Virus record (IMG/VR): IMGVR_UViG_3300047409_000468
Coordinates: 14,962-78,961 of that record
DNA from: a virus
Reading direction: 5' to 3' (one strand)
DNA: 64,000 nt
Shown piece by piece: positions 1 to 64,000 of this stretch (positions are counted from its first letter, which is position 1; the number at the start of each line of letters is the position of its first letter). The notes beneath the pieces were generated by a model. That model ran no database searches. It was given only the letters and a program-made list of their open reading frames with translations, and was not told the origin of the DNA. Both the position numbers and the translations under genes were made by a program.

Positions 1-552
1 GGCATCCACAGGCCCATTAATACCGTCGCAGCGCGCTTCGTCGGTGAACTGCCAGAGACTCCACTGCGGCCACGTAGCAGTCGGCCAGCTGACTGTTTTG
101 CCGTACTGTGCCACCCACAGACTGGTATTCTCGGCAAGAATCGCACTGCGCTTGCCGCCAAGCTGTTCCTTGATTTGGTGTCCACTATAAATGGTGATTT
201 GCAAATCCGGCCGCACCTTACGAATGTAGGTGACCGCCTCCTCCAGTTCAGCCAGCGTCGTACCGCTGCACTCGTGATCGAGCACAACACGCTCGCCCGG
301 CACTGGATTGATGGTGCCCAAGTAATGATTCATCTGTCCACTCATATCACTCTCGCGCATAAAGTGGTAAGTGCTCGTCAACAGTCCAGCGTCCTTTGCC
401 GCCTTCATGCGGCTGAACAGCTTATCGTCGACATATGATGTGCCCTCAGTGGCCTTGTGGATAACGCCGATGGTGCCGCCACGCTTGACCGCCGCCCAGT
501 TGATAGGGTCTGCCTGATGGTGACTAATGTCGATGACTACAGGGTTGCTCAT
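1..552 (-). CDS. Endolysin, GH25 muramidase (3' end outside window)
   Basis: Own translation from ATG at 552: MSNPVVIDISHHQ...VIHKATEGTSYVD...TYHF...VVLDHE...LWVAQY...WSLWQFT, the GH25 DxSxxQ/KATEG/DxE/WQ motifs; open to the window edge. Confidence 0.9.
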   Translation of the reverse strand, partial: MSNPVVIDISHHQADPINWAAVKRGGTIGVIHKATEGTSYVDDKLFSRMKAAKDAGLLTSTYHFMRESDMSGQMNHYLGTINPVPGERVVLDHECSGTTLAELEEAVTYIRKVRPDLQITIYSGHQIKEQLGGKRSAILAENTSLWVAQYGKTVSWPTATWPQWSLWQFTDEARCDGINGPVDA

Positions 553-902
553 GGGTGTGCCACCTGTTTCTGTTCCTTGTCCATGCGTTGCAGGATGGTC
601 TTGATTACCTCAATGTCCGACCGGAACTCGCCAAGCGTATCCTGTAGCTGGCGTCGCAGCAGGATTGCATCAGTAGCAACTTTTTCAAGCGCTTCAATCC
701 GCACTTCGTTGAGGTCGGTCTTGTGGTCATTACGCTCCATCGACTGGGCCAACTGTACAACGGCCGCGCTGTTGCGATCGGTGTCGCGTTGCAGACCACT
801 GAGCGTATAGCCCCACGCAACGAGGCTTGCCGCGATGCCACCAAGCAGCACCAACGTCTGTAGATCAAAGTGCCACTTGCTATTGCCACCTTCAGTAGTC
901 AC
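549..902 (-). CDS. Putative holin / membrane protein with coiled coil
   Basis: One N-terminal hydrophobic helix (LVLLGGIAASLVAWGY) followed by a coiled coil; ATGA-coupled to the endolysin. Confidence 0.5.
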   Translation of the reverse strand: MTTEGGNSKWHFDLQTLVLLGGIAASLVAWGYTLSGLQRDTDRNSAAVVQLAQSMERNDHKTDLNEVRIEALEKVATDAILLRRQLQDTLGEFRSDIEVIKTILQRMDKEQKQVAHP

Positions 903-1309
903 TTCGCCTGCGTTGCAGCCTCCATACGTGACGCCACCGCCTGCGCCGCCTCCATGTGTTCCCGCGCCGTATTGACCAGACTAACCATCTTGGTCAAGTA
1001 TACGTCTGCCGAGCCAAAGGCGGCTGCACGCGCGTCCCAGATGCTGTCCAGCGCCATAGCTATGTCACTGTCCTGCACCTCTTCACCAGCCTCCAGCGCC
1101 GCCGCCACATTGGTGTTGGCCACCGCGACATGCGCCGCCAGCAACGCGGCTTTATCCTCTCCCCGGAAGACCCTATCGGCATAGGCGGCACGCACCGCAT
1201 GGTTCGGCGTATCCGGGGACTCTGTGGCCACCTTCTGCGCGGCGCGCATGGCTGCGAACGCAACCTTCTGGCAAAAGGCGAGGTCAGTTACTTTGGACAC
1301 CAGTGACAT
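899..1309 (-). CDS. Hypothetical protein (tail-fibre-associated)
   Basis: Coupled ORF in the late operon between tail fibre assembly and lysis genes. Confidence 0.55.
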   Translation of the reverse strand: MSLVSKVTDLAFCQKVAFAAMRAAQKVATESPDTPNHAVRAAYADRVFRGEDKAALLAAHVAVANTNVAAALEAGEEVQDSDIAMALDSIWDARAAAFGSADVYLTKMVSLVNTAREHMEAAQAVASRMEAATQAK

Positions 1310-1562
1310 CGAACAGATCCCCTATCGTTAGCGCGCCAAATATATCCAGTGGCGGCGTTGCTGGCGCAGGCGTGACGGGTATACTCTCCGCAACCCAGTG
1401 GTCCTCCTGCCATATAGCACGTTGGCCGGGCTCCAGGGTAGGCGGTTCCACAGTCGTCGCATAAGCAGGTATCAAATACATTCCGGGTTCCATCGGTGAC
1501 GCATCTGCCTCGTCATCCCCGGCATACTCCTTGGTTGCCCAGTTGTAGCTATAGACTCGCAT
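1284..1562 (-). CDS. Tail fibre assembly protein (Tfa-like)
   Basis: YSY...EY.G...AD.SP.EPG.YLIPAYATTVEPP...W motif, directly after the tail fibre. Confidence 0.75.
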   Translation of the reverse strand: MRVYSYNWATKEYAGDDEADASPMEPGMYLIPAYATTVEPPTLEPGQRAIWQEDHWVAESIPVTPAPATPPLDIFGALTIGDLFDVTGVQSN

Positions 1563-1571
1563 CGGGCTCTC

Positions 1572-2756
1572 CTAGTATTTGATGCACGCCAGCATCGCCA
1601 AGTTCTTTGGTCGTGTTTCAGCCCCGCCGATAGGATTCACAGTGATTGCGTGCGTATGGTTCGCGCTACTGTAGCCGGTGTTGCCCGACACCGCGACCGT
1701 GTGCGCGTGCGCGCCAGCCGTAGACGTTGGCATGGTGTCCTGCGCCGCAGCATAGTCGGTCGCTATCGGGATAGAGCCAGCGCCTATGTTGGCCAGACGT
1801 TCATTCACGGTGTGCGCATGTGAACCCGCCGAACTGGTGCTTGACGAAGAGTCAGCGAAGCTGTGGTAGTGGTCAGCGCTTATCGTGCCAGATGATGCCG
1901 TGTGACTGTGGCTGCCGAAACCATCTGCCTGCGAACTGCCCAGCGCACGCCCGGCATCGACACCGGCAGCATCATCCAATGCGCGTAGAAACTGCCCGCG
2001 CAAATCAGGAACACGGAAATTCGTGCTGCCGTCGCCCGGTGAGAATTGGCCAACCGTGCGCGCACCATCGCTGATAGCCATGTTGCTGCTGGACTGCGCA
2101 AACGTCCACAGCGCGGCGTAGCCAGTGCGACTGAGCAATGAACCATTGGCCTTGATGAATCCTTGCGGTGGCGTGATGCCGGGCACATAGACAAAACCGC
2201 CCACCGGGAAATCCGCGCTACTGCCGCTGGATGCATCACTCCAGAAATTGGTCCCGTCATAGAATATGGTGCAACCCGAACCTGGAGACAAAATCTTGTT
2301 GGCTGCGCCGTCTATTGTTTCCCCGCCAAACGGGTCAACGGTAACGACGACGTCACGCGCGACCACACGTATCCACCACCCCGGCAGCAACGAGCTCTTG
2401 GGGTCCATGGTGATTGTCTGGGCCACGGTCGTAATATTGAAGAGCGTGCCCCAGTCCGATAGATGTGCAATCACACCACCAGAACTGCGCGTTACCGCAT
2501 AGTTGCCCGCCAGCGAGTATCTATGCGTTGCAGGGTCGATGAACCCGCGCAACGCATCGCCAGCACCATCATACACAAAGTCTGACCATGGCGCGACAGC
2601 GTCACTTATCCAAGGCATGCCCGGCACCACATAGGTTGGCCGAATCGGGCCTTTGTGCGTGCTGTGCACGGCATCGCGCCAAGCGTTAAGGTCCGATGCC
2701 AGACCAGACCCGGACTTGGCCGTTGCGACGATGGTGCCAAAATTGAACTGCGTCAT
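1572..2756 (-). CDS. Tail fibre protein with tail-collar domain
   Basis: PVG...PPQGFIKANGSLLSRTGYAALW...FRVPDLRGQFLR...GRALGSSQ...HSH repeats...ETRPKNLAMLACIKY. Confidence 0.88.
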   Translation of the reverse strand: MTQFNFGTIVATAKSGSGLASDLNAWRDAVHSTHKGPIRPTYVVPGMPWISDAVAPWSDFVYDGAGDALRGFIDPATHRYSLAGNYAVTRSSGGVIAHLSDWGTLFNITTVAQTITMDPKSSLLPGWWIRVVARDVVVTVDPFGGETIDGAANKILSPGSGCTIFYDGTNFWSDASSGSSADFPVGGFVYVPGITPPQGFIKANGSLLSRTGYAALWTFAQSSSNMAISDGARTVGQFSPGDGSTNFRVPDLRGQFLRALDDAAGVDAGRALGSSQADGFGSHSHTASSGTISADHYHSFADSSSSTSSAGSHAHTVNERLANIGAGSIPIATDYAAAQDTMPTSTAGAHAHTVAVSGNTGYSSANHTHAITVNPIGGAETRPKNLAMLACIKY

Positions 2757-5700
2757 TGCACCTTACCCCAGCCTTTGGCTACCCAATCGAATACCATGGA
2801 TTTGCCGGCATTGTTCTTATCGAAGAAATTGACTTTGAACGAAGTATCTGTCTTCGTAGCTGTTGGAATCGTGTAATAATCTCCCTGCACCATGTTCTGT
2901 GGTGTAACGACAACCGCAGGCACCGCGCGGAACGCGCCATTGGGATATGTCACCACAAGGCCCGCAGCCGGTGCCGTCAAATCATTGCCCTTCTCGATGC
3001 GGTCCACCATATCTATAACTACAGACAACTGCTTGATGGCCGGTGTAGTGGATGACCGCACATCGTTAGTACTAATATCTATGGCTGGCTTGCCGGAGAG
3101 TAAAATACGAAACTGTATGGCCCACGCCACCACGTCAGTCAGTCCCAGTATCTGCCAATCTTCCCATTGATTGAGTGTAGGATTAACTTTGGTGATACGG
3201 TATTCCGGCTGCACCTTCCAATCAACCTTTTCCACCGTGTCCAACGGATCTACGGCTGCCAACGTCACCCAGTTAGACATCGCTGATTGTGGGCTATAGC
3301 CATATGCATCGATTATCGTAGACACCCGACAACTGGTCAATTCCCCTAGATTAATGCTGTTGCTGAAGTAGTAATAACCTGAAAGTTCATAGCTGGTATG
3401 TGTCGCATCGTCGGCCAGCCGTAACTCCGGCGCTATCACTTCAGTGTGATCGTGTACACCAAGAAATCCCGGATGTTCGTCTATCTGTTGGATAAAATTG
3501 ATCCCGGTCAACGTGCCGACCAGTGTATATATTGATATTTCATTCAACGAGCTAAGACCCCAAGGTTTCTTAGCCTTTATGAAGAACGTACCGACCCGCG
3601 TGCCAATCTGCACATTGGTGTTGGCCGTATTGACCAAGGTCGTAGCCGCATTCCAATCTGGCAAGGCAACAAGGTTCGATGCAAACCGTATCTCGTATGT
3701 TATGCCAACCCCCGGCACTGGATCCCAGCGCAATATCGATATATCTCCCATAGTGGAAATAAGAAAATTGTCCACATCCGGGGGAGGCGTTGTGAACTCT
3801 GTCGTAGCATGCGCGGGCGCGTATGTCCAATCGCTGTGCTGGCCGTTGTCAAAGATGCAGCGCACCCGCACGGTATAGGTACCGCTCTCCAGCTTGCGTA
3901 TTTCAGTCGTTGTTATCTGCGGCGTGACCGATGCAACCGGCTTCCAGATGCCTTCGCTGTCGCCCGCGTCCCTGTACTCGATCTGGAACAGCGTGACCCG
4001 TCCGTACGGTGGCGGTTCCCAGCTAACAGACAGAAAAGCCCAATACTGACTGCCCCCGTCGAAATACGCGCCATCAGTTACCCGGATGTTGCGTGGCGGC
4101 AATAGGAATGGGTCTATCGGCTGCGTGATGCCGTCATTATAATCCGGTATCGCACCAGTGTCGGCATCAGCTATTTCTGGTGCGTCTGCCACCATGGTCA
4201 ACCGGTGCACAAGATTTTCCTGCGGCTCGATACCTACGACCCGTAGAATCTTGCTGTCATTGGTGGCGTAGCCAATATCAAACAGATCACCCACCGCAGG
4301 CATGGGCAGTCCAGTGCCCACCAGCCCAACCACCGTAAACTCACCGACGTAACCGGGGTCTATCGTACGCTCCAGGAACGTACCGTTCGACAACCGAAAC
4401 CGCATCAAGTAATTCGTGGCACCAGCCAGCACCACATTCGTATCCATGTAGACCACTTGCGCGCTGGCATCAATCGCCACCACGCGCCCAGAGTAGAGCC
4501 CGTATTTGAACGTGTCATAGTTGACCCGTACACGATCTCCCCGGATGAGCGGCAAGGCATCCCAGCTTGTCATCAGGCTATAGACGCCGGGCCGCAGGAT
4601 GCGTTGCGCTAGGTGGAACCGCCCATGCTTCCACACGCGGTTTGTATCGGTCTGGCCGGGTACATCAAAGCCCTCCAGCAACGTGGCGTTCGCCTTGCTG
4701 TATCCATCGTTATAAACGACACGTTCATCCTCGAGCCAGCCTTTGCTCGCATTGGGGAACCGTATCCTGTAGCCATGCGGTATCGGGTCTAGGTCGCGTT
4801 GCTCTTCAAAATTCCAACTGTTGCGTGGCGTGAACAACTGCACCACGGGAACGTTCTGCTCATCCCATACGACAGACCACTTGCCATCCTTGAACACAGG
4901 CATGGCGCGGCCCGCAGCGCAGATTTCTATAAGCAGATCGAATACCGTCATAGCCTCCAAGATAACCTTATCGTAATACCAGCCTTGGTTCACGCAATAC
5001 GACCACCACGCCTGCAACGCAGGCAAATCGATCTGGCTTACCGGATATGGTCGCCTGTTGGCCTTGCAGGTCAATACGTGGCGAAACAGGTCCGGTGGCC
5101 GCCGTGAAATCGTATTGGCCACCCACGCGCTGCCGTTCCACGCCGTGACCTTAGAGCTGACGATAACGTTGTATGTGTCAACGATATTGTTAAGCCGGCC
5201 CGTGGCCTTGATGCGTATCGCAGTCACAGATATCGGTGCGTCATTGAACGTGACCGGCTCACCCGTGCGGAAACTGCGCATGGCCGTCCATATTATCTGG
5301 TCAAACTCAAGATAATGCGCATCGGTAAGCCTTTGCTGAGGGTCGGGGCCGAATTTGTGCACCTTTACTTCATATTGACCCATGGCCGGAAAATTGAACA
5401 CGACGGTGCGTCGTATCACAGCCTGCGTAGCCTTGACAAAAGCCAGCGAAGGTATGTTGATCCATGTGCTGGCACCTACCGCACGATACTGCATGTCAAT
5501 CTGTGTACCGCGATCATGGCGTTGCCCATCTGGGTCCATGGTCGTCAAGCCTTGCGGCCACGTGAAATCTAACCCTATCTGCACGCAATCTGTCGCGGTA
5601 GTCTGCGTAATGGCTGCGTCCACCTGTTTCAGTTCGATGGACAGGGGCAATTCGATAACTGAACGAGGATAAAGCGACGTTGGTGCTTCATCTATCGCAA

Positions 5701-6421
5701 AACCATAACGATGCTGGATCGTCGCCTCGGTATAGACACTGAGCGCCGTTTCTCCAATCTTACAACTGGCAGCTTCAATATCCAGCGGCCCATAACCGTT
5801 GCAGAACAGTTGCCGCAGATACTGGTCATCGCCAACGGTTTCGGTATAGGGGCTAGCCGCCAGCGGCGGCGTGATACGATGCCGCCCCAGAATCAACGGT
5901 ATAGTGCCCCATTGCAGCACTTGATTGCGCGAACCAGAAATCGAATACGATGCCTTAGCATCAGTGGCCATAGGCTGCTTGGGCGGCTTGGGCGCGAACA
6001 GCTTGGCCAGCAAGAACTTCACGCCGATGGTTATGCCCATCATCAGCAGATGGCCAAAGAACCCAAGTGAAGCAATCGCCGCGCTGAATGCACTGGCCGC
6101 CGCAGAGATGGCACCAAAGACCGCGAAGATCGGCCCCTCCGCCACCGGGCGCGCTATCACGGCTACGCTGGGTTTCGGGCGCACACGGTCCCACATGTGT
6201 TCGGGCACAAGCGTGCCGTCCTGCAAGTATATTATGAAGTTATGGCGATACTGCCGCACGTCCCCGACATCGAGCGCGTATTCCAACGCCTCGCTGATAG
6301 ACAACCCGGTTGGAACCTCGATAACTTTCCTGTCTGGCTTAAGCGGATGCGGGAATAGATAAAACCGAACCCTGTCTTCAGGCCCCAGTATCTCCCCGTC
6401 GCGTGGCTCCAGCGGCTTCAT
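2753..6421 (-). CDS. Tail tip / host-specificity protein (gpJ-like, with N-terminal gpI-like part and FN3 domain)
   Basis: 1222 aa; IPLILGRHRITPP...YLRQL..GYGPL, F.PRNSWNF, FN3-like VSWEPP..YTVRVR; follows the NlpC/P60 gene. Confidence 0.85.
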   Translation of the reverse strand: MKPLEPRDGEILGPEDRVRFYLFPHPLKPDRKVIEVPTGLSISEALEYALDVGDVRQYRHNFIIYLQDGTLVPEHMWDRVRPKPSVAVIARPVAEGPIFAVFGAISAAASAFSAAIASLGFFGHLLMMGITIGVKFLLAKLFAPKPPKQPMATDAKASYSISGSRNQVLQWGTIPLILGRHRITPPLAASPYTETVGDDQYLRQLFCNGYGPLDIEAASCKIGETALSVYTEATIQHRYGFAIDEAPTSLYPRSVIELPLSIELKQVDAAITQTTATDCVQIGLDFTWPQGLTTMDPDGQRHDRGTQIDMQYRAVGASTWINIPSLAFVKATQAVIRRTVVFNFPAMGQYEVKVHKFGPDPQQRLTDAHYLEFDQIIWTAMRSFRTGEPVTFNDAPISVTAIRIKATGRLNNIVDTYNVIVSSKVTAWNGSAWVANTISRRPPDLFRHVLTCKANRRPYPVSQIDLPALQAWWSYCVNQGWYYDKVILEAMTVFDLLIEICAAGRAMPVFKDGKWSVVWDEQNVPVVQLFTPRNSWNFEEQRDLDPIPHGYRIRFPNASKGWLEDERVVYNDGYSKANATLLEGFDVPGQTDTNRVWKHGRFHLAQRILRPGVYSLMTSWDALPLIRGDRVRVNYDTFKYGLYSGRVVAIDASAQVVYMDTNVVLAGATNYLMRFRLSNGTFLERTIDPGYVGEFTVVGLVGTGLPMPAVGDLFDIGYATNDSKILRVVGIEPQENLVHRLTMVADAPEIADADTGAIPDYNDGITQPIDPFLLPPRNIRVTDGAYFDGGSQYWAFLSVSWEPPPYGRVTLFQIEYRDAGDSEGIWKPVASVTPQITTTEIRKLESGTYTVRVRCIFDNGQHSDWTYAPAHATTEFTTPPPDVDNFLISTMGDISILRWDPVPGVGITYEIRFASNLVALPDWNAATTLVNTANTNVQIGTRVGTFFIKAKKPWGLSSLNEISIYTLVGTLTGINFIQQIDEHPGFLGVHDHTEVIAPELRLADDATHTSYELSGYYYFSNSINLGELTSCRVSTIIDAYGYSPQSAMSNWVTLAAVDPLDTVEKVDWKVQPEYRITKVNPTLNQWEDWQILGLTDVVAWAIQFRILLSGKPAIDISTNDVRSSTTPAIKQLSVVIDMVDRIEKGNDLTAPAAGLVVTYPNGAFRAVPAVVVTPQNMVQGDYYTIPTATKTDTSFKVNFFDKNNAGKSMVFDWVAKGWGKVQ

Positions 6422-6813
6422 GGTACGTAACGATAAAAGCCCTCTAGCAGGTTGCTTATCCGTAGCGAATGATAACTCTCGATAACCGCACCCGCGCCTT
6501 TCTCAATATGCAGTAACCGCCCACCCCCGACCACAACCCCGATGTGCGGCCGCCCGGCAACGTGCATCAACGCACCGTCGCCGGGCTCCGGGTCCGCCAC
6601 CTGGATCCAATAATCGGGCCTGTCGTCCACCAGCCGCCGTATGTGCAGGCGGTCCAGGGCGGTTGTGTAGTCGGCGCTGTAGGACGGCAGCTCGATGCCC
6701 AGCACATGCCTGTATACCAGCCAGAAAAGTCCCCAGCAGTCGGCCCCTGCCTCCGTGCGGCCTCCATCCAGCCACGGCACACCAACAAACTGTTCAAAGT
6801 CTCGTGGGGTCAC
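6418..6813 (-). CDS. NlpC/P60 tail assembly protein (gpK-like)
   Basis: VGVPW..GGR...GADCWGL...HIGVV....LLH catalytic Cys/His pattern. Confidence 0.9.
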   Translation of the reverse strand: MTPRDFEQFVGVPWLDGGRTEAGADCWGLFWLVYRHVLGIELPSYSADYTTALDRLHIRRLVDDRPDYWIQVADPEPGDGALMHVAGRPHIGVVVGGGRLLHIEKGAGAVIESYHSLRISNLLEGFYRYVP

Positions 6814-7319
6814 GCAAAAGCTCCAGGAAACCCTGCCGGGGTGAACAGACCGGCAGGGATGGGCTCATCCTCTGCGGCGTCCAGCCCGATATCGAAAGAA
6901 ACAACGTTAGAGTTACGGGTGAATCCGCGCAGGTCCAGCACCGGGAACGGTATCTGCACGGTATCCGGCGCAGACGCAGCCACAATGTCCAAATCGCATG
7001 TGCCACGCTGCACCATGTTGGAGCAGAAATCGTTTATTACGCCTGTCACATTCTCAACCATCAATTGCATGCGCGGCGGGCGGTCAGCGGCGTCCGTGGG
7101 CAGGCGTATGCTCAGCGGGTGGTATGCATACGTCACACCACGGCTGACTGTCCCCCAAACGAGCTCTGGCTCCGTATCGAGCAGCGCCGTATTGTCGCCA
7201 GATATATACAGCACCGTAGTCGTGTCCGGGTGCGTCAGCCTAAGCAGCATGATAGGAACTTCGTCGGACTCTTGTAAGTACAACTGAGTCCTGAAATTGA
7301 GCGATATGGTCTTGCTCAT
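6810..7319 (-). CDS. Minor tail protein (DUF1833/gpL-like)
   Basis: LLRLTHP...P...L.VENV...EPIPAGLFTPAGFPG; position between Dit and NlpC. Confidence 0.75.
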   Translation of the reverse strand: MSKTISLNFRTQLYLQESDEVPIMLLRLTHPDTTTVLYISGDNTALLDTEPELVWGTVSRGVTYAYHPLSIRLPTDAADRPPRMQLMVENVTGVINDFCSNMVQRGTCDLDIVAASAPDTVQIPFPVLDLRGFTRNSNVVSFDIGLDAAEDEPIPAGLFTPAGFPGAFA

Positions 7320-8242
7320 GTTTCAAATATCTCCAGTTCCAGGTTGACCGCCCAAGATTCCCCACCAAGGAAAACCGGCTGCGGCGGGCCGCCATTGGCC
7401 CGGAACCGTGCTATAGGATTCGCGGTATTTGGCGTAAGCATAAAGTCTGTTGCCGATTTAACTTTCTCCATTTGCGGCCCACCGATGCGAATACGCATGT
7501 CCATGAAAATGCCCGGCTTGGCCCACAACACCAGCCGAGGGATCAACCCGGTCAGTCCAGTAATCTGCGGAGTCCAGGTATTGGTATAGCGTTGCTGCGC
7601 CAATGCCAAGGTGGATAGCTGCGGCAGCACATCCACCATATGGCTCGTAGTCGATGGCACGTCATACTGTACCAGCCCGATATTCAACACGTTTGTCTTG
7701 GAGCCCGCCAGAAGCTGCATATAGAGCGACTGCGTCCACGTCTCCCCGGAAACCGCCGGGATGCTGCCACTAAAGCTGATTAGATTATAGGCCGCGCCCG
7801 TGCCGGTGCCGGCATAGTGCAGATCTACATACGGCAGGCCACTCACAGTGCCGTATTCCGCCACTTCGGCGATGATGCCGTTCTGTGTGCCGCCGCCAGA
7901 CCAGCCCGTGGGCAAGTGGCCGGGGCTGCCGGTCACCGCACCACCGGTTCCACTATTGGGCAGCCAATTGCGTCGCCAGCCGTAGCCGAACACCGGGTCC
8001 GGGAAATTGAACGGCAGCTTGCCGTCCAGTGTATCATCACGCCAGAACTGCCGCAGACGCACCAACTGGTCATGGTCCATCATCATAACGCCAGTGATGG
8101 GCCGGGGCATCGAACTGATGCGACTGCGGATCAATGCCGGGCCAAGGTCCGGTTGGGTTGCTATGCGGTTATCGCCAAAGGCGTCCGAATAACCATCCTT
8201 CTCGAACTGTTGGGGCAAACTGCTTGGCCATGCCTGCGGCAT
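7316..8242 (-). CDS. Distal tail protein with inserted carbohydrate-binding-like domain
   Basis: N-term WPSSLPQ...GPA..R...F...TL.G.LPF.FPDP and C-term ARF...P...W.V.LELE flank a ~180-aa insert (RNWLPNS...PQME). Confidence 0.7.
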   Translation of the reverse strand: MPQAWPSSLPQQFEKDGYSDAFGDNRIATQPDLGPALIRSRISSMPRPITGVMMMDHDQLVRLRQFWRDDTLDGKLPFNFPDPVFGYGWRRNWLPNSGTGGAVTGSPGHLPTGWSGGGTQNGIIAEVAEYGTVSGLPYVDLHYAGTGTGAAYNLISFSGSIPAVSGETWTQSLYMQLLAGSKTNVLNIGLVQYDVPSTTSHMVDVLPQLSTLALAQQRYTNTWTPQITGLTGLIPRLVLWAKPGIFMDMRIRIGGPQMEKVKSATDFMLTPNTANPIARFRANGGPPQPVFLGGESWAVNLELEIFET

Positions 8243-8344
8243 ATCAATATCCTAAGCGCCGAGTAGGGTGCGAATACCGAACCATAAGCACACGCGGAAT
8301 GCAGAATCGTCCACGCACGTGGTACAGAAAATACCTTGATGTTC

Positions 8345-11300
8345 TCATCTCTGCTTCATTCGATCATTGACATTGAACTTGCCGCGAATGGCGTTGTTGC
8401 TGGCCGTGCCGCGCAAATCTATGTTGGCCGCGTTCATGCGATCCACGATAACGTCCAGCGTAACGCCTTCCTTGTCCTCGGTTGCCCGCGTCTTAATACT
8501 GGCCCCGGCATAATTGTGCACGTTGACGATTGTGTTGCCCCCAAGCGATGCCTTGGCCGCCGCCACCGAAGGGAAAACCGCCTCACCCTGCTTGAGCACG
8601 GCGGGGTACTCCCCGGCAGAGAACATGTTGCCACCATGCAGGCGCGGCGCGGATAGCCACGGAGACATTGAATTAAAATAACGCGATGAGCTAGGTGACC
8701 CTACTATGCCACCAGAGTGATATAACCCGCCAACCCCACCAAGGATGTCCATGGTCGCTGCCGGGGAGATACTGGTCATCCAGTCTATGGCACCACCCGC
8801 GCCACCCTTCAAACCAGACAAAGCCGAAAACCAACTTGAGCCACCACCCTGTGGGTTGGCCATGAAGGATTGCAGCGTCTTGCCCAGATTGCTCATGCCG
8901 CCGGATAGTTCACTCAGCGAACTGGCTGTCTTGCTAGATATACCGTTCAGGTCAGTAAGCGCTTTAATCTGTTCTTCCGAACTCTTGACAACCTTGTCAG
9001 TTGTATCTGTTACCTTTTTTAGTGACTTGTTAAAGTCCTCAACATTCTTGATGGCCCCAGATTGTACATCGCTCTGTACCTCCCCACGCCGCACCTGGAA
9101 GTGCATGGCATCTGCCTTGCGCCACATGCCACCCCATTCTAGGTCATGCTTCGCAGCCAAGGCTTGCGGGTCAATACCATAGTCTCCAAAGTTGCCCTTC
9201 GCACCAACCGCCCACGGGTTTTGACGCGGATTGATATCCACCGCCGCGCCATAGGCATGTTGTGAAAGGTTGCCGGTCCCTTTTACAAATCTATCGCTGT
9301 AGCCACCTTCACCAAGACTAGTTATCGGGTAGCCAGCCTTCTTAAGGTCTGCAATCAAACCAGAAAAACGTTCCGCATATGCTGATGCAACCGTAATGTA
9401 TTGCCCGCCACCAACATCTATCTTCGTCAACGGTATGTTGCCCGTGCGCGCCGCCGTGGTACCCGCCGCCGAACCTATGATAGAGCTGACAACGCTAGAA
9501 TCTACAGCACCACCACCACCGCCACCACCGGCATTTTTAAGGAAATCGGTAAAAGTAGTATTCGCTAGGAAACCGCCACCGCCGCCACCGCCACCGCCGC
9601 CAAGGAACGCGCCTATGAGCCCGCCGCCGCTGCTCCCGCCCGTGCCCATGATGTCGTTGATAATGGTATTGATAAGGCTATCGAGCACCTTGTCAAGTGC
9701 TCGCTGTGCAGAGTCGGTCAGCGCCTTTACAAGGTTCTTGCCTAGATCGTCACCGCCCTGCACCAAGGCATCTGACAGACTGTGCAACAGGTCGCTCGCA
9801 GTGTCGCGCGCGAAGCCCTGTATTTCCTGGATGCGTGCGGTTTCACGCATGTACCCAGCTATCGGGCTATCTGTGCTGATGCCCGTGCCATGTAGCTTGC
9901 GCGCAATCGCTGCTTCCTCTTGGCTCATGTACAGCAACGAGCGCTCAAATATCAAGTCTTGTATAAGCTTCTGCTTGTTTAGTTCATCGACCAATAAACC
10001 GTATGCCTTGGTCTTTTCCTTGATATTGGCTATTTCCTTTTCGTCCATGGCAACGCCGCGCTCGGCGGCATCCCTGCGTAATTCGTCCGTCATACGGTAC
10101 TCTTCACGCAGCGCCGCCGTCTCCCCGGCAGTCTTACCAATAAGGTCGAGCTCCTCCTGTTGGGAACGTATCAAATCATCCAGGTTCTGGTGCCGTGACC
10201 GCGTGGCATCCGCCATCTCTTTATCGATGCGTGCCCGTTCAAGCCGTGCAGCCTCACCAATTTCAAAATCTGTCTGCGCGCCACCCACCTTGCCCGCACC
10301 CGCAGACGCACCCGCAGCCGCAATTTTCTCAGCATTGGTACGGGCATTCATTTGCGCAATTTGAGCGTCATTCTGCGCTTTGGTACGTTCTCGACTTATT
10401 CCTTCTTCGGCCTCTTTAAGTTGGAGAAGTATCTTGAAGTATTGTTCTGCGGCATCGATTAAAAGTTGATATGTCTGGTACTCTGCCGATCCCGCCGCAA
10501 CACCGGCTTTGGCTGCTTTATCTTTAATTCCGTCTATAAATTCCAACTTCTGGCGCTGCACATCCAGCTGCGCACCAGAAAGCTTCATCAAGCCAAATTC
10601 CTCACCCTCCTTACGCACCATATCTTCAAGTGACTTAGTCCGCTCAGTCGCAAAATCCCTTTGCTCACGCGCAATGTTCGCCTGTTCTTCCGCAACTGCA
10701 CGCATTATTGCGTGTTCTTTAGCGAGTCCAACTGCATCTTTGTTACGTTCTTCAGCAAGATCCTTTACCGCGCGTAACCGTTCTTCGTCAGTCCGTGCAT
10801 CTGCACGCGCAATCTCCAATCGCTGCATTTTATCCAGACTGGCTACCATTTCTTCAACAGTAACGCCTAGATCTGCAAATGTCTTTCGCGCCTCGTCCGT
10901 AACTTCAACAAGCTCGGCCAACCGTGCTCCAGCAAGTGGAGACGATTTACCAATCGCTAGAATTGCTTTATCGAAAGAATCCATATCCGGATTACCGGCT
11001 TTAATACTTTCAAATAAAGCCCTGATAGGTTCCTCAAATGCTTTGAATTTCTTTGCAACTTGGAAAGCTTGCCCCTGATATGAAGATCCTAACGGACCCA
11101 TTTCAGCACCACCAAAACTCAGCCAGTCATCAGAACTGGCCTCACCAAATAAAGCACCAGCCCTCCCTCTACCGGCTGCTTCTAAAAGTTGTCGTGACTG
11201 TTGTGCCTTTGCAGTCATAACTCCTTCTGATTTAGCGGCAAAATTCTCAACAGAAACGCTGGCCCCTCCATATGCTTTAGCCAAATCATTAACTGATTTT

Positions 11301-12136
11301 GTATATTCCTTTGTTAATTCATCGAGGGTCTTAACCTTTTGGCCCGAACCAGTCAACCACTGGTACATGGCCGCGCCAACACCCACGATCGCTATGGGCA
11401 ATAGTTGGGTCAAAGACAACATGCTGGTGAGCCCACCAACCATGCTCATCAAACCCGCCTTGACGCCACCAGACTGTCCAAAATTCATGGCCAACTGACT
11501 GCCCTGTTGCAGAGCAATCATAGCGGGGTTCATACCCATAGCGGCAGTGGTAACAACATCCTGCAACTGGTACATCATGTTGGTCTGCATCATCTTCTGC
11601 ATACCAGCACTACCACCACCACCACCACCACCCGCCGCTGCGCCCCCGGCCCCCAGCAAACCGCCCGGCTGCGTCCGTCCGGCACGCAACGTCCTTTCAG
11701 CATCCACCTGTCGCTGCGTGGTGATGCGCAACCGCTCCAGGGCCACGTTCATTTCATTAACCGAAATGGCCCCGACAGCATTAGCCTGCTTTATCTCAGT
11801 TTGCGCAATGCGATACTGCGACATGATTGCATGCGCTTGGTTGAACTTCGCACGCAAGCGATCGAGCTCTGCACCATAGGCCGCGATGTCCTCACCGCGT
11901 CCCATGGTGGTCTGCATCTGTTGCTGCGGGGTCTTTATATTGAGCGCCGCCTCGATGCGCCGGGCGAAACTTTCGGACTGGTTTGCCGCCTGCTGAAGCT
12001 GACTGGTCGTGGTCTGCGTAAGCTTGGTGACTGCCGCTTCAGCCTTGCCGGCCGCCGCCGTAAGACTGTTCAGTTCCGGTACTGCCCCGTCGGCAATGCC
12101 AGAGGTTACGACAGTGATGCCAAGCTCTGCCATCAC
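8345..12136 (-). CDS. Tape measure protein with M15 peptidase domain
   Basis: 1263 aa, Ala/Gly-rich helical; TMP motif YQLQDV.T....GMNP..IALQQGSQL; M15 motif SQHAYGAAVDINP...WGG.W...DAMHFQ. Confidence 0.9.
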   Translation of the reverse strand: MMAELGITVVTSGIADGAVPELNSLTAAAGKAEAAVTKLTQTTTSQLQQAANQSESFARRIEAALNIKTPQQQMQTTMGRGEDIAAYGAELDRLRAKFNQAHAIMSQYRIAQTEIKQANAVGAISVNEMNVALERLRITTQRQVDAERTLRAGRTQPGGLLGAGGAAAGGGGGGGSAGMQKMMQTNMMYQLQDVVTTAAMGMNPAMIALQQGSQLAMNFGQSGGVKAGLMSMVGGLTSMLSLTQLLPIAIVGVGAAMYQWLTGSGQKVKTLDELTKEYTKSVNDLAKAYGGASVSVENFAAKSEGVMTAKAQQSRQLLEAAGRGRAGALFGEASSDDWLSFGGAEMGPLGSSYQGQAFQVAKKFKAFEEPIRALFESIKAGNPDMDSFDKAILAIGKSSPLAGARLAELVEVTDEARKTFADLGVTVEEMVASLDKMQRLEIARADARTDEERLRAVKDLAEERNKDAVGLAKEHAIMRAVAEEQANIAREQRDFATERTKSLEDMVRKEGEEFGLMKLSGAQLDVQRQKLEFIDGIKDKAAKAGVAAGSAEYQTYQLLIDAAEQYFKILLQLKEAEEGISRERTKAQNDAQIAQMNARTNAEKIAAAGASAGAGKVGGAQTDFEIGEAARLERARIDKEMADATRSRHQNLDDLIRSQQEELDLIGKTAGETAALREEYRMTDELRRDAAERGVAMDEKEIANIKEKTKAYGLLVDELNKQKLIQDLIFERSLLYMSQEEAAIARKLHGTGISTDSPIAGYMRETARIQEIQGFARDTASDLLHSLSDALVQGGDDLGKNLVKALTDSAQRALDKVLDSLINTIINDIMGTGGSSGGGLIGAFLGGGGGGGGGGFLANTTFTDFLKNAGGGGGGGAVDSSVVSSIIGSAAGTTAARTGNIPLTKIDVGGGQYITVASAYAERFSGLIADLKKAGYPITSLGEGGYSDRFVKGTGNLSQHAYGAAVDINPRQNPWAVGAKGNFGDYGIDPQALAAKHDLEWGGMWRKADAMHFQVRRGEVQSDVQSGAIKNVEDFNKSLKKVTDTTDKVVKSSEEQIKALTDLNGISSKTASSLSELSGGMSNLGKTLQSFMANPQGGGSSWFSALSGLKGGAGGAIDWMTSISPAATMDILGGVGGLYHSGGIVGSPSSSRYFNSMSPWLSAPRLHGGNMFSAGEYPAVLKQGEAVFPSVAAAKASLGGNTIVNVHNYAGASIKTRATEDKEGVTLDVIVDRMNAANIDLRGTASNNAIRGKFNVNDRMKQR

Positions 12137-12420
12137 TATCTCCTATTATCGTTGCTGCCGAAAAGAGCGTCGAAAAGTTCGGGTGTCAGTGGCCGCGTGG
12201 AGATGTCTTCATCTCCAAGTATCGATGGGGTTTCAGGCTCTTTCTTCGCTTCGTCCTTCTTGCGAAGTGCCTGGATGTAGGCGACATCCATTTCCATCAA
12301 AAGCTTCAGTTCCCACTGACTTAGAGTGCGCTGCGTCAACCGGCACCACGCCTCAATCTCCGTGTATTCTAAACTCAGTGCCCCGGCGTAGCCCGGCCGC
12401 CGGGTCCAACACAACTCCAT
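12136..12420 (-). CDS. Tail assembly chaperone, gpT part (reached by -1 frameshift)
   Basis: L...EIEAWCRLTQ..L..WE..LL..MD motif; frame is open upstream to the slippery site at 12519-12525. Confidence 0.8.
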   Translation of the reverse strand: MELCWTRRPGYAGALSLEYTEIEAWCRLTQRTLSQWELKLLMEMDVAYIQALRKKDEAKKEPETPSILGDEDISTRPLTPELFDALFGSNDNRR

Positions 12421-12491
12421 GAAGTAGCCAAACAGGTATTCTATAGCCTCCGGGAATACTGGCCTCCTGTCTGCAACCCATTCCTCTATCG

Positions 12492-12935
12492 CTACACGAC
12501 ATCTGTAACGGAGGACACGAAAAAAGACGAGCGCCGTCCAGCCCTGTCTGCAACTTGGTCGCGTATGAACGGGAACCGGCTGTAGAGCGCATAGGCGTTG
12601 TCTTCAGTAAGCTCATGCACCACACCATCCAACTTGAACTGGGACCACGAAATCGTCGCTATGGCCAGCCCGCGTGTCTGCCGGTCATAGAGCTCTTCCG
12701 GGGAGAGTGGTGTGGGGTCGTCGCTTGCCATGCGTTCCGCAGCCATCTTCTCAATGGCCTTGCGCTGGCGTGTAGAATCCGGCCCGGCAATGCGGATAAC
12801 GATACCCATCTTCTTGCCGTTTGGATCCTTTATTTCGACCTCCAATCCCGCTTCTTGGGCGACCTGCAAAGCGTCAAACCGGGAAAGGTCTAACAACTCC
12901 ATCGGGCCGTCCGGATTCTTGGCCACATCATTCAT
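12492..12935 (-). CDS. Tail assembly chaperone gpG
   Basis: P.G...G..I.IAG.DS...LA...ISW...NA..LY..FP.IRDQV; lies between MTP and TMP. Confidence 0.82.
   Translation of the reverse strand: MNDVAKNPDGPMELLDLSRFDALQVAQEAGLEVEIKDPNGKKMGIVIRIAGPDSTRQRKAIEKMAAERMASDDPTPLSPEELYDRQTRGLAIATISWSQFKLDGVVHELTEDNAYALYSRFPFIRDQVADRAGRRSSFFVSSVTDVV
12519..12525 (-). other. Programmed -1 ribosomal frameshift site T TTT TTC
   Basis: X XXY YYZ heptamer in the gpG frame near its end; the -1 frame reads ...FFRVLRYRCRVAIEEWVADRRPVFPEAIEYLFGYFMELCW into the 12136-12420 ORF without a stop. Confidence 0.82.
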
Positions 12936-12957
12936 TACTTTGTTCCTCCCTAAAACG

Positions 12958-13128
12958 TTACTGCGCGGTTGTACCCTCCGTCAAGGTGGAAGGAATGCCG
13001 GCCGGCTTCTCTTCTGGCGGCTTCTTTTCCGCTGGCGCTGGTTCCGGTTTCTTCTCCTCTACAACAGGTTTATCCAAGTCTTCCTCGGGTATCTCACCTT
13101 CACCATACCAGCGTCTTACATTGGCCAT
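12958..13128 (-). CDS. Small acidic/Pro-rich hypothetical protein
   Basis: AGGAGG RBS before MANVRRWYGEG, 56 aa. Confidence 0.6.
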   Translation of the reverse strand: MANVRRWYGEGEIPEEDLDKPVVEEKKPEPAPAEKKPPEEKPAGIPSTLTEGTTAQ

Positions 13129-13144
13129 GTTTTCCTCCTTCTCT

Positions 13145-13636
13145 TCACGAACCCGGCACCATTGCCACACTGACGATATTGGAATTGATTTCAACCGTGC
13201 CGTTCAGGGTCTGCACGGTGTTGGCCCCGCCGCCAGCTTCCTGCGACATCATGACAAGCCCGTAGAACTCCCGGAGCGAGTTGCTGCCGCCCGTTGCGCC
13301 AGTCTTGTCATTAAGCTCCACCTTGAAGGCGTAGTTGTCCAGCACCTTGCTTGCCGCCACTATCTGTTGCTGGCCTGGATCGGTAGTGTCCGTGGCGAAA
13401 ACGTTGGCCATGCTGCCCGCGTTCTTCGTGCCCTTCATCTTCTTAGTGCGGCCCTCACCGATAAGGTCCGTTGTGATTAACTGGGCGCTGTCACCATACG
13501 GCCCCATCTGGGTCCACTTCTTGACCTCCGTCCAAATCACAGCGGCAAAGTCGGCAGCCACAACATCCACCGACTTTTCAGCAAACGGCAAGGTGCTGAT
13601 ATAAAACTTGCACCCGGCAACTGGATAAAGCGGCAT
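13145..13636 (-). CDS. Major tail (tube) protein, copy 2
   Basis: W.EV......G..GD.AQLIT...I...R.KK.KGT.NAG.M motif; near-identical to the upstream paralogue. Confidence 0.85.
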   Translation of the reverse strand: MPLYPVAGCKFYISTLPFAEKSVDVVAADFAAVIWTEVKKWTQMGPYGDSAQLITTDLIGEGRTKKMKGTKNAGSMANVFATDTTDPGQQQIVAASKVLDNYAFKVELNDKTGATGGSNSLREFYGLVMMSQEAGGGANTVQTLNGTVEINSNIVSVAMVPGS

Positions 13637-13658
13637 TTCAACCTCCTCTAAAGGCGTA

Positions 13659-14138
13659 TCACGCCGCTGGGGTGGAGACGATGTTCGAGTTTATTTCGAC
13701 GGTGGCGTTCAGTGTCTGCACGGTATTTGCGCCGCCGCCTGCCTCTTGTGCCTGCATCACAAGCCCATAGAATTCCCGAAGCGAGTTATTGACCTGCGCT
13801 CCGGTCTTATCATTGAGCTCCACTTTGAAGGCATAATTGTCGAGCACTTTGGATGCCGCAATCACTTTTACTTGTCCACCATCTGTGGTGTCTGTGGCAA
13901 AGACATTCGCCATAGACCCAGCATTTTTCGTGCCCTTCATCTTCTTGGTGCGGCCCTCACCGATAAGGTCCGTTGTGATTAGCTGGGCCGAATCGCCGTA
14001 TGGCCCCATCTGAGTCCATTTCTTCACTTCGATCCAAGTGACCGCCGAAAAATCCCCATGCACAACATCTGCCGATTGCTCGGGGAACGGATTGGTGCTG
14101 ATGTAAATCTTGCAGCCAGCAACCGGGTATAGAGCCAT
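13659..14138 (-). CDS. Major tail (tube) protein, copy 1
   Basis: Same motif; follows the tail terminator gene. Confidence 0.85.
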   Translation of the reverse strand: MALYPVAGCKIYISTNPFPEQSADVVHGDFSAVTWIEVKKWTQMGPYGDSAQLITTDLIGEGRTKKMKGTKNAGSMANVFATDTTDGGQVKVIAASKVLDNYAFKVELNDKTGAQVNNSLREFYGLVMQAQEAGGGANTVQTLNATVEINSNIVSTPAA

Positions 14139-14153
14139 GTCTAAGGTCCTTTC

Positions 14154-14579
14154 CTATACCGATATGGTCTCAAACGGCACGGTCACCGGAGTCCGCCAGC
14201 GGTCGCCGTCTACATACCCTCCGGCTACTCTCGGGCGCGATGTAACGCGCACCCGTGTGCTCCCGGAGGAGAGCACCTGCCCATGGAAATGCGCGGCCAG
14301 ACCCCCGCCAATTTCCTGTGAGTCTAGTTCACCGCCATTAAGCGGTGTGAGTATGCTGACACCCAAAATCCCCATGTGCCTGTTTTCGTCCATGGAGTCT
14401 ACGACCACCGCCTGCGGGGTTCCGGGGGAATACGACACAACTGCGTACATATCGGCTTTAGGCTGCCCATTCGTCGGGTACTGCACATTGCCCCAGACGA
14501 CTGGCAAGCCACCTTGCCACGCGGCCAAGTGCGCGAGCAAGGCTTCCAGTATTCTGGCTTCTGGTGTAGTCGCTGTCAT
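14154..14579 (-). CDS. Tail terminator / completion protein
   Basis: V.W.N..YP...G.L.V....P...G......AAHF....L....V.V...P pattern; synteny. Confidence 0.75.
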   Translation of the reverse strand: MTATTPEARILEALLAHLAAWQGGLPVVWGNVQYPTNGQPKADMYAVVSYSPGTPQAVVVDSMDENRHMGILGVSILTPLNGGELDSQEIGGGLAAHFHGQVLSSGSTRVRVTSRPRVAGGYVDGDRWRTPVTVPFETISV

Positions 14580-15046
14580 GAGAACACCAGTGTCGATGCC
14601 AGCCGCCGCTGGTTATTCTCTATTATCTGCGGCCACTGCTGAACCGCCAATTCAACAAAGTGCCGTCCCGGTTGGTTGTAGTTCCGGCCCAGTGAGTCGG
14701 TGCCCGTGAACCCATAGTTCTGGCGTGCAGCGTAAGCCGCGATGAACCCAAACGATATAGGCCCACTCAAGTCCCAACTGGCTATCAGCGCTTCCACGGC
14801 TGCCGTGTTCCCCAACTGCGGTCCCACACTCCCGTCGGCTGTGGGGTCGATAGGCGGTATGCTCGCGCCGGGTAAACCAATCAGCGAATTCTGCAGGAAC
14901 GAAGTATCCACCGGCATGTTGCCACCAGCACTGACCGGCACCTTCATCAAGCGGATAACTTCCTGCGTGCTCTGCTTTATCACAGCTTCCGTGAATAACC
15001 GCGATGCGGCAACCCACGCTTCTATCTGTGCAGTGAACCCGGTCAT
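14576..15046 (-). CDS. HK97 gp10-like tail completion protein
   Basis: F.AQ...W...PVDT.FL.NS...YA...NYG...G..FV..A.Q.W..I. Confidence 0.8.
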   Translation of the reverse strand: MTGFTAQIEAWVAASRLFTEAVIKQSTQEVIRLMKVPVSAGGNMPVDTSFLQNSLIGLPGASIPPIDPTADGSVGPQLGNTAAVEALIASWDLSGPISFGFIAAYAARQNYGFTGTDSLGRNYNQPGRHFVELAVQQWPQIIENNQRRLASTLVFS

Positions 15047-16116
15047 GGCGTTGCCGTGGTCTGTTGCCGGGACTTGCGCACTGCGGCTGCGATATAGTCA
15101 ATCTTGTACTCCGCATGGCAACGACAATTGATTACATCTTGCGGATAGGCACCATGCTCACGGTCACCGGGGTGCATCATCTTGGCCCCGGTTTCCGGCG
15201 ATATGAACGGCTCAGTATAAGCCACCTTCTTGCCGTGCAGTATGTAATGACTCCGGCGCTCACGCCCGTCCCGGTTGGTGCGCCAAATTTTCACTGCATC
15301 CCGCTCTTCGATCTTGCCGGTTTCTATCATCTGCCGTATCGATTCGGCCTGCCCGGCATGCAGCGACAGTATAGATTCCGTGCGCGCAATGGTCTCGCCA
15401 CGCAGCTGGAGCAGCCGGTCGCTATAGCGCCCGACCATCATCTGCACGTCTTCTACCTTAAGTGGCGTGCCCGCCGCAATGGCCCGATGCACCTTGGCAT
15501 CGAACCGCGCGTCTCGCCGCTTGCGCGTCAGGTAATTGGCCAACAGCGCAGGGTCACCAGACAGGAGCTCGGTGCGCGCGTTCTGCACATAGGTCAACTG
15601 GTTTGGGGTAAGGCCCACGATGCCACCCTCGCGCCTGCCCGTGCGCACAGAGACACGGCCGACGATGTCCAGCGCAGTCGTGCGCGGGTTCTGGCCCTTG
15701 GCCATGCCTTCGCTCAAAGCTCCGCGTACGGTCTCCCTAGCCGTGCGTGACAGCCCCACAACCAAGCGACTGCTCTCCACCCGCAGCCATTCCTCTGCCG
15801 GGGGAGCCCGTACGTTGAAGCGGAAGATAATGCGGGTGCCGGTGTTCGGGTCCGGCGTGGCGCGCGCGGCCTCTGCCGTCAGCACGCCTGCGGTCTTGAA
15901 TATATCCAGCGTAGCATCAGCCACTGCGGCGAACACCACCGGGTCCAGGTTAAGGATCGAAAGCGCATGCTCGACGTTGCCGGTTTCAATGGCGTCGGCC
16001 AATGCCTGGATAACCGTTTCGTCATTAATGTCGGCAATGGCCTCCAGGAACGCATCCCGTACCTCTGGCTCCATCTGGTCCAGCAGGTCTTGCAGGGATG
16101 AAGGTATTGCCGCCAT
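15043..16116 (-). CDS. Head morphogenesis protein (MuF / SPP1 gp7-like)
   Basis: RGETIARTE...KIW....DGR.R.SH..LHG...F......M.HPGD......INCRC. Confidence 0.88.
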   Translation of the reverse strand: MAAIPSSLQDLLDQMEPEVRDAFLEAIADINDETVIQALADAIETGNVEHALSILNLDPVVFAAVADATLDIFKTAGVLTAEAARATPDPNTGTRIIFRFNVRAPPAEEWLRVESSRLVVGLSRTARETVRGALSEGMAKGQNPRTTALDIVGRVSVRTGRREGGIVGLTPNQLTYVQNARTELLSGDPALLANYLTRKRRDARFDAKVHRAIAAGTPLKVEDVQMMVGRYSDRLLQLRGETIARTESILSLHAGQAESIRQMIETGKIEERDAVKIWRTNRDGRERRSHYILHGKKVAYTEPFISPETGAKMMHPGDREHGAYPQDVINCRCHAEYKIDYIAAAVRKSRQQTTATP

Positions 16117-16490
16117 TATGACCCTATCACCAGCCTGAAAACAATGAGTATGCCAGCCTCAGGCACGCGGATGACCTGCTTTATCGTAGTTGGTATGCCG
16201 TCGATAATCAAACGGTCGCTCACCAAGGGTTGAACGTTCACCGGTAGCGAGGTAGCTGGTATGATCGCCATGCGGTCAGTATTCAGGACAGAAGTCCCGT
16301 TGACAAGCCGGCGGTCTATCCCCTGAACCACGCCCACAACCGGGAAAGTCTCTATAGTCGGTACATCAGGCTCCCACGGCTGCGCCCCCGCTACCGGTGT
16401 CCGCCTCTCCAGCACAAGCACGCCTTGCTGGTACTCGGTAATTATACCGAGAGCGGTGTTCGCCATTTCTGTGTAGAATGCATCACTCAT
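16116..16490 (-). CDS. Head closure / head-tail joining protein
   Basis: FY......A...I.EY.QG...PW.P...V.G..V...D; synteny. Confidence 0.7.
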   Translation of the reverse strand: MSDAFYTEMANTALGIITEYQQGVLVLERRTPVAGAQPWEPDVPTIETFPVVGVVQGIDRRLVNGTSVLNTDRMAIIPATSLPVNVQPLVSDRLIIDGIPTTIKQVIRVPEAGILIVFRLVIGS

Positions 16491-16981
16491 GCCCGACTAA
16501 GCCACTTCGTGACACTGCGCCCAACCTCCCCGGACCCGCCAAGGAGACAGGACAGCATGCTATCCACTACGGTGAGGGTTGGCTTCTGGCTCTGCACAAC
16601 GCCTCCCTCGTCGGCGTATGTGACCGAAACCGCACCACTCACGCTTACGCTTTTCTGCACACGCCCCACGGTAACGTCAGGGCTAAGCGAACCGGGCTTG
16701 GCCAGTTCGCGGAGAGTGGCCTCGTACGTTGACCGCTGGATTTCTACAGGTATCTCATCAGAAGCGATGACGTGACCCTTGCAGTCTACCGCGCCGGTAC
16801 GAGGCCACCCCAAATCCTGATCGCGCCCATCTGTAGGCACTCCAGGATAACGCGGGCCGTAGGTGTTGTCCAGCCAGAGGGAGGAACGTTCTAGCGCAGG
16901 ATTCACCTCGCCCGCGACGGGTGTGTAGCCCATCTGTATACAGTACGATTCAAACCCCGCTTCAGTTCCGTAATGGGCCAC
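16487..16981 (-). CDS. Head-tail adaptor (DnaT-like family)
   Basis: AL.R.S.WLD..Y...G......Q.L.WPR...IP.EI....YE...EL. Confidence 0.8.
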   Translation of the reverse strand: MAHYGTEAGFESYCIQMGYTPVAGEVNPALERSSLWLDNTYGPRYPGVPTDGRDQDLGWPRTGAVDCKGHVIASDEIPVEIQRSTYEATLRELAKPGSLSPDVTVGRVQKSVSVSGAVSVTYADEGGVVQSQKPTLTVVDSMLSCLLGGSGEVGRSVTKWLSRA

Positions 16982-16990
16982 GGCAAACCT

Positions 16991-17626
16991 CTATGCCTTG
17001 GGCGGCTCTACCTGTGTCGTGGGCGGCACCACATTCTCACCGGGTACTGCCGAACCGGGCATGACACCGGCCCCATGGCCCGGTGCCGGAAGCTGTGCCT
17101 CCTGCTCGGGGCTGTGCTCGGGCGGCATTTCAGACGGCGGCGGCTCCTCACCTTCCGGCGTCCATGGTGCCTGCTCTTCGTAAGCCGCTTCCATCTCTTC
17201 GCGAGTAGGTCCGTCGCTCGCTACATCGGTCTTGTAGACGATTGTCTCGCTGGCCGGTGCCTCGGTCGGGATACGCTCGTGCAACCTCTCCAGGGTCGTC
17301 TTGGGCTCGCCCTGTGGGTCTTCTACGCTGCGCCGACCCACCAAGTCGCGTACATGGTCGAGCCGCAACGGCAAATCGACCGGGTCGCCTTCCTTGGTGT
17401 TCTCCTGCAAGCCGGCCACCACCTTTTCGCCAATGGTGATAACAGCTCTGCCCATTGCTTCACGGACGGCCTGTACTTTTTCATCAGTGCCTTCCCCGGA
17501 ATGCAGTTCATCGAGCGCCCGGAAACTTTCCTGATGCGTCTTGTTCCACTTTTCGAAGCGTTCGGCCTCTAGCTCCAACTCAGGAAGCTGCGAAACCCGC
17601 GCGCGGCTGAATGCTGAAAGACCCAT
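16991..17626 (-). CDS. Hypothetical acidic head-associated protein
   Basis: MGLSAF.R start typical of small post-capsid genes; RBS GAGGAG; Glu/Pro-rich tail. Confidence 0.6.
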   Translation of the reverse strand: MGLSAFSRARVSQLPELELEAERFEKWNKTHQESFRALDELHSGEGTDEKVQAVREAMGRAVITIGEKVVAGLQENTKEGDPVDLPLRLDHVRDLVGRRSVEDPQGEPKTTLERLHERIPTEAPASETIVYKTDVASDGPTREEMEAAYEEQAPWTPEGEEPPPSEMPPEHSPEQEAQLPAPGHGAGVMPGSAVPGENVVPPTTQVEPPKA

Positions 17627-17713
17627 GGTTGGTCTCCTCTAGGTTGGGGGCGGAGGAACCAGTTAAGGGATGCATAACCCGGTTCCTCCGCAATCGCGAG
17701 GGGAGGGGTATCC

Positions 17714-18667
17714 CTAGGCGATTTTGTGTTTGAACTGGACGATACGAACGTTCTTGTTGTCGTAGCGCCGGTTCCAGTTGGTGCCGACCGCCAGTTCAGT
17801 GTTGGTCGGGGCAACGCCCGTGGCCACGCCGATCCAGGCTACGCCACGCGGGTGCATGACAAAGTGCCTGCGGTTGATGAGGATATCCTCACCAGCCAGC
17901 GAGTCACGGTCAGTTTCAGTAGGCGTCGGCGCACCGCCATCGGCATAGCCGATAGCACCGGCACCGAATAGATACGTGGTGTAGACACCCGCATTCACCG
18001 GCATGCTGTCATCCACAATCACGCGCTTGCCCATGTAGAAGGGCAGTGTCGGGTTGCCTTCCTTATCGGGCAAGAAGTCGATCAACTGTTGCTTGACCAG
18101 CACTGACACCGTGGCGCTGTGCATGGCAAAGGCGGTCAGCTTGTCGGCCGCGTCACCCAGTTTGTAGATGGCGTCCACCACAGAATCTGAACCGATGACC
18201 GCCAGCGCGCCCGCATTGCCGGAAATATCCAACACATTACCGGACATACTGGCCGCCGCGAAGACGCCCTGTAGCTCGGCCAATAGCAACGCCTGCCAGC
18301 GCCGTGACCAGTATGCACCGACCAGACTGGCAATCTGCTGCATGGGGTCATCGCCGGAGAGCGCCTCGGCCAAATCATTGACGCCCCACGCCTTGCCGCG
18401 TGCATGCAGCACGGCGATGTCCTGCGCCGATGTGATCTTGTCGACACCCAGCGGCACGACATCAGACAACACCTCTTCCACACCGGTCAGGTCTTTCCAG
18501 AACGGCATGGCCAGCGTGGTGCCACCCTTGGCCCCGAACACATTGAGTTCAGGCACCGTGGCGACAATGCCGGATTCAAACAGCGCGGAAAGCTGTGTGG
18601 ATTTATCGACAACATACGGGTTGAAGACTGACGGTACAATGACGTCAGCAATCTTGGTAGAGGCCAT
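17714..18667 (-). CDS. Major capsid protein
   Basis: TKIADVIVP.VF.PYV...MPFWKDL.G...RGKAW...DLA..LSGDDPM...MHS...GKRVIVDD.MP...ETDRD.LAG.D.LI.RR..V.HPRG. Confidence 0.93.
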   Translation of the reverse strand: MASTKIADVIVPSVFNPYVVDKSTQLSALFESGIVATVPELNVFGAKGGTTLAMPFWKDLTGVEEVLSDVVPLGVDKITSAQDIAVLHARGKAWGVNDLAEALSGDDPMQQIASLVGAYWSRRWQALLLAELQGVFAAASMSGNVLDISGNAGALAVIGSDSVVDAIYKLGDAADKLTAFAMHSATVSVLVKQQLIDFLPDKEGNPTLPFYMGKRVIVDDSMPVNAGVYTTYLFGAGAIGYADGGAPTPTETDRDSLAGEDILINRRHFVMHPRGVAWIGVATGVAPTNTELAVGTNWNRRYDNKNVRIVQFKHKIA

Positions 18668-18711
18668 AGGTCAGTCCTCCTAGTTGGCCATGCGTTGGGT
18701 AAATACATGAA

Positions 18712-18817
18712 CCAACCGAGTCCACAAGACCGTCGGCTGGGATGGGTTCTACTGCCTCGTCACAAACGCCCGACAGTATTCCCGGTATTCAGCTGCCTCG
18801 TCACAAACGCCCGACAG
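18712..18817 (-). repeat. 25-bp direct repeat (18752-18776, 18793-18817) plus a third related stem-loop (18712-18740) in the capsid 5' leader
   Basis: CTGCCTCGTCACAAACGCCCGACAG twice exactly; on the mRNA strand all three fold into stems capped by UUGUG. Confidence 0.85.
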
Positions 18818-18818
18818 C

Positions 18819-19658
18819 CTACGCAGTGAGCACGTTATCGATCTCGCGCTGCGTACGTCCCGCTGCCTTCATCAAGCGGCGGGCCTTGTCCTTATCAGAC
18901 GTAACGATTCGGCCCTGCTCCGTAAGATTGAAGGCATCCTTCATCCACGGATTAATTTCCGAACCACGCCCGTTACCCGATCCATGTGCGCCCGAGCCTC
19001 TCGCTGCGACCACGAACGGTTTACCGTCGTCTGACTTGGACCAGTTCTCGACGAACTTGTCGATATCAACTTCGCCGAGGTCTGTATCCACTATGGCATG
19101 ACGCTTGCCGTCATCGCCCTTCTTCACCTTCACGGAGCCACGCAACAGCGCACGGGTAGCACCCATGAACTCCTTGGCGACACCATGCTTTACGAGCGCC
19201 TCAGTCAGCCCGCCGTCGACCAGCGTGGCATGAATAAGGTCATCACGTTCCTTGATTTCGTCGTCTTTGGTTTTGAGGTCAGCCAGCCGCTTGGTCTCGG
19301 CGTCGCGGATCCGCTGCTCGTAGCGCTCACGCTCTTTCTGTAGCTTGGCTTCAGCATCCTTGTCGCGGTTGGGATCGGCGCGCAGCGTCTCTAGCTCAGC
19401 CACCATATCTGCGTACTTGGCCGGGTCAAAGTCGCTCGGCAAACCGGCCAGCTTCGCATCGTTGGCGGCTAGTTTTTCCTTGAGTACCTTGCTTTCCTTG
19501 CGGAGATTAGCCAGAGATATAGCCAACGGAGAGACTGAAGTGTGCGCATTGAGCGTGCCATCCAGGTCCAGGTAAAACTTACCGTCCTTCTCGATGTACT
19601 CAGCCTTTAACGCCTCAGGTATTTCTGAGGCATCTTCAATAACTGCACGCAGCGCCAC
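18819..19658 (-). CDS. Capsid scaffolding protein
   Basis: MAL.....D..EIPE.....Y.EKDGK.YLD, coiled coil, GSGA.G..G...NPW....FNLTEQ C-terminus; upstream of MCP. Confidence 0.85.
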   Translation of the reverse strand: MALRAVIEDASEIPEALKAEYIEKDGKFYLDLDGTLNAHTSVSPLAISLANLRKESKVLKEKLAANDAKLAGLPSDFDPAKYADMVAELETLRADPNRDKDAEAKLQKERERYEQRIRDAETKRLADLKTKDDEIKERDDLIHATLVDGGLTEALVKHGVAKEFMGATRALLRGSVKVKKGDDGKRHAIVDTDLGEVDIDKFVENWSKSDDGKPFVVAARGSGAHGSGNGRGSEINPWMKDAFNLTEQGRIVTSDKDKARRLMKAAGRTQREIDNVLTA

Positions 19659-19670
19659 TAGGTTTCCTCC

Positions 19671-19802
19671 CTAAGCTGCGGGGTCTTCGATTTCGTCGTC
19701 GTCCTTTTCGTCTTCATCTTCATCGGGCGGCGGCAAATCTGTGGGAGCAGGCATGGGGATGGGTGCCGGCTCATCAATAACCTTTTCCGGGTCACCAGTC
19801 AT
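19671..19802 (-). CDS. Small acidic hypothetical protein (43 aa)
   Basis: Own translation MTGDPEKVIDEPAPIPMPAPTDLPPPDEDEDEKDDDEIEDPAA; GGGGAG upstream; fills the gap. Confidence 0.45.
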   Translation of the reverse strand: MTGDPEKVIDEPAPIPMPAPTDLPPPDEDEDEKDDDEIEDPAA

Positions 19803-19867
19803 CACAATGCATCTCCCCTAAGCAATGAAGGGCAAACCTACGCCGCTTCCGGGAAGTTGGCTAGTGG

Positions 19868-20056
19868 TTATTTTGTCGGCATGTCTGCCAGCGGGTGCGG
19901 GTCCTTGTTGTCCGGGTCCGGCACCAATTGCTCATCGCGATTCTGGTGAATGACGTTACTGTTCTCACCAAAGTCCCAATCGCCGAAGCGTTCGCTGCCT
20001 GGATACGGTTCATAGTCATGGGGCCAGTCTGGGTTTCTCTTGGGTTTCTTTGCCAT
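19868..20056 (-). CDS. Small hypothetical protein (62 aa)
   Basis: AAGGAG RBS and upstream TTGCAA-N17-TATATA promoter-like sequence. Confidence 0.55.
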   Translation of the reverse strand: MAKKPKRNPDWPHDYEPYPGSERFGDWDFGENSNVIHQNRDEQLVPDPDNKDPHPLADMPTK

Positions 20057-20106
20057 TAATTTCTCCTTTAGCCCTTATATATGCTCTTTTCACTTAACTT
20101 GCAAAT

Positions 20107-22752
20107 TTAGAACGGCGTGCCGTCTGCCCTGACAATTTCTAATTCAACAACGGTAGCTTGGCCTCCCTTGCCTACCTTGACACCATACGTATGCGACACG
20201 TAACGAAATTTAGTGCCACGCGCCGTTATTACTTCAGCTTCGTCCCGCATGGATTCAGATTCAGTGCTCCTGCGGCTAACGAACGCTCCCTTGGCACCCT
20301 TGGGCACGCGCACCCTGAACAAAATCTGCTCGCTAGTGATTGATGATGTACCGGCAAAACTCTTTGACACTACCGGATTAAATGACAGCGAAGCATAACC
20401 CATATCAGTAAAATCCGGTGGCGGCGGTATGTCGTTCTTACCGCCATGGCCCTGTATGCCACGCCACATGATAAGGTCGTCTTGCACCGTTTCCTGTAGC
20501 TTGTCCAACTCTGCCGCACGCTCCTTATAACTAGAACTAAGAGCACTGTGGCCACTCTCACGCAATGTTTTATTCAATTCACCATAGCCACTGCCTGTAT
20601 AGAAACCAACACCCGGCACACTTTTATTATTGAATTTCAAACCAGCCGCCTTGCGCGCGGCTTCCATCTCAGCCACTTGCTGCGAGTTCATATTCGAACC
20701 GCTAAGACTATTACCCCAGCCCGCTTGCGCAAGATCCTTAACCACCGGCACCTTGCCCCACTTGGGTTCATCATGCCATTGATTAAGCTTGGTTTCGCTG
20801 ACTTGCTCAAAATGAACTTTGTGTTTAGTCTTAAGCGTGGCCTGTTGTGCCGCCTGCTTGGCCGCCGCCGCCGCCATCATATCGTCCAACGTAACGACTT
20901 TGACGTGGCCTTGGTCAATCATCTGTTGTAGCGCGGCATGCTTCTCCGCCGAGCTGCCCGCCTGCGTGTTCATGTACGATGACATGGTCATCTGCTTGCT
21001 GGGCTTCTGGTGGAACGACTGGTACTTGACCCATACCATTTCATCAGGCGTAAGGGCAGAGCCCGCCGGAGCCGACGGCTTTGGATATGGGTTGGTCTGT
21101 GAGAGCAGCACCAAATTGTCGCCGGTCTGTATCTTGGCAACATCGTACGCTTGCTGCGGCTGCCCGGCAGGAGCCTTGGGCGCGGGCGGTGCGGGCGGCA
21201 CCGGCCCTTCCACCTTCATGTAGCCCGAGTCTAAATCTTGCTGTAGCGCCTTGATTTTTTCTTTCTCACTAAGGACTGATGTGGCCTTGTACTGTTTGAC
21301 CGTAGTCTTCGCGCCAAACGAATTGGTCAGCACCACATCATCAGCCAGTGTCTCAGCCACAGGCTTGATATGCGTCTGGGCAGATGCCGACTGCGCTGAT
21401 ACCGTCTGCACCGTGGCAGCCTTGGTAACAGACCATTTACCACTAGCCAGATTTTTATTGACAGAGGCTTCAAATGCCTTATCGGTAACCGCCGCATCCT
21501 TAAGTCCTTTAACATCTATCTTTGCACCCGTTACGGAGGATATAACCACATCATCCGGATGCAAGTTCTCTATGGTATGCGCAGGCGCGGCCTTCGATAC
21601 GACCTTAACGTTCCCATTGTCCAGCAAACTCTGCAATTTGGTATGGAATTCTGCATCAGTCATATCTGGCAGATTTAAACTACTTTTCCACTTCTGCTTA
21701 TATTCAGCGACAGTATACTTGTTCCCCAGATATGTCTCAACAACATCGTTGGGTTGCAGGTCTGCCGCCTTGAGCGTAGTCGTCGGTTCCGGCGCGGGCG
21801 CGGCAGGCTTTGGCGCGGCGGCAACCATCTTCGGCGTGGTCAAACCCAGCTTCGCGGCAGTCGCCTCAAACGTGTCGTGGTTCGCGCTGCCGGGGGAGAA
21901 TGGGTTGCTGGTGACGACACCCAGCTTCTTGTCATCCATCTTCTGGTGCGCGGCCAAGTCACCGGGGCTCAACAGCCCGCTCTTCATGTCCTCCAAATCA
22001 TTGGGATGGTGGACCGAAATGTACCCTTTCTTCAGGTCATGCAGGATATGCTCGCTTGCCTTGCCCTTGTCGCCAATAGCGGCATGGAACTCGGCCACCG
22101 TCATACCGTCCTTGTATTTAGCGAAATCCGCCGCTGCCTTGCTCCCCGCCTTCTTCGGGTTGGATACCGCGTGCAACGTGATTATGTCTTCGCCTTTGAC
22201 CCCCTTGGTCTTGCTGGTTATGACAAGGTCGCTAAAGCTTGGCTCCGTCTTCGTTGGCGCTGGGGTGGCTGGCGTCGGGCTGGGGGAGGGTTGTGGTGCC
22301 GGGGCTGGTGCGGGTGCCGGCTGGGGCGGCGCGGGCGCAGGCGGGGCTGGCTGCACGCCCGGCTTGGGCACGGCCAACTGTTGTGGGCTGTGTATGGTGA
22401 TGTAGCCCTTTTTCGAATCGTAGGCGATATGCTCCGCTGCCTTGGGGCCGACCGCGTTCTTAAACTCGGCCACAGTCATGTTGTCTTGGTATTTGGCGAA
22501 GTCTGTTGCAGCCGCGCTGCCATCCTTTTTGGGATTGGCCGTGACGTGCAGCTTTATGACATCATCACCCTTGACGCCACTGGTCTTAGGCGTGCCAAAC
22601 GGCTCCGCCTTGAACTCCTCACTACCCGGCTTGAACTTGAACCGCCCGCCGGGGTCACGCGCATGCTTCGCCTCGTCCCACTTGATCTTGGCAAACGCCG
22701 CGCCCTTGGATATCTTACCCTTGTGGTGCTTGTGCGCGTGCAGCGCCATCAC
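20107..22752 (-). CDS. Multidomain ADP-ribosyltransferase (VIP2/T4 Alt-like) with shared leader and NPK repeats
   Basis: C-term FYTGSGY.ELN..LR...MWRG...DMGYASLS...LFRVRVPKG.KG...EAEVI..RGTKF (R-S-E motif); two NPK domains and degenerate repeats. Confidence 0.82.
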   Translation of the reverse strand: MMALHAHKHHKGKISKGAAFAKIKWDEAKHARDPGGRFKFKPGSEEFKAEPFGTPKTSGVKGDDVIKLHVTANPKKDGSAAATDFAKYQDNMTVAEFKNAVGPKAAEHIAYDSKKGYITIHSPQQLAVPKPGVQPAPPAPAPPQPAPAPAPAPQPSPSPTPATPAPTKTEPSFSDLVITSKTKGVKGEDIITLHAVSNPKKAGSKAAADFAKYKDGMTVAEFHAAIGDKGKASEHILHDLKKGYISVHHPNDLEDMKSGLLSPGDLAAHQKMDDKKLGVVTSNPFSPGSANHDTFEATAAKLGLTTPKMVAAAPKPAAPAPEPTTTLKAADLQPNDVVETYLGNKYTVAEYKQKWKSSLNLPDMTDAEFHTKLQSLLDNGNVKVVSKAAPAHTIENLHPDDVVISSVTGAKIDVKGLKDAAVTDKAFEASVNKNLASGKWSVTKAATVQTVSAQSASAQTHIKPVAETLADDVVLTNSFGAKTTVKQYKATSVLSEKEKIKALQQDLDSGYMKVEGPVPPAPPAPKAPAGQPQQAYDVAKIQTGDNLVLLSQTNPYPKPSAPAGSALTPDEMVWVKYQSFHQKPSKQMTMSSYMNTQAGSSAEKHAALQQMIDQGHVKVVTLDDMMAAAAAKQAAQQATLKTKHKVHFEQVSETKLNQWHDEPKWGKVPVVKDLAQAGWGNSLSGSNMNSQQVAEMEAARKAAGLKFNNKSVPGVGFYTGSGYGELNKTLRESGHSALSSSYKERAAELDKLQETVQDDLIMWRGIQGHGGKNDIPPPPDFTDMGYASLSFNPVVSKSFAGTSSITSEQILFRVRVPKGAKGAFVSRRSTESESMRDEAEVITARGTKFRYVSHTYGVKVGKGGQATVVELEIVRADGTPF

Positions 22753-23882
22753 TAAACTCCGGGTTCAAGGATCTTCACCGGCACGCGAAAACCACTGGCC
22801 AAACCAACGAAGATACGCGACTGCCCAGCCATGAGCCGCAACTTGCCGTTCTTGCGCAATACGATAGGCGGCGTGGTCACACCAGTGCGCATGCGCTCTC
22901 TAATACCCTCGGGGTCACGCTTACGCTGCTTCAGACCCGGAGCTACATCATTGAACGTAGGCAATCGCTTGGTATTGACACTGGTATAACCCAGAGTATC
23001 GTACTCACTGTCGTTCAAATACGTCAGCGGTGCCGCCTTGTACAGCTTGTTGAAATGCTCCTGATTCTGGATGCCCGGTGCCCAGCCCTTGCCACCGTAC
23101 TGAATGTATTCCTTCTCATATTCCCACTGCAAGCCCTTGTCACCCTCATCGGCCATCTTGTCAGGCGTCAAAGGCACCAGTTCATCGGCCTTGTACCGAT
23201 GGTCATTGGGCATGAGCGGCGGCACGGCAGACGGCACCTTGCCGACCGTGCCCGGTGCGGGGATTTCAGTGTGTGCTTCCGTAGGAGGTATCGTGTCCAT
23301 TCCCTTTGATACAGCAACGGGCGCAGATGCGATAGGGGGTGGCTCGGACTTTATTGCCGCTAACCGCCCGGTAGCGCCAACCGGGTGAATATCTGCCACA
23401 TGCGAGACGGTTCCGGGGGAGCCCGCCAGCTTCTGGTAGGTAGGCTCGTCGTGTATGGTGATGTAGCCTTTCTTACGGTCCCATGCGAGGTCCTCAGCGG
23501 TGCCCCCGGCGGCGCGGAACTCGCCTGTCGTCATGCCATCCTTGTAGTTGGCAAAGCGGTCGGCCGCAGCACTGCCAGCCTTCTTCGGGTTGGCATCTAC
23601 ATGCAGCTTGATACGGTCGGCCCCCGTGACGCCCGTGGTCTTGGCGGCGGCTTGCCATGCGGCCTTGTCGGCGGCTCCCGTAGCTCCAGCTGCGGGCGAT
23701 GCAGCCGCCGCCTTTCCCGTGGTGTTAGAGGACGAAGGAGCATCGTTCCCCGCCCCCGGCTTATCAGCAAACTTGCCAGCTATGTCGCGCTTGTGCTTGG
23801 CTTCCTCAAAATGAATCTTGGCAAGCGACGCCCCCGGCGAAAGCTTGACACCAGATTTTTTGTGGATGTGTAGACGGGCCAT
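22752..23882 (-). CDS. Protein with shared leader, NPK domain and C-terminal ParB/sulfiredoxin-like domain
   Basis: FEEAKHKRDIAGKF leader; NPKKAGS..RF..YKDGMT domain; C-term PPIVLRKNGKLRLMAGQSR....VPVKI. Confidence 0.65.
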   Translation of the reverse strand: MARLHIHKKSGVKLSPGASLAKIHFEEAKHKRDIAGKFADKPGAGNDAPSSSNTTGKAAAASPAAGATGAADKAAWQAAAKTTGVTGADRIKLHVDANPKKAGSAAADRFANYKDGMTTGEFRAAGGTAEDLAWDRKKGYITIHDEPTYQKLAGSPGTVSHVADIHPVGATGRLAAIKSEPPPIASAPVAVSKGMDTIPPTEAHTEIPAPGTVGKVPSAVPPLMPNDHRYKADELVPLTPDKMADEGDKGLQWEYEKEYIQYGGKGWAPGIQNQEHFNKLYKAAPLTYLNDSEYDTLGYTSVNTKRLPTFNDVAPGLKQRKRDPEGIRERMRTGVTTPPIVLRKNGKLRLMAGQSRIFVGLASGFRVPVKILEPGV

Positions 23883-23904
23883 TACAGTGCAGTCATCTCT
23901 CTGG

Positions 23905-24930
23905 TCACCCGTACGCTTTCGTCCACGTCCCGGCTTTGTTGACCCAGACTTCCGTCGGCGTCTTCCACGTCCCGGCGTTTTTGACGGACGGGGTGGGCTG
24001 CTTCCACGTACCGGCGTCCTTCACCCACATGGCGTTTATGAGGGTCACCGTAGGCGTGTAAGTGATGATAATGAGCCCCTTGCCGCCCTTGTTGATAGCG
24101 GCAGCGAGTGTACCGCCAGCGCCACCACCATAATCAGCACCAGCACCACCAGAACCTGAATTGACAGCGCCCATGCCACCGCCGCCGCCACCTGTCGCAG
24201 CACCGACAACACTCGGCGTCGTACCGTTTGGCGCGTGAGTCGATGTCCACATGGTGGTGCCGTTCGCGGGAGTGAACCCTGCGCCAGTGCCACCATCACC
24301 GCCATTGCCGCCGCCTGTGGTGCCGACGGCACCAGGACTTGATGTACTGTCAGCATTGCGACCGGGATTACCGGCTGTGGTCAGGCCAGCGCCGGACCCG
24401 CCGCTGCCACCGTAGCTTGGAGCGACTGTGGTCGTGTCGCCGTACCCACCAATGCCGCCTGCGCCACCCGGTCCAGCTGCACCACCTCCTGCACCACTTG
24501 TGCCGGGAGCAGCACCGGGACCATTACCTCCCTTGCCACCACTAAATTTTACTGTGCCGATACCGTTGGCAAGAAGACCACCATTGGCACCAAGCCGACT
24601 GCCAGCATTTGGAGTTGTACCACCTTCAGCGCCGCAAGTTGACGTAGCTAACGAGGTGCCACCGATCCACGATGCTTGTGTGCTGCCAGCCGCTGCCGCA
24701 GTATTGCTACCAGCACCGATTGCGCAGTTGAGAACCTGCGAAGGTGACCACGTTGTTATGTTGCTGACGGAGGAATAAGCGCCGCCACCACCGCCGCCCA
24801 GACCAGTCGTGGTAACAGCAGCACCACCACCGCCGCCGCCGATGCACTCGATCTTGTTGACGTTCGACCAGTCGGACGGAACAGTGAATGTCGTCGTCCC
24901 GCTCTGCAGGAAGATGACCTTGTCAACCAT
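23905..24930 (-). CDS. Glycine-rich virion fibre/adhesin protein
   Basis: FTVPS.W....IECIGGGGGG...GGKGLIIITY glycine-rich domain; C-term WVK.AG.WK repeats. Confidence 0.7.
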   Translation of the reverse strand: MVDKVIFLQSGTTTFTVPSDWSNVNKIECIGGGGGGAAVTTTGLGGGGGGAYSSVSNITTWSPSQVLNCAIGAGSNTAAAAGSTQASWIGGTSLATSTCGAEGGTTPNAGSRLGANGGLLANGIGTVKFSGGKGGNGPGAAPGTSGAGGGAAGPGGAGGIGGYGDTTTVAPSYGGSGGSGAGLTTAGNPGRNADSTSSPGAVGTTGGGNGGDGGTGAGFTPANGTTMWTSTHAPNGTTPSVVGAATGGGGGGMGAVNSGSGGAGADYGGGAGGTLAAAINKGGKGLIIITYTPTVTLINAMWVKDAGTWKQPTPSVKNAGTWKTPTEVWVNKAGTWTKAYG

Positions 24931-27617
24931 CAGACCTTGAACCAGATGTCGCCATCGACGCCGCCGGATGGCGCGGAGGTCGAGACGGTCACGTCACGGC
25001 CGATGACCGTGCCGGCCTTCTGCCAACTTTTGTCGCCACGCCAGTACTGCGCGGTGGTACCGGCGGCGATGATTGGCTCGCCAGCTACCGCATAAGGCCC
25101 GACCGTCACACTGTTGATCCGGGCGTAAAGTCCTGCCGTTGCTGTCCAGATGTCGCCGTTAACCGGGGAAGTCGGGGCCACGCCGTGCGGGATGTTGAAA
25201 CCAGACGTCCCTGCCGTCGATGCCGGGAGTACCAACGGCCCGCTCATCGTGTCGCCAAACTTATCCACGTAGTTGGCGTCGGCAGTCGCCGGGGTCAAAT
25301 AACCCTGCGCCTTCACGAAAGCAGTCGTGGCAATCTTCGTAGAATTATCGGCAGTGGCTGGCGTCGGTGCCGTTGGCGTGCCGGTCAAAGCCGGGGAGGC
25401 AATCGGCGCGTACCCCTGTGCTTTCACAAAGGCAGTCGTCGCCACGTTTGTGCTGTTGTCGGCAATTGGCGGCGTAACCGATGTCGCGCTGATCGCCATG
25501 TCAAACGGTGCGTTAATGGCAACACTGGAACCACCAATAACGAGCGGCTGATACGACCCGACCCCGGTGACATCGACGCCCTCAAGGGAGCTGAAAGTCG
25601 GATTGAAGCCAAGCCGGATAGCCTTGGTTATTCCAGCGACGAGTAAGTTAAAGCCACCATCCGTCCCCGGTTTGATGGCCAATATGCCAGTCATCGTGTC
25701 GCCGGCCTTGTTGACTTTGTTGCCGAGCAACGTGTCTAGGGCCGCCTTGGTGTAGCCGATCACCCACGCCAACCCACTACGCACGTAGGCATTGGCGTCG
25801 TTTGGCGCATCAACAATGCCGGATGGCGGCAGTGCCGCTAGAGCCGCAGTCACAAACGCGGTCGTTGCGATGCTAGTATCGTTATCGCCAGCCGTAGGCG
25901 TCGGTGCTGTCGGGTTGCCGGTGAATACCGGATCGGCCAGCTTGGCATAACCCTGCACCTTGACGAAAGCCGTCGTGGCAACGTTGGTCGAGTTGTCGCT
26001 AACACCGGGCGTCGCCGTTGTCAGGCCAACAGGCGCGGCAACAACGCCAGTAAAGCGGTTGATTGTAAAGGCCGCACCAATCAGGTTCCCGGCGTCGCCG
26101 AAACGGTTGATGGCAAAATCGGCACCGACATTACCGCCGGGCTCGCTGCTGGCTGCTGACTGGATCTCCCAACGCGGCGAGGTGCCGGTCCTAAACCGTA
26201 TGCCGCCAGCGTTGCCGGCGACCTTGTTGAGGAACAGCGTCGGCGTCGCCTTGTCGATGGTCAGGTCACCAGTCATCGTATCACCGGCGAGGGATACCTT
26301 GGTGGCCATGTCGTCGGTGAAATCGTCCCATACGCCCGATTTGCGAACGTAGGGCTTGCCGTCTATCGGCGCTTCGCCGATGCCACCGCCAACCGGTATC
26401 TTGGAATCAACGTATTGCTTGGTTGTCGCCTCCATCGGGTTGGTTGGATCGGCGGGCAACGTGACAGGCACGGCAGTCGTCACCGAGCCGGCAAAAATCG
26501 TTAGTTTATTAACACCGCCGACCGAGGCATTGATCTGCGATGAACCCCCATAGAAGCCAGTGCCAGCCGTGCCGAAATACAGCGTCGTGGCGGCGGCGCT
26601 GCCGCTGGTCGGCAACGTCAACGGCACGACAAACGTCCCCAACGCCGGCCCCAGCGCCATGACATCCGCGCCACTGACCGCCACCCTGACCAGCATCGGT
26701 GCGCCATAAAGGCCGGTCCCGGCAGTGCCAAAGTTCAGGCTGGTGGCGGCGGCCGTTCCATTGGGCACGACCAGCGGTCCGGTCATGGTGTCGCCGGCCT
26801 TCAGCACCCTGAGACCAAGCAACGTGTCTATCCCTGCCTTGGTATAGCCAATCACCCAAGCAAGTGCACTGCGCACGTAGGCATTAGCGTCGTTCGGTGC
26901 TTCCGCAATGCCCGATGGCGGCAGGGTCTGCCATGTCTTGTCGCCACGCCAGAACTGACTGGTCGTACCGCCAGTAATCGTTGGCTCCTTGGCCGCCAAA
27001 TCAGGGCTTAAGTCAGCCCAAGCCAGTGACTTGCGCACGTATGGCTTGCTATCGTTCGGTGCATCCGCCAACTGCGCCACGACAGCCCACGCCGCGCTCT
27101 TGCGTGCGTATTGCTGACCATCGAGCGGCGCTTCCGGCACAGGGCCAATCGGCCCTTGCGGCCCGGTTGCGCCCTGCGGCCCGGCATCCCCCTGTGGCCC
27201 CTGAGCTCCAGTATTACCAACATCACCCTTGACGCCCTGTGGTCCTTGCGGTCCAGGTACGCCGGGCGGGCCATTCGGCCCCGAAATATCACCGCAGTCC
27301 ACCCATGCGGTACCCGACCAGACCCACATGTGGCTCGTGTCATCTGCCACATAGGCATCGTTCAGGGTCGCACTCGCCGGCAGCGCACTGCTCGTGGCCA
27401 CGTGACCCTTCATGTTGAACCCTTGCCCAATCGGCCCCTGCGGCCCTACCGGACCGATAGGTCCAGTAAGGCCGGGAGGGCCTGCGGGGCCGCCGACATC
27501 GCCAATCTCGATAACCAGCGGGGGCGGCAACACGACATCAATCGCCGGAATCAGGTCCGGCAGGGTTACGTCTATGTTTAAATCCCCGGAAGCCTCGATG
27601 ACGACTATCTGGTTCAT
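24930..27617 (-). CDS. Collagen-like fibre protein
   Basis: Gly-X-Y repeats, multiple EAP.DG..Y.RK..W, AGDTMTG and DN.T..ATTAFV fibre repeats. Confidence 0.82.
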   Translation of the reverse strand: MNQIVVIEASGDLNIDVTLPDLIPAIDVVLPPPLVIEIGDVGGPAGPPGLTGPIGPVGPQGPIGQGFNMKGHVATSSALPASATLNDAYVADDTSHMWVWSGTAWVDCGDISGPNGPPGVPGPQGPQGVKGDVGNTGAQGPQGDAGPQGATGPQGPIGPVPEAPLDGQQYARKSAAWAVVAQLADAPNDSKPYVRKSLAWADLSPDLAAKEPTITGGTTSQFWRGDKTWQTLPPSGIAEAPNDANAYVRSALAWVIGYTKAGIDTLLGLRVLKAGDTMTGPLVVPNGTAAATSLNFGTAGTGLYGAPMLVRVAVSGADVMALGPALGTFVVPLTLPTSGSAAATTLYFGTAGTGFYGGSSQINASVGGVNKLTIFAGSVTTAVPVTLPADPTNPMEATTKQYVDSKIPVGGGIGEAPIDGKPYVRKSGVWDDFTDDMATKVSLAGDTMTGDLTIDKATPTLFLNKVAGNAGGIRFRTGTSPRWEIQSAASSEPGGNVGADFAINRFGDAGNLIGAAFTINRFTGVVAAPVGLTTATPGVSDNSTNVATTAFVKVQGYAKLADPVFTGNPTAPTPTAGDNDTSIATTAFVTAALAALPPSGIVDAPNDANAYVRSGLAWVIGYTKAALDTLLGNKVNKAGDTMTGILAIKPGTDGGFNLLVAGITKAIRLGFNPTFSSLEGVDVTGVGSYQPLVIGGSSVAINAPFDMAISATSVTPPIADNSTNVATTAFVKAQGYAPIASPALTGTPTAPTPATADNSTKIATTAFVKAQGYLTPATADANYVDKFGDTMSGPLVLPASTAGTSGFNIPHGVAPTSPVNGDIWTATAGLYARINSVTVGPYAVAGEPIIAAGTTAQYWRGDKSWQKAGTVIGRDVTVSTSAPSGGVDGDIWFKV

Positions 27618-28027
27618 CCGGCTTTCCTCGGCGCACGCGCGATGCCACCCGGAGCAAGGGTAGTGGCAGCCGCCATTGTCGTCATCGCAGTGGAGTCAGT
27701 TATATCCCCGGTAACCGTCACCTTGCCCGCCGCGATGGTATTGATAGCACCGCTGGAACTATAGGTGAGCTGCAAATCCCACATCAACTGCGTGACCGGT
27801 AACGTTGCCGACGTCGCCGCGTCTAGCGTAACGTCAATGACATTACCCGTTATCTGGCAGCCTAACGCATAGATCGGTGTCTGCCCGGTGTTTTGTCGTA
27901 TCTCAGCCTTGGCGGTCGCATCGGTCAAGTCAACGGGCACAGTCTTGTCGCTGTCCAACCAAAGCTTGAATTGCCAGTGACCCGTGTCACCTCGGTAAAG
28001 GTTGAGCGGGAAATCGCCGGGCATCAT
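27614..28027 (-). CDS. Fibre-anchoring (BppU/LtfC-like) protein
   Basis: L.LYRGDT...PVDLT..TAKAEIR...WDLQLT...G.V.V..DIT pattern. Confidence 0.65.
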   Translation of the reverse strand: MMPGDFPLNLYRGDTGHWQFKLWLDSDKTVPVDLTDATAKAEIRQNTGQTPIYALGCQITGNVIDVTLDAATSATLPVTQLMWDLQLTYSSSGAINTIAAGKVTVTGDITDSTAMTTMAAATTLAPGGIARAPRKAG

Positions 28028-29667
28028 GGCGCGGGTGCTCCTGTTCCAGTTTCAGCAAGGAACGATGGGTCGAACAGGTCGGTCAACTCCTGTTGCGATA
28101 CCGCGCCATAGTCGTCAGTGCCAGTGCCTTGGCTCAAGTCTGCCGGGGGAGCCCCGCCGGGTTGTGGGGGCTGTCCAGGTTGCGGAAGCCCGCCATCTAC
28201 TCCCAGTCCTTGGTCTTCTGGGATTGCCGCAGCCTCTTCCTCAGCCACGAGCTCTTGCTCCTCCTCAGCGGTTCGCTCCTCCGATGCAATGCCGCCACGC
28301 TGTAGATTGTCGTATAGGGTTTCATAGGCAATCACCTTGTTCATCCACAGTTCGACCATCTTATTGGCCTCATCTGCGGTCATGTCCTGTTCGAGGAAGT
28401 CCAGGTTTGGCTTGACTATGATTTCCTCGGGGTCTTGGCCCACAAGCTCGGCGCAGTAGCGCAGCACCTGCTCGAGCGCCGCCGCGCTGGTCTGCGCCAC
28501 GCTGACCAGCGTCGCACTGCCGGCGCGCGCCCGGATGCGCAGCGCCTCACCAGACTCCGCTGACTTCTTGTCACCCACCGCGAACATGCGGCTGCCGGCC
28601 TCGCTGGCATTCGCGCGTTCATCGTCTATGGCTGTCTTGTGGGCAGCTATGCCGCTGCCGCTTGGCCCGACATACTTGGCGTCGCCGCCCTCGGGTATCG
28701 ATACACCCACCCCCGCGCCGACATAGCTTGGCACATCTGCCTTGTCCAAACCAATGTAGAACAGCGTTTCCTGTCCCGACATAAATAGCTGATGACGATA
28801 GTCCGCATCCAACCTGTAGATGGCGTACGCCGCCCGCACCACACCGATCAGCGGTATCTGGTCAGGCTCCAGCGCCATGTCGCGGCTGCCAGCTATGACC
28901 AAGGGAATCTTTTCCAGGGTATCGCCGCCGCGTACCTGCGGCACGACAATCGCCGTGGCGACGCCCTCCTCCACGTCCTGCTCGGTAAGGTCATCTTCGG
29001 GGTTCAGCGCACGGCCGTCCTCGTCTACCACCTGTACTTGATAAACACTGTCCATCAACTCAAGTATTCTATAGCGCTTCTTGCCTTCCCAGCTGAACCC
29101 GGTGCGAACCCGATAATCCTCCTCCAGCACAAAGAAATTGCGCGATTCGCTCCAATTGATAAGGCTCTCTGCCCGGTACATCGCCACCCACGGCAACTCA
29201 CCACCCTCTGGCGGCAGGTCGGCCAGCAACGCCACACGCCCGGTCGTCAATATCTCCTCGGTTATCTTACGATGCAGCGCTTCCAGGGTCAGCTCGTCCG
29301 GGGAGGCCTTTTCCCACATGTTGGCCAGAGGCTTGCCCTCCTCCAAGCCCTCGATGTGCGCCTCCGATTGGTGTATGATGCCCAGCATGCCTTGAATGCA
29401 CGGGCTGAACAGGTCGGGGAACTGCGCCCGCATCTTGTAGGCCGAGTACATGCCTTCCGGTTCTGGCGAACCCTTGAACCCCGACGGCATGGGCAGATAT
29501 TGAGTCGCCTTGGCCTTGACCGTGGTCGCGCCGGCAACGGCGTCACGGCATTCCTGCCAATCTTCCAAGATTATGGCGAGGTCCGGATGCTTTTCCGATA
29601 CATCGCCAATTATCTGCTTCTGTGGCTGATCGTTGGCAGCCTTCAGTTTGGTCGCGGTTTTAGCCAT
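28024..29667 (-). CDS. Portal protein (DUF4055 type)
   Basis: HPD......W...RD...G...VK.....YLP...Y..RA...Y.AES.INW...ESGEAL.IR; directly after terL. Confidence 0.88.
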   Translation of the reverse strand: MAKTATKLKAANDQPQKQIIGDVSEKHPDLAIILEDWQECRDAVAGATTVKAKATQYLPMPSGFKGSPEPEGMYSAYKMRAQFPDLFSPCIQGMLGIIHQSEAHIEGLEEGKPLANMWEKASPDELTLEALHRKITEEILTTGRVALLADLPPEGGELPWVAMYRAESLINWSESRNFFVLEEDYRVRTGFSWEGKKRYRILELMDSVYQVQVVDEDGRALNPEDDLTEQDVEEGVATAIVVPQVRGGDTLEKIPLVIAGSRDMALEPDQIPLIGVVRAAYAIYRLDADYRHQLFMSGQETLFYIGLDKADVPSYVGAGVGVSIPEGGDAKYVGPSGSGIAAHKTAIDDERANASEAGSRMFAVGDKKSAESGEALRIRARAGSATLVSVAQTSAAALEQVLRYCAELVGQDPEEIIVKPNLDFLEQDMTADEANKMVELWMNKVIAYETLYDNLQRGGIASEERTAEEEQELVAEEEAAAIPEDQGLGVDGGLPQPGQPPQPGGAPPADLSQGTGTDDYGAVSQQELTDLFDPSFLAETGTGAPAP

Positions 29668-31101
29668 CTAATGGTGTCCTCCGCGCAGCGGTACGACGCC
29701 ACCGCGCGCCGACTTGCCAAATACTAAGTCTGTGATTGCCCACACCAGCGCATCGAGCCTGTCGGGGCTGCCTGCACCCTCGTAGCCGCGCACGGTCATG
29801 TAAATCATCTGCTCTTCCAGGCTGCCGAATGGCTGGCCATAGACGTGCCGCACGCGACCCTGCTCGTAGAGCGCAGCGATTGGCTCAGCCCGCACTGCCT
29901 TGCCCCGGCTGGCATGCACCGCGCGAAAGGCGACACGCCTGTTCACCGTGCGGATGGTGTGCTCCACCATGGCCCCGCCGAAGTTGGCCTCGCCCACTAT
30001 CATATCAGCACTGTTGTTCTCGTACGCTTCGACCACGCGCCGCGCCCAGTCGGCTGGTCCCCAGTTGACCGTAGCGTCCTCCAGCACGTAGACCGTGCCG
30101 TGATCGTCAATACCTGCCACCACGATGCCGATATCGTCCCCTACCTCGTCCTCATGGTCACCAGCGCGCTCTTTGCGCCGCATGTCGATTTCCCCGGTTG
30201 TACCGGACGGGTCCACGCCGACCACGACCCGCCGCATATCGGGCAAGTGGTCAGTCTTGTTCATGCCTGCGGCAAGCGGGTTCTGGCCCGATCGTTTCTC
30301 CAGCATCTTGCGCGTCCACAGCGCGCCCGGCACGTCGTCCAGCACCTCGGCGTGCAGTTCCTGTCTGCCCAGCCGAGTGCCTTCGTACTTCTCCTTCATC
30401 TTATCGATGAATTTGGACGACAGGTTGTCGGCGTTCTCGTACGTAGAACCCCGCGTCACTATCGTGTCGCCGCTCTTTTCGCCCCTCAGCAATTCGTGCA
30501 CCACCGGGATGGGCCGAGGCGTAGTCGTCACCAGTTGGCGCGGGTTATCACCCATGCGCAACCCGAACTGGAGCATGTCCCACGTATCTTGGGCATAACG
30601 CCACTTAGCCAGCTCATCGCTCCATGCTGCCTCGTGCTCCGGCCCGCGCAACTGCTCGGGGTCATCTGCCGAATAGGTATGAGCAACCGCGCCATTGGGC
30701 CACGTCAGCTTGCGCAGGGACGGCTTGTAGTCGGGCCTGTAGTCGGTTGGATGGCAGCGGAGGATGCCGCCTGCGCTCTGCACCATAACGTCTCTAGCGT
30801 CGGCCGCTGTCTCGGCTACGAGCGCCATGTGGCGCACCTTGCCCGCAGCGAAAGGGGTAGACCCGCACATCTGTGCTCGTACCCATTCGCTGCCCATGCG
30901 CGTCTTGCCGTATCCACGGCCTGCCATGGCGAGCCACACTGACCAGTTCCCCGAGGGCTCCTGCTGAGACGGCCGCCCCCAGAAGGACCAGTCGTACATC
31001 AACAATTCTGATTCCTGTGGCGTCAGGCCGAGAAAAAAGATTTCCCGTTCATGTGCCGGCAACCGAGCAAGCAATGATGCCAGCGCCACATTGGCATTCA
31101 A
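29668..31101 (-). CDS. terL: Terminase large subunit
   Basis: AGRGYGKTR Walker A, LRGP....AW.DE Walker B, VTTTPRP, VVGVDP and SPDRLDALVWA nuclease motifs. Confidence 0.95.
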   Translation of the reverse strand: MNANVALASLLARLPAHEREIFFLGLTPQESELLMYDWSFWGRPSQQEPSGNWSVWLAMAGRGYGKTRMGSEWVRAQMCGSTPFAAGKVRHMALVAETAADARDVMVQSAGGILRCHPTDYRPDYKPSLRKLTWPNGAVAHTYSADDPEQLRGPEHEAAWSDELAKWRYAQDTWDMLQFGLRMGDNPRQLVTTTPRPIPVVHELLRGEKSGDTIVTRGSTYENADNLSSKFIDKMKEKYEGTRLGRQELHAEVLDDVPGALWTRKMLEKRSGQNPLAAGMNKTDHLPDMRRVVVGVDPSGTTGEIDMRRKERAGDHEDEVGDDIGIVVAGIDDHGTVYVLEDATVNWGPADWARRVVEAYENNSADMIVGEANFGGAMVEHTIRTVNRRVAFRAVHASRGKAVRAEPIAALYEQGRVRHVYGQPFGSLEEQMIYMTVRGYEGAGSPDRLDALVWAITDLVFGKSARGGVVPLRGGHH

Positions 31102-31286
31102 GCGTATCCCTCCAAGTAGTCGCCCCCAGCGACAATGAAGAACGGACAGGGAACGTCAGCTGGGGGCGACACGGACTGCGGGTGTCCGTGGTTCGGCAAC
31201 GTAGCGCGTTGGACCCCGCACGTAAATGGGGTTTGCGTATGAAGAGACAGGAGGGTAAAAGACAGCACAACCCGGAGACAATACTG

Positions 31287-31487
31287 ATGAAACCATTCCC
31301 CACTACTTATCTCGGCGATGGCGTCTATGCCTCGTTCGATGGTTATCACGTGTTGCTGCACGTCGGCCGCCATGACACGTTGCCGTGCGTAGCGCTAGAA
31401 CCCGACGTAATTGCCGCGCTCAACCAATACTACGCCATGATAGTGAAAGAATTCGGCAATGCACCTGAACGAACTGATACTGTATAG
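31287..31487 (+). CDS. Small hypothetical phage protein (YLGDGVY.SFDG type)
   Basis: GGAG RBS, ATG at 31287; first of three coupled + strand ORFs. Confidence 0.65.
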   Translation: MKPFPTTYLGDGVYASFDGYHVLLHVGRHDTLPCVALEPDVIAALNQYYAMIVKEFGNAPERTDTV

Positions 31488-31761
31488 GATGCCGGACAGC
31501 ACTACCGGGGGAATACAACTGGTGGCTTGGGTACTGTCACTCAACGGCATAGCCATAGAGCAGGCCACCGAAGCGCACCCACTCACGGCTGTCAGCCCGG
31601 AGCCCGAGTTCCCCGCCGCGCTATGCGTGCTGGCCAGAAAGCTGGAACGCGCAACCGGCGCGCAGTGCAGCTACCGCGACAGGCGCGTCAGACCCGCCAC
31701 CACCATCAACATCGGCGGCATCGGCGTCAGGCTGGTCGCCCCAACACCGAGGACCATATGA
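31459..31761 (+). CDS. Hypothetical protein
   Basis: Overlapping/coupled ORF in a + strand insert. Confidence 0.45.
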   Translation: MHLNELILYRMPDSTTGGIQLVAWVLSLNGIAIEQATEAHPLTAVSPEPEFPAALCVLARKLERATGAQCSYRDRRVRPATTINIGGIGVRLVAPTPRTI

Positions 31762-31952
31762 AACGCCTTATCTTCGCAGCCGTCGTGCTGGTTACCATCC
31801 ACACCGCGCTGCTGGTCAGCCATCACGCCGCCAGCGCAGGTCTATCCGGCAACTATCGAGGTCCGGGCGCTCACGGCTATTCGCTACAAGCATCGCGCAC
31901 AGTTCACCAACTGTCTGCGGCCCCTCCCATCGTCGCTCCAGGCGGCCGATAA
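31758..31952 (+). CDS. Small putative exported protein
   Basis: GAGG RBS, ATGA coupling, signal-peptide-like MKRLIFAAVVLVTIHTALLV...ASA. Confidence 0.5.
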   Translation: MKRLIFAAVVLVTIHTALLVSHHAASAGLSGNYRGPGAHGYSLQASRTVHQLSAAPPIVAPGGR

Positions 31953-32035
31953 GCCGCCCGTGCGCTGAATACAGGGTCGCCGTGATGGTGTAGACCGCCG
32001 TAGCGGCAAAGACCTCTTGCGTAACTTCGTTCAGG

Positions 32036-32509
32036 TCAGTTCCCCGGCACCGCAGTGAATGGCTGCGCCGTCGGGATTGCTGCCGCCGGGGCCGCGTTCC
32101 CCGCCGCGCCGGTATTCTGCACGGTGATGCTGAGCCCGGCCACGGCAGTAATCTTGTACAAGCCGCCCGTGCCGATGGTCACGCTTTGCCCGATTATGAG
32201 CCCGGTAGCGTTGGTCACAGGGACCGCGACCGTAGCGTTCACCGCCGGCTGCGTGAACCCCGCCGTTGTCGTCGTAGGCGGCACCTGTGGCTTCACAATC
32301 TGTATATCATTGTCACACCACGTCAATGCCGCGCTCTGGGTGGAATGCCACTGAGCCTTGGCCTGACTGCCGTAGCGCTTGCAGTTGGCCCGCTCTGCGA
32401 TGTATTCAGCATTACCAATCTTACGTATTCGGTGCGCCCACTTGCCACCCTTGAAGTAAACCGGCGCAAAATTGTGAATAGGATAGTTGGTCGTCGTATA
32501 AACCGCCAT
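32036..32509 (-). CDS. Hypothetical protein with beta-rich C-terminal (virion-like) domain
   Basis: Follows terS; TTTAGFTQPAVNATVAV...G.Y.ITAV..LSITV. Confidence 0.6.
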   Translation of the reverse strand: MAVYTTTNYPIHNFAPVYFKGGKWAHRIRKIGNAEYIAERANCKRYGSQAKAQWHSTQSAALTWCDNDIQIVKPQVPPTTTTAGFTQPAVNATVAVPVTNATGLIIGQSVTIGTGGLYKITAVAGLSITVQNTGAAGNAAPAAAIPTAQPFTAVPGN

Positions 32510-32513
32510 GACC

Positions 32514-33026
32514 CTAGTCCTCTTCCTGTTTCTCGCGTGCCTTCATGCGTTCTGCTATTGCAGCGATCTTGCGCCGCAACTCAGCAGTGTGGTCCACTTT
32601 CGGGGATTCCTCTTCCGGGGGAGCCTGCCATATCGTCGCCCGTGGGCCATACCGCGCTGGGTCCGTCTTCTCGGTGTATATCTGCCCAGCCTTCATGCGG
32701 GTGTGCGCATCCCACGTTCCGCCCTTCCCATCCTCCAAAATACCGTCCACCAGCAACTCGGTTTGTATCTGCTTGGCCCGACGGTAGCGCAGATTAAAAT
32801 CCGGTTCCTGCTCCATCCACAGGAGGAATGTGCCGGGGAGCGGATAGTCACGATTATTGGCGGTCAGCGCGTTAAGCGTCTCACCGTTCATAATACGCTC
32901 AATTATGGCCTCAGCAATCGTCGGGTCAAACACCTTTGGCCGACGTCTGTAGTCCTCCTCTGCCCACCGGGGTTGATAGATAGTTGTTTGTGGCACCGGC
33001 CGGGGCATTTGCCCGTACACTTGCAC
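32514..33026 (-). CDS. terS: Terminase small subunit (Sf6-like)
   Basis: RP..F...IAE.I.ERI.NGE.L........P...TF..W......F...Y.RA......P..YG. Confidence 0.82.
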   Translation of the reverse strand: MQVYGQMPRPVPQTTIYQPRWAEEDYRRRPKVFDPTIAEAIIERIMNGETLNALTANNRDYPLPGTFLLWMEQEPDFNLRYRRAKQIQTELLVDGILEDGKGGTWDAHTRMKAGQIYTEKTDPARYGPRATIWQAPPEEESPKVDHTAELRRKIAAIAERMKAREKQEED

Positions 33027-33161
33027 CTATTCGCTGTCATTTGCAAGGCTCCAAAAATGGTCTAAAATGACGAAATTCCTTTAAGCTGCGCGGAATTTTT
33101 TGTACCAACACACTAATAGTATATTGGGCCACGACGATAGATGTGACCTACATATGTGTAT

Positions 33162-33245
33162 ACGGAGTTACAAAAGAGTACGGAAAAAAAGTGAGCCCGC
33201 GCGATGCCTTAAGCACTCTTGTAACTCCGTTACTCCTGTAACTCC
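33162..33245. repeat. GT(A/T)ACTCC repeats and 12-bp inverted repeat in the divergent intergenic region
   Basis: ACGGAGTTACAA (33162-33173) / TTGTAACTCCGT (33219-33230), then GTTACTCC and GTAACTCC. Confidence 0.7.
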
Positions 33246-33318
33246 AGCCTATTTTTTAAAACGTCATGTCGCCCCGCTCGCGCGCAACCCAAGTGTACCA
33301 ATCCACAATTACTATCGC

Positions 33319-33348
33319 TTTACGATATCCAGGGCGATGTGCTATAAG
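33319..33348 (+). promoter_or_regulatory. Early sigma70-type promoter
   Basis: TTTACG-N18-TATAAG upstream of the first + strand gene. Confidence 0.55.
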
Positions 33349-33385
33349 ATACCCCCGGCAACCCAAAACCACAGGAACCCCAATC

Positions 33386-33778
33386 ATGCCAACCGCATTC
33401 AAGCGCTACGCCCACATTGCCCGCACCAAGGGCCAACTCGATCTTGCCAACCGCCTCGAGATGGAAGCCCGCTGCGTGGGCTACCTGCTAGACGAATGTC
33501 TCCGCCGCCGCCTGCTCATCAGCGTGCACGACGGCGAGGAATGGTGCCTCACACGCTGCACCGACCGCGAAAAGATAATGGACGCGCTCGCCAGCACAGA
33601 CGAGGACGTACTGTTGATCCGCCACCCGGACGGTCCGGCCCACACCCCGCTCGGTCGCTTCTTCCTCGTGTACGGCAACACCGGCTGGGACGTGATCGCC
33701 GACCATAGCGACAACGAAACCTGCAACAGCATCTGGGACGCGATACTGCCCAAGCTCGACGCCGAGATGGCCCGATGA
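33386..33778 (+). CDS. Hypothetical early protein
   Basis: AGGA RBS; ISVHDGEE...STDED.L...G.F.LVYGN.G.DVI.D.S pattern. Confidence 0.75.
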   Translation: MPTAFKRYAHIARTKGQLDLANRLEMEARCVGYLLDECLRRRLLISVHDGEEWCLTRCTDREKIMDALASTDEDVLLIRHPDGPAHTPLGRFFLVYGNTGWDVIADHSDNETCNSIWDAILPKLDAEMAR

Positions 33779-34077
33779 TCCGCTTCCTTATCCTGGACCT
33801 CAGCGCCCACCCCGGCATGCTCGGCTACATCCCCAGCTTCCTCTCCCTGGAAGACCCGCGCCCGGCCAAGGAACAGTTCGCCAGCAACTACATCGGCGGC
33901 TGGCACCCGTACACCGGATTCACGCTGCGCGGCCTGAGCCTGCACTTCCTCGGTGACCCGCCCATGCGCCCGCTGTTCGCCAGCATACTACGCGACGAGC
34001 TGATATTCGTGTACGACCATGGCTGGGTGATGATCCTGCAACAGGACAACAGCTTCGAAGTTAGTCGTATGGACTGA
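33775..34077 (+). CDS. Hypothetical early protein
   Basis: ATGA-coupled; LG.IP.FL...DPRPA.EQF...Y..GGW...GDPP..P...RMD. Confidence 0.75.
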   Translation: MIRFLILDLSAHPGMLGYIPSFLSLEDPRPAKEQFASNYIGGWHPYTGFTLRGLSLHFLGDPPMRPLFASILRDELIFVYDHGWVMILQQDNSFEVSRMD

Positions 34078-34083
34078 TTGTCC

Positions 34084-34112
34084 TTTACAACGGCGCGATT
34101 ATCGTATAGACA
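34084..34112 (+). promoter_or_regulatory. Early promoter
   Basis: TTTACA-N17-TAGACA. Confidence 0.7.
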
Positions 34113-34152
34113 TCAATCGCGCCGGAATCCCCCGGCAGAGGAACCCAGATAA

Positions 34153-35076
34153 ATGAACACGAACTCGACTCCCAAGATCCGCGTGCTGCGGCCCACTAAT
34201 CCAAAGAAGCCCGGCACCAAGGCATGGCATCGCTTCAACCTGTACAAGGATGGTATGACCACGAACGAAGCTCTGCGTGCCGGCTTGACCCGCGAAGATC
34301 TGCGCTATGACATCGAGCACGGCTTTATCGAAATCGTCACGCACGACAACAGCGCGCCCACCGGCAACAGCAACCGCCACGCCGCTTTGGGCCGCATCCG
34401 CGCTCTGCTCAACAAGACCGTGGAGAACGGCTGCACCGAGGAGGAAGCCTTTGCCGCCGCCGCCAAGGCCGGCGAACTGATGGACCGCTACGGCATCGAA
34501 TCCAGCGAAATGGAAATCCGCGAGGAAGTGTGCACCGTCGGCGTGCATGGTGCCGAGCGAAGCAAGGCCCACGAAAGCCGCTGGGTGGCGGTTGCCATCG
34601 CCCGATATTGCGACTGCCGTGTGTGGCACGTGACCGGGACCGGCCAGATACGCTTCTTCGGCTTGCCGGCCGACGTTGAAGTTGCGACCTACCTGATGCG
34701 CGTGGTGCAGGGCGCGATGGACCGTGGCTACCGGGAATTCCGCAAGTCCCCCGGTTACCTCGGCCTTTCCGGGGACCGCAACACGTTCATGGACGCCATG
34801 GCCAACCGTGTGAGCGCCCGCTTGCTAGAGATGCACAAGGCCCGGCACACCGAGACGATGGTCACCACCACGGGCACCAGCCTCGTACTGGTGAAGACCG
34901 CCGTGGTGACCGAGCAATGGGAAAAGACCGGCATGCGCCTGCGCAAGGGCGGCACCCAGCGTGTGAAGATGAGCGACAGCCACGCCGCGCGCAGTGCCGG
35001 CATGGCCGCAGGCGACCGAGTACATCTTGGGGCTGGCCTTAGCGATCGAAGCGTCAAGCTTCGCATCGCTAAGTGA
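34153..35076 (+). CDS. NPK-domain + DUF2786-family protein
   Basis: N-term NPKKPGTKAWHRFNLYKDGMT...; RIRALL.KT..NG.TEEEA..A..KA.ELM..YGI (DUF2786-like), F.G...DVEVA.YL. Confidence 0.8.
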   Translation: MNTNSTPKIRVLRPTNPKKPGTKAWHRFNLYKDGMTTNEALRAGLTREDLRYDIEHGFIEIVTHDNSAPTGNSNRHAALGRIRALLNKTVENGCTEEEAFAAAAKAGELMDRYGIESSEMEIREEVCTVGVHGAERSKAHESRWVAVAIARYCDCRVWHVTGTGQIRFFGLPADVEVATYLMRVVQGAMDRGYREFRKSPGYLGLSGDRNTFMDAMANRVSARLLEMHKARHTETMVTTTGTSLVLVKTAVVTEQWEKTGMRLRKGGTQRVKMSDSHAARSAGMAAGDRVHLGAGLSDRSVKLRIAK

Positions 35077-35106
35077 TCGACCGCATCGAAACTAAAGGAT
35101 AACGAA

Positions 35107-35286
35107 ATGAAATACGCATTGATTTTAATATCCCTCACTAACCCGGATACTGATAGCCGTGTGCTTGTCATGGATTTACCGGAGGGTAACTGTAGAATTC
35201 TTGCTGAAGTGGTGTACAAACCAGCCATGAAAGATAAAGGCACGTTGATGTGCATTCAGCAAATTGGCTTGAGGTACGCGCCATGA
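35107..35286 (+). CDS. Small hypothetical protein (59 aa)
   Basis: Own translation MKYALILISLTNPD...C...C; AAGGA RBS. Confidence 0.55.
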   Translation: MKYALILISLTNPDTDSRVLVMDLPEGNCRILAEVVYKPAMKDKGTLMCIQQIGLRYAP

Positions 35287-35468
35287 AACTCTGGATGCTT
35301 GTCATACTGATAAACGGCCACCAAGAGGTTGTCTCTGGTGATTACCCCAGCAAAGCCGAATGCCTCCGCGTCGCCGGCTACATCCTCTCCCAAGAACGGC
35401 TCGGCCCGCTCAAGTGCGTGCCGGCACGAAAGAACGTGAAGCACTACGAATATTTTGTGGGGGATTAA
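35283..35468 (+). CDS. Small hypothetical protein (61 aa)
   Basis: ATGA-coupled, GAGG RBS; MKLWMLVIL...SKAEC...KCVP. Confidence 0.55.
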   Translation: MKLWMLVILINGHQEVVSGDYPSKAECLRVAGYILSQERLGPLKCVPARKNVKHYEYFVGD

Positions 35469-35477
35469 AATCTCCAT

Positions 35478-35506
35478 TTTACACCGATAACAAACCGGCC
35501 TAAGCT
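35478..35506 (+). promoter_or_regulatory. Early promoter
   Basis: TTTACA-N17-TAAGCT. Confidence 0.7.
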
Positions 35507-35533
35507 ACCCAATAGGACAGGGAACCAACTACC

Positions 35534-36007
35534 ATGATTGATGAACTATGCGCCAACGACCAACAGACCATTTGCCGCACGCTGCATCTGCCGCTGCCGA
35601 CGCCCGACGTGCCGCTGACCACCATCATCACACAGGCAAAGATGTGCGAGGCCGACGTGCTGGCCCGCCTGGAACAGAGCCGTGACCTGCGTGCCCACAT
35701 CACCGCGCATGCCATGCGGGGTCGCATCGTGCGGTGCCCGGCCGACCCGCAACTGCACCCGAAGCCGTGGCCCAAACCGAGCGCCAAGAGCGCCGTAGAG
35801 ACCCCGACAAGAGCCCGTGCGGCTACCGCCACACGAACTCTGGTGAGCTACATACCAAACCCCAAGAAGGCCGGCAGCGCCGCCCGCGCCCGCTACGCCC
35901 TGTACGAGAACGGGTTGACCGAGACCGAGTTGCTGGCCCGTGGCCTGCAACGCGCCGACCTGCGCTGGGACACCGAACACAAGCACCTCACCTGGAGGCT
36001 AGGATGA
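35534..36007 (+). CDS. Protein with C-terminal NPK domain
   Basis: PNPKKAGSAARARYALYENGLT..ELLARGL.RADLRWD. Confidence 0.75.
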   Translation: MIDELCANDQQTICRTLHLPLPTPDVPLTTIITQAKMCEADVLARLEQSRDLRAHITAHAMRGRIVRCPADPQLHPKPWPKPSAKSAVETPTRARAATATRTLVSYIPNPKKAGSAARARYALYENGLTETELLARGLQRADLRWDTEHKHLTWRLG

Positions 36008-36417
36008 TTAACCACGACCCGCGCCGCGTCCATCCCCCGGCAGAGGCCGAACGTAAACCGCGTCGGCAAGCCTTGCCTGTGCTTGCGGTAGCGGAGGCTC
36101 CCCGTGTCCTCCAGACATATCGCGACCCAGACGTACCCTCCATGGTGTCGATCGCGCTTGGCGGGACCGGGGAGCCACACCGGGTCGTGTACGTATTCAC
36201 GCTGGCCCCGCACCGCAACCAAGGCCGCATCCGCGCCCTGATGACCCAGCTACTGGCCGATTTAGACGCCGAGGCGGCAGAGTGCATTATCATTATAAGA
36301 AACGTAGAACCCGGATGCGATATACCCCGTTTGACCACTTTCTTCGAATCTTTAGGTTACGTGCAAGAAACGCCCGACCCGCCTACGTTGCGCCGCCTGC
36401 CCCAGCCGGCATCCTGA
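36004..36417 (+). CDS. Putative GNAT acetyltransferase
   Basis: VFT...HRNQG..RALM..LL...D and L..FFESLGY, resembling GNAT motifs A and B. Confidence 0.6.
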   Translation: MINHDPRRVHPPAEAERKPRRQALPVLAVAEAPRVLQTYRDPDVPSMVSIALGGTGEPHRVVYVFTLAPHRNQGRIRALMTQLLADLDAEAAECIIIIRNVEPGCDIPRLTTFFESLGYVQETPDPPTLRRLPQPAS

Positions 36418-36590
36418 TTCTCGATCTGCGCGAGGGCCTGTGCCGCTGGCCGCTGTGGCCGCACGACCAGCGCCCCGGCTCGGCCCCACGTTTCTGCGGT
36501 AAGCCAGCTAACAATCACGTGTACTGCGCCGCGCACCGTGCCGTCGGCATGCAAAGTCCTTTACAGCGTGCGACGAAGAGGCTACGGTAA
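36315..36590 (+). CDS. GcrA-like protein, C-terminal domain only
   Basis: ILDLREGLCRWPL......FCG.P.....YC..H = GcrA C-terminal Cys/His motif; start codon uncertain. Confidence 0.7.
   Translation: MRYTPFDHFLRIFRLRARNARPAYVAPPAPAGILILDLREGLCRWPLWPHDQRPGSAPRFCGKPANNHVYCAAHRAVGMQSPLQRATKRLR
36560..36588 (+). promoter_or_regulatory. Early promoter
   Basis: TTTACA-N17-TACGGT. Confidence 0.55.
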
Positions 36591-36615
36591 GGGATATCCA
36601 ACAAGGAGAACCCTT

Positions 36616-36915
36616 ATGATTGTTGAAGTCTATTTCCACGGCGTGCACATGGCGACCGTGAACGCACAAGACGCCGATAGCGAAGAGGCCGCGCTGGAGT
36701 TCGCGTGGCGCTATACCCAGAACATCGACGGCTCGTGGTCGCGCTACGGCTCCCCAGATTGGCACCCGACCGCCATGACCGTGCATGCGCCGCTCCCCGT
36801 GCACAACGGCAAGACCTACGGCCACCGGAGTTCCATGGTCGGGGACCGCTTTAAGATCGGTGCCCGCGCTTGGCTGGTCGGGTCCATGGGTTTCAAGGAA
36901 GTGACCGATGCGTAA
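36616..36915 (+). CDS. Hypothetical early protein
   Basis: AAGGAG RBS; LE.A...TQNI.GSWS...RSSMVGD...V...GF motif. Confidence 0.75.
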   Translation: MIVEVYFHGVHMATVNAQDADSEEAALEFAWRYTQNIDGSWSRYGSPDWHPTAMTVHAPLPVHNGKTYGHRSSMVGDRFKIGARAWLVGSMGFKEVTDA

Positions 36916-37117
36916 AGACGATGCAGCATTGCTCAGTCTGCAAGATTTGATTAGCGCGAAAAGTGAAAAGGCGGGACTGACCCGCCTGCTCACACCGCTG
37001 GTCAATGCCGAGCATCCTAAGAAAGCCGTGGCGCATGCCGTGAGAACACTGGAGCTCTACCTAGTGCGCGAAACTGTCCACAACTATCGAGAAGGGTTGG
37101 CAGATGCCCAAGCTTAA
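36908..37117 (+). CDS. Hypothetical protein
   Basis: Coupled ORF. Confidence 0.55.
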   Translation: MRKDDAALLSLQDLISAKSEKAGLTRLLTPLVNAEHPKKAVAHAVRTLELYLVRETVHNYREGLADAQA

Positions 37118-37385
37118 GCACAAGCTGACCCCCGAACGGGATACAGAAGTTGCGCGTCGCGCCGTACGAGCGCAGACACAGCGAGCCGAGCTCGCTGCGC
37201 CCGCAACGAGTTACCACACCACCGAGGCCAAGGCTCGCCGCGCCGCCGCGCGCTGCGGGCTGCCCAACACTGAGATCGGTGCCACGCAGACGCCTGCCGG
37301 TTGGGTCGGCGTGGTCTACCTGCGCCCCGACCAAGGCTGGATGGAGCCCATGGTGCTGCGTTACGGCTGTCTACCCCACCACTAA
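37104..37385 (+). CDS. Hypothetical protein
   Basis: Coupled ORF. Confidence 0.5.
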   Translation: MPKLKHKLTPERDTEVARRAVRAQTQRAELAAPATSYHTTEAKARRAAARCGLPNTEIGATQTPAGWVGVVYLRPDQGWMEPMVLRYGCLPHH

Positions 37386-37529
37386 TTCTTTCGTTTGCCC
37401 CCAATAATTTGCCTTTACAAATCCCCCCGACAAGCCCTTACTTGGGCTAGGCTCAAGGCGAAGGGGGGAAATCACAAAAACAGACAAGCAGTGCGGTAAA
37501 CGTCAACGCTATGTGAGGAAACAATCACC

Positions 37530-39935
37530 ATGGCAACGAATCTTTACGCATTCCCGAACGGTAACCTCAGCGGGCTAGATGAAAACCCGCCGCTCGACAC
37601 GTTCCTCGCCGGCAAGACCGGCCCGGCGCTCATCCAGAACGCCAACCAGCAGGCGTTCGCCGGGCCGAACGGCACGCAGATCCGCTTCAACGGCGCTGGC
37701 TTCCAGTACGACCCTGCCGGCAACGGCATCGCCGGCACTCTGATCTCGGTGCAGATCGTCACGTTCGACGCTATCGGCAACCCGGTCACGCAGGAAATCA
37801 CCGTCGCGCCGTTCCCGGCGAACTCGTTCGCGCTGTTCTACGCGGCGTTGAACACCTCGCCGGCCGCCGCAGTGACGTTCCTGATGAACGGCAACGACAC
37901 CATCATCGGGTCGGCCACCAATGACCTGCTCGAGGGTCACAACGGAGCCGATAACATCAATGGTTTCGCTGGCAACGACCACATCATCGGCGGGCTCGGC
38001 ACCGACACCATCAATGGCGGGCTGGGCGTTGACGAATCGGACTACTCGGACAGCTACGGCCGCCCGGTCACCGAGGCCAACCATGGCATCATCGTCAGCG
38101 CCGCCACCAACACCGTGCTCAACTATGAGCCCGGCGTCCACGTCGAGACGGTCGTCAACGTCGAGAGCTACACCGGCACCCAGTTCACCGACACGTTCTT
38201 TGGCGACGGCGACAGCGAGACCTTCCGCGGCCTCGGTGGCAACGACATCATCAACGGCGGTACTGGCTCCGACACGGTCGCCTACGACCGCGACGCCAAG
38301 TTCGGCGGAACGGCCGGGGTGACGGTTAATCTCGCGACCGGCACGGCAACGGACGGCTTCGGTCAGACCGACACGCTGACCAGCATCGAGAACGCCATCG
38401 GCACGGCGGCCAACGACACCCTCATCGGCAACGGCGCGAGCAATGAACTGCGCGGCGGGGCTGGCGATGATTCGTTGACGGCGGGGACCGGCGGCTTCGA
38501 CCACATGTTCGGTGGCGACGGCAACGACACCTATCACGTCAGCAGCTTCTTCACGCAGATCGCTGACGAGATCGGGACCGGTGGCATCGACACCGTTGAA
38601 TCCGGTGACATTTCGATCGACCTGACCGACACGTTCCGCTATCGTGGCGACATCGAGAACATCACGCTTACCGGCGCGGCACCGCTGTTCGCCCGTGGTA
38701 ACGACCTTGACAACGTGATCGAAGGCAACCTTGCTGCCAACGTCCTAACCGGCAACGGCGGCGATGACACCATCAACGGCAATGGCGGCAACGACACGCT
38801 GAACGGCGACGGTGGCAACGACAAGCTGGACGGCGGGCTCGGCGACGACACGGTGAACGGCGGGCTCGGCAACGACCAACTGGTCGGCGGTGCCGGGGAC
38901 GACACGTTGCGCGGCGGCGAGGGCAACGACACCCTTGACGGCGGCATTGGCGGCAACCACCTCGACGGCGGGCTGGGCAACGACACCTATGTGCTCGGGG
39001 CCAAGGCCGACGGCGAGGACAGCATTGCCGACGCTGGTGGCAACGATACTGTCACCAGTTCTATCGACCGCAGTCTGGCGTTCTACACCGGGTTGATTGA
39101 GAACCTGACCCTTACCGGCGGCGCGCATGTCGGCACCGGCAACGGCGGCGACAACATCATCACCGGCAACGACCTCGGTGACACGCTGCTCGGGCTCGGC
39201 GGCAACGACACGCTGATCGGTGGGCTCGGCAACGACACCCTGCGTGGCGGTGACGGCGACGACACCCTGAACGCTGGTGCCGGCGACGACGTGCTCGACG
39301 GCGGCAATGGCAACGACAGCATGAACGGCGGACTGGGCAACGACACCTATCTGGTGCTCGGTGACGACGACATCATCGACACCGGTGGCGTCGACACGGC
39401 CCGCTCGGCAGGCTCGCTCAACCTGCTGAACTATACCGGCGTGGAGAACGGCGTGTTGACGGGTGGCGGCAACGCTTCCCTGATCGGTACGAACGGAGCC
39501 AACGTGTTGACCGGCAACAACGGCAACAACGTGATCTCCGGGCTGGCCGGTTCCGACCGCATCGATGGCGGCTTCGGCAACGACCACATCAACGGCGGTG
39601 CCGGGCATGACGTGCTGCGTGGCGGTGGCGGCGAGGACTTCTTCCGCTTCGCCAACGGTGGCAGCGCCAACAGCGACGTCATCACCGACTTCAGTCATAC
39701 CGCCGACACCATCGAACTGAGCCGCCGGGTGTTCTCGGCCCTTGGCCCGACGGTTACCGCCAACGAGCTCAGGCTCGGCACCCATGCGCTGGACGGCAAC
39801 GACCACCTGATCTACGACCGGGCGCACGGTCTGCTGTCGTATGACTCGAACGGCAACCACGCTGGCGGCTCGTTCGTAATCGCGACGCTGACCAACCATC
39901 CGGTGTTGACGGCCAACGACTTCGTCATGGTCTAA
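37530..39935 (+). CDS. RTX / hemolysin-type Ca-binding repeat protein, probable type I secretion substrate
   Basis: 801 aa, many GGxGxDxLx nonapeptides, no Sec signal, serralysin-like C-terminus (DVITDF...DTIEL...LIYD...G.L.YD.NG...LTANDF). Confidence 0.92.
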
Positions 39936-39980
39936 AAGACTTGCCTGCCAACCCTTCGCCCATATAGACAGGCAAGGGAG

Positions 39981-40016
39981 TGGAGCGCCAAGCGATTGGC
40001 GCTCCATTTTCTTTTT
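39981..40016 (+). terminator. Rho-independent terminator after the RTX gene
   Basis: TGGAGCGCCAA-gcga-TTGGCGCTCCA followed by TTTTCTTTTT. Confidence 0.8.
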
Positions 40017-40050
40017 GCCGATTTGCCGGGGGGATAGTAAAACCACGGCT

Positions 40051-40530
40051 ATGAAACAGACACCACTACGTGCCATGCACCAAGAAGTTTGCGCGATGAG
40101 CCAGTGGCTCATGCGGCAACGCAACCATGTGCAGCCGTTCTGTGTCCTCGAGATCGGGGACACCTACGCGGCCCTCCCCATGCCATGGCAAACCCCAGAC
40201 GAAAAATACGCCTACATCCGGGCACTGCGTGACAAGCTGCGCGCCATGCACTTCGACTATTACACGATAGTTGTCGAGGCGTGGGTGGCCACGGTGAACA
40301 TGAAGGTCTCCCCGGAACTGGCCAACGTGCCGCCCAGCGAGCGCAGTGACCGCGAGGATGTGCTGCTCGTCATGTCCAGGCACCGTTCCGGGGAAACCTA
40401 CGACACGAAGTTCCGTGTGGAATACACGCGGGGCGGCAAAGTCAAGCTCGGCCCGGCTGAGCACCTGGAAGGTGACGCCACCGCTGGCTTGATGGCCAAC
40501 CTTTTTGAAGACGACCCCACTTACCACTAG
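40051..40530 (+). CDS. Hypothetical protein
   Basis: EAW....PSE..DR.DV motif; upstream TTGCCG-N17-TAAAAC. Confidence 0.7.
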   Translation: MKQTPLRAMHQEVCAMSQWLMRQRNHVQPFCVLEIGDTYAALPMPWQTPDEKYAYIRALRDKLRAMHFDYYTIVVEAWVATVNMKVSPELANVPPSERSDREDVLLVMSRHRSGETYDTKFRVEYTRGGKVKLGPAEHLEGDATAGLMANLFEDDPTYH

Positions 40531-40542
40531 AAAGGATAAGGA

Positions 40543-40770
40543 ATGGACTACCTAGCAGAACTGAAGCGCCTGCTACCGCTGAACAACCGCCAGCAAGATG
40601 GCGTAGATTCCACGAAGCGCAAGCTGGCCATTGAAGCGATTGCCGGGCCGGCGGATGGCCGGCAGACCGACCGGTTGGTGACCGTTGTAATCGCCATGTT
40701 GGAGGCCCGCAGCCCCAATACGACAAAAAGTAAGCTATGGCCGGTTGGCGCGGCGGAGGACCCCGACTAA
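40543..40770 (+). CDS. Hypothetical protein
   Basis: AAGGA RBS, 75 aa. Confidence 0.5.
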   Translation: MDYLAELKRLLPLNNRQQDGVDSTKRKLAIEAIAGPADGRQTDRLVTVVIAMLEARSPNTTKSKLWPVGAAEDPD

Positions 40771-40900
40771 AAAGGCTAGCCTGGAGCCGCCTGACCACCC
40801 TACAGTCGGGCGGCACCCCTACCCTAGTACCTACTGAGCCCCCCCACCCAAAACGCGCCAGCGGGCTCCGTATTTAATGAACTATTTATCACTTTAGGGC

Positions 40901-40929
40901 TTTACACAGCGAAAAAGATAGCCTAGATA
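40901..40929 (+). promoter_or_regulatory. Early promoter (probably leaderless transcript)
   Basis: TTTACA-N17-TAGATA with ATG 7 nt downstream. Confidence 0.72.
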
Positions 40930-40935
40930 GGGTCC

Positions 40936-41109
40936 ATGACAAACGCTCAAGCCATCGCCACCCTGAAGTCCGGCCAGACCGTTAAATTTGGCTGGGAGCA
41001 CAACAGCACCGAGATGAAGGCGATCTTTGCCCGCATCAAGGCCGAAGTGCCGACCGCCTGGATCACGCGCAGCCCGTCAACCAACAACTGGACCATTTAC
41101 CCGAAATGA
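40936..41109 (+). CDS. Small hypothetical protein (57 aa)
   Basis: Own translation MTNAQAIATLKSGQTVKFGWEH...; phage-like codon usage. Confidence 0.6.
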   Translation: MTNAQAIATLKSGQTVKFGWEHNSTEMKAIFARIKAEVPTAWITRSPSTNNWTIYPK

Positions 41110-41282
41110 CCATCACCGTCACTCTGCAAGTCAGCCGCGATGGCATACACTTCACACCGCGTGCTTTCCCGACCCCATATGCGCGATACGGTGCCGCCGA
41201 GGAGCGGGCCAAGCTGGATGCCTGGACACAAGGCTACGTGATCCTGCCTAATAGCGCCACCTACGAAAAGATTTTCGCTTAG
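41106..41282 (+). CDS. Small hypothetical protein (58 aa)
   Basis: ATGA-coupled; MTITVTLQVSRDGIHF... Confidence 0.5.
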   Translation: MTITVTLQVSRDGIHFTPRAFPTPYARYGAAEERAKLDAWTQGYVILPNSATYEKIFA

Positions 41283-41296
41283 GCTCCACTTTTCGC

Positions 41297-41325
41297 TTTA
41301 CACCAATCCATGATTGGGCTAGAAC
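41297..41325 (+). promoter_or_regulatory. Early promoter
   Basis: TTTACA-N17-TAGAAC. Confidence 0.7.
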
Positions 41326-41370
41326 TCATTCATGGATTGGGCAATCAGGCCCCTGCCTCTGGAGGTTTCC

Positions 41371-41499
41371 ATGTTCTTCGTCGCTCTCGCCTACGCCGCC
41401 GAAATCGCCCGCGTCGCCGTCGAGTATCCCGACTACCAGTTGCCCGCGCACAAGCGCATCGCCGCGTACAATTTGTACGCGCGTGGCCGCACCAACTAA
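41371..41499 (+). CDS. Small hypothetical protein (42 aa)
   Basis: GGAGG RBS; own promoter and terminator. Confidence 0.55.
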   Translation: MFFVALAYAAEIARVAVEYPDYQLPAHKRIAAYNLYARGRTN

Positions 41500-41524
41500 G
41501 CCGGCTAACTACCCGCGCCCACCC

Positions 41525-41556
41525 AAGCCGCCCCTAACCGGGCGGCTTTTTCATTT
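41525..41556 (+). terminator. Rho-independent terminator
   Basis: AAGCCGCCC-ctaacc-GGGCGGCTT followed by a T tract. Confidence 0.78.
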
Positions 41557-41562
41557 TTGTGC

Positions 41563-41590
41563 TTTACACCAAGTGATTTTCGTGTATGAT
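41563..41590 (+). promoter_or_regulatory. Early promoter
   Basis: TTTACA-N16-TATGAT. Confidence 0.6.
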
Positions 41591-41627
41591 AATGCGTATG
41601 GGGCATGCCGCCCCGGAGAACCACAGC

Positions 41628-41861
41628 ATGAAATTTGTACGTACAGCCGAACGGCTGCATATAAGTGCCGATACCTACGGTGTGCCGGCCAGCGGCTACT
41701 ACAACGTGGAAGGCCACGTTATCGCCGATATGTTTGGCCCATACCCCACCATTGTCGGGTACGTTATCCGCAGGGCAAACGGCACGCTAACCCGCGCCTA
41801 CCTGCACTACCACCCCGATAAAAGCTGGGGCCACAAGCCTAAGCTTACCGTAGTTTCCTAA
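41628..41861 (+). CDS. Hypothetical protein
   Basis: GGAGAACCACAGC leader before ATG. Confidence 0.6.
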   Translation: MKFVRTAERLHISADTYGVPASGYYNVEGHVIADMFGPYPTIVGYVIRRANGTLTRAYLHYHPDKSWGHKPKLTVVS

Positions 41862-41908
41862 ACCAACCAAGGGGGCCGCAAGGCCCCCAATTCCACGGAG
41901 AACCACAC

Positions 41909-42109
41909 ATGAAAACCGTATACCACGTAGAAACGCATGCCAACGGCTACCGCGCCTATAAGAAATTGGATTTCGATACCGAAGCCGAAGCCGTGGCCAA
42001 GCTTAATGTAGAAGCTGCGGCGGGCCGCTTTGGTGGCGTCTGGCGCGACCGGGACAATGGCACCCGGTTGCTGCACCACACCGACCCCACCATACAAACA
42101 CAATGGTGA
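41909..42109 (+). CDS. Hypothetical protein
   Basis: Near-identical GGAGAACCACAC leader. Confidence 0.6.
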   Translation: MKTVYHVETHANGYRAYKKLDFDTEAEAVAKLNVEAAAGRFGGVWRDRDNGTRLLHHTDPTIQTQW

Positions 42110-42112
42110 AAC

Positions 42113-42137
42113 AAAGGGGGCCGCAAGGCCCCCTTTT
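42113..42137. terminator. Bidirectional terminator between convergent modules
   Basis: AAA-GGGGGCC-gcaa-GGCCCCC-TTTT; the same hairpin occurs at about 41871-41888. Confidence 0.8.
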
Positions 42138-42574
42138 CATTTGCCCGTAATCGTTGCCCGGATCGCCCGCCAATCCCAATCAGCCGGCGCACCATACCAG
42201 CGGCCCAGCACCGGCACATTATCCAGCCCGTTCTCTGCCAGCGCCCGCGCATGGCTGCCCGCCACGGCCCACAGGGAGTCCCCCTGCTTCTTGGCGCTGC
42301 CGGCCCCGCCCGCCCGCACGAGGAACAGGCAATTCACACCAGCGGCTGTGTGGTGGCCTATCCAGGCCAGTTGGTGCGGGCGCACGGTGACCGCCCAGCC
42401 GTTGGTCGCCTTATGTTCAATCCAGCCACAGGTCTGCGTGGGCGTGTGCGCCCAGAAGCTGTCAGGCACCCCGGCATGGGTCGCACCGGTCTCTACCGGA
42501 GTCCATAGCCAGCCGTCTGTCTTGCGCAAGTAGGTCTGCACCACCCGGCGCAGGCCGCCGTCAGCGATCGTTAT
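42137..42574 (-). CDS. PD-(D/E)xK nuclease (VRR-NUC / Holliday junction resolvase-like)
   Basis: ET.....GVPD......GWIE.K......VRP.Q..W; start uncertain (ATA at 42574 or GTG at 42544/42547). Confidence 0.78.
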   Translation of the reverse strand: MTIADGGLRRVVQTYLRKTDGWLWTPVETGATHAGVPDSFWAHTPTQTCGWIEHKATNGWAVTVRPHQLAWIGHHTAAGVNCLFLVRAGGAGSAKKQGDSLWAVAGSHARALAENGLDNVPVLGRWYGAPADWDWRAIRATITGK

Positions 42575-42852
42575 GACCTTGCCTCCAACTCAGCGATGCG
42601 CGCCCTGAGCCAGTCTGTTTCTATGGCTGTTGCATTGATGAATGCCTGAAGCCTCGCGCTGTTGTCGTGTTCGATCTGCGCCTGCTCCTGCCAGATGGCA
42701 GCCTCCCGCTGCGCCTCGGCAAGCGCTGCAGCGGCGTCCTGGTAGCGGACCCATGGCCCGCTACTGTCGATGACGAAGTAAGGATCACCATCATTCAAAT
42801 CGTCTGGCTTGAAGCGCACCAATTCAGCCACCATCTCCTCTGGGATGCTCAT
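42571..42852 (-). CDS. Hypothetical protein
   Basis: Coupled ORF; G.WV.Y.D motif and coiled coil. Confidence 0.6.
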   Translation of the reverse strand: MSIPEEMVAELVRFKPDDLNDGDPYFVIDSSGPWVRYQDAAAALAEAQREAAIWQEQAQIEHDNSARLQAFINATAIETDWLRARIAELEARS

Positions 42853-43127
42853 GTCTGGCCTTCAAGGAGAGCGCGGGCGCGGATGCCGGAAGGCTCAACG
42901 ATGTGTGAGAACAGCCCGTCCACTTGCTCGCGGATGACCTCGACCCACTTCCCGTCGATTTCGACGCGGACGATAACGCTGTCGCCAATTCGCAGGAGGT
43001 GGATGCCGGTAACGGCTACCGGGTTGTTAAATGTTCGGCCCGAAGCTTTCCTCAACGCATTTTCGAGGCCTTGAAGTTCGCGCCACACTGTCGTCCTCAT
43101 GGCTGCCTTATTGGCTTCGCTCGACAT
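42849..43127 (-). CDS. Hypothetical protein
   Basis: AAGGAG RBS, coupled. Confidence 0.55.
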   Translation of the reverse strand: MSSEANKAAMRTTVWRELQGLENALRKASGRTFNNPVAVTGIHLLRIGDSVIVRVEIDGKWVEVIREQVDGLFSHIVEPSGIRARALLEGQT

Positions 43128-43172
43128 CCTCTACTCCTTTCCAGACCGTATGGCCGCAGCGATGCGACGTGG

Positions 43173-43484
43173 TCATCGTCCCTTCACCAGATTCTCAAAG
43201 GTCGCCTGTCCCTCTTCACTCTTTGCCCACGCCTCGCTCTCAGCCAGATCGGCGTCGAACTCACCGTTGTGGTGTCTCTCCAGGATGCGCGTCAGGGTTG
43301 ATATGGCCTGTTTGGTAAGGTCCCTCTTCAGCAGTGTCATCAGCGCAAGGTCCAGCGCCATGCTGGGGAGGTCGTGTTGGGAAAGAAAGTCGTGGAACTC
43401 GTCATGCTCGGCGCGCACGGCTAGCTCTTCAAAGCCTGCGGCTCGCAATGTATCGGCGAGTTTCTGGCTGGTTTTAGCGGTCAT
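43173..43484 (-). CDS. Hypothetical protein
   Basis: LA..L..AG......RA....HDF.S....P...L...G.FDA...ES.AW.KS.EG. Confidence 0.7.
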   Translation of the reverse strand: MTAKTSQKLADTLRAAGFEELAVRAEHDEFHDFLSQHDLPSMALDLALMTLLKRDLTKQAISTLTRILERHHNGEFDADLAESEAWAKSEEGQATFENLVKGR

Positions 43485-43487
43485 CTG

Positions 43488-43703
43488 TCAGTATCCTATC
43501 GGTTGCCTGCCGGGCTCGGTCAGGTTCTGTAATTTCCAATCACGCTTCTTGCAGTAATCGGAGACCCGATTGTACTGCCAGCCCAGCATGAAGTGTAACA
43601 TCGGGTTGGACCAGTTGACCATGCCGTCTACGCCGATACCCAATGCGACACCAGCACTGGGTATCGCCCCGACGATGCAGTAAAGGTGTTCGTATCGCCT
43701 CAT
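43488..43703 (-). CDS. Hypothetical protein
   Basis: Coupled ORF. Confidence 0.55.
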   Translation of the reverse strand: MRRYEHLYCIVGAIPSAGVALGIGVDGMVNWSNPMLHFMLGWQYNRVSDYCKKRDWKLQNLTEPGRQPIGY

Positions 43704-43942
43704 CGGATCCGTGCCTGTTCCAGCATCTCGACGAAGTTAGCCGCGACAAGATACTTGGCTCGCGCCTTGGCTTCGGGATCCCAGTAATTGGGGCCGGGGC
43801 TGGCGTGGTTGATACAAGCGTCGGCGACCGCCTGCTGCTTGGCGGTAAGCTCCCTCTGCCACGTAGCGTAGAGTCGGCTGACCGCCATGCGCTCCTCGTC
43901 AAGGTCAATCGTAACCAAATCGGTCATAATTCGCTGGCCCAC
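43700..43942 (-). CDS. Hypothetical protein
   Basis: Coupled ORF. Confidence 0.5.
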   Translation of the reverse strand: MGQRIMTDLVTIDLDEERMAVSRLYATWQRELTAKQQAVADACINHASPGPNYWDPEAKARAKYLVAANFVEMLEQARIR

Positions 43943-44667
43943 TTGTTCAGGTAATAGTCCACCGTGTAACGGAGATCAACGTCGTTCTGATACTGGTCGT
44001 TGGCCCGCACCATCCATTGCAGATACCCGATCGGCACCTCGGCCCATGGCTTGCCCTCGTGCTTGCCGAACCGACATATCGGTTGCAATATGGGCGTCGT
44101 ACTGAGCCGCAGGAGCTCCGTGGGGTCGGCCAGCGCCAGCATGCGCACCAGCACCGCCGCCGTGCAGGCGGCATCGTACAGCGCCCTGTGCGGGTCCAGG
44201 CCAGCTATCAAATCGGCAGGCGGCTCCACCCCGAGGTAATAGCGCAGCGTCTGGTTACTGAACTTGGGGCAATCCGGCCACAGGTGCTTGGCGCACTGAT
44301 AGGTGTCGATCGCCGCCAGCGATAGCTCCGGCAGGAACGCCATGTCGAACGGCGCGTTGTGCGCCGCGTACAGCATCTGGCCCGGTCGCTCCATTGCCTT
44401 CATAGTGCGGATCATCAACGCATGCGGCAGGCAGTCCGGAGCCCCCGGTAGACAGGACGCCGGGTTGATATGGTGCGTTCCCCGCGCTACCGGGGAGAAG
44501 GGCGCGTTGGTTTCCACGTACGACCACGAGCCGGTAAGGAAATCCCATACGTCGCCAGTGCGCCGGAGTTCCACCAGCCCGATTTCGCACACTTCCGCGC
44601 CGGCAGCGGGATCGAGGTCAGTGGTTTCGGTATCCAAAACTACAATCTTCGATATGTTATCGTTCAT
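43924..44667 (-). CDS. DEDDh 3'-5' exonuclease (ExoX-like)
   Basis: LDTETT, AHNAPFD, HRALYDA and C-term FGKH.G..W.EVP..YL.W. Confidence 0.9.
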   Translation of the reverse strand: MNDNISKIVVLDTETTDLDPAAGAEVCEIGLVELRRTGDVWDFLTGSWSYVETNAPFSPVARGTHHINPASCLPGAPDCLPHALMIRTMKAMERPGQMLYAAHNAPFDMAFLPELSLAAIDTYQCAKHLWPDCPKFSNQTLRYYLGVEPPADLIAGLDPHRALYDAACTAAVLVRMLALADPTELLRLSTTPILQPICRFGKHEGKPWAEVPIGYLQWMVRANDQYQNDVDLRYTVDYYLNKWASEL

Positions 44668-44839
44668 TAATTTGCTCAAGCTTTTCAAGGAGTTGCACTG
44701 CTCGTGTCAACCGCTGGCGATAGCTTACGCTCCTGCGCGGGCTGAAGCTATGCCGGAGGTACAGATCACTGATGATCTCACCCTGCACCCGTGCAATCAT
44801 GGTGTAGACCTCATTCAAAGTTTTTTCACTTGCCTCCAT
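44657..44839 (-). CDS. Hypothetical protein (60 aa)
   Basis: ORF overlapping the exonuclease start. Confidence 0.4.
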   Translation of the reverse strand: MEASEKTLNEVYTMIARVQGEIISDLYLRHSFSPRRSVSYRQRLTRAVQLLEKLEQINER

Positions 44840-44847
44840 TTTATCAC

Positions 44848-44876
44848 TTTACAGATAGCGAAAAGGATACTAGATT
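44848..44876 (+). promoter_or_regulatory. Early promoter
   Basis: TTTACA-N17-TAGATT. Confidence 0.72.
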
Positions 44877-44922
44877 CACGTCATCATCAACCGGGCCGAG
44901 GCCCACCTCTCAGGAGCATACC

Positions 44923-45396
44923 ATGTCTACCACTACCTACACCAACACGCAGCGCTCCAAGGCGAAGCACACCATTAAGAAGATTTTGGCCATGACCGAG
45001 GCCGCTGGCTGCACCCCGGCTCAGGCCGCTACCGCGCAGACAAGGGCGCAGGTGTGGATGGACAAGTACGGGTTCACCCCGGCCGACTTTGCCGCCAAGC
45101 CGGACGGCTTCACCATTTTCGCGGACGCGATGGCCAAGGCCGGCAACAAGCCGCAGCCCAAGGCCAAGCCGGCCAAGCCGGCGGCCAAGGGCGCGCGCCG
45201 TGGCCCGGCCCCGGAGTACGCGGACACGCAGGTCATCACCCTGCTCGTGGCGAACCCCAAGCGTCCCGGCAGCAAGGCGTTCGCTCGGTACGCCAACTAC
45301 AAGGACGGTATGACCGTGGCGCAGGCGCTCGCCGCCGGCCTCACCCGCGAGGATTTCCGCTGGGACGTGGAGAAGGGCCACATTGCAATCGCGTAA
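44923..45396 (+). CDS. DUF2786-like + NPK-domain protein
   Basis: AGGAG RBS; IKKILAMTEAAGCT..QA..A.......DKYG then ANPKRPGSKAFARYANYKDGMT...DFRWDVEKGHI. Confidence 0.8.
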   Translation: MSTTTYTNTQRSKAKHTIKKILAMTEAAGCTPAQAATAQTRAQVWMDKYGFTPADFAAKPDGFTIFADAMAKAGNKPQPKAKPAKPAAKGARRGPAPEYADTQVITLLVANPKRPGSKAFARYANYKDGMTVAQALAAGLTREDFRWDVEKGHIAIA

Positions 45397-45400
45397 GCCC

Positions 45401-45429
45401 TTTACAGCGCGATAGATATCTGCTAGAAG
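45401..45429 (+). promoter_or_regulatory. Early promoter
   Basis: TTTACA-N17-TAGAAG. Confidence 0.65.
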
Positions 45430-45460
45430 GCTCCTGTTCAACCAACAGGAGTCTTTTGGC

Positions 45461-45706
45461 ATGTCTATGTCTAACCAAATGGTCCATACCGCCCTCGGCA
45501 CCGTGGCGGCAATCATTAATGCCCGTCTAACTGCCGCTGGTATCTCGCTCGATTTCGATCGGGCCACGCCATGCGCCCATGGGGTCATGCTCATGGTTTC
45601 CATGCAACCGGGCGATCCTTCGCTCGATGTCATTGCCGGTGCCTATCCAGGCGGCAAATCTTACCCGGCACAGGGGTACGTCTTCTGGCGTTGCAAGCCG
45701 CTTTAG
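45461..45706 (+). CDS. Hypothetical protein
   Basis: AGGAG RBS, own promoter, followed by a terminator. Confidence 0.6.
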   Translation: MSMSNQMVHTALGTVAAIINARLTAAGISLDFDRATPCAHGVMLMVSMQPGDPSLDVIAGAYPGGKSYPAQGYVFWRCKPL

Positions 45707-45742
45707 CCAGTGCTAACCTAACCACGTTGGTTTAGCCCTATT

Positions 45743-45767
45743 GGCCGCCCTTCGGGGCGGCCTTTTT
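45743..45767 (+). terminator. Rho-independent terminator
   Basis: GGCCGCCC-ttcg-GGGCGGCC-TTTTT. Confidence 0.82.
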
Positions 45768-45796
45768 ATTTGGACCTTCCAGGGCGTGTGTGGGTT

Positions 45797-46009
45797 TCAA
45801 CATGTCCAGTGCACGTACCCGAGCCGCGCATTGATGATGCCGCCCTTCATGGCCACCGCCAGTTGGATCTGCTTCAGTTCCACTGCGTCCGCCGTGTAGG
45901 CTATCACCCCGGTGCGGCACACTTCGGCCTTGACCTGGATCCCTACTTCGGTAAGGCGCTTGTTGATTTTATTGGCCACAAGCCTGCGGCTGAACTCACT
46001 GGTACTCAT
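45797..46009 (-). CDS. Hypothetical protein
   Basis: AAGGA RBS, 70 aa. Confidence 0.5.
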   Translation of the reverse strand: MSTSEFSRRLVANKINKRLTEVGIQVKAEVCRTGVIAYTADAVELKQIQLAVAMKGGIINARLGYVHWTC

Positions 46010-46206
46010 GTCTTATCCTTAAATTATGGGCGACAGGAGAAAACTGGAATCTCCTGCCGCCCCCTGCGACTCCCATGCACTTCCCTAGCCATGTCTCTAG
46101 CCTTGACCCCTAACGTTAACTGCTACCGCAGTCCGGAGGCGAGGAGGCATCGACTTTCCGTTATTGGGCTGGCCGTTCGCCCTCAAATAAGCGCCTCCGA
46201 TGGATT

Positions 46207-48195
46207 CTATTCCCAATTCTGTTTCGCTTCGCCCCATGTAGGGCCGACCTCAAAATCGACGATGGTCGGCACCACCAGCGGCGTTGTTTCAACCATTATC
46301 TGTTGCGCCCGCAGCGCCAGCGCTTTGTCGGCGGTACTCAAATCTATCTCGTCGTGCATCTGCACCAGTGGCACTATACCCTCACGCCAGCATGCCAGCA
46401 TAGCCCGCTTGGTTTGTCGCGCCGCGCTGCCCTGCACCAGATTATTCAGGCTCTTGCGGGTGTCCGCCCGGCGCAGCCTGGACCGGGACCACGGGTGCTC
46501 CGGGTTCTTGGCGCGCTCCTGTGCCTCCTCGTAAGTGCACGGCGTCAGCCGCATGCCCTTGGCCTCTGCCGCCAGCCGATCTTCCCACTCGACATAGCCA
46601 CCTTCCCATTGGGGATAGTGCATGCGCGCGCCATCGATGAGCCGGATATAACCCCGCAGGTTCGCGGCGATCTTGCACTTGTCTTCCAGGGATTTAATGA
46701 ACGGCAACCGATTGTGGTAGTCTTGCAGTAGCACCTCGGCCTCGTTCAAACTCAGCCCGAGCTCATCGGCCAGCGACCGCTTGCCCTTGCCGTACGTCAT
46801 GGCCAGATTAAGGATCTTGGCCACCGGACGCGGCTGCCCGGTCATCTCCGCAACCATGCTGTGGTAATCGGTGCGCGGGTCGTCGATATAGCGCTGCACG
46901 GCGGCCTCAGCGCCGGCTGCCCCTACCCTGGACGCGAAGTGCACGGTCAACCGGGGCTCTTGTTGGCTGTAGTCAAGCGCCACCCAGCGCTCGCCCTGCT
47001 CGGGTAGAAACGCCTTGCGTATCTGCTTCCCAATCTTGTTCTTATCCGGGCTTGGCATCTGTTGCAGCGGCGGCTCGCTGTAGCTCAGGCGATGACTGCG
47101 TGTTCCCCCGGCATCGCTGCGGTATTGGTGTATCTCGGCATGGATCCTGCCATCGATTTCATAGCCGAGCAGGAAATTTTCCAGGAACTTGGTCCGCGCC
47201 TCTTCGTATATTTCAGCTACGGCACAGGCTCGCGGCAATGGGTGATTGTGCTTCTCCATCCAATCTTTAGTGAAGCTGCCCTGCTTGGCCTTGACGGTCC
47301 GGGGGAACACGATGTGTTCTCTGGTGAACCATTGCTCCATCTGGCCGGGCGAACGTATCTCCTTCATGGATGCCGGACGACGCAGTTCCAGGAGCTCACC
47401 CACCTGTGCCAATGCTGCGTCGCGTACCGCACTATATTCGTCTATCAGCTTGTGGACATAGGGCACATCAATGCGTATGCCGCGCCGCCGCATGGCGATA
47501 ACCATGGGCACCAGCCCCATCTCGGTTGTGTAGGCTGGCATTAATTCCTGCTCGTGCAGCTTGGGCGCTGTGTGCTGCCAGAGCGCCAGCGTCGCCGCTG
47601 TGTCGGCCTCGGCATAGGGGCCGGCATACTTGGCCGGCAACTGCCATATGCTCTCCCTTGCCTTCCTACGGTCGGCCCCCATGGCCTCTACCGCTTCTTC
47701 TAGCAGCGCAATGTCTTTGCCCGGCAGCCCGGCCCGCTTGCAGCAACTATCCAGGTCGTAGGCATACTCGTTCTCGTCCACCAACACGCACGCCGCCAAC
47801 GTATCATTGATGTTGGCTCCGGTCATGCCGGCAAGCATGCACTCCATCCAGCCACAGTCATAGGGGGCATTGTGGAAGACAAGCGGCGTGCCCGACTTGG
47901 CAAGATCCGTGAGCCAGCGCATGACCTGCGTATTGGTGAATACGGTAGCGGTATCGGGATGCTGGATTGGCGCGTATCCCACGCTATCTTCAGCGGCCCA
48001 GCTTACTCCGCAGATAAAGCCAGCATCAAAGGCCCAGCCGGGACCGCGCTTTTCTATGAGCCCAACGTCCTTGGTCTCGCAGTCAAGCGCCACCACCGGC
48101 CGACCCCGCAAATCAGGGAGTTCGGCCGGCGGCTGCCAGTTGCTTTCCGGCACGAACAGCCCAAGCTGTCCGAGGCGGTATTTGTATTTAGTCAC
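46207..48195 (-). CDS. polA: DNA polymerase, family A
   Basis: Exonuclease DCET/HNAPYD/YA..D; polymerase motifs DYSQQEPR, R..AK..NL...YG.G, QGSAA, QMHDE. Confidence 0.95.
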   Translation of the reverse strand: MTKYKYRLGQLGLFVPESNWQPPAELPDLRGRPVVALDCETKDVGLIEKRGPGWAFDAGFICGVSWAAEDSVGYAPIQHPDTATVFTNTQVMRWLTDLAKSGTPLVFHNAPYDCGWMECMLAGMTGANINDTLAACVLVDENEYAYDLDSCCKRAGLPGKDIALLEEAVEAMGADRRKARESIWQLPAKYAGPYAEADTAATLALWQHTAPKLHEQELMPAYTTEMGLVPMVIAMRRRGIRIDVPYVHKLIDEYSAVRDAALAQVGELLELRRPASMKEIRSPGQMEQWFTREHIVFPRTVKAKQGSFTKDWMEKHNHPLPRACAVAEIYEEARTKFLENFLLGYEIDGRIHAEIHQYRSDAGGTRSHRLSYSEPPLQQMPSPDKNKIGKQIRKAFLPEQGERWVALDYSQQEPRLTVHFASRVGAAGAEAAVQRYIDDPRTDYHSMVAEMTGQPRPVAKILNLAMTYGKGKRSLADELGLSLNEAEVLLQDYHNRLPFIKSLEDKCKIAANLRGYIRLIDGARMHYPQWEGGYVEWEDRLAAEAKGMRLTPCTYEEAQERAKNPEHPWSRSRLRRADTRKSLNNLVQGSAARQTKRAMLACWREGIVPLVQMHDEIDLSTADKALALRAQQIMVETTPLVVPTIVDFEVGPTWGEAKQNWE

Positions 48196-48770
48196 TTTGT
48201 GCGGTATTCGTCCTCGATTTCCTTGCGCAGTTCCTCAGCGGCCTGCTCCAGCGCATCCTCGGCGCTGGCGTGCTGCCCACCGTCCTCGGGCGTGCCCGGT
48301 ACGTTGGCGCTGGGCCGCCAAGGGCGACCCGTGGGGAGTTTTTTGGCGGGGGCCGCCACCTTGGGTCGGGCAGCCTCCTGCGCCTCCCCACGGGCCTGCG
48401 TTGCCCGCGCGTGCATAATTTCCTGCACCCGTGCCTTGGCGTCTTCGCGCGGCATGTTCCAGGCAACGGCCAAGGCCGCGTAGACATCGGTGCCGTCGTA
48501 GGCAATCACTGGGTCACGCAGCCGATTGGCAACGCACTTGGCATAACCGGCGATGTCATCCCAATGGTCGGGCTCGTTAGGGTCACCGCAGCTTATGCGC
48601 GCCATCTTATGCGCAATCATGTAAAGCGCGTGCCGCTGCTGATCTGACAGGGTCGGCCAGTTGCGCTCGTGCTGCATGGCGCGCAGCATCTCCCACGTTG
48701 CCCGACTGTTTTCAGCAAATTCGCCGTGTATCGAGGGTCGATCACTCAGTATCTTGTTTATCTGGTCCAT
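48192..48770 (-). CDS. DUF6378-like nucleotide-metabolism-associated protein
   Basis: IL..R...HG.F...AL.MI..K.ARI..GDP...DHW.DIAGYA. Confidence 0.75.
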   Translation of the reverse strand: MDQINKILSDRPSIHGEFAENSRATWEMLRAMQHERNWPTLSDQQRHALYMIAHKMARISCGDPNEPDHWDDIAGYAKCVANRLRDPVIAYDGTDVYAALAVAWNMPREDAKARVQEIMHARATQARGEAQEAARPKVAAPAKKLPTGRPWRPSANVPGTPEDGGQHASAEDALEQAAEELRKEIEDEYRTK

Positions 48771-49309
48771 CAGTTGTTCCTTTGGTTCATAACGGCGGTA
48801 TGCCGCTCGCGCTGTTTGTCTAGCCAGAGGATAATCTTTTCACGATCGCCTCCAGACTCCAGTGTATTCGTCAATTTTAGTGCTGCCCGCATTGTACGCT
48901 GTATGATTGGTATGGCCAACTGATTGCCCATCTCATATTCCATCATGCCAAAGCATGCCATCTCGAGCAGGTCGCAAATCTTTATCTTGGTGCGAATCAC
49001 CGGGGCCAGTCCCGGCAGCGTAACGCCCATGGTTTCCAGCGCACTGTCCTCGACCGCGTTAAACGCGGCCTTGAGCTCTGGGTTATTGGCCTTGGTCGGG
49101 AACGGTATGTCACCCACCACCAATTCAGCCACATCGTGCAAGCGGATGTAGCGCTCAACCGGGGAACTGAGCTCGCCGAATATCTGCTCATATATGAGCG
49201 CAACCTGCCAGCTATGCTCGCCGACGGTCTGCACCTGGATCGTAGGCCACGCATGATAACGCCTGATGCGCCCCGCGTGCCGTACGGTATCCGTTACAAA
49301 GTCACTCAT
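48770..49309 (-). CDS. HD-domain (YfbR-like) nucleotidase
   Basis: RYH......QTV.EHS...LHD.AE...GD.P.P.K...K.CD.LE. Confidence 0.88.
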   Translation of the reverse strand: MSDFVTDTVRHAGRIRRYHAWPTIQVQTVGEHSWQVALIYEQIFGELSSPVERYIRLHDVAELVVGDIPFPTKANNPELKAAFNAVEDSALETMGVTLPGLAPVIRTKIKICDLLEMACFGMMEYEMGNQLAIPIIQRTMRAALKLTNTLESGGDREKIILWLDKQRERHTAVMNQRNN

Positions 49310-49604
49310 TCTCTTCGATTACCCCTTTACCAACCTTGCCAGCCTTGCGCCCGGTCGGCGCGTCTTCCTTGGTCTGCAACTGCGCGCGGGCGGCAGGTCG
49401 CTCGGCCGGCGGTAGCGTCTGCACGGCATCCTGCGCACGTGATACCGCCGCACGGCTGGCCCGCCGTATGGTCTCCACCTTGCCGGTGCCGCCGCACGCC
49501 GCGCAGTCCACCTCTTCCCCGGTAGACGGCAGCACATGCGTGCGCCCGGTGCCGCCGCAGCTTGGGCAGTCGGTCCAAACTTTGATGGTGCGGTAGATGC
49601 TCAT
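49302..49604 (-). CDS. Small CxxCxGxG zinc-finger protein
   Basis: CPSCGGTG...CAACGGTG. Confidence 0.65.
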   Translation of the reverse strand: MSIYRTIKVWTDCPSCGGTGRTHVLPSTGEEVDCAACGGTGKVETIRRASRAAVSRAQDAVQTLPPAERPAARAQLQTKEDAPTGRKAGKVGKGVIEENE

Positions 49605-49990
49605 GACGGCTCCTTCACCTTTATCCGCAATCTACGGTATGCTTCATTTGTTATTTCAAGTATATCATCGAGCGTCAGGTTAATGCGATTTTCTTTGATA
49701 ACTCGTTCAGCAGCATCTAGCAAAAGCTTACCTATATGATGCTTATCCGGGTGCTCAAATGCATTATCCTTGAATACACCCTTGTGGCCCCGTTGCTCGA
49801 TTGTATTGGCGTTGACGTCGGCTCTACCCGTAATCTGGATAACCAACGGCCTAGGCACATGGCGATATAAAGCATCGGCAAGTTTAGTGTCCCGTAATCC
49901 CCGTTCATAATATCTATTGATAATGCATTTCAAAAACCAGCCTTCTGGTTTTCTCCAATTAGCCTTATGCTGGCCCGGCTTGCTGCCCAC
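49601..49990 (-). CDS. Hypothetical protein (AT-rich)
   Basis: Fills the gap, coupled; lower GC than its neighbours. Confidence 0.55.
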   Translation of the reverse strand: MGSKPGQHKANWRKPEGWFLKCIINRYYERGLRDTKLADALYRHVPRPLVIQITGRADVNANTIEQRGHKGVFKDNAFEHPDKHHIGKLLLDAAERVIKENRINLTLDDILEITNEAYRRLRIKVKEPS

Positions 49991-49991
49991 T

Positions 49992-50972
49992 TTATTTCAT
50001 CCTTCGCTTTAACCACGCCGTGGTCGCTGTCCGCCAGTCCAATGCTACAATCTTGTCGGCCCATTGCAAGGCTATTTCGTAGTCGCCCAGCTTGCGTGCC
50101 CGGTTCGCTTCCCACATGGGGCGTGCCGTAGTGTCGAGGAATGTGTTGCTTGCGCCCTTAACCGAGTCAGGGTCGTCGACGTAGGCGGCCACCTCATCAT
50201 CAAAAGTATCCGCATCATCGACCAACGGAGTTATTGTGGGATAGCTCGGCCACCCGTTGGCGCTATCGTGATTGGCCAGATGCCGGGCGTTTTCATACAT
50301 GTGCCAGTTCCAGCTGAATTGGGTCATCGTGCCAATGACGACTTCCAGCCGCGCCGCCAGATATTCCTGGAGAATACTGAAGTGCACCGCGTTGGCCCCG
50401 TAGCAGCCCCACACGATATCGTTGGACCGGCAGGTCACCCCGAGGTCCAGCCGCCCCTCATGTATCCGTAGATAAACCTGTGTGTTGCAGGGGCGATCCT
50501 TCAGGCCCGGCACGCCAAGGTCAACCTCAGCATCCCACATCTGTATAACCGCCTGCCTGCTACTGGCATCCGTATTAAGGATTGAAACCACATTATCCAA
50601 TTGGTCCAGGTCTTCTCGTATCGCACGTATATCCAGAAAGTGGCTGCGCCACCTGTAGCCATAGGCACCGTGCATCGTGCCGTCCTTCTCAGCAAAGCGT
50701 GCTGAGAAGTCAGCTACAAACTGGTCCAGCCACGTAGCGTCATTGCGCCCGGCCAGCATCCACAACGCCTCGTGCAGATGGAATATCGGGTTGGCGTCCC
50801 GCACCGGATCGAACAGCACCCGCTCCATCGGGCGTTCATACACGGTGACCACCGGCCACGGCGCAACCACCACCGGGCCGTTGCGGCTGGGTTCAGGCAT
50901 ACCACACTGCTCAATCAGGCCAATGGCATGCTGCCACGCATCGTTAACGTTGCGCGCATAGATGGTTCTCAT
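49992..50972 (-). CDS. Thymidylate-synthase-like dUMP hydroxymethylase
   Basis: SRNG, RDANP.F...E.LWML.GRND, GAYG.RWR, SRQAV, PCN, RSND.VWG..GAN (Asn indicates dUMP specificity), H.Y. Confidence 0.88.
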   Translation of the reverse strand: MRTIYARNVNDAWQHAIGLIEQCGMPEPSRNGPVVVAPWPVVTVYERPMERVLFDPVRDANPIFHLHEALWMLAGRNDATWLDQFVADFSARFAEKDGTMHGAYGYRWRSHFLDIRAIREDLDQLDNVVSILNTDASSRQAVIQMWDAEVDLGVPGLKDRPCNTQVYLRIHEGRLDLGVTCRSNDIVWGCYGANAVHFSILQEYLAARLEVVIGTMTQFSWNWHMYENARHLANHDSANGWPSYPTITPLVDDADTFDDEVAAYVDDPDSVKGASNTFLDTTARPMWEANRARKLGDYEIALQWADKIVALDWRTATTAWLKRRMK

Positions 50973-51148
50973 TTTCTATTAACCTTGTCCAACATCCGCA
51001 GCAACCGGGGGCTGACGTGGCCACCGGGACTCCTTATATCGCGCCGGAGTTGCGTAAGCTGCATCTCCAGTTGCTTGATGTACCGGTCCTTGGCCGCATT
51101 GGCGTCGGTCAATTCCTTGAGCCGTTTATTCCATTCTTTTTCTATCAT
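50969..51148 (-). CDS. Small coiled-coil hypothetical protein (59 aa)
   Basis: Own translation MIEKEWNKRLKELTD...; ATGA-coupled at both ends. Confidence 0.6.
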   Translation of the reverse strand: MIEKEWNKRLKELTDANAAKDRYIKQLEMQLTQLRRDIRSPGGHVSPRLLRMLDKVNRK

Positions 51149-51708
51149 AATCCCAGCAACTCCATGACACGCGGCAGCGCCGTAGCACGGCTATGCGTCT
51201 CCACTTTTATACCACGCCTGCGGTTTGTCTTGTTAGTTGTGAATATCTGCTTGTACTTGACGCGCGTGGCGGTCTCGTCCACTGGCTCCATCTCACCGCG
51301 CGCCATGCGCCGCTGATTGACACTGGCGATGCAATCCACCAGTAGCGTATCCAGGTGGATAACCGTAAGCGATGTCGCCTTGCCGATACGCACAAGGCGC
51401 TCGACACCAAGCGTAACCAGCCCTTCCATAAGGACTGATCGTCCCTGCGCTATCTGTTCCAATACGCACTTTTCTACTTCGTCAGCAAAGCCGGCCCAGC
51501 GCATCGTATCGATGCCGCCGCATTGCGCCCCATACTTGCCCACCAGCAAGACCGGGGGAGACTGCCAGACGTAGCCGCCAACTTTGCGATTGTTAGGCCC
51601 CATGCGGATAATCTCCGCCTGTGGCAGCCCGCCAAGGCGCGCTATGACCTTCTCGGCAATAGTGGTCTTACCGCTACCGCTAGTCCCCCGGATAAGCACG
51701 ACGCTCAT
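51145..51708 (-). CDS. 5-hydroxymethyluridine DNA kinase (5-HMUDK-like P-loop kinase)
   Basis: IRGTSGSGKTT, VG.Y...CGG.D, VL.EG, LDT....CI..V..RR.ARG as in M6/ViI-type kinases; adjacent to the TS homologue. Confidence 0.82.
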   Translation of the reverse strand: MSVVLIRGTSGSGKTTIAEKVIARLGGLPQAEIIRMGPNNRKVGGYVWQSPPVLLVGKYGAQCGGIDTMRWAGFADEVEKCVLEQIAQGRSVLMEGLVTLGVERLVRIGKATSLTVIHLDTLLVDCIASVNQRRMARGEMEPVDETATRVKYKQIFTTNKTNRRRGIKVETHSRATALPRVMELLGL

Positions 51709-52142
51709 GGTCCCTCCGTCAGGTAACGGGCAAAGTGTTCATTCACCAGCGCACCGCGCCGCACGGCCCGCACACGTGCATATGCATCTGCCCCGGTTAT
51801 ACCCTCTAGCTGCATAAGCACCAAGGCACAGAACAGCCCTGACCGATTGCGCCCGCCCCAGCAATGCGCCAGCAGCACCCCGCCGCCCCTGATGAACGCC
51901 ACGGCATCGGTGACCAAGGTTTCCAGCAGCATCGCCATTCTGGGGTTCATCTGCCCATCCGGCAACGACACTTGCTCATACCAATCCATGAGCCCAATGA
52001 TGCGGTTATCCGGCGAGTGCCACAGGTTGACTATGCCCGAGATCTTATACCGAGTAATCATATTAACAATGGCCGTGCCATCCAGCTGATGCGTGCGGGC
52101 CGATAGATACAGCTTGCCGGGCAGGATCTCATAAACCCGCAT
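51705..52142 (-). CDS. Dual-specificity / PTP-family phosphatase
   Basis: L.DG WPD-loop equivalent and HCWGGRNRS (CX5R). Confidence 0.9.
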   Translation of the reverse strand: MRVYEILPGKLYLSARTHQLDGTAIVNMITRYKISGIVNLWHSPDNRIIGLMDWYEQVSLPDGQMNPRMAMLLETLVTDAVAFIRGGGVLLAHCWGGRNRSGLFCALVLMQLEGITGADAYARVRAVRRGALVNEHFARYLTEGP

Positions 52143-52377
52143 TCATTTTCTCCGTGAACCGAACGATGGCGCGTTGCACCGCAGATTCAACCAACCCAAC
52201 AGATGCTGCCGGACTACAGTTGAAGACCTTGACATTGACCATCATTACTGCTAACAGAATAGTTTCGACGACAACCATGAATTGGGCGAAACCCCCACCC
52301 ACGCCGATTACTTCCTTTACGACATGGGTCGTAAATTCTGTCGCTATGCGGTTATGGACGTCATCATGGTTGCTCAT
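52129..52377 (-). CDS. Small helical hypothetical protein
   Basis: ATGA-coupled to the transferase. Confidence 0.55.
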   Translation of the reverse strand: MSNHDDVHNRIATEFTTHVVKEVIGVGGGFAQFMVVVETILLAVMMVNVKVFNCSPAASVGLVESAVQRAIVRFTEKMNAGL

Positions 52378-53387
52378 GCCTGCCACCGTACCGGGTTGGC
52401 CATATCTTCAGTTTTATTGAAGTCGTAAAGCAGGTCGGTCCACGTATAGCCATGCTTGCGCAGGCATACGGCCACCGGCTTGCGTGGCCCATCCCAGCCA
52501 TTGAGCTCACCTAGATGCTTGTGCGGGAACAGCACCTCGCGCGCGCGCCAGATGTCGGAAACATGGCCCCACTCACGTTCGGCTTGGCGCGCATATTTCA
52601 GTTCCGAATCTATGGATCGCCCCGGATACTGCTTCATGCTCTCCCATGATTCACGGTATTCACAGAGCATGACCTGCAACTGAAACATATCGATGTCCAC
52701 ATCGTAATGCTCCTTCAGCATTGCGATGGCATCCTGACAGCTTTGATGTGCCAGCGCCAGCGCCCCTATGCTGTTGTCCCGATTACCCAACCCTCGGTCG
52801 GGGAATAAATAGCCCAGCGTGTGCCGGGGGGACCATGCGTCTTTCGGCCGTATATCGGGCGTGGCGATGTGCAGGTCCAGGTGTCGCCGCATGTACTCCA
52901 GCAGCTTGATAGCCGAGTAGCGCCCGATGCGCGGCAGCCGCAGCACCCATTCCCACGCCAGTTCGTAAGCGGCTGTGGGCTCGTCCACGGCGCACTCTGC
53001 CTTTAGTTTGGGCCAATCGTGCCACACGAACTTGTGCGCCGCGTTCAGGTATTCCGCCATCCAGTCAGCTCGGCGCATCATCTTGCGCTCGTTGCGGCAA
53101 GTTATCTTGGTCGGTGGTTCAAAGGCCTCGTCCAGCCAGTGTCGCAGCGCACCGGTATTCTCGGCCTGTGTGTACGACCAATGCCGCCACAGCACTTCGG
53201 CATATGGCACATTGTAGACCGCGATGTAGCACAGCGCCCGCCAGACCCGCTCGTTCTCGTCGATTATCGGCAGGTTCGCCATCTCCGCGACCATGGTCAG
53301 TTGCGGGTCCGGTCCTCCGGAAGCCAGTTCCCATCTACAAAACTCGGCGAAGAACTTGCGGTGCTCGTTAGTTGTGAAATCCAGCAA
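52374..53387 (-). CDS. aGPT-Pplase2 / amino acid:DNA transferase-like HhH protein
   Basis: DP..., ER.W, ER+..R, L..IGRYS..K.LEY, LCEY......YPG..ID, E..GW.G.R pattern of phage hypermodification transferases. Confidence 0.78.
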   Translation of the reverse strand: MLDFTTNEHRKFFAEFCRWELASGGPDPQLTMVAEMANLPIIDENERVWRALCYIAVYNVPYAEVLWRHWSYTQAENTGALRHWLDEAFEPPTKITCRNERKMMRRADWMAEYLNAAHKFVWHDWPKLKAECAVDEPTAAYELAWEWVLRLPRIGRYSAIKLLEYMRRHLDLHIATPDIRPKDAWSPRHTLGYLFPDRGLGNRDNSIGALALAHQSCQDAIAMLKEHYDVDIDMFQLQVMLCEYRESWESMKQYPGRSIDSELKYARQAEREWGHVSDIWRAREVLFPHKHLGELNGWDGPRKPVAVCLRKHGYTWTDLLYDFNKTEDMANPVRWQA

Positions 53388-54285
53388 ACCAATCTAGCTC
53401 CAATCCAAAGCGTTTACCCTGTTGTTCAGTGCACCGGTTGCATGGCGTCTGTGCACCACGATCTCGCCTTATCAAGTTTTCCCGCACCTCGTCATAGGCG
53501 TCCCATAGATCAGGTAGTGATTGGTCAGGGAACTTGCCTACGATATGCTCGTCGCCCCAGTCGTCGCAACATATAGGGATGCTGCCGTCAAACCACATAG
53601 GAAATTCGCGAAATGGCCTAACGCACATGCGCGCCAGCGGCTCCTTGATTGGTCGCACGTTGGGATACATCCGGGCGGCAGGCCCCGGCCCCACATCTGC
53701 ATTTCCGCCTTGATTGTGGTAATGCAGAATGATGTTCTCCTTGGGTGCCCGACCATCCTCGGTCTTATAGGTGCAGGCATCCTTGATAATCAACGCACGC
53801 CAGTCCGGCCCACGATACGGATATGGATTGGCCGAATCATCAAAGAACGTGTTGGCGGTGCCCGCGAACAGCGCCGTGAACTCGCGCAATCGTCGTGGCG
53901 TATAGCAATCCAACAGGAAGCAGTTCACCCCGGCATCTTGCGCCTCCTGGACCCACGCTTTGAATCTCGCGAGCCCTATGATATCGGACAGATCACCGTT
54001 AGTGCTGACGAGGAACTGCGCCTTGGGCAATGCCTGCCGGGCGATGTGGATATATTCGATGAATCGCGGGTGCAGCGTGGGCTCGCCCCGGTTGGCAATC
54101 TCAATGCGTACCTTGGGCCGCCATGCGGCAACGGCTTCAACGTAGCGTCCCCACAGGTTTGCCGGCAGGTACTCATATTCCTTTTCGGCCCAGTCTTGGT
54201 TGCGCAAGCCGCAGAACACGCAGCGCAGCGTGCAGCCACGTACGAACTCAGGTTTCAGGCTGTATGGCAGATGTCGCGGCATCAT
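53368..54285 (-). CDS. Radical SAM enzyme with SPASM/twitch domain
   Basis: CTLRCVFC (CxxxCxxC), [16 protein letters not shown]......DG....CC.DW...PC.RC; RBS AAGGAG before ATG 54285. Confidence 0.88.
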
Positions 54286-55351
54286 GCACTCCTTGAATCC
54301 ATTTGCGCAGCGTATCACGAGCCTCGTCGTCATTGCACTGCTCGGGTGGCGACTTCATGTAGTAGGAGCTCGCCGCTTGCACCGGCCCGCCTTCACCACG
54401 GTCCTGCGCCAATGCTGCGCACCGTATGGCGTCTATGACAACGCCTGCGCTGTTGGGGCTGTCCCACACCTCCAGCTTTAGCTCTATTGACATTGGTGCG
54501 CCGCCAAAGCCTTCGCCTTCCAGGCGGATGTGCGCCCACTTGCGGTCGGTCAGCCACGGCACATGGTCACTCGGTCCTATATGCACGTCCCCAGCGGGGA
54601 TAGGTGTACCCATCACCGAGGTGACTGCACGGGTCTTGCTTATCTTCTTGGTCTTCAGCCGCTCACGCTCGAGCATGTTCAGGAAATCGGTATTACCGCC
54701 AACGTTCAGTTGGCTCGTGTGCAACAGCTTGACACCACGGTCCCGCAGCAACGTCACCAAGGCCCGGTGCACGATGGTCGCGCCTACCTGTGACTTGACG
54801 TCGTCACCAATGATTGGCACCCCGGCGTCATAAAATGACATGGCCCAGTCCGGGTCCGATGCAATGAATGTGGGCATGCAGTTGACAAAGGCGCAGCCAG
54901 CGTGCAGCGCCGCCTTGGCGTAGTGTCGTGCAGCCTCCTCCGCACCGACCGGCAGATAATTCACCACCACGTCGGCACGCATGTGCTTGAGCTCGGTGAC
55001 CACGTCTACCGGGGGAGCAATACTTTCGATGAGTACCTCCTTCAGGTATTTGCCCAATCCGTCCAGCGTCGGTCCACGCTGCACAGTGGCATCTGTGTGG
55101 CGTAATACATTGGTGAATTGCAGCGTGCAGTTGGGCTCGGCAAATATTGCATCACGCAAATACTCGCCCACCTTGTTCTCGGCAATGTCAAAGGCCCCGA
55201 CCACCTGGATGTCTGCCGGCGTGTAGCCGCCCAGTATCGGGTTCATCAAGCCGGGCGTATCGCTATTGCGACCCGCGTAATAAGTCAGGCCCTGCACAAG
55301 AGAAGAGGCGCAGTTGCCCACGCCTACGATTGCCACTCGTATCTGTCGCAT
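54248..55351 (-). CDS. ino1: myo-inositol-1-phosphate synthase
   Basis: [44 protein letters not shown]...RL..KK.SKT, IGPSD.VPWL.DRK, V.DSPNSAG...DA.R, KSPP. Confidence 0.95.
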
Positions 55352-55497
55352 GTACCCTCCAATTGCAAATGGGCGGCGGCAGCGTCAGGGAACCACTCCA
55401 TACGCTGCCACCGCCATCCACCGCAGTACCCTAAACCCCGCTGCGATGTAACCTACCCTAGCCTCAGTCGGTTTTGTGGACTAGGAAAAAATCCCTC

Positions 55498-55875
55498 TCA
55501 GCCGGGTTCCTTCGGCAGGTTCTCGATGTCGTCGGCATTGTCCATGTCAGGGGCGGCAATGTCGTCGATCTCGTCGATCCCAGTAAAGTCGGCGCTTTCC
55601 CACTCGCTCTTCCAATCATTGAACGCAGAACCCGTGTCCCCTTCCTGCCACTTCTCCGACCGCTCGTTGGAGTATTCGTCCATCTGGCCAACCACTTCGT
55701 CCCGAATACCCTCTGCCTCTTCGAGCAAGGCGTTGTATTCCCCGATCTTGGCGTTTACTACCTCAATCTGTTCGTTGACCCCACCAACGGCCGTAACTAC
55801 TGACGCTTCCATTTCCCGGAGATTATCAATAATTTCGTCCAGCCGGGCCGCATGTTCTTTTGATATTTTCTTCAC
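55498..55875 (-). CDS. Acidic helical hypothetical protein
   Basis: M.EY...RSEKWQEGD.G.....W motif. Confidence 0.7.
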   Translation of the reverse strand: MKKISKEHAARLDEIIDNLREMEASVVTAVGGVNEQIEVVNAKIGEYNALLEEAEGIRDEVVGQMDEYSNERSEKWQEGDTGSAFNDWKSEWESADFTGIDEIDDIAAPDMDNADDIENLPKEPG

Positions 55876-56873
55876 TTCACTACCTCATATACCTTGGTTA
55901 CTGTGCCGAGCTCTAACTGCCCGCGCGTATGATCTTTGCGCCACCAACGTTTAGCCTCACAGCGCAGGCAGCGATAGTGGTCCGGGTCAATAGGATCCCA
56001 CACATGAGTACAATTCTGCTGATTCCGCCGCGTCTGCGCCCAGTGCCCGCGCACGTCGTGGTGTTTGCGATGCAGGCCGGTGTGGATGCCAGTGATAAAC
56101 CGCCGCAAGGCCACGCTCTGGTCGATATGCAGCTTGACTGTATGGTGACTCATCATCAGTGTGTTCTTACCGCGCCAGATTACTCGCTTATGCTTCTCCT
56201 CGCCGAATTGCAGCACCCGTCTCCCCGGCCGTGTCAGCAACAGCAACACTGCCAATGCCTGCTTAAGGATGCCTTGATGCGACTGTAGGATGCCTAGGTT
56301 TTGCTCCCGTGTCAGGTCTAGCGCCGGTTGGTAAAGATGGCTGCGCGCGAGCGCGTCTAACTCGCCGCCTTGCCACCACGAATCAGTTATATTTTCGGCA
56401 TAACCCACCAATGCCTGTCGCAGCGTCAGCCGGGAGTGTCCGGTGCGTTGCGCGATATCGATCTCTTGCTCCAACGTTACTGGGTGATGTAGCTTCAGCG
56501 TCAACGGCGACCAACCGACACCATCCGGCCCCATGGCTGCGCAATAGACCGTGCCATTATTATAGAGATAACCAAACTTTTTGTCTGCCGTGGCCGGGTC
56601 GCCGTTGTCCACATACCCCTGGAGCCCGATGCCGTAGGCTGCGGCGTCTATTTCGATCCACGTCTGCGGGTAAGGCTGCCGGGCGAACTCATGTTCCCGT
56701 AGTATCAGCCTTGCCGCCTTGTGCAGCATCATGCCAAGGAATCCAGATGCGCCTGTATCGAAGACAAAGCGCTTGGCGTTCAGCATGGCAATGCGCGGCG
56801 GGTCGTAGTGTGTGTGATGGGCGGATGTGCTCATCAATGCGTCTGCCAGTGTGGGTTCATGTTTCGGTTTCAT
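55872..56873 (-). CDS. Hypothetical protein with C-terminal H..RGH motif
   Basis: ARQPYP.TWIE...HDVRGHW...C.H...C..C...WWR.DH.RG. Confidence 0.72.
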   Translation of the reverse strand: MKPKHEPTLADALMSTSAHHTHYDPPRIAMLNAKRFVFDTGASGFLGMMLHKAARLILREHEFARQPYPQTWIEIDAAAYGIGLQGYVDNGDPATADKKFGYLYNNGTVYCAAMGPDGVGWSPLTLKLHHPVTLEQEIDIAQRTGHSRLTLRQALVGYAENITDSWWQGGELDALARSHLYQPALDLTREQNLGILQSHQGILKQALAVLLLLTRPGRRVLQFGEEKHKRVIWRGKNTLMMSHHTVKLHIDQSVALRRFITGIHTGLHRKHHDVRGHWAQTRRNQQNCTHVWDPIDPDHYRCLRCEAKRWWRKDHTRGQLELGTVTKVYEVVK

Positions 56874-57091
56874 GCCGCCAGCCCCCTGTTCTTCTTCCAG
56901 CGCCGTATCGCGGCGCGTATGCTCGTACCGGGTTTCCCCACGTTGCTTGGTCTGCCCCGCGACCAGACGGCAACCAAATCGCCATCCAGGCGCAAGTGCC
57001 AGTGCTTGGCACCCAGCGTCCAGGTGTAGGGCAGGCCCCGGAGCTCGATCTCGATCTCCGGGGGCAGTATCGGGCGCGTTGGCTTACTCAT
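56870..57091 (-). CDS. Hypothetical protein (73 aa)
   Basis: GGAGG RBS, ATGA-coupled to the helicase. Confidence 0.6.
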   Translation of the reverse strand: MSKPTRPILPPEIEIELRGLPYTWTLGAKHWHLRLDGDLVAVWSRGRPSNVGKPGTSIRAAIRRWKKNRGLAA

Positions 57092-58698
57092 GCCACTTCC
57101 TCCTTCTTGGGTGCCGGGCGCTTCAGGTCTTCCGGGGTCGGCATGGGCACGTCCACCAGAACTTCCTGTGCGCGGGTGACCGCCACATAGCAGAGGTTGA
57201 TTTCCTGCTCCTTCTGCCAATCTTGCGTGGCGCGCTTGCTGGGCATGATGTCGCCACGGCCAAGGATGTGCACCACCGGCCACTCCAGCCCCTTGCTCTT
57301 GTGGACCGAGCTGAGGACCACCATGGTCGGCAGGGTCTTAACGCCTTCCGGGGTCTCGGTAGCGCCGCCCACGTCAGCGAACATCTCGCCCACCATGGCC
57401 TGCATCTCCACCACCGTCTGCAAGCCACGCTCACGGGCGCGCTCAAGCAGGCAAAGGATGGTGGCATACTTGTCCTCATGGCGGGCCAGCTTGGCCTCAG
57501 CGTCCTTGGCGGTCGCCAGCTTGGCGCGCTCACGGCCATCCCACTTGGTCAACTTGCCTTCGAAGGCGTCCAGCCCCTTGACCTTCCAGCGGCCGACCAG
57601 CGTCACCAGCCCTTGGCCGATTTCGCGGCCCTCGATCTTGGCGGCCTTGCCCTCGCGGATAAGGCGGAAGCAGAGCTCCACTAGCGGCGCATTGGTGCGG
57701 CACAGAACGGCTTGACCGGGGAGGATGGTATCCAGCATCTGGCGATAGGTGGCCGTGCGAACCGTGCCCTCGGCAGCGGTCGAGGCAGCGTGGATGTGGC
57801 TGACGTACTCACGGGCCACGGCAACGACCGCCTGCGGGCAGCGCCAGCTAACCGAGAGGGTCAGCGTGATAGCCTTGAAAAGGTCCTTGATAAGGCCCAG
57901 CGACCGGTTGTCGGCACCGGTAAAGCCAAAGATGGCCTGATGCGGGTCGCCAACCGCGACCAGCCGGCCGGTGACCGGGCGGAGCATCTTGCGGGCCATT
58001 TCGCGGCGCACCGCATTGGTGTCCTGCGCCTCGTCGATAAGCACCCAGTCCTTGGGCCAGAAGCGGAGGTTCAGGAAAAGCGGCAGGTAGCACATGTCGT
58101 CAAAGTCGACGAGCGCGCGCTGGGCGTTAGACAGCTTGAGCACCCGGTCGGCCAACGTCACCAGTTCGTTGGTGTCGTAGTCGTCGGGCAGGCGGTCGGC
58201 CACGTCGTAGCGGCTCACCAGTTCCAGCCAGTAAATCGGCTTGACCTGCTCCACTAGCCCGCGCACATAGAACCCGGTCTGCTTGGCAAGGCTGACCAAC
58301 TGGCAGATGGCAGGAATTTCGCCTTCGACCGGCTCACGCATTTCGGCAAACATGGCACGCACAATGTCGCGCACCTTGTCGTTATCCAACTGGGGGTTAT
58401 GGTCCCGCAGCGCGTAGCGCAGCGTCGACCAGCCGGCCGAGTGAAACGTGGCAGCGGTCTTGCCGTTCGCGCCCTTGGACTCCAGGCCCATGGCAACAAG
58501 CCGCGCCTTGAGCTCTGCGCCCATCTTCGCGTTGTAGGCACCGAGGAAAACCTCGCCCTGCATGCGCTTGACGCCTTCGACCAGCGTAGTGGTCTTGCCA
58601 GCACCGGCAACCGCCTCGAGAACGCACGAGCCCTTGCCCGTTTCGATCCAGTTGAGAAAAGCGGCTTGCTCGGGGGAAGGGGTAAAAGACTTAGACAT
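57088..58698 (-). CDS. UvrD/Rep-like superfamily 1 helicase
   Basis: AVAGAGKTT, TFHS, IDEAQD, VGDPHQAIFGF.GA, SWRC, CRTN, SVHKSKGLEW, YVAVTRA. Confidence 0.95.
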   Translation of the reverse strand: MSKSFTPSPEQAAFLNWIETGKGSCVLEAVAGAGKTTTLVEGVKRMQGEVFLGAYNAKMGAELKARLVAMGLESKGANGKTAATFHSAGWSTLRYALRDHNPQLDNDKVRDIVRAMFAEMREPVEGEIPAICQLVSLAKQTGFYVRGLVEQVKPIYWLELVSRYDVADRLPDDYDTNELVTLADRVLKLSNAQRALVDFDDMCYLPLFLNLRFWPKDWVLIDEAQDTNAVRREMARKMLRPVTGRLVAVGDPHQAIFGFTGADNRSLGLIKDLFKAITLTLSVSWRCPQAVVAVAREYVSHIHAASTAAEGTVRTATYRQMLDTILPGQAVLCRTNAPLVELCFRLIREGKAAKIEGREIGQGLVTLVGRWKVKGLDAFEGKLTKWDGRERAKLATAKDAEAKLARHEDKYATILCLLERARERGLQTVVEMQAMVGEMFADVGGATETPEGVKTLPTMVVLSSVHKSKGLEWPVVHILGRGDIMPSKRATQDWQKEQEINLCYVAVTRAQEVLVDVPMPTPEDLKRPAPKKEEVA

Positions 58699-58739
58699 TG
58701 GAAACTCCTGTGAAGGGGGGCACGTCGCCCCCGCCCACG

Positions 58740-58768
58740 TATCTATGCGATGTCACTCCCGTTGTAAA
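58740..58768 (-). promoter_or_regulatory. Early promoter
   Basis: TTTACA-N17-TAGATA on the - strand upstream of the helicase. Confidence 0.72.
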
Positions 58769-58777
58769 GCGAAAAGA

Positions 58778-59761
58778 TTACCGTGCTCCATCTTTTTCGT
58801 CAACACGGTAAAACATGCGGTGCAGTTCCTCGGTGCTGCGCCAGTTCACCTTGGATGGCCGCACAAGGACCACCCTGCCGTCCGCCAGATGGCGTTGATG
58901 CGCCCGCCGCCAATGGGCTATGGGGCTGGCGTGGTGCCCGCCCTTGGCCTCCCCACGCTTGCTGCCGGCATGCGTAAAGGTGGCCACGTAGTCTCTTGTC
59001 TGTACCACCGTGTGGCCGGGGATCTTGTGCTTGCCCTGCTTGGCCCGCGCCACGTTGAGCCGCACCGGCTCTTCCTTGTACACTACCGGGATAGAGGCGT
59101 CCGCCAACAGGCGCAGCATGGTCACCAACGGATCCAGGCTGTTAGAGCCCCGGTTGCGTATCTCCTGCTCGGTCTCCTTGTGGCCATGCGGAAAAATCAT
59201 AGCCGCCGGACTGACTATCGTGTTGCCGATACCCTTAGCGGCGATCGACACTATATCGTAAACCAGTATGGCGTCTCGTCCATTGGGCAGGCTGACCCCG
59301 TACAATTCCATGACCAGTGTATTCAGCCCGTGCAGCGCCCAAAATTCCTTATCCCCATGCTGCCAATTCGGCGCTATGAAATAACCGTTGAACCCACCCT
59401 CCCACGAGGATACGGCAAGCCAGCTTTCATATGGATGCTGAAATTCCCCGGCCTCGAACATGTGGCGAGACCGTATGGATTCTGCTTTAATGACATCATT
59501 GGGTATGAACCCAAAGTCAACCATGCGGCCCTCGGCCACGGTCTGCTTCAGTGTGTGGCGTAGGAATTTTACATCCTTTTCTTCATGGATGTTGAGCATA
59601 GGGTTGATGGCCAGCAGGCCATCACCCAGTATGGTATTGCGAAACGCCTCAGCCGACCGCATCGGCCAGTCCGCCAGATGCTCCAGCATCAGCGTAATGG
59701 CCTTTACGGCATCTTCATGCGGCAACAGGGCAATGGGCTCCTGATTAGAAGGGGATTTCAT
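58778..59761 (-). CDS. Hypothetical protein with C-terminal HASP..H.RR.H.R motif
   Basis: GG.HASPIAHWRRAHQRHL..G..V.VRP..VN. Confidence 0.72.
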   Translation of the reverse strand: MKSPSNQEPIALLPHEDAVKAITLMLEHLADWPMRSAEAFRNTILGDGLLAINPMLNIHEEKDVKFLRHTLKQTVAEGRMVDFGFIPNDVIKAESIRSRHMFEAGEFQHPYESWLAVSSWEGGFNGYFIAPNWQHGDKEFWALHGLNTLVMELYGVSLPNGRDAILVYDIVSIAAKGIGNTIVSPAAMIFPHGHKETEQEIRNRGSNSLDPLVTMLRLLADASIPVVYKEEPVRLNVARAKQGKHKIPGHTVVQTRDYVATFTHAGSKRGEAKGGHHASPIAHWRRAHQRHLADGRVVLVRPSKVNWRSTEELHRMFYRVDEKDGAR

Positions 59762-60206
59762 CGTCCATTTCCTTGTTCCAGCCGCCACTGCGCTTGGGCT
59801 CTTCCTTCTTCGGTTGCTGCTTGGGTGCAGGCGCAGGCCGCGTCTCGCCCGGCATCTGGTCAGTGGTGCTCTTCGACAGAACCTGCACGTTGCCGTTGTA
59901 CTGCTTCACCACGATCTCGGTTGTCCACCGCTCAATCCCATCTCGGTCGGTGTACTTGCGTGTTTCAATCTGGCCTTCCACACAAACAAGGTCGCCCTTG
60001 CTGGCATACTGGCTGACGAACTTGACTACGTGCTCATTCCAGATTACCACCTTGTGCCACTGGGTACGCTCCTGTCGCTCACCTGTCTGCTTGTCAGTCC
60101 AGGTCTCGGATGTCGCCACACTCAGAGCCAAGCCGCCCTGCCCACGTGCCTCGGGCTCACCGCCCAGCCGCCCCACGAGGATTGCCCGGTTTAAATGAAT
60201 AGCCAT
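59745..60206 (-). CDS. ssb: Single-stranded DNA-binding protein
   Basis: LN...LVGRLG..PE.R...SVATSE.W.DK..GE..E.T.WH.VV...KG..V.VEG...TRKY; acidic DDEIPF tail. Confidence 0.95.
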   Translation of the reverse strand: MAIHLNRAILVGRLGGEPEARGQGGLALSVATSETWTDKQTGERQERTQWHKVVIWNEHVVKFVSQYASKGDLVCVEGQIETRKYTDRDGIERWTTEIVVKQYNGNVQVLSKSTTDQMPGETRPAPAPKQQPKKEEPKRSGGWNKEMDDEIPF

Positions 60207-60261
60207 GCTATCACCTTTCTATTGGTTGTATCAGTTTACAATCACGTTGCCCAAAAGGAAA

Positions 60262-60582
60262 CTATTGATCCCCCTGGAACCCCTGGAACTTATAGTGGTC
60301 ACCCCACCAAAGCGCGTACATCTCATGCAGCTTGGCATCCTCGACCGAATCCTTGAAATTACCGTAGTCGATGCCATTAATCTTAGCAGCCACCAGCGCC
60401 GCCACTGCCTTTGCCGGCATGCTGACCCGCCAGCGGTAATCTGCCTTTGGTGTGCGCGTCACGCGCCGCCGGGGGAACAGGGCGGTCAGGTGCTTCTTGG
60501 CGCGGGCGCGCACAAGCAGGTTGCCGGGCTCTTGTGCGTCCTGCACGATTGAAACGAAAGCGTTGTTGAAACAGATCCACAT
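60262..60582 (-). CDS. Hypothetical protein
   Basis: MWI.....F.SIV......LLVRAR...L...F.......DY..R......IDY.NFK. Confidence 0.75.
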   Translation of the reverse strand: MWICFNNAFVSIVQDAQEPGNLLVRARAKKHLTALFPRRRVTRTPKADYRWRVSMPAKAVAALVAAKINGIDYGNFKDSVEDAKLHEMYALWWGDHYKFQGFQGDQ

Positions 60583-60983
60583 CAGCGCACCTGTACGCCG
60601 GCTGCGGTCATGGCGCGGTAGTGCGCATAGGCACCCGGCAGCGCATCCATGGCGTCGTTGAAATCGAAGTCGGTAAGGTCAGGCACGATAGCCTGCGGCA
60701 GATGCGGCACCAGCGCGGCCCACTGCGGCGTGACGCGCAGGGCATCGAAGCCCAGCACATCGTCGTCGTTGGCCACGGGTGCGTCCCACACCTTGAGCAC
60801 CTCGATGGCCGCCAGCGCACCCTCGCGGGTAGCGTAGGCGTCGGGCACGGGAATGTAGAAGTCGCTGCCGGGCATAGCGTCGGCGTAGTAGCGGCCATCC
60901 TCGTCGAACGCGATGACCCAGTTGGCCGAGCCGGCATCGAGATGCGGATAAACGCGGTTAGAGAAAAGTTCGTCGTTAAGCAT
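60582..60983 (-). CDS. Hypothetical protein
   Basis: AAGGAGG RBS before ATG 60983; own promoter. Confidence 0.7.
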   Translation of the reverse strand: MLNDELFSNRVYPHLDAGSANWVIAFDEDGRYYADAMPGSDFYIPVPDAYATREGALAAIEVLKVWDAPVANDDDVLGFDALRVTPQWAALVPHLPQAIVPDLTDFDFNDAMDALPGAYAHYRAMTAAGVQVR

Positions 60984-61025
60984 GGTGCCCTCCTTGGGCA
61001 TGGGGCGGAACTGCCCGCACCCTGA

Positions 61026-61054
61026 TATCTACACCCAAAGGAGAGAAATGTAAA
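61026..61054 (-). promoter_or_regulatory. Early promoter
   Basis: TTTACA-N17-TAGATA on the - strand. Confidence 0.72.
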
Positions 61055-61074
61055 GGATAATCGTTAGGCGTTCA

Positions 61075-62112
61075 TTATTTTGTTGCCTGTTGCGCCTTGA
61101 ATTCCTCCCACGTTGCCGGTGGCGGGGTGACTGGCTTGAGCGGGTCATCCTTGGCGGAAAGCACCTTGAACCGCAGCCCGTCAAACAGCCTGAACGCCTC
61201 GGTGCGTACTTCCTCTGACACATGCCGCGCCGTGTCCGGATGCAGGCACTTCAAGATGCTGTTGTATTCCTGCTTCGACATGATGCCCCTGCGGCTGTTG
61301 ATAGTTTGCTCTGCCCGCCGCAACTGTTCCTTGGTGTCACGAGTAACGCGATCATACCACTTTATGATTTCCTGCCGCAGTCGCTCCTCAAACCCGGCTT
61401 CCAATTTCTTGGCATAGGCGCGCATGGTACGGTCCAGCGTCTTTTGCTGATTTTTCGACAGATATGCCCGCGCCTCGGGTGAGGTAAAAAACTCATCTGT
61501 GAATTTAGCCTCGAACTCAGCCTGCTTCTTGGCCGCCTCAGTCTGCGCCTGCGCAGTCGCCTCGGCCGCCGCCTTGCGCCGCTCTTTCTCTAACTTGATG
61601 ATACCGTAAATGGTCCGGTCATCCAGCCCAGTGATTTTCTCTATTTCCTTGACGGTCTTGCCACTGTCCCACATCGCAATGATTTCGTCATCGCGGTACT
61701 TCTTCTCCTCCTGCTTCTTAGTTTTGCCCTCGGGCTTGGGCTTGGGCTTCTTGCCGGTAAGCTGCGCCTTGATGGCTTTGGCCTCCTGCCGGGTGGGGTT
61801 CGGGTTAACCGCCAAAATTTTGGTCAACATATCTGGGGTACCCGCTATCTGGTGCACCACCCAACTGCACGGGGTACGTACCCCGTGCGTAAAAGCTGAG
61901 GATACTGCTCGCAAATGACGTAAAGTATCAACTTCGTATTCAAGCCCCACAGCTAAGAGTTCCTTACTCATAACTTCCAGCTGGGCATATGAACCATCAT
62001 TCGCCTTGCCCCCGGTAGGCCCAATCGCCTTCACAATGGCATCACCGATCTCCCACTGAGTAGCCTCAGCCTTTTTACAGACCGCAATCACTTCAGGATA
62101 TTCCACGGCCAT
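61075..62112 (-). CDS. Hypothetical DNA-binding protein (HTH, C-terminal CLHPD)
   Basis: QWEIGD, RDDEII..W..G.TVKEI....GL...TIY.I (HTH), CLHPD. Confidence 0.7.
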   Translation of the reverse strand: MAVEYPEVIAVCKKAEATQWEIGDAIVKAIGPTGGKANDGSYAQLEVMSKELLAVGLEYEVDTLRHLRAVSSAFTHGVRTPCSWVVHQIAGTPDMLTKILAVNPNPTRQEAKAIKAQLTGKKPKPKPEGKTKKQEEKKYRDDEIIAMWDSGKTVKEIEKITGLDDRTIYGIIKLEKERRKAAAEATAQAQTEAAKKQAEFEAKFTDEFFTSPEARAYLSKNQQKTLDRTMRAYAKKLEAGFEERLRQEIIKWYDRVTRDTKEQLRRAEQTINSRRGIMSKQEYNSILKCLHPDTARHVSEEVRTEAFRLFDGLRFKVLSAKDDPLKPVTPPPATWEEFKAQQATK

Positions 62113-62118
62113 CTCCTC

Positions 62119-62157
62119 AAAAGAAAAGGGCAGGTCTGCCTACACGCAACCTGCCCC
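62119..62157 (-). terminator. Terminator/attenuator-like hairpin
   Basis: GGGCAGGT..TGC..GCA.ACCTGCCC followed by TTTTCTTTT on the - strand. Confidence 0.55.
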
Positions 62158-62176
62158 AAGCACATTCCCAAGGTCC

Positions 62177-62641
62177 TTATTCGGCAGCGGCACCGCCCAT
62201 GTCATCTGCCGTGGTTTCTTCTCTCAGGCCCTCGGCCGCTCGCTGCGCCTGCAACAGTTCAACCGCGCGCAGCACCTGACTGTCAGCCTGACCCTCGCGG
62301 TGCTTGAGCAACTGGATTTTGTTGGCAATATCAGTGATAGCCGTGCTGGCCAGCGTGGCGTCGCCATCACCATCAGCAAGCTCCTTGATGCGCGCCGCCG
62401 CAAAGCCCCGATCAAGCTTTGCGCTGCCGCTCCACGAGTCGACACCATTGATAGCTGTGATCTGCGTCCGCAGTTCGGGCTCTTCATGCCAATGCTTTCT
62501 CACGACCACTTCCATGCGGTCGAGCAAAGTCATCGGCTTGGCCTTGTTTTTGGCAAACTCATCCCAAGAATCAGGCACCTGCGGCTTGAATGCCGCCAGT
62601 GCGCGCTTTTCCTGCGCAGTGTATTTCCGTGGATTTTCCAT
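62177..62641 (-). CDS. Hypothetical protein
   Basis: GGAGG RBS, own promoter. Confidence 0.7.
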   Translation of the reverse strand: MENPRKYTAQEKRALAAFKPQVPDSWDEFAKNKAKPMTLLDRMEVVVRKHWHEEPELRTQITAINGVDSWSGSAKLDRGFAAARIKELADGDGDATLASTAITDIANKIQLLKHREGQADSQVLRAVELLQAQRAAEGLREETTADDMGGAAAE

Positions 62642-62673
62642 AAGATTACCTCCAATGAATATGAAACTATACG

Positions 62674-62702
62674 ATCTTAGCCTCCTTCACAAAACTTGTA
62701 AA
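62674..62702 (-). promoter_or_regulatory. Early promoter
   Basis: TTTACA-N17-TAAGAT on the - strand. Confidence 0.72.
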
Positions 62703-63017
62703 GTCACTTTATTTAATGAGAAGTCATTTTTATTCAATGAATTCAGGGATTTAGCGCTTGCGCCGTTTCTTCGATGAACGCCATCACCAGATACCTTGCT
62801 CAATGTACTCGGCCGCCCGCTCCACGTACATATCCCAATCAACATCGGTAACGTCAACGCTATTAAGCTCAAGCGTACCGTCCCACATGCTCCCACGCCA
62901 CAGATAGAATATTGGCCAATGAATAGCGCGGATGGCCCAGCCAGACCCGGCCACGGTTAGCCAGATGTGGCTGTCATGCTGCTGTTCCAACACCGTCGTC
63001 GATGAGGCCGAAGCGCG

Positions 63018-63425
63018 TCAACCGCGACAATTGCAAACTGCGTCGGCATCACAGCCACAGCCGGGATAGTCGCACGAGACAAGCGGGTTTACAGCCACGT
63101 CGAGCGCGAGAGCCGACATGAGTTGCAGCACAGAATGTGCGCCCAACTTGTCGCCGGCCTCCCAGCCACTCTTGAGGTACAGCGCACGAGCACGCCCTTC
63201 TGCTTCGTCTCGTGTCAGGTTGTCTATCTTCGCTGCTGGCGTCACCGCCCCTTGGGGACGACGATTCCAGGCTGCGACGGCTTCGGTTTCGGTTGCGTCC
63301 CATACGCGAGCAGTACAGTCGCGACAGCGAGCCGCAGCGCGCAAAAAGCCACGGTCCATGTAAGTCCATGATTCTGCCTTCCCGCCGCAAAACGGGCAGG
63401 GCTTGAGTTCGGTCTGCTCTGGCAT
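63018..63425 (-). CDS. Lar-family (restriction alleviation) zinc-ribbon protein
   Basis: ELKPCPFCGG.A...C..C.......EAV.AWNRR; GGAG RBS before ATG 63425. Confidence 0.75.
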   Translation of the reverse strand: MPEQTELKPCPFCGGKAESWTYMDRGFLRAAARCRDCTARVWDATETEAVAAWNRRPQGAVTPAAKIDNLTRDEAEGRARALYLKSGWEAGDKLGAHSVLQLMSALALDVAVNPLVSCDYPGCGCDADAVCNCRG

Positions 63426-63438
63426 GGTCAGTCTCCGT

Positions 63439-64000
63439 TCACGGCCGGCCTCTTTCGAGCCGGGCGATGTGCCTGAACAACTGCTTGGGCCTGCCCTCGC
63501 CCAGCCGCGTGCGCTCGTACTTATCGAACTCGCAAAGTATGTTCTGGGTGTCCTGCGCATCCGGGGGAGCCCAGCCTTCCCGTAGGAAAGGTGCCTTCAG
63601 CCGCTCCTGTAGCTCATTTACGCGCAGCCTGAACTCGTCCTCGCGCCATGCCTGCTTGAGGGGTCGCTCCAGCACGCGGTTCATCCCACGGCGGCTGCCC
63701 GGCCCGCTGGCGCAGAAGGTGTGCCAGTCGCTGGCTTGGCGCAGCGGCGCGACGTGCTTCACGTCGGCGATAACCTGCGCCGACAGGAAGCTGCCCAGCC
63801 CGTGCCACAGCCCCAGTTGCATGTGCCACGCGGTCAACGTGTCCCCCGGCTGCGGCCTGATGCGGTCCCGCGCCGCCCACATGGGGTCAAACACATAGTC
63901 GACGAGGTAAGCCGATTTGCTCGGGTACTTCGTGCCGTTGGTGCTGATCAGGTAAGCCCCACTAAACACCTTGGCACGGGCCTTGCGCCGGGCTTCTGTA
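63439..64000 (-). CDS. aGPT-Pplase1 family HhH protein (5' end outside window)
   Basis: F.GAY.I, G.G.F...QV.AD, GPGS.RG.NR, D.QN.LCEFDKY.R...G.G.PK. Confidence 0.85.
   Translation of the reverse strand, partial: TEARRKARAKVFSGAYLISTNGTKYPSKSAYLVDYVFDPMWAARDRIRPQPGDTLTAWHMQLGLWHGLGSFLSAQVIADVKHVAPLRQASDWHTFCASGPGSRRGMNRVLERPLKQAWREDEFRLRVNELQERLKAPFLREGWAPPDAQDTQNILCEFDKYERTRLGEGRPKQLFRHIARLERGRP

What the first reader, a model, noticed from the sequence alone, without database searches (positions are those of the whole stretch)
20107..45396. Unnamed ~55-aa 'NPK' domain reused six times in five proteins, both late and early
The consensus is I.L...NPK(K/R).G(S/T).A...(F/Y)..Y.(D/N)G(M/L)T..E...G....D(L/F).(W/Y)D...G.I.I. 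It occurs twice in the ADP-ribosyltransferase (~22390-22580, ~22010-22200) and once in the ParB-like protein (~23450-23630). It is also at the N-terminus of 34153-35076, and at the C-termini of 35534-36007 and 44923-45396. The ART has about four further degenerate repeats (D.V.....T V.EY....L..G...V). The three early carriers each sit directly behind their own promoter. One module fused to enzymes and to early proteins suggests a shared targeting system, for example a reader of the phage's modified DNA or a binder of one host factor, possibly with early copies acting as decoys or antidotes (inference).
Basis: partly seen in the sequence, partly recalled or inferred. Interest (0 to 1): 0.78.

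Follow-up and report, generated by a model that had tools for sequence, protein, structure and literature searches.

The report
Unnamed phage domain tied to thymine hypermodification
A small, unnamed protein module repeated through this phage belongs to a large family found almost only in viruses that chemically rebuild the thymine in their DNA, so it is probably the part that holds proteins onto that unusual DNA, although binding has not been tested.

Summary
The ~55-aa NPK module occurs six times in five proteins of the window, and a seventh copy lies in a sixth protein just outside it. No Pfam, NCBIfam or PHROG model covers it, yet a profile finds 4,766 protein clusters, mostly viral. AlphaFold2 gives a confident (pLDDT 94) winged-helix-like fold.

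The main result is genomic linkage. Of 50 viral records carrying the domain, 35 encode PF18723 (aGPT-Pplase1 / "HMUDK_hel", thymidine hypermodification). That is 19 of 20 near-complete records, against about 0.2% of cultured phage records. An NPK gene lies upstream on the same strand in 23 of 23 records of the first set and 10 of 12 of the second, across unrelated terminase lineages. It does so here too.

In pelagophyte algae the domain is fused to a PF18723-like domain and to PHD fingers. A quarter of family members have lysine/alanine-rich, histone-H1-like tails.

My best reading is a DNA-binding module co-opted from the hypermodification cassette. In this lineage it was multiplied and fused to probably capsid-delivered effectors and to early proteins. 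Specificity for modified DNA is inferred, not shown.

The scan noted the same domain earlier on another phage (e1-6053006) and reached a concordant conclusion.

The parts
22393..22566 (-). NPK domain copy 1 of the ADP-ribosyltransferase (aa 63-120)
   Evidence: HMM i-Evalue 5e-24
22018..22191 (-). NPK domain copy 2 of the ADP-ribosyltransferase (aa 188-245)
   Evidence: HMM i-Evalue 3.5e-25
23448..23621 (-). NPK domain of the 376-aa leader-NPK protein (aa 88-145)
   Evidence: HMM i-Evalue 1.9e-29
34168..34341 (+). N-terminal NPK domain of the 307-aa NPK-DUF2786-DUF7168 protein
   Evidence: HMM 3.7e-28
35828..36001 (+). C-terminal NPK domain of the 157-aa protein 35534-36007
   Evidence: HMM 1.3e-21
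45223..45393 (+). C-terminal NPK domain of the DUF2786-NPK protein (gene 44923-45396)
   Evidence: HMM 1.6e-28; 157-aa form on record
20107..22752 (-). 881-aa protein: N-terminal leader, 2 NPK domains, 4 further small repeats, C-terminal R-S-ExE ADP-ribosyltransferase
   Evidence: PF03496 E 1.1e-10 over cut-off; motifs LIMWRG / YASLS / DEAEV read; model
20887..21759 (-). Four ~50-aa degenerate repeats in the ART (aa 332-622)
   Evidence: alignment A4; hhalign to NPK 6%; AF2 small beta/alpha domains at pLDDT about 90
22752..23882 (-). 376-aa protein: same N-terminal leader, NPK domain, C-terminal domain of uncertain (ParB/Srx-like?) type
   Evidence: no Pfam or PDB sequence match to the C-terminal part
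23748..23882 (-). About 45-aa N-terminal leader (K-L-S-x-GA...EAKHKRD..GKF..KPG), shared with the ART (22618-22752)
   Evidence: motif found only in these two genes of the genome and in their homologues elsewhere
34153..35076 (+). Gene for the NPK-DUF2786-DUF7168 protein
   Evidence: PF10979 7e-13, PF23771 1.9e-18, phrog_421 3e-36
44923..45396 (+). Gene for the DUF2786-NPK protein; sigma-70-like site at 44848-44876
63439..63969 (-). C-terminal part of the PF18723 (aGPT-Pplase1 / HMUDK_hel) gene. It continues across the record junction, and the seventh NPK gene lies 48 bp upstream of it, outside the window
   Evidence: PF18723 E 2.2e-12, 47 bits against a cut-off of 25; reconstruction across the 127-bp end repeat
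49992..55351 (-). Thymidine-hypermodification cluster: ThyA-like hydroxymethylase, P-loop kinase, ADDT-like transferase, radical SAM/SPASM, inositol-1-phosphate-synthase-like

Best explanation
The NPK module is a small, autonomous, winged-helix-like domain that most likely binds DNA. Its home context is the thymidine-hypermodification cassette, where a short NPK protein is encoded just upstream of the PF18723 (aGPT-Pplase1) gene. There it probably brings or holds that enzyme on 5-hydroxymethyluracil-derived phage DNA.

In the lineage of this phage the module was duplicated to seven copies and used as a general 'stick to our own DNA' handle. It was fused to two neighbouring head-operon proteins that share an N-terminal leader and are probably packaged and injected. 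One is an Alt-like arginine ADP-ribosyltransferase; the other has an unassigned C-terminal domain. It was also fused to three plus-strand, probably early, proteins, two of which carry DUF2786.

Shown: the domain, its predicted fold, the family size, the co-occurrence and gene order with PF18723, and the algal fusions. Inferred: DNA binding, preference for modified DNA, and virion delivery.
For: The fold is confident: beta-alpha-(beta)-alpha-alpha-beta at pLDDT 94. Its best structural neighbours are all winged-helix domains, including GATOR1 Nprl, PriA WH, RiPP RRE, the MetAP2 insert, MarR and Z-alpha, at Z 3.3-5.6.

PF18723 is present in 23 of 35 NPK-bearing viral records (14 of 15 that are at least 90% complete) and in 12 of 15 (5 of 5) of a second sample. 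Only 95 of 50,697 cultured phage records have a homologue.

An NPK copy lies upstream on the same strand, within 4.3 kb, in 23 of 23 records; 19 are within 1.5 kb. In single-copy genomes it is the only copy. In the replicate set the figure is 10 of 12. The same pair occurs in this genome with a 48-bp gap and in the cultured phage PhiJL001 as gp18-gp19.

18 of the 35 records have no terminase related to ours, so several lineages are involved.

There are Rosetta-stone fusions. 8 of 17 members of a pelagophyte-algal family carry NPK domains, N- or C-terminal. The family includes Aureococcus and Chrysophaeum proteins and hits PF18723 at E 2.5e-5.

The wider context is DNA or chromatin. Fusions include PHD fingers, a T4-endoV-type glycosylase domain and Rho_N. 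48 of 195 family proteins have K/A/P-rich basic tails like linker histones.
Against: No binding experiment or complex model exists. The structural matches are weak (Z below 6, the level of a common arrangement), and Foldseek finds nothing significant in the PDB.

The putative recognition helix carries conserved acidic residues (D43, D47), and the domain is only mildly basic, with mean net charge +2.4. This is unusual for a DNA-reading helix.

10 of 11 cultured PF18723 phages, including M6, PaMx11, PhiW-14 and SH-Ab 15599, lack the domain. It is therefore not needed for hypermodification as such.

One complete NPK phage (G022) has neither PF18723 nor ADDT.

The chemistry downstream differs among NPK phages: a TAGT glycosyltransferase in some, an inositol/ADDT cluster here. 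One conserved reader for a single final modification is therefore unlikely.
Confidence: 0.5

Rival explanations
1. The domain is a protein-protein docking module. It binds the PF18723 protein (or another shared hub), and the fused enzymes are recruited to that hub rather than to DNA.
For: Co-occurrence is strict and the gene order is fixed, often with overlapping stop and start codons that suggest translational coupling (L044, L046, L049, L073). The two domains are fused in algal proteins. The conserved helix is acidic. The closest folds include peptide- and protein-binding winged helices such as RRE domains and GATOR1.
Against: Head-operon effectors would meet no PF18723 protein at injection. 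PHD-finger-plus-NPK proteins and glycosylase or Rho_N fusions have no PF18723 part. Histone-H1-like tails argue for contact with DNA. One complete NPK phage lacks PF18723.
Confidence: 0.2
2. It is a sequence- and modification-blind DNA binder, a viral linker-histone-like module. Its link to hypermodifying phages reflects a need to coat or compact DNA whose charge or shape is altered, not base reading.
For: K/A/P-rich tails occur on 25% of members and on most of the short PF18723-adjacent proteins. Modification chemistries differ among NPK phages.
Against: This does not explain the fixed position directly upstream of PF18723, or the fusion to a PF18723-like domain in algae. Most hmU-modifying cultured phages do without it.
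Confidence: 0.17
3. One reading: early NPK proteins are decoys or antidotes that compete with the virion-borne NPK enzymes for the shared target.
For: Late copies (64-66% identical to each other) and early copies (53%) form two groups. Both kinds occur in one genome.
Against: There is no toxin-antitoxin-like pairing or adjacency. The early carriers have their own conserved domains, DUF2786 and DUF7168. Single-copy NPK phages are the majority pattern.
Confidence: 0.05

Closest known systems
Winged helix-turn-helix domains (PriA WH, MarR/Fur type, Z-alpha, RiPP recognition elements, GATOR1 Nprl WH)
   Same: A three-helix core packed on a small three-stranded sheet. The best VIA-align hits are all of this class (Z 3.3-5.6, rmsd 2.2-3.0 over 42-57 residues).
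   Different: The first strand is N-terminal and is followed by a long invariant loop (NPK[RK]xGS) that no listed relative has. There is no sequence similarity (5-15% identity). Helix 3 is acidic. The Z scores are too low to prove kinship.
Linker histone H1/H5 (winged-helix globular domain with Lys/Ala/Pro-rich tails); comparison from general knowledge
   Same: Many NPK proteins are just the small globular domain flanked by KAPK/AKKA-type tails.
   Different: GH5 did not appear among the structural matches. Tails are present in only about a quarter of members. The family is viral and tied to a DNA-modification gene.
JBP1 J-DNA-binding domain (PMC3141245) and SPO1 TF1 (hmU-preferring HU homologue; from general knowledge)
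   Same: This is a functional analogy. In both cases a DNA-binding part specific for hmU-derived bases is attached to, or encoded with, the machinery that makes the modification. JBP1 joins writer and reader in one protein, as the algal NPK-PF18723-like fusions would.
   Different: The folds differ: a 160-residue helical domain in JBP1 and an HU fold in TF1. Specificity of NPK for any modified base is not shown.
T4 Alt-type capsid-packaged ADP-ribosyltransferases and polymorphic 'polyvalent' phage effectors (general knowledge)
   Same: An R-S-ExE ART is encoded in the head operon. A shared N-terminal leader precedes interchangeable C-terminal enzyme heads (ART, NUDIX, HExxH peptidase-like, unassigned) in related phages.
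   Different: The leader plus NPK domain(s) as a constant stem is not a described feature of Alt or MuF fusions. Packaging is not shown.

Membership tests
Any curated protein family (Pfam-A 2025, NCBIfam 20, PHROGs v4) | Profile match to the ~55-aa module | tested here: not met
   No hit at E up to 1 on the five window proteins, the isolated domain or 150 relatives. A PDB sequence profile search gave only chance-level hits.
Winged helix-turn-helix fold | Three-helix bundle with a beta-sheet wing | tested here: met
   AF2 model at pLDDT 94: E3-6, H18-23, bridge 30-31, H32-37, H42-50, E54-56. This is a predicted structure, not a solved one.
Winged helix-turn-helix fold | Clear structural superposition on solved members | tested here: inconclusive
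   Best Z is 5.6 (8fw5_C), 5.4 (PriA 6dgd_A) and 5.3 (McbB RRE), below the level that separates kinship from a common arrangement. The best Foldseek E-value is 0.9.
Winged helix-turn-helix fold | Binds nucleic acid through helix 3 and the wing | not testable with these tools
   Needs EMSA or a structure. Conserved D43 and D47 on helix 3 are atypical.
Thymidine-hypermodification system (5-hmdU kinase / aGPT-Pplase type) | Genome encodes the pathway genes | tested here: met
   PF18723 at 47 bits, a ThyA-like protein, a P-loop kinase, an ADDT-like protein (24.6 bits, just under the cut-off) and radical SAM/SPASM.
Thymidine-hypermodification system (5-hmdU kinase / aGPT-Pplase type) | The NPK gene is a conserved neighbour of a pathway gene | tested here: met
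   23 of 23 and 10 of 12 records have NPK upstream of PF18723 on the same strand. The same holds in this genome and in PhiJL001.
Thymidine-hypermodification system (5-hmdU kinase / aGPT-Pplase type) | Needed for, or acting in, the modification chemistry | not testable with these tools
   10 of 11 cultured PF18723 phages lack NPK. M6 gp55, a PF18723 protein, was dispensable in vitro (PMC8989533).
ParB/Srx fold (for the 376-aa protein) | ParBc profile match and DGxHR-type motif | tested here: inconclusive
   No Pfam or PDB sequence hit for P0002, P0163, P0164 or P0079. The homologue P0164 has 'RDGNHR' where P0002 has 'MAGQSR'.
R-S-ExE ADP-ribosyltransferases (PF03496) | Profile match above the cut-off and the catalytic R, S-x-S and E-x-E motifs | tested here: met
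   41.7 bits against a cut-off of 23.4. LIMWRG, YASLS and DEAEV were read in the translation.
JBP1 J-binding domain | 160-residue helical DB-JBP1 fold | tested here: inconclusive
   Not among the structural matches. Size and secondary structure differ. The resemblance is functional analogy only.

The most novel reading that the evidence does not exclude
NPK is a dedicated reader of a 5-hydroxymethyluracil-derived DNA state (for example phosphomethyl-U or its products). It couples 'writer' enzymes of the PF18723 type to already marked DNA, as JBP1 does for base J. The same writer-reader pair (PF18723-like + NPK, and PHD + NPK) would then operate in the nuclear chromatin of pelagophyte algae such as Aureococcus. 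That would imply an undescribed thymine hypermodification in a eukaryote.

A more extreme variant, not excluded, is that the invariant lysine of the NPK loop is itself the nucleophile that PF18723 joins to DNA, tethering proteins covalently.
Probability: 0.2. Interest if true: 0.9.

Novelty: new variant of a known kind. Interest (0 to 1): 0.72.

Why it matters
Thymidine hypermodification pathways have been worked out enzyme by enzyme (kinase, amino-acid or diamine transferases, radical SAM, PLP). The clade-1 aGPT-Pplase (PF18723) has no assigned role, and no accessory DNA-binding factor is described in the papers read here.

A large unnamed domain family that marks PF18723 phages gives a concrete handle on both questions. 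It always sits just upstream of that gene, and it is fused to a PF18723-like domain in algae.

It also offers a simple genomic marker for phages with hmU-derived DNA. It could serve as a candidate affinity reagent for such DNA. It explains how this phage lineage may keep injected effectors on its own genome. It hints that some marine algae modify thymine in a phage-like way.

The cultured phage PhiJL001 (gp18-gp19) makes the idea directly testable.

Tried and rejected
- **Near-identical DNA search.** Megablast of the ART/376-aa-protein region against cultured phages found nothing.
- **Single-domain tblastn.** Against phages it found only PhiJL001; against plasmids it found nothing.
- **GTDB genome scan.** The pattern-based scan gave only two MAG contigs, because the pattern was narrow. 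One of those genomes also has PF18723.
- **PDB searches.** The sequence profile search gave only chance hits, to DotG repeats and YcnI. Foldseek against the PDB gave nothing significant. BFVD gave only PhiJL001 Gp18.
- **Degenerate ART repeats.** hhalign of these against NPK was negative.
- **A kinase between NPK and PF18723.** I tested whether the PF18723-adjacent NPK proteins carry, or are followed by, the P-loop 5-hmdU kinase. They have no Walker A motif, and only one locus has a kinase between the two genes. The intervening gene is usually a TAGT glycosyltransferase, which this phage lacks.
- **ADDT as the partner.** Rejected: only 3 of 26 NPK records have it.
- **ParB assignment of P0002.** Not confirmed.
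- **Tools and papers unavailable.** The Iyer et al. 2013 paper could not be read.


Full report
**What is there**

The window is bases 14962-78961 of a 78,961-bp IMG/VR virus record.

Aligned, the six copies share the invariant columns N, P, K, G, A, Y, T and D. A search of the whole record with one copy finds exactly seven places (E 7e-36 to 2e-7) and nothing else. A six-frame regular-expression scan gives the same seven.

The seventh copy lies outside the window, in a 236-aa protein at genome 481-1191 (-). Per-domain HMM E-values are 1e-21 to 2e-29.

The late copies (two in the ART, one in the 376-aa protein) are 64-66% identical to each other. The plus-strand copies are 44-53% identical to one another, and 24-39% identical to the first ART copy.

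**The carriers**

- The 881-aa protein has a PF03496 ADP-ribosyltransferase domain above Pfam's cut-off. The R, S-x-S and E-x-E motifs are readable.
- 34153-35076 is NPK + DUF2786 + DUF7168. 44923-45396 is DUF2786 + NPK.
- 35534-36007 and the 376-aa protein have no family match outside the NPK part.
- 'ParB-like' for the 376-aa protein is not supported by Pfam or by PDB sequence searches. The only hint is that a homologue has RDGNHR where this protein has MAGQSR.

The ART and the 376-aa protein lie between the portal/fibre genes and the capsid gene. They begin with the same ~45-aa leader. That leader occurs nowhere else in the genome, but it recurs in the homologous proteins of related phages.

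In those relatives the same leader-plus-NPK stem carries NUDIX, ART or an HExxH peptidase-like head. This looks like a cassette of interchangeable effectors. Packaging into the capsid is an inference from position and from the T4 Alt precedent.

**The extra repeats in the ART**

Four ~50-aa segments (aa 332-622) align with each other. A profile comparison with NPK is negative (probability 6%).

An AlphaFold2 model of aa 255-622, built with 14 homologues, has mean pLDDT 84. It shows four separate small domains of order beta-beta-alpha-alpha-beta. The fourth keeps an 'NPYPKPS' loop and has the full NPK order beta-alpha-beta-alpha-alpha-beta. They are plausibly eroded copies lacking helix 1, but homology is not demonstrated.

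**Fold**

The seven-copy alignment gives a model with pLDDT 94: strand, long NPK(R/K)xGS loop, helix, short bridge at GMT, two helices, strand. Foldseek finds nothing significant in the PDB. In BFVD it finds only PhiJL001 Gp18 (TM 0.95).

An exhaustive VIA-align search gives only winged-helix domains at the top. These are GATOR1 Nprl, PriA WH, RiPP recognition elements, the MetAP2 insert, MarR, Fur and Z-alpha. The Z scores are only 3.3-5.6. The module is therefore winged-helix-like, without provable kinship to any solved family.

**Family**

A profile search of 1.84 billion cluster representatives finds 4,766 proteins at E of 1e-3 or better, and 1,477 at 1e-10 or better. None of the 150 best has a Pfam domain over the module. 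The partner domains seen among them are ART (10), NUDIX (3), DUF2786 (2), PHD fingers, a pyrimidine-dimer glycosylase domain and Rho_N. NCBIfam and PHROGs have no model. The nearest ESM Atlas clusters are 78-100% viral 'hypothetical proteins'.

Across 230 domain instances the near-invariant positions are N10, P11, K12, G15, Y25, T30 and D47, and the mean net charge is +2.4. The domain is C-terminal in 112 of 195 proteins. 48 of the 195 have Lys/Ala/Pro/Glu-rich basic stretches next to it (examples).

**The link to thymidine hypermodification**

The phage has the following pathway genes:

- a ThyA-like hydroxymethylase
- a P-loop kinase
- an ADDT-like transferase
- a radical SAM/SPASM protein
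- an inositol-1-phosphate-synthase-like protein
- a PF18723 gene

PF18723 is Pfam's 'HMUDK_hel', the former aGPT-Pplase clade 1. Its members include PhiW-14 gp72, the C-terminal domain of SP10 gp186, and M6 gp55 (PMC5889632, PMC8989533).

The PF18723 gene spans the record's 127-bp end repeat. The seventh NPK gene ends 48 bp upstream of it on the same strand.

I then asked whether this pairing is general.

- **First set.** Of 35 IMG/VR records of at least 22 kb that carry an NPK hit, 23 have PF18723 above the cut-off. Of the 15 that are at least 90% complete, 14 do.
- **Second set.** 15 records were retrieved with a different seed alignment. 12 have PF18723, and all 5 near-complete ones do.
- **Background.** tblastn with the PF18723 protein finds it in 95 of 50,697 cultured phage records. 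This is a single-sequence lower bound. Even a tenfold undercount leaves an enrichment of more than thirtyfold.
- **Gene order.** Combining, an NPK copy lies upstream of PF18723 on the same strand in all 23 positive records. The distance is 66-1,425 bp in 19 of them and at most 4.3 kb in the rest. In the eleven single-copy genomes that have PF18723, it is the only copy. The second set shows the same in 10 of 12.
- **Independence.** 18 of the 35 records have no terminase related to this phage's, and the others range from 39% to 81% identity. The pairing is therefore not one clade's inheritance.
- **The intervening gene.** It is often a TET-associated glycosyltransferase (PF20691), which this phage lacks.
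- **ADDT.** It is present in only 3 of 26 NPK records. The specific partner is PF18723.
- **The converse.** The converse does not hold. Of 11 cultured PF18723 phages (M6, PaMx11, CN2, Pam3, RHph_I65, SH-Ab 15599, RSL1, PhiW-14, LuckyBarnes, Epa5, PhiJL001), only PhiJL001 has NPK. It is gp18, directly before gp19 = PF18723 at E 1.5e-45.

**Eukaryotic fusions**

Three of the best hits look eukaryotic. One of them, P0017, has two NPK domains and a 360-aa C-terminal domain. The relatives of that C-terminal domain include proteins of the pelagophyte algae Aureococcus anophagefferens and Chrysophaeum taylorii, and MMETSP transcripts.

That algal domain matches PF18723 at E 2.5e-5, 6.2e-5 and 3.9e-3, just under the cut-off and over almost the whole profile. 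hhalign gives collinear motifs, including the Cys-Glu pair LCE(W/F)xK(F/Y), at 28-51% probability. The Atlas points to the same family.

Eight of the 17 family members carry one or two NPK domains, N- or C-terminal. Other proteins combine PHD fingers with two NPK domains.

**Interpretation**

Gene neighbourhood across lineages and domain fusion in another kingdom are two independent signs that NPK works with PF18723. The chromatin-type partners and the histone-H1-like tails point to DNA as the ligand. So does the use of the module on proteins that would act before any PF18723 protein is made.

My best reading (confidence about 0.5) is a DNA-binding handle that originated as an accessory of the PF18723 step and was multiplied in this lineage. 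Whether it prefers modified DNA is open. The variety of downstream chemistries argues for a common early state (hmU or phosphomethyl-U) or for no base specificity at all.

The main rival is a docking module for PF18723 itself. It is favoured by the translationally coupled gene pairs and the acidic helix 3. The decoy/antidote idea has no support.

**Literature**

The papers on these pathways that I could read do not mention such a domain. M6 gp55 (PF18723) was dispensable in vitro (PMC8989533). ParB-like activators of phage thymine dioxygenases have been described recently (PMC13229309). JBP1 gives the precedent of a writer joined to a reader of an hmU-derived base (PMC3141245).

**Earlier notes of this scan**

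The scan had noted the same domain on another phage of 79.6 kb (e1-6053006). A follow-up agent there reached a concordant conclusion. I reached mine independently before reading that note.

Noticed in passing
window 63439-63969 and genome 1-432 (outside the window): The record's 127-bp 'direct terminal repeat' cuts through the PF18723 gene. The repeat is therefore an assembly overlap of a circular or permuted genome, not a physical end.
   Followed up: partly
L016 3371-4171, L023 3378-4163, L055 3068-3862 and 11 further loci: Recurrent three-gene cassette: NPK protein, then a TET-associated glycosyltransferase (PF20691, E 5e-20), then PF18723. This suggests glycosylated hmU in many uncultured phages. 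PhiJL001 gp22 is the same glycosyltransferase. This phage lacks it.
   Followed up: partly
proteins P0205-P0220 (Aureococcus anophagefferens JL720_5527, Chrysophaeum taylorii CTAYLR_006183, MMETSP transcripts): A pelagophyte-algal protein family resembles PF18723 (E 2.5e-5, near the cut-off). Half of its members are fused to NPK domains. This hints at phage-like thymine modification in a eukaryote.
   Followed up: partly
window 49992-55351: The hypermodification cluster includes an inositol-1-phosphate-synthase-like gene (PF01658, 2e-36) and a radical SAM/SPASM gene, next to ADDT-like, P-loop kinase and ThyA-like genes. The modification may be of a new kind.
   Followed up: no
window 37530-39935: An 801-aa protein with ten RTX calcium-binding repeat matches (PF00353, 4e-53) lies in the plus-strand block between the NPK genes. 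This is unusual cargo for a phage.
   Followed up: no
window 22618-22752 and 23748-23882: A shared ~45-aa N-terminal leader (…S-x-GA…EAKH-x-RD-x-x-G-[KR]-F…KPG) occurs on the ART and the 376-aa protein. It is conserved on NUDIX, ART and HExxH-peptidase-like proteins of related phages and is a candidate capsid-targeting signal.
   Followed up: partly
G022 (IMG/VR record of 110,994 bp, complete): This is the one complete NPK-bearing record with neither PF18723 nor ADDT. It is an exception worth looking at.
   Followed up: no
window 24930-27617: An 895-aa protein with collagen-repeat and fibritin C-terminal matches lies just upstream of the effector pair in the head operon.
   Followed up: no

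Follow-up and report, generated by a model that had tools for sequence, protein, structure and literature searches.

What kind of DNA base would be made by a phage operon that joins ino1, a gene for myo-inositol-phosphate synthesis, to genes for thymidine hypermodification? This question is raised by a cluster at positions 49992-55351 of the window (the whole 64,000-nt stretch of viral DNA that was analysed), which comes from an uncultured soil phage and forms one tightly overlapping run on the minus strand. On balance, we lean towards the view that the operon carries out a post-replicative thymidine hypermodification of the M6/PaMx11 type in which the added group is a cyclitol and not an amino acid, so that the product would be an inositol-derived thymidine. 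No published description of an inositol-derived DNA base was found in the literature.

Organization of the operon

The original prediction had described the locus as a translationally coupled run of six enzyme genes and two small ORFs, lacking a PLP decarboxylase or flavin lyase. All six enzymes are present on the minus strand where they had been placed, with matches by family, sequence and fold. Consecutive genes of the cluster overlap by 4 to 38 nt, so the tightly packed layout that had been read as translational coupling is real. The features of the cluster and its surroundings are as follows.

54248-55351, minus strand: ino1, myo-inositol-3-phosphate synthase, 367 aa (TIGR03450, PF01658, 1GR0 alignment)
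53368-54285, minus strand: twitch-type radical SAM enzyme, BtrN-like, 305 aa (Radical_SAM and SPASM matches; BtrN fold)
52374-53387, minus strand: ADDT (aGPT-Pplase2) homologue of a distinct clade, 337 aa (PF18724; hhalign)
52129-52386, minus strand: 85-aa ORF, doubtful gene, without family match or homologue in relatives
51705-52142, minus strand: CX5R dual-specificity-type phosphatase (DSP), 145 aa (DSPc, 33.8 bits)
51145-51708, minus strand: P-loop kinase, predicted 5-hmdU DNA kinase, 187 aa (homology to PaMx11 gp49)
50969-51148, minus strand: 59-aa ORF, doubtful gene, without family match or homologue in relatives
49992-50972, minus strand: thymidylate synthase (TS) homologue, predicted dUMP hydroxymethylase, 326 aa (phrog_5131; homology to M6, YuA and PaMx11)
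48770-49309, minus strand: HD-domain YfbR-like 5'-deoxynucleotidase (PF12917, E 1e-11)
46207-48195, minus strand: family A DNA polymerase (PolA), end of the syntenic block (PF00476, E 1e-37)
63439-64000, minus strand: C-terminal part of the HMUDK_hel gene, 5-hmdU DNA kinase helical domain (PF18723); the gene crosses the record junction

Translation of the radical SAM gene starts at the ATG at 54285, which AAGGAG precedes at a distance of 5 nt, so that the protein has 305 and not 321 aa. The reading frames of the two small ORFs do exist, but no relative has them, and in the closest relative (L191) the ADDT gene directly abuts the phosphatase gene, leaving no space for the 85-aa ORF. Judged from these sequences, both lie outside the conserved module. 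Family profile searches of the cluster and its flanks turned up neither PLP nor flavin enzymes, in agreement with what had been claimed for the cluster. Furthermore, neither an acetyltransferase nor an SPL-type radical SAM gene was found in or beside the operon, which in this window also has no glycosyltransferase gene, and none for a DegT-type aminotransferase or TET/JBP was found in the whole genome.

A thymidine hypermodification backbone

Aligned end to end, the TS-like protein shares 41% of its residues with its homologues in M6, YuA and PaMx11 (gp51), and it matches phrog_5131 with an E value of 3e-91. Since the genome has no TET/JBP gene, the TS-like gene is the only candidate source of 5-hmdU. 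It is predicted to encode a dUMP hydroxymethylase, as originally proposed, the choice of hydroxymethylase over methylase activity being drawn from homology only. The P-loop kinase matches PF18748 weakly (E 1e-3) and, in an alignment covering 98% of its length, is 35.5% identical to gp49 of PaMx11, a 5-hmdU DNA kinase (Table 1 in PMC8989533), a homology that agrees with the predicted kinase assignment. Its helical-domain partner is encoded away from the operon, at the record junction. That is, PF18723 matches were obtained at positions 55-426 (E 2e-23) and 78460-78948 (E 2e-15) of the genome, and when the 127-bp end repeat is collapsed a single intact HMUDK_hel ORF of 288 aa runs across the junction. 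The HD-domain YfbR-like gene is syntenic with PaMx11 gp52 and kept in relatives, and PolA is ~72% identical in sister contigs.

The transferase, predicted to be of the aGPT-Pplase2 type, is a diverged ADDT homologue belonging to a separate clade, which comprises 246 cluster representatives (50% identity) at E<=1e-30. The protein encoded in the window scores 24.6 bits against PF18724, just below the cut-off of 26.2, and its clade relatives score 33-36 bits. Profile-profile comparison with canonical ADDTs (hhalign) gave a probability of 99.6 and an E value of 1.5e-24, and the clade profile matched the solved ADDT 25qc with an E value of 0.009. Cys242, invariant in the clade, aligns with the catalytic Cys247 of PaMx11 gp46, and the counterparts of gp46 Tyr47, Tyr51, Glu92 and Asp24 are also kept. 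The position of gp46 Trp146 is taken by an invariant Tyr157, and that of Glu243 is variable. As far as the alignments tell, the enzyme keeps the catalytic Cys and the phosphate-pocket residues, whereas the nucleophile-pocket residues differ from those of gp46.

The cluster was compared with the pathway of thymidine hypermodification via a 5-hmdU DNA kinase and an ADDT (Lee et al. 2018, 2021). The genome offers a candidate 5-hmdU source, a predicted P-loop kinase for 5-hmdU in DNA accompanied by the helical-domain gene, and an ADDT with the catalytic Cys. The operon and its flanks show no sign of the route from an amino acid or polyamine, none of its tailoring families (PLP, flavin, acetyltransferase or SPL-type radical SAM) having been found there. 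Because these tailoring families are absent, we regard the cluster as a variant, and not a member, of the described pathway. The PaMx11 cluster for 5-AcNmdU encodes gp46 (ADDT/PUGT), gp47 (FAD lyase), gp48 (acetyltransferase), the kinase gp49, the TS homologue gp51, the HD protein gp52 and the polymerase gp55, and M6 has a cluster for 5-NedU. The order transferase, kinase, TS-like gene, HD nucleotidase and polymerase is common to these phages and to the window. However, the flavin lyase, acetyltransferase, PLP decarboxylase and SPL-type radical SAM enzyme are missing here; the window instead encodes Ino1, a CX5R phosphatase and a radical SAM enzyme of the twitch type, and its ADDT is of the separate clade.

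Recurrent association of ino1 with the transferase gene

The assignment of ino1 was confirmed. Residues 3-353 of the protein align with residues 15-366 of Mycobacterium tuberculosis Ino1 (1GR0) at ~65% identity (E 4e-136), and the NAD-binding and catalytic motifs of the two are identical. The match to TIGR03450 has an E value of 7e-148 and 492 bits, which is below the equivalog cut-off of 638, and that to PF01658 an E value of 2e-36. The runner-up, the five-membered-cyclitol-phosphate synthase 6K96, is far weaker (E 8e-62). Ino1 is thus a full-length MIPS, with a predicted activity of converting glucose-6-phosphate to inositol-3-phosphate.

Altogether, 210 ino1 matches were obtained in the viral-contig collection. 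The original prediction had called for a search of other phages for ino1 beside such transferases, and this adjacency was indeed found: ino1 adjoins an ADDT gene of this clade in ~24 viral loci, including lineages in which PolA is only 22-32% identical. In a phylogenetic tree, the ADDT-linked ino1 genes do not form one clade, well-supported branches force at least four changes, and a single origin is rejected (AU test, p 0.0036), indicating that the ino1-ADDT pairing was assembled repeatedly. Moreover, a separate ino1 clade adjoins canonical ADDT genes in Caulobacter phage Cr30 and in three contigs (L052, L073 and L078). This adjacency, which recurs, arose more than once and extends to another ADDT clade, supports a functional tie of Ino1 to the transferase. 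In other variants, the slot between ino1 and ADDT holds GFO/IDH/MocA and SDR genes, an FkbM methyltransferase gene or HAD genes; the GFO/IDH/MocA proteins are of the inositol-dehydrogenase type, and the tailoring genes in the slot are of the cyclitol type. In related clusters, TAGT-like glycosyltransferase and methyltransferase genes adjoin ino1.

The pairing is not universal. The genes for the radical SAM enzyme, the ADDT and the phosphatase occur without any ino1 in complete sister genomes (L096, 82 kb) and in several further contigs, and one contig (L013) carries the ADDT and phosphatase genes alone. In such loci, either the cyclitol is supplied by the host or this ADDT clade uses another nucleophile.

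A phosphatase that goes with the transferase

The enzyme with the predicted CX5R signature is present. Its motif reads HCxGGRNRS, in which Cys94 and Arg100 are invariant across 22 relatives, and the general acid Asp of the PDG loop is present in the window protein and lost in one subclade. In the structural model (pLDDT 95.7) the fold is that of atypical DUSPs in general, matching DUSP19, 14, 28 and 23 with TM ~0.8; such a modelled fold does not discriminate the substrate. The phosphatase gene adjoins the ADDT gene in all 27 viral loci of this ADDT clade (27/27), and the two are fused in 14 of 150 cluster representatives and also in L033, where the fused protein weakly matches PTP-like phytase (E 0.004), the sole hint of an inositol-phosphate substrate. 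One contig (L022) has both an HAD phosphatase and the DSP, which blurs the role of the latter, and no such phosphatase was found in the cultured ADDT systems examined (PaMx11 and Tonitrus). The phosphatase therefore accompanies ADDT and not ino1, so that the proposed action on free inositol phosphate becomes one option only.

This distribution bears on a first alternative, in which the ADDT-phosphatase pair would attach another host-supplied phosphorylated alcohol or amine (sugar phosphate, glycerol phosphate or phosphoserine) and the phosphatase would trim it, Ino1 doing no more than diversifying or feeding the pool; the base in this phage might then not be inositol-derived, or not exclusively. 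That the pair is the constant core, retained by complete genomes and by L013 in the absence of ino1, and is frequently fused agrees with such a scheme. We nevertheless consider it unlikely, as ino1 overlaps or directly adjoins the transferase gene and was captured there repeatedly, inositol-type tailoring enzymes accompany it, and it is paired as well with a different ADDT clade that lacks the DSP.

A BtrN-like radical SAM enzyme

That the radical SAM protein is a SPASM/twitch enzyme of the BtrN kind was upheld both by sequence and by fold. Besides Pfam and NCBIfam matches (Radical_SAM and SPASM), the only PDB match by sequence is BtrN (E 5.5e-4), with the CX3CX2C and auxiliary-cluster cysteines aligned. 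In the 305-aa numbering, C18, C22 and C25 make up CX3CX2C, C22 and C25 being invariant across 36 homologues; the auxiliary-cluster residues C221, C239/C240, C282 and C285 are invariant across homologues and align with the BtrN ligands. The AlphaFold model (pLDDT 86.5) has BtrN (4M7T) as its best match (E 1.9e-12, TM 0.80) and SpeY as the next. Like BtrN (butirosin) and SpeY (spectinomycin), whose substrates are cyclitols or aminocyclitols, the phage enzyme combines CX3CX2C with a single auxiliary-cluster twitch domain, but it is only ~15-17% identical to them.

The radical SAM gene lies between ino1 and ADDT in this phage, in L021/L200 and in L191, but it also occurs in complete genomes without ino1. 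In one of these (L103) it sits beside TET/JBP and glycosyltransferase genes with neither ADDT nor ino1, indicating that the enzyme is not inositol-specific.

In a second alternative, the transferase would add an amino acid, as its counterparts do in M6, PaMx11 and ViI, and ino1 would be an auxiliary gene serving host lipid or thiol metabolism, a mere passenger of the early operon; the phosphatase would clear unreacted 5-phosphomethyl-dU, and the radical SAM enzyme would act on the DNA adduct or on 5-hmdU. Every characterised ADDT does use an amino acid or polyamine (PMC8989533), in M6 a DNA adduct is the known substrate of a radical SAM enzyme, and the present one is also found beside TET/JBP without ADDT. 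However, the M6 enzyme is of the spore-photoproduct-lyase type and not the twitch/BtrN type, the PLP, flavin and acetyltransferase tailoring genes were not found, and the nucleophile-pocket residues differ from those of gp46. Chance hitch-hiking, moreover, does not explain the repeated, independent adjacency of ino1 and ADDT, and we regard this alternative as improbable.

A proposed pathway to an inositol-derived thymidine

By homology, the TS-like enzyme would produce 5-hydroxymethyl-dUMP for incorporation into DNA, the P-loop kinase and its helical partner would phosphorylate 5-hmdU in DNA, and the conserved Cys of ADDT would expel the phosphate, offering the exocyclic methylene to a nucleophile. 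The following steps are suggested by gene context only. Ino1 would convert glucose-6-phosphate to myo-inositol-3-phosphate, a ring hydroxyl of which would serve as the nucleophile; the CX5R phosphatase would strip the cyclitol phosphate, most likely after transfer; and the BtrN-like enzyme, as an optional add-on, would oxidise or epimerise one ring carbon. The predicted outcome is a 5-(inosityl-O-methyl)-dU that in this phage would be oxidised or epimerised, and that would probably protect the DNA against host nucleases. Both the O-ether linkage and the final structure are what we infer purely from the genes.

The logic of the phosphatase step would be that of mycothiol biosynthesis, where Ino1 provides the inositol phosphate used as acceptor by MshA, and the phosphatase MshA2 takes the phosphate off again. 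TIGR03450, the model that the phage Ino1 matches, is of the mycothiol type, but the likeness is an analogy only: the phage would use a DNA-base transferase in place of a glycosyltransferase, and its phosphatase belongs to the CX5R type. A precedent for a hydroxyl oxygen as nucleophile on activated 5-hmdU, yielding an ether-linked base, is provided by Salmonella phage ViI, with the base 5-NeOmdU (PMC6449724) and the serine:DNA transferase gp247 (PMC8989533). In ViI the donor is an amino acid and PLP decarboxylation follows, whereas in the present operon, which has no PLP enzyme, a cyclitol is the candidate donor. A third alternative, in which the cyclitol would be joined as a phosphodiester to the 5-methylene through its phosphate, or be glycosylated or built on, so that the base would not be a simple inosityl ether, draws on the possibility that the phosphate of the Ino1 product is itself the nucleophile and on the TAGT-like glycosyltransferases and methyltransferases beside ino1 in related clusters, but it appears slightly more improbable still, the conserved and often fused phosphatase fitting phosphate removal better than retention and the operon in this window having no glycosyltransferase.

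The inosityl-thymidine reading is favoured by the backbone homology, the synteny with PaMx11 gp46-gp55 and the presence of HMUDK_hel in the genome, as well as by the kept catalytic Cys and changed nucleophile pocket of the ADDT, the full-length MIPS, the recurrence and repeated assembly of ino1-ADDT, also with canonical ADDTs, the cyclitol-type slot genes, the BtrN/SpeY-like radical SAM enzyme and the constant company of phosphatase and ADDT. It is weakened by the sister genomes without ino1, the ADDT and phosphatase genes alone in L013, the L103 radical SAM gene without ADDT, the HAD and DSP genes together in L022, the uninformative DSP fold, the window ADDT falling just under the Pfam cut-off, and the homology-only basis of the hydroxymethylase call. 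Thus, of the inositol-derived thymidine originally proposed, the hypermodification backbone, the ino1-ADDT tie and the BtrN-like enzyme have stood, but the phosphatase and the radical SAM enzyme proved independent of phage ino1.

A broader idea, to which we give an even chance, is that phages hold a whole family of cyclitol-bearing thymidines, in which the ADDT-phosphatase pair couples inositol phosphate to activated 5-hmdU and interchangeable cassettes diversify the ring. These cassettes would be the twitch radical SAM enzyme here and, elsewhere, NAD-dependent dehydrogenase/reductase pairs, O-methyltransferases and glycosyltransferases. The window would then encode the radical-SAM-oxidised or epimerised member, a base without a described counterpart.

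The characterised 5-hmdU-based thymidine hypermodifications all derive from amino acids or polyamines. If the proposal is true, a cyclitol donor would bring natural DNA bases of a new chemical class (bulky, neutral and rich in hydroxyl groups, sugar-like but ether-joined) and a new substrate class for ADDT enzymes, and it would give a twitch radical SAM enzyme its first job in DNA modification. It could help explain the frequency of ino1 in phage contigs, would have a bearing on restriction evasion and on sequencing artefacts in viromes, and could yield enzymatic tools for labelling 5-hmU in DNA.

In Cr30 and related T4-like contigs, as here, ino1 lies at most two genes from ADDT in a DNA-modification block. 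This type differs from that of the window in its canonical ADDT clade (PF18724, 179 bits), its different ino1 clade and its TAGT-like gene; some members obtain their hmU through TET/JBP, and a CX5R phosphatase was not seen. Caulobacter phage Cr30 is cultured and offers an experimental handle on the ino1-ADDT association.

Gene organization and genomic setting of the cluster

The tightly coupled run of ino1, radical SAM, transferase, phosphatase, kinase and thymidylate synthase (TS) genes put forward in the original prediction was found on the minus strand at positions 49992-55351, where the genes overlap at their ends by 4 to 38 nt. The genes are as follows.

54248-55351, minus strand: Ino1 (myo-inositol-3-phosphate synthase; TIGR03450, E 7e-148), aligning along its length with the Ino1 of M. 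tuberculosis (1GR0) at ~65% identity
Start at ATG 54285, minus strand: radical SAM/SPASM protein (rSAM), with AAGGAG ahead of the start
52374-53387, minus strand: homologue of amino-acid:DNA transferases (ADDT), PF18724 score just below the Pfam cut-off
51705-52142, minus strand: CX5R phosphatase
51145-51708, minus strand: P-loop kinase, similar to PaMx11 gp49
49992-50972, minus strand: TS homologue, similar to those of M6, YuA and PaMx11

The conserved motif blocks of Ino1 are intact in comparison with 1GR0. The run is preceded by UvrD and SSB genes and followed by genes for a Zn-ribbon protein, an HD 5′-deoxynucleotidase, a DUF6378 protein and a family A polymerase. Two small ORFs of 85 and 59 aa, which had also been counted as part of the operon, turned out not to be conserved: homologues in relatives were found neither for these nor for the ORFs of 125 and 129 aa that border the run. 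Identification of the 125-aa ORF with the DUF7352 gene of the sister genome L096 was rejected on comparison. PHROG searches with the unknown neighbour genes gave no useful match, and a promoter and terminator scan returned no more sites than were found in shuffled sequence.

The window represents bases 14962-78961 of an IMG/VR record of 78,961 bp that is rated 100% complete. Its terminase is closest to those of Brevundimonas phages (48% identity) and roseobacter phages (45%), and its polymerase to those of HTVC023P-type phages (35%). A search of the phage collection for nearly identical DNA returned zero matches to the window, which therefore has no cultured close relative at the DNA level; a search of sequencing runs revealed the same DNA in three soil metagenome runs, all matches being contigs, with no raw long reads in which modified bases might show. 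Elsewhere in the window, RTX calcium-binding nonapeptide repeats (PF00353, E 4e-53) make up most of an 801-aa protein encoded on the plus strand at 37530-39935; such a protein is uncommon in phages and may indicate a Gram-negative host.

Similarity to the PaMx11 thymidine-hypermodification pathway

The gene order matches that of Pseudomonas phage PaMx11, i.e. gp46 (ADDT), tailoring genes, gp49 (kinase), gp51 (TS), gp52 (HD) and gp55 (polymerase). The window kinase shows 35.5% identity over 98% of its length to gp49, which is listed as a 5-hmdU DNA kinase by Lee et al. (PMC8989533), and the TS homologue shows 41% full-length identity to its counterparts in M6, YuA and PaMx11. No TET/JBP gene is present in the window's genome, which leaves the TS homologue as the sole candidate for supplying 5-hmdU. 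Judging from these similarities, the backbone is of a known kind, that is, a 5-hmdU kinase/TS/ADDT pathway of the PaMx11 type. Moreover, when the two copies of the 127-bp end repeat are merged, an intact 288-aa gene for the helical-domain (PF18723, HMUDK_hel) partner of the kinase spans the record junction (window 63439-64000 plus genome 1-432). Since this gene runs through the ‘direct terminal repeat’, the repeat appears to stem from overlapping ends in the assembly of a circular or permuted genome and not to mark physical ends. The HMUDK_hel gene is adjoined by a minus-strand gene at 63018-63560 for a protein with a Lar-like restriction-alleviation domain (PF14354, E 6e-9), which would be a second anti-restriction device.

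The window transferase belongs to a clade of 246 clusters (50% identity, E<=1e-30). Its own PF18724 score falls just under the cut-off, whereas its relatives score above it. When the window protein itself was searched against PDB sequences there was no match, and a solved ADDT was reached only by the clade profile. In a comparison of profiles, the one made from 24 relatives matched that of canonical ADDTs (among them PaMx11 gp46, Cr30 and Tonitrus) with a probability of 99.6% (E 1.5e-24). Of the residues discussed in the structure paper on gp46 (PMC11472151), the catalytic Cys247 (invariant Cys242 in the window) is kept, as are Tyr47, Tyr51, Glu92 and Asp24. Trp146, which holds glycine in gp46 (PMC11472151), is replaced by an invariant Tyr in the window clade, and the metal ligand Glu243 is Gln in the window and variable across the clade. 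The base chemistry should therefore be the same as in canonical enzymes, with a different nucleophile pocket. The window protein is a genuine ADDT, though a distinct one.

The CX5R phosphatase as a partner of the transferase

A CX5R phosphatase was present in all 27 viral loci carrying the ADDT clade, nearly always immediately downstream of the transferase gene. The two are fused in locus L033 (8923-10800) and in 14 of the 150 best cluster representatives (e.g. P0043, P0045 and P0050); in L031 (10898-11962) the phosphatase is instead fused to the P-loop kinase. We read this as the phosphatase belonging with the transferase as a sequential partner. By contrast, such a phosphatase is missing from both cultured ADDT systems inspected, namely those of PaMx11 and Tonitrus. 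The P-loop Cys and Arg are invariant, and the fold is that of a generic atypical DUSP, for which the fold search names no substrate. The enzyme would most likely strip the phosphate from inositol phosphate after attachment. Transfer followed by dephosphorylation would parallel, by analogy only, the logic of mycothiol synthesis, which uses Ino1, MshA and MshA2 in sequence. Dephosphorylation before transfer, or clearing of unreacted 5-phosphomethyl-dU, are possible alternative roles.

Recurrent pairing of ino1 with transferase genes

The original prediction had proposed a search for ino1 beside these transferases in other phages, and the adjacency does recur: ino1 directly adjoins the ADDT clade in about 24 IMG/VR loci (L005-L009, L014-L025, L031-L035 and L038). 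In several of these the ADDT is only 29-39% identical to that of the window, and PolA, in the loci with a match, is only 22-32% identical. In a tree with bacterial Ino1 proteins the ADDT-linked copies are spread over several positions, with well-supported branches forcing at least four changes, and a single clade of ADDT-linked copies was rejected by an AU test chosen after the first tree had been inspected (p 0.0036, log-likelihood difference 120). Recent capture of the window ino1 from a host was considered and rejected, as the nearest bacterial proteins share only 57-64% identity with it and the window copy falls within a clade of 14 that consists entirely of phage sequences. Furthermore, the cultured Caulobacter phage Cr30 carries an ADDT gene (PF18724, E 1e-52) followed, in this order, by a TAGT-like gene and an ino1 of a quite different clade from the window's, in this case with a canonical ADDT. 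The same pattern was seen in L052, L073 and L078, together with TET/JBP, HMUDK_hel, kinase or FkbM genes. Because the pair has come together repeatedly and independently, Ino1 would be expected to feed the transferase; the pairing is otherwise hard to explain.

The Ino1 of L170, a 3.9-kb contig binned as Anaerolineales, is closest to that of phage locus L033; L170 may be phage DNA binned as bacterial, in which case the apparent number of ino1 captures is slightly inflated.

The radical SAM enzyme and the slot between ino1 and the transferase gene

The slot holds a radical SAM gene in the window, in L191 (82% identical rSAM) and in L021/L200. In L025 it is occupied by an SDR and an oxidoreductase of the GFO/IDH/MocA family, to which inositol 2-dehydrogenase belongs, and elsewhere by an FkbM methyltransferase in L034, a HAD hydrolase in L022 and only a homing endonuclease in L020. 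These contents point to putative cyclitol chemistry. BtrN is the sole PDB match of the window rSAM by sequence, with aligned auxiliary-cluster cysteines, and the top match of its structural model (pLDDT 86.5; E 1.9e-12, TM 0.80), followed by SpeY; both are cyclitol or aminocyclitol dehydrogenases. The radical SAM isomerase of M6, in contrast, is of the spore-photoproduct-lyase type, a different family.

In the complete 72-kb genome L103 (IMGVR_UViG_3300012930_000001; 6002-7885 and 11154-11885), an rSAM gene (42% identical to the window's) directly follows a TET/JBP oxygenase gene, with a TET-associated (TAGT) glycosyltransferase 3 kb off, and neither ADDT nor ino1 was found in this genome; its hypermodification system is a different one that draws on the same radical SAM family. 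Given this locus and the ino1-less relatives, the enzyme is probably better described as tailoring a polyol on DNA than as inositol-specific. In one ino1-less rSAM-ADDT-phosphatase-kinase cluster (L099), a Dam-type methyltransferase gene precedes the radical SAM gene, and the kinase is followed by a 454-aa, weakly radical-SAM-like protein (10140-11504; phrog_13321).

Loci without ino1 and overall reading

Evidence against cyclitol attachment comes from L096, a complete 82-kb sister genome (PolA 72% identical) that encodes the radical SAM, ADDT, phosphatase, kinase and TS proteins with no ino1 anywhere. Several other contigs from the viral and metagenome scans, in which the surroundings of rSAM homologues were read, likewise carry rSAM-ADDT-phosphatase without ino1, and L013 retains only the ADDT and the phosphatase of the module; ino1 is therefore optional. 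The bacterial group nearest to the phage Ino1 proteins, the Hyphomicrobiales, is among the many soil bacteria making their own inositol phosphate, and a supply from the host would be a reasonable rescue for the ino1-less relatives. Taking both sides together, we lean slightly towards an inositol-derived thymidine in the window DNA, as proposed from the gene content. The predicted base 5-(inosityl-O-methyl)-dU (C16H24N2O11) would have a calculated mass of 420.138 Da and an [M+H]+ of 421.145, compared with 501.112 for a phosphorylated form and 419.130 for one oxidised by two electrons. A search of the literature on inositol and phage DNA hypermodification yielded no description of an inositol-bearing DNA base, and inositol is absent from the main text of Lee et al. 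2021. What is new in the window is the combination of ino1 and ADDT with a BtrN-like rSAM and with a CX5R phosphatase that is an obligate, often fused companion, together with the evidence of repeated ino1 capture.

Two further loci place ino1 near other types of base modification. In L038, a Mom-family gene (adenine hypermodification; 7326-7976, PF25680, E 2e-29) lies immediately upstream of ino1-ADDT-phosphatase, and this phage may modify two different bases. In Moby-like phages, represented by Stenotrophomonas phage Moby (L002; MN095772.1, 28187-33601), ino1 is found within a cluster for 7-deazaguanine DNA modification whose genes run FolE, ino1, hypothetical, QueC, DpdA/TGT-like, QueE, and a cyclitol may also be used there with deazaguanine bases.
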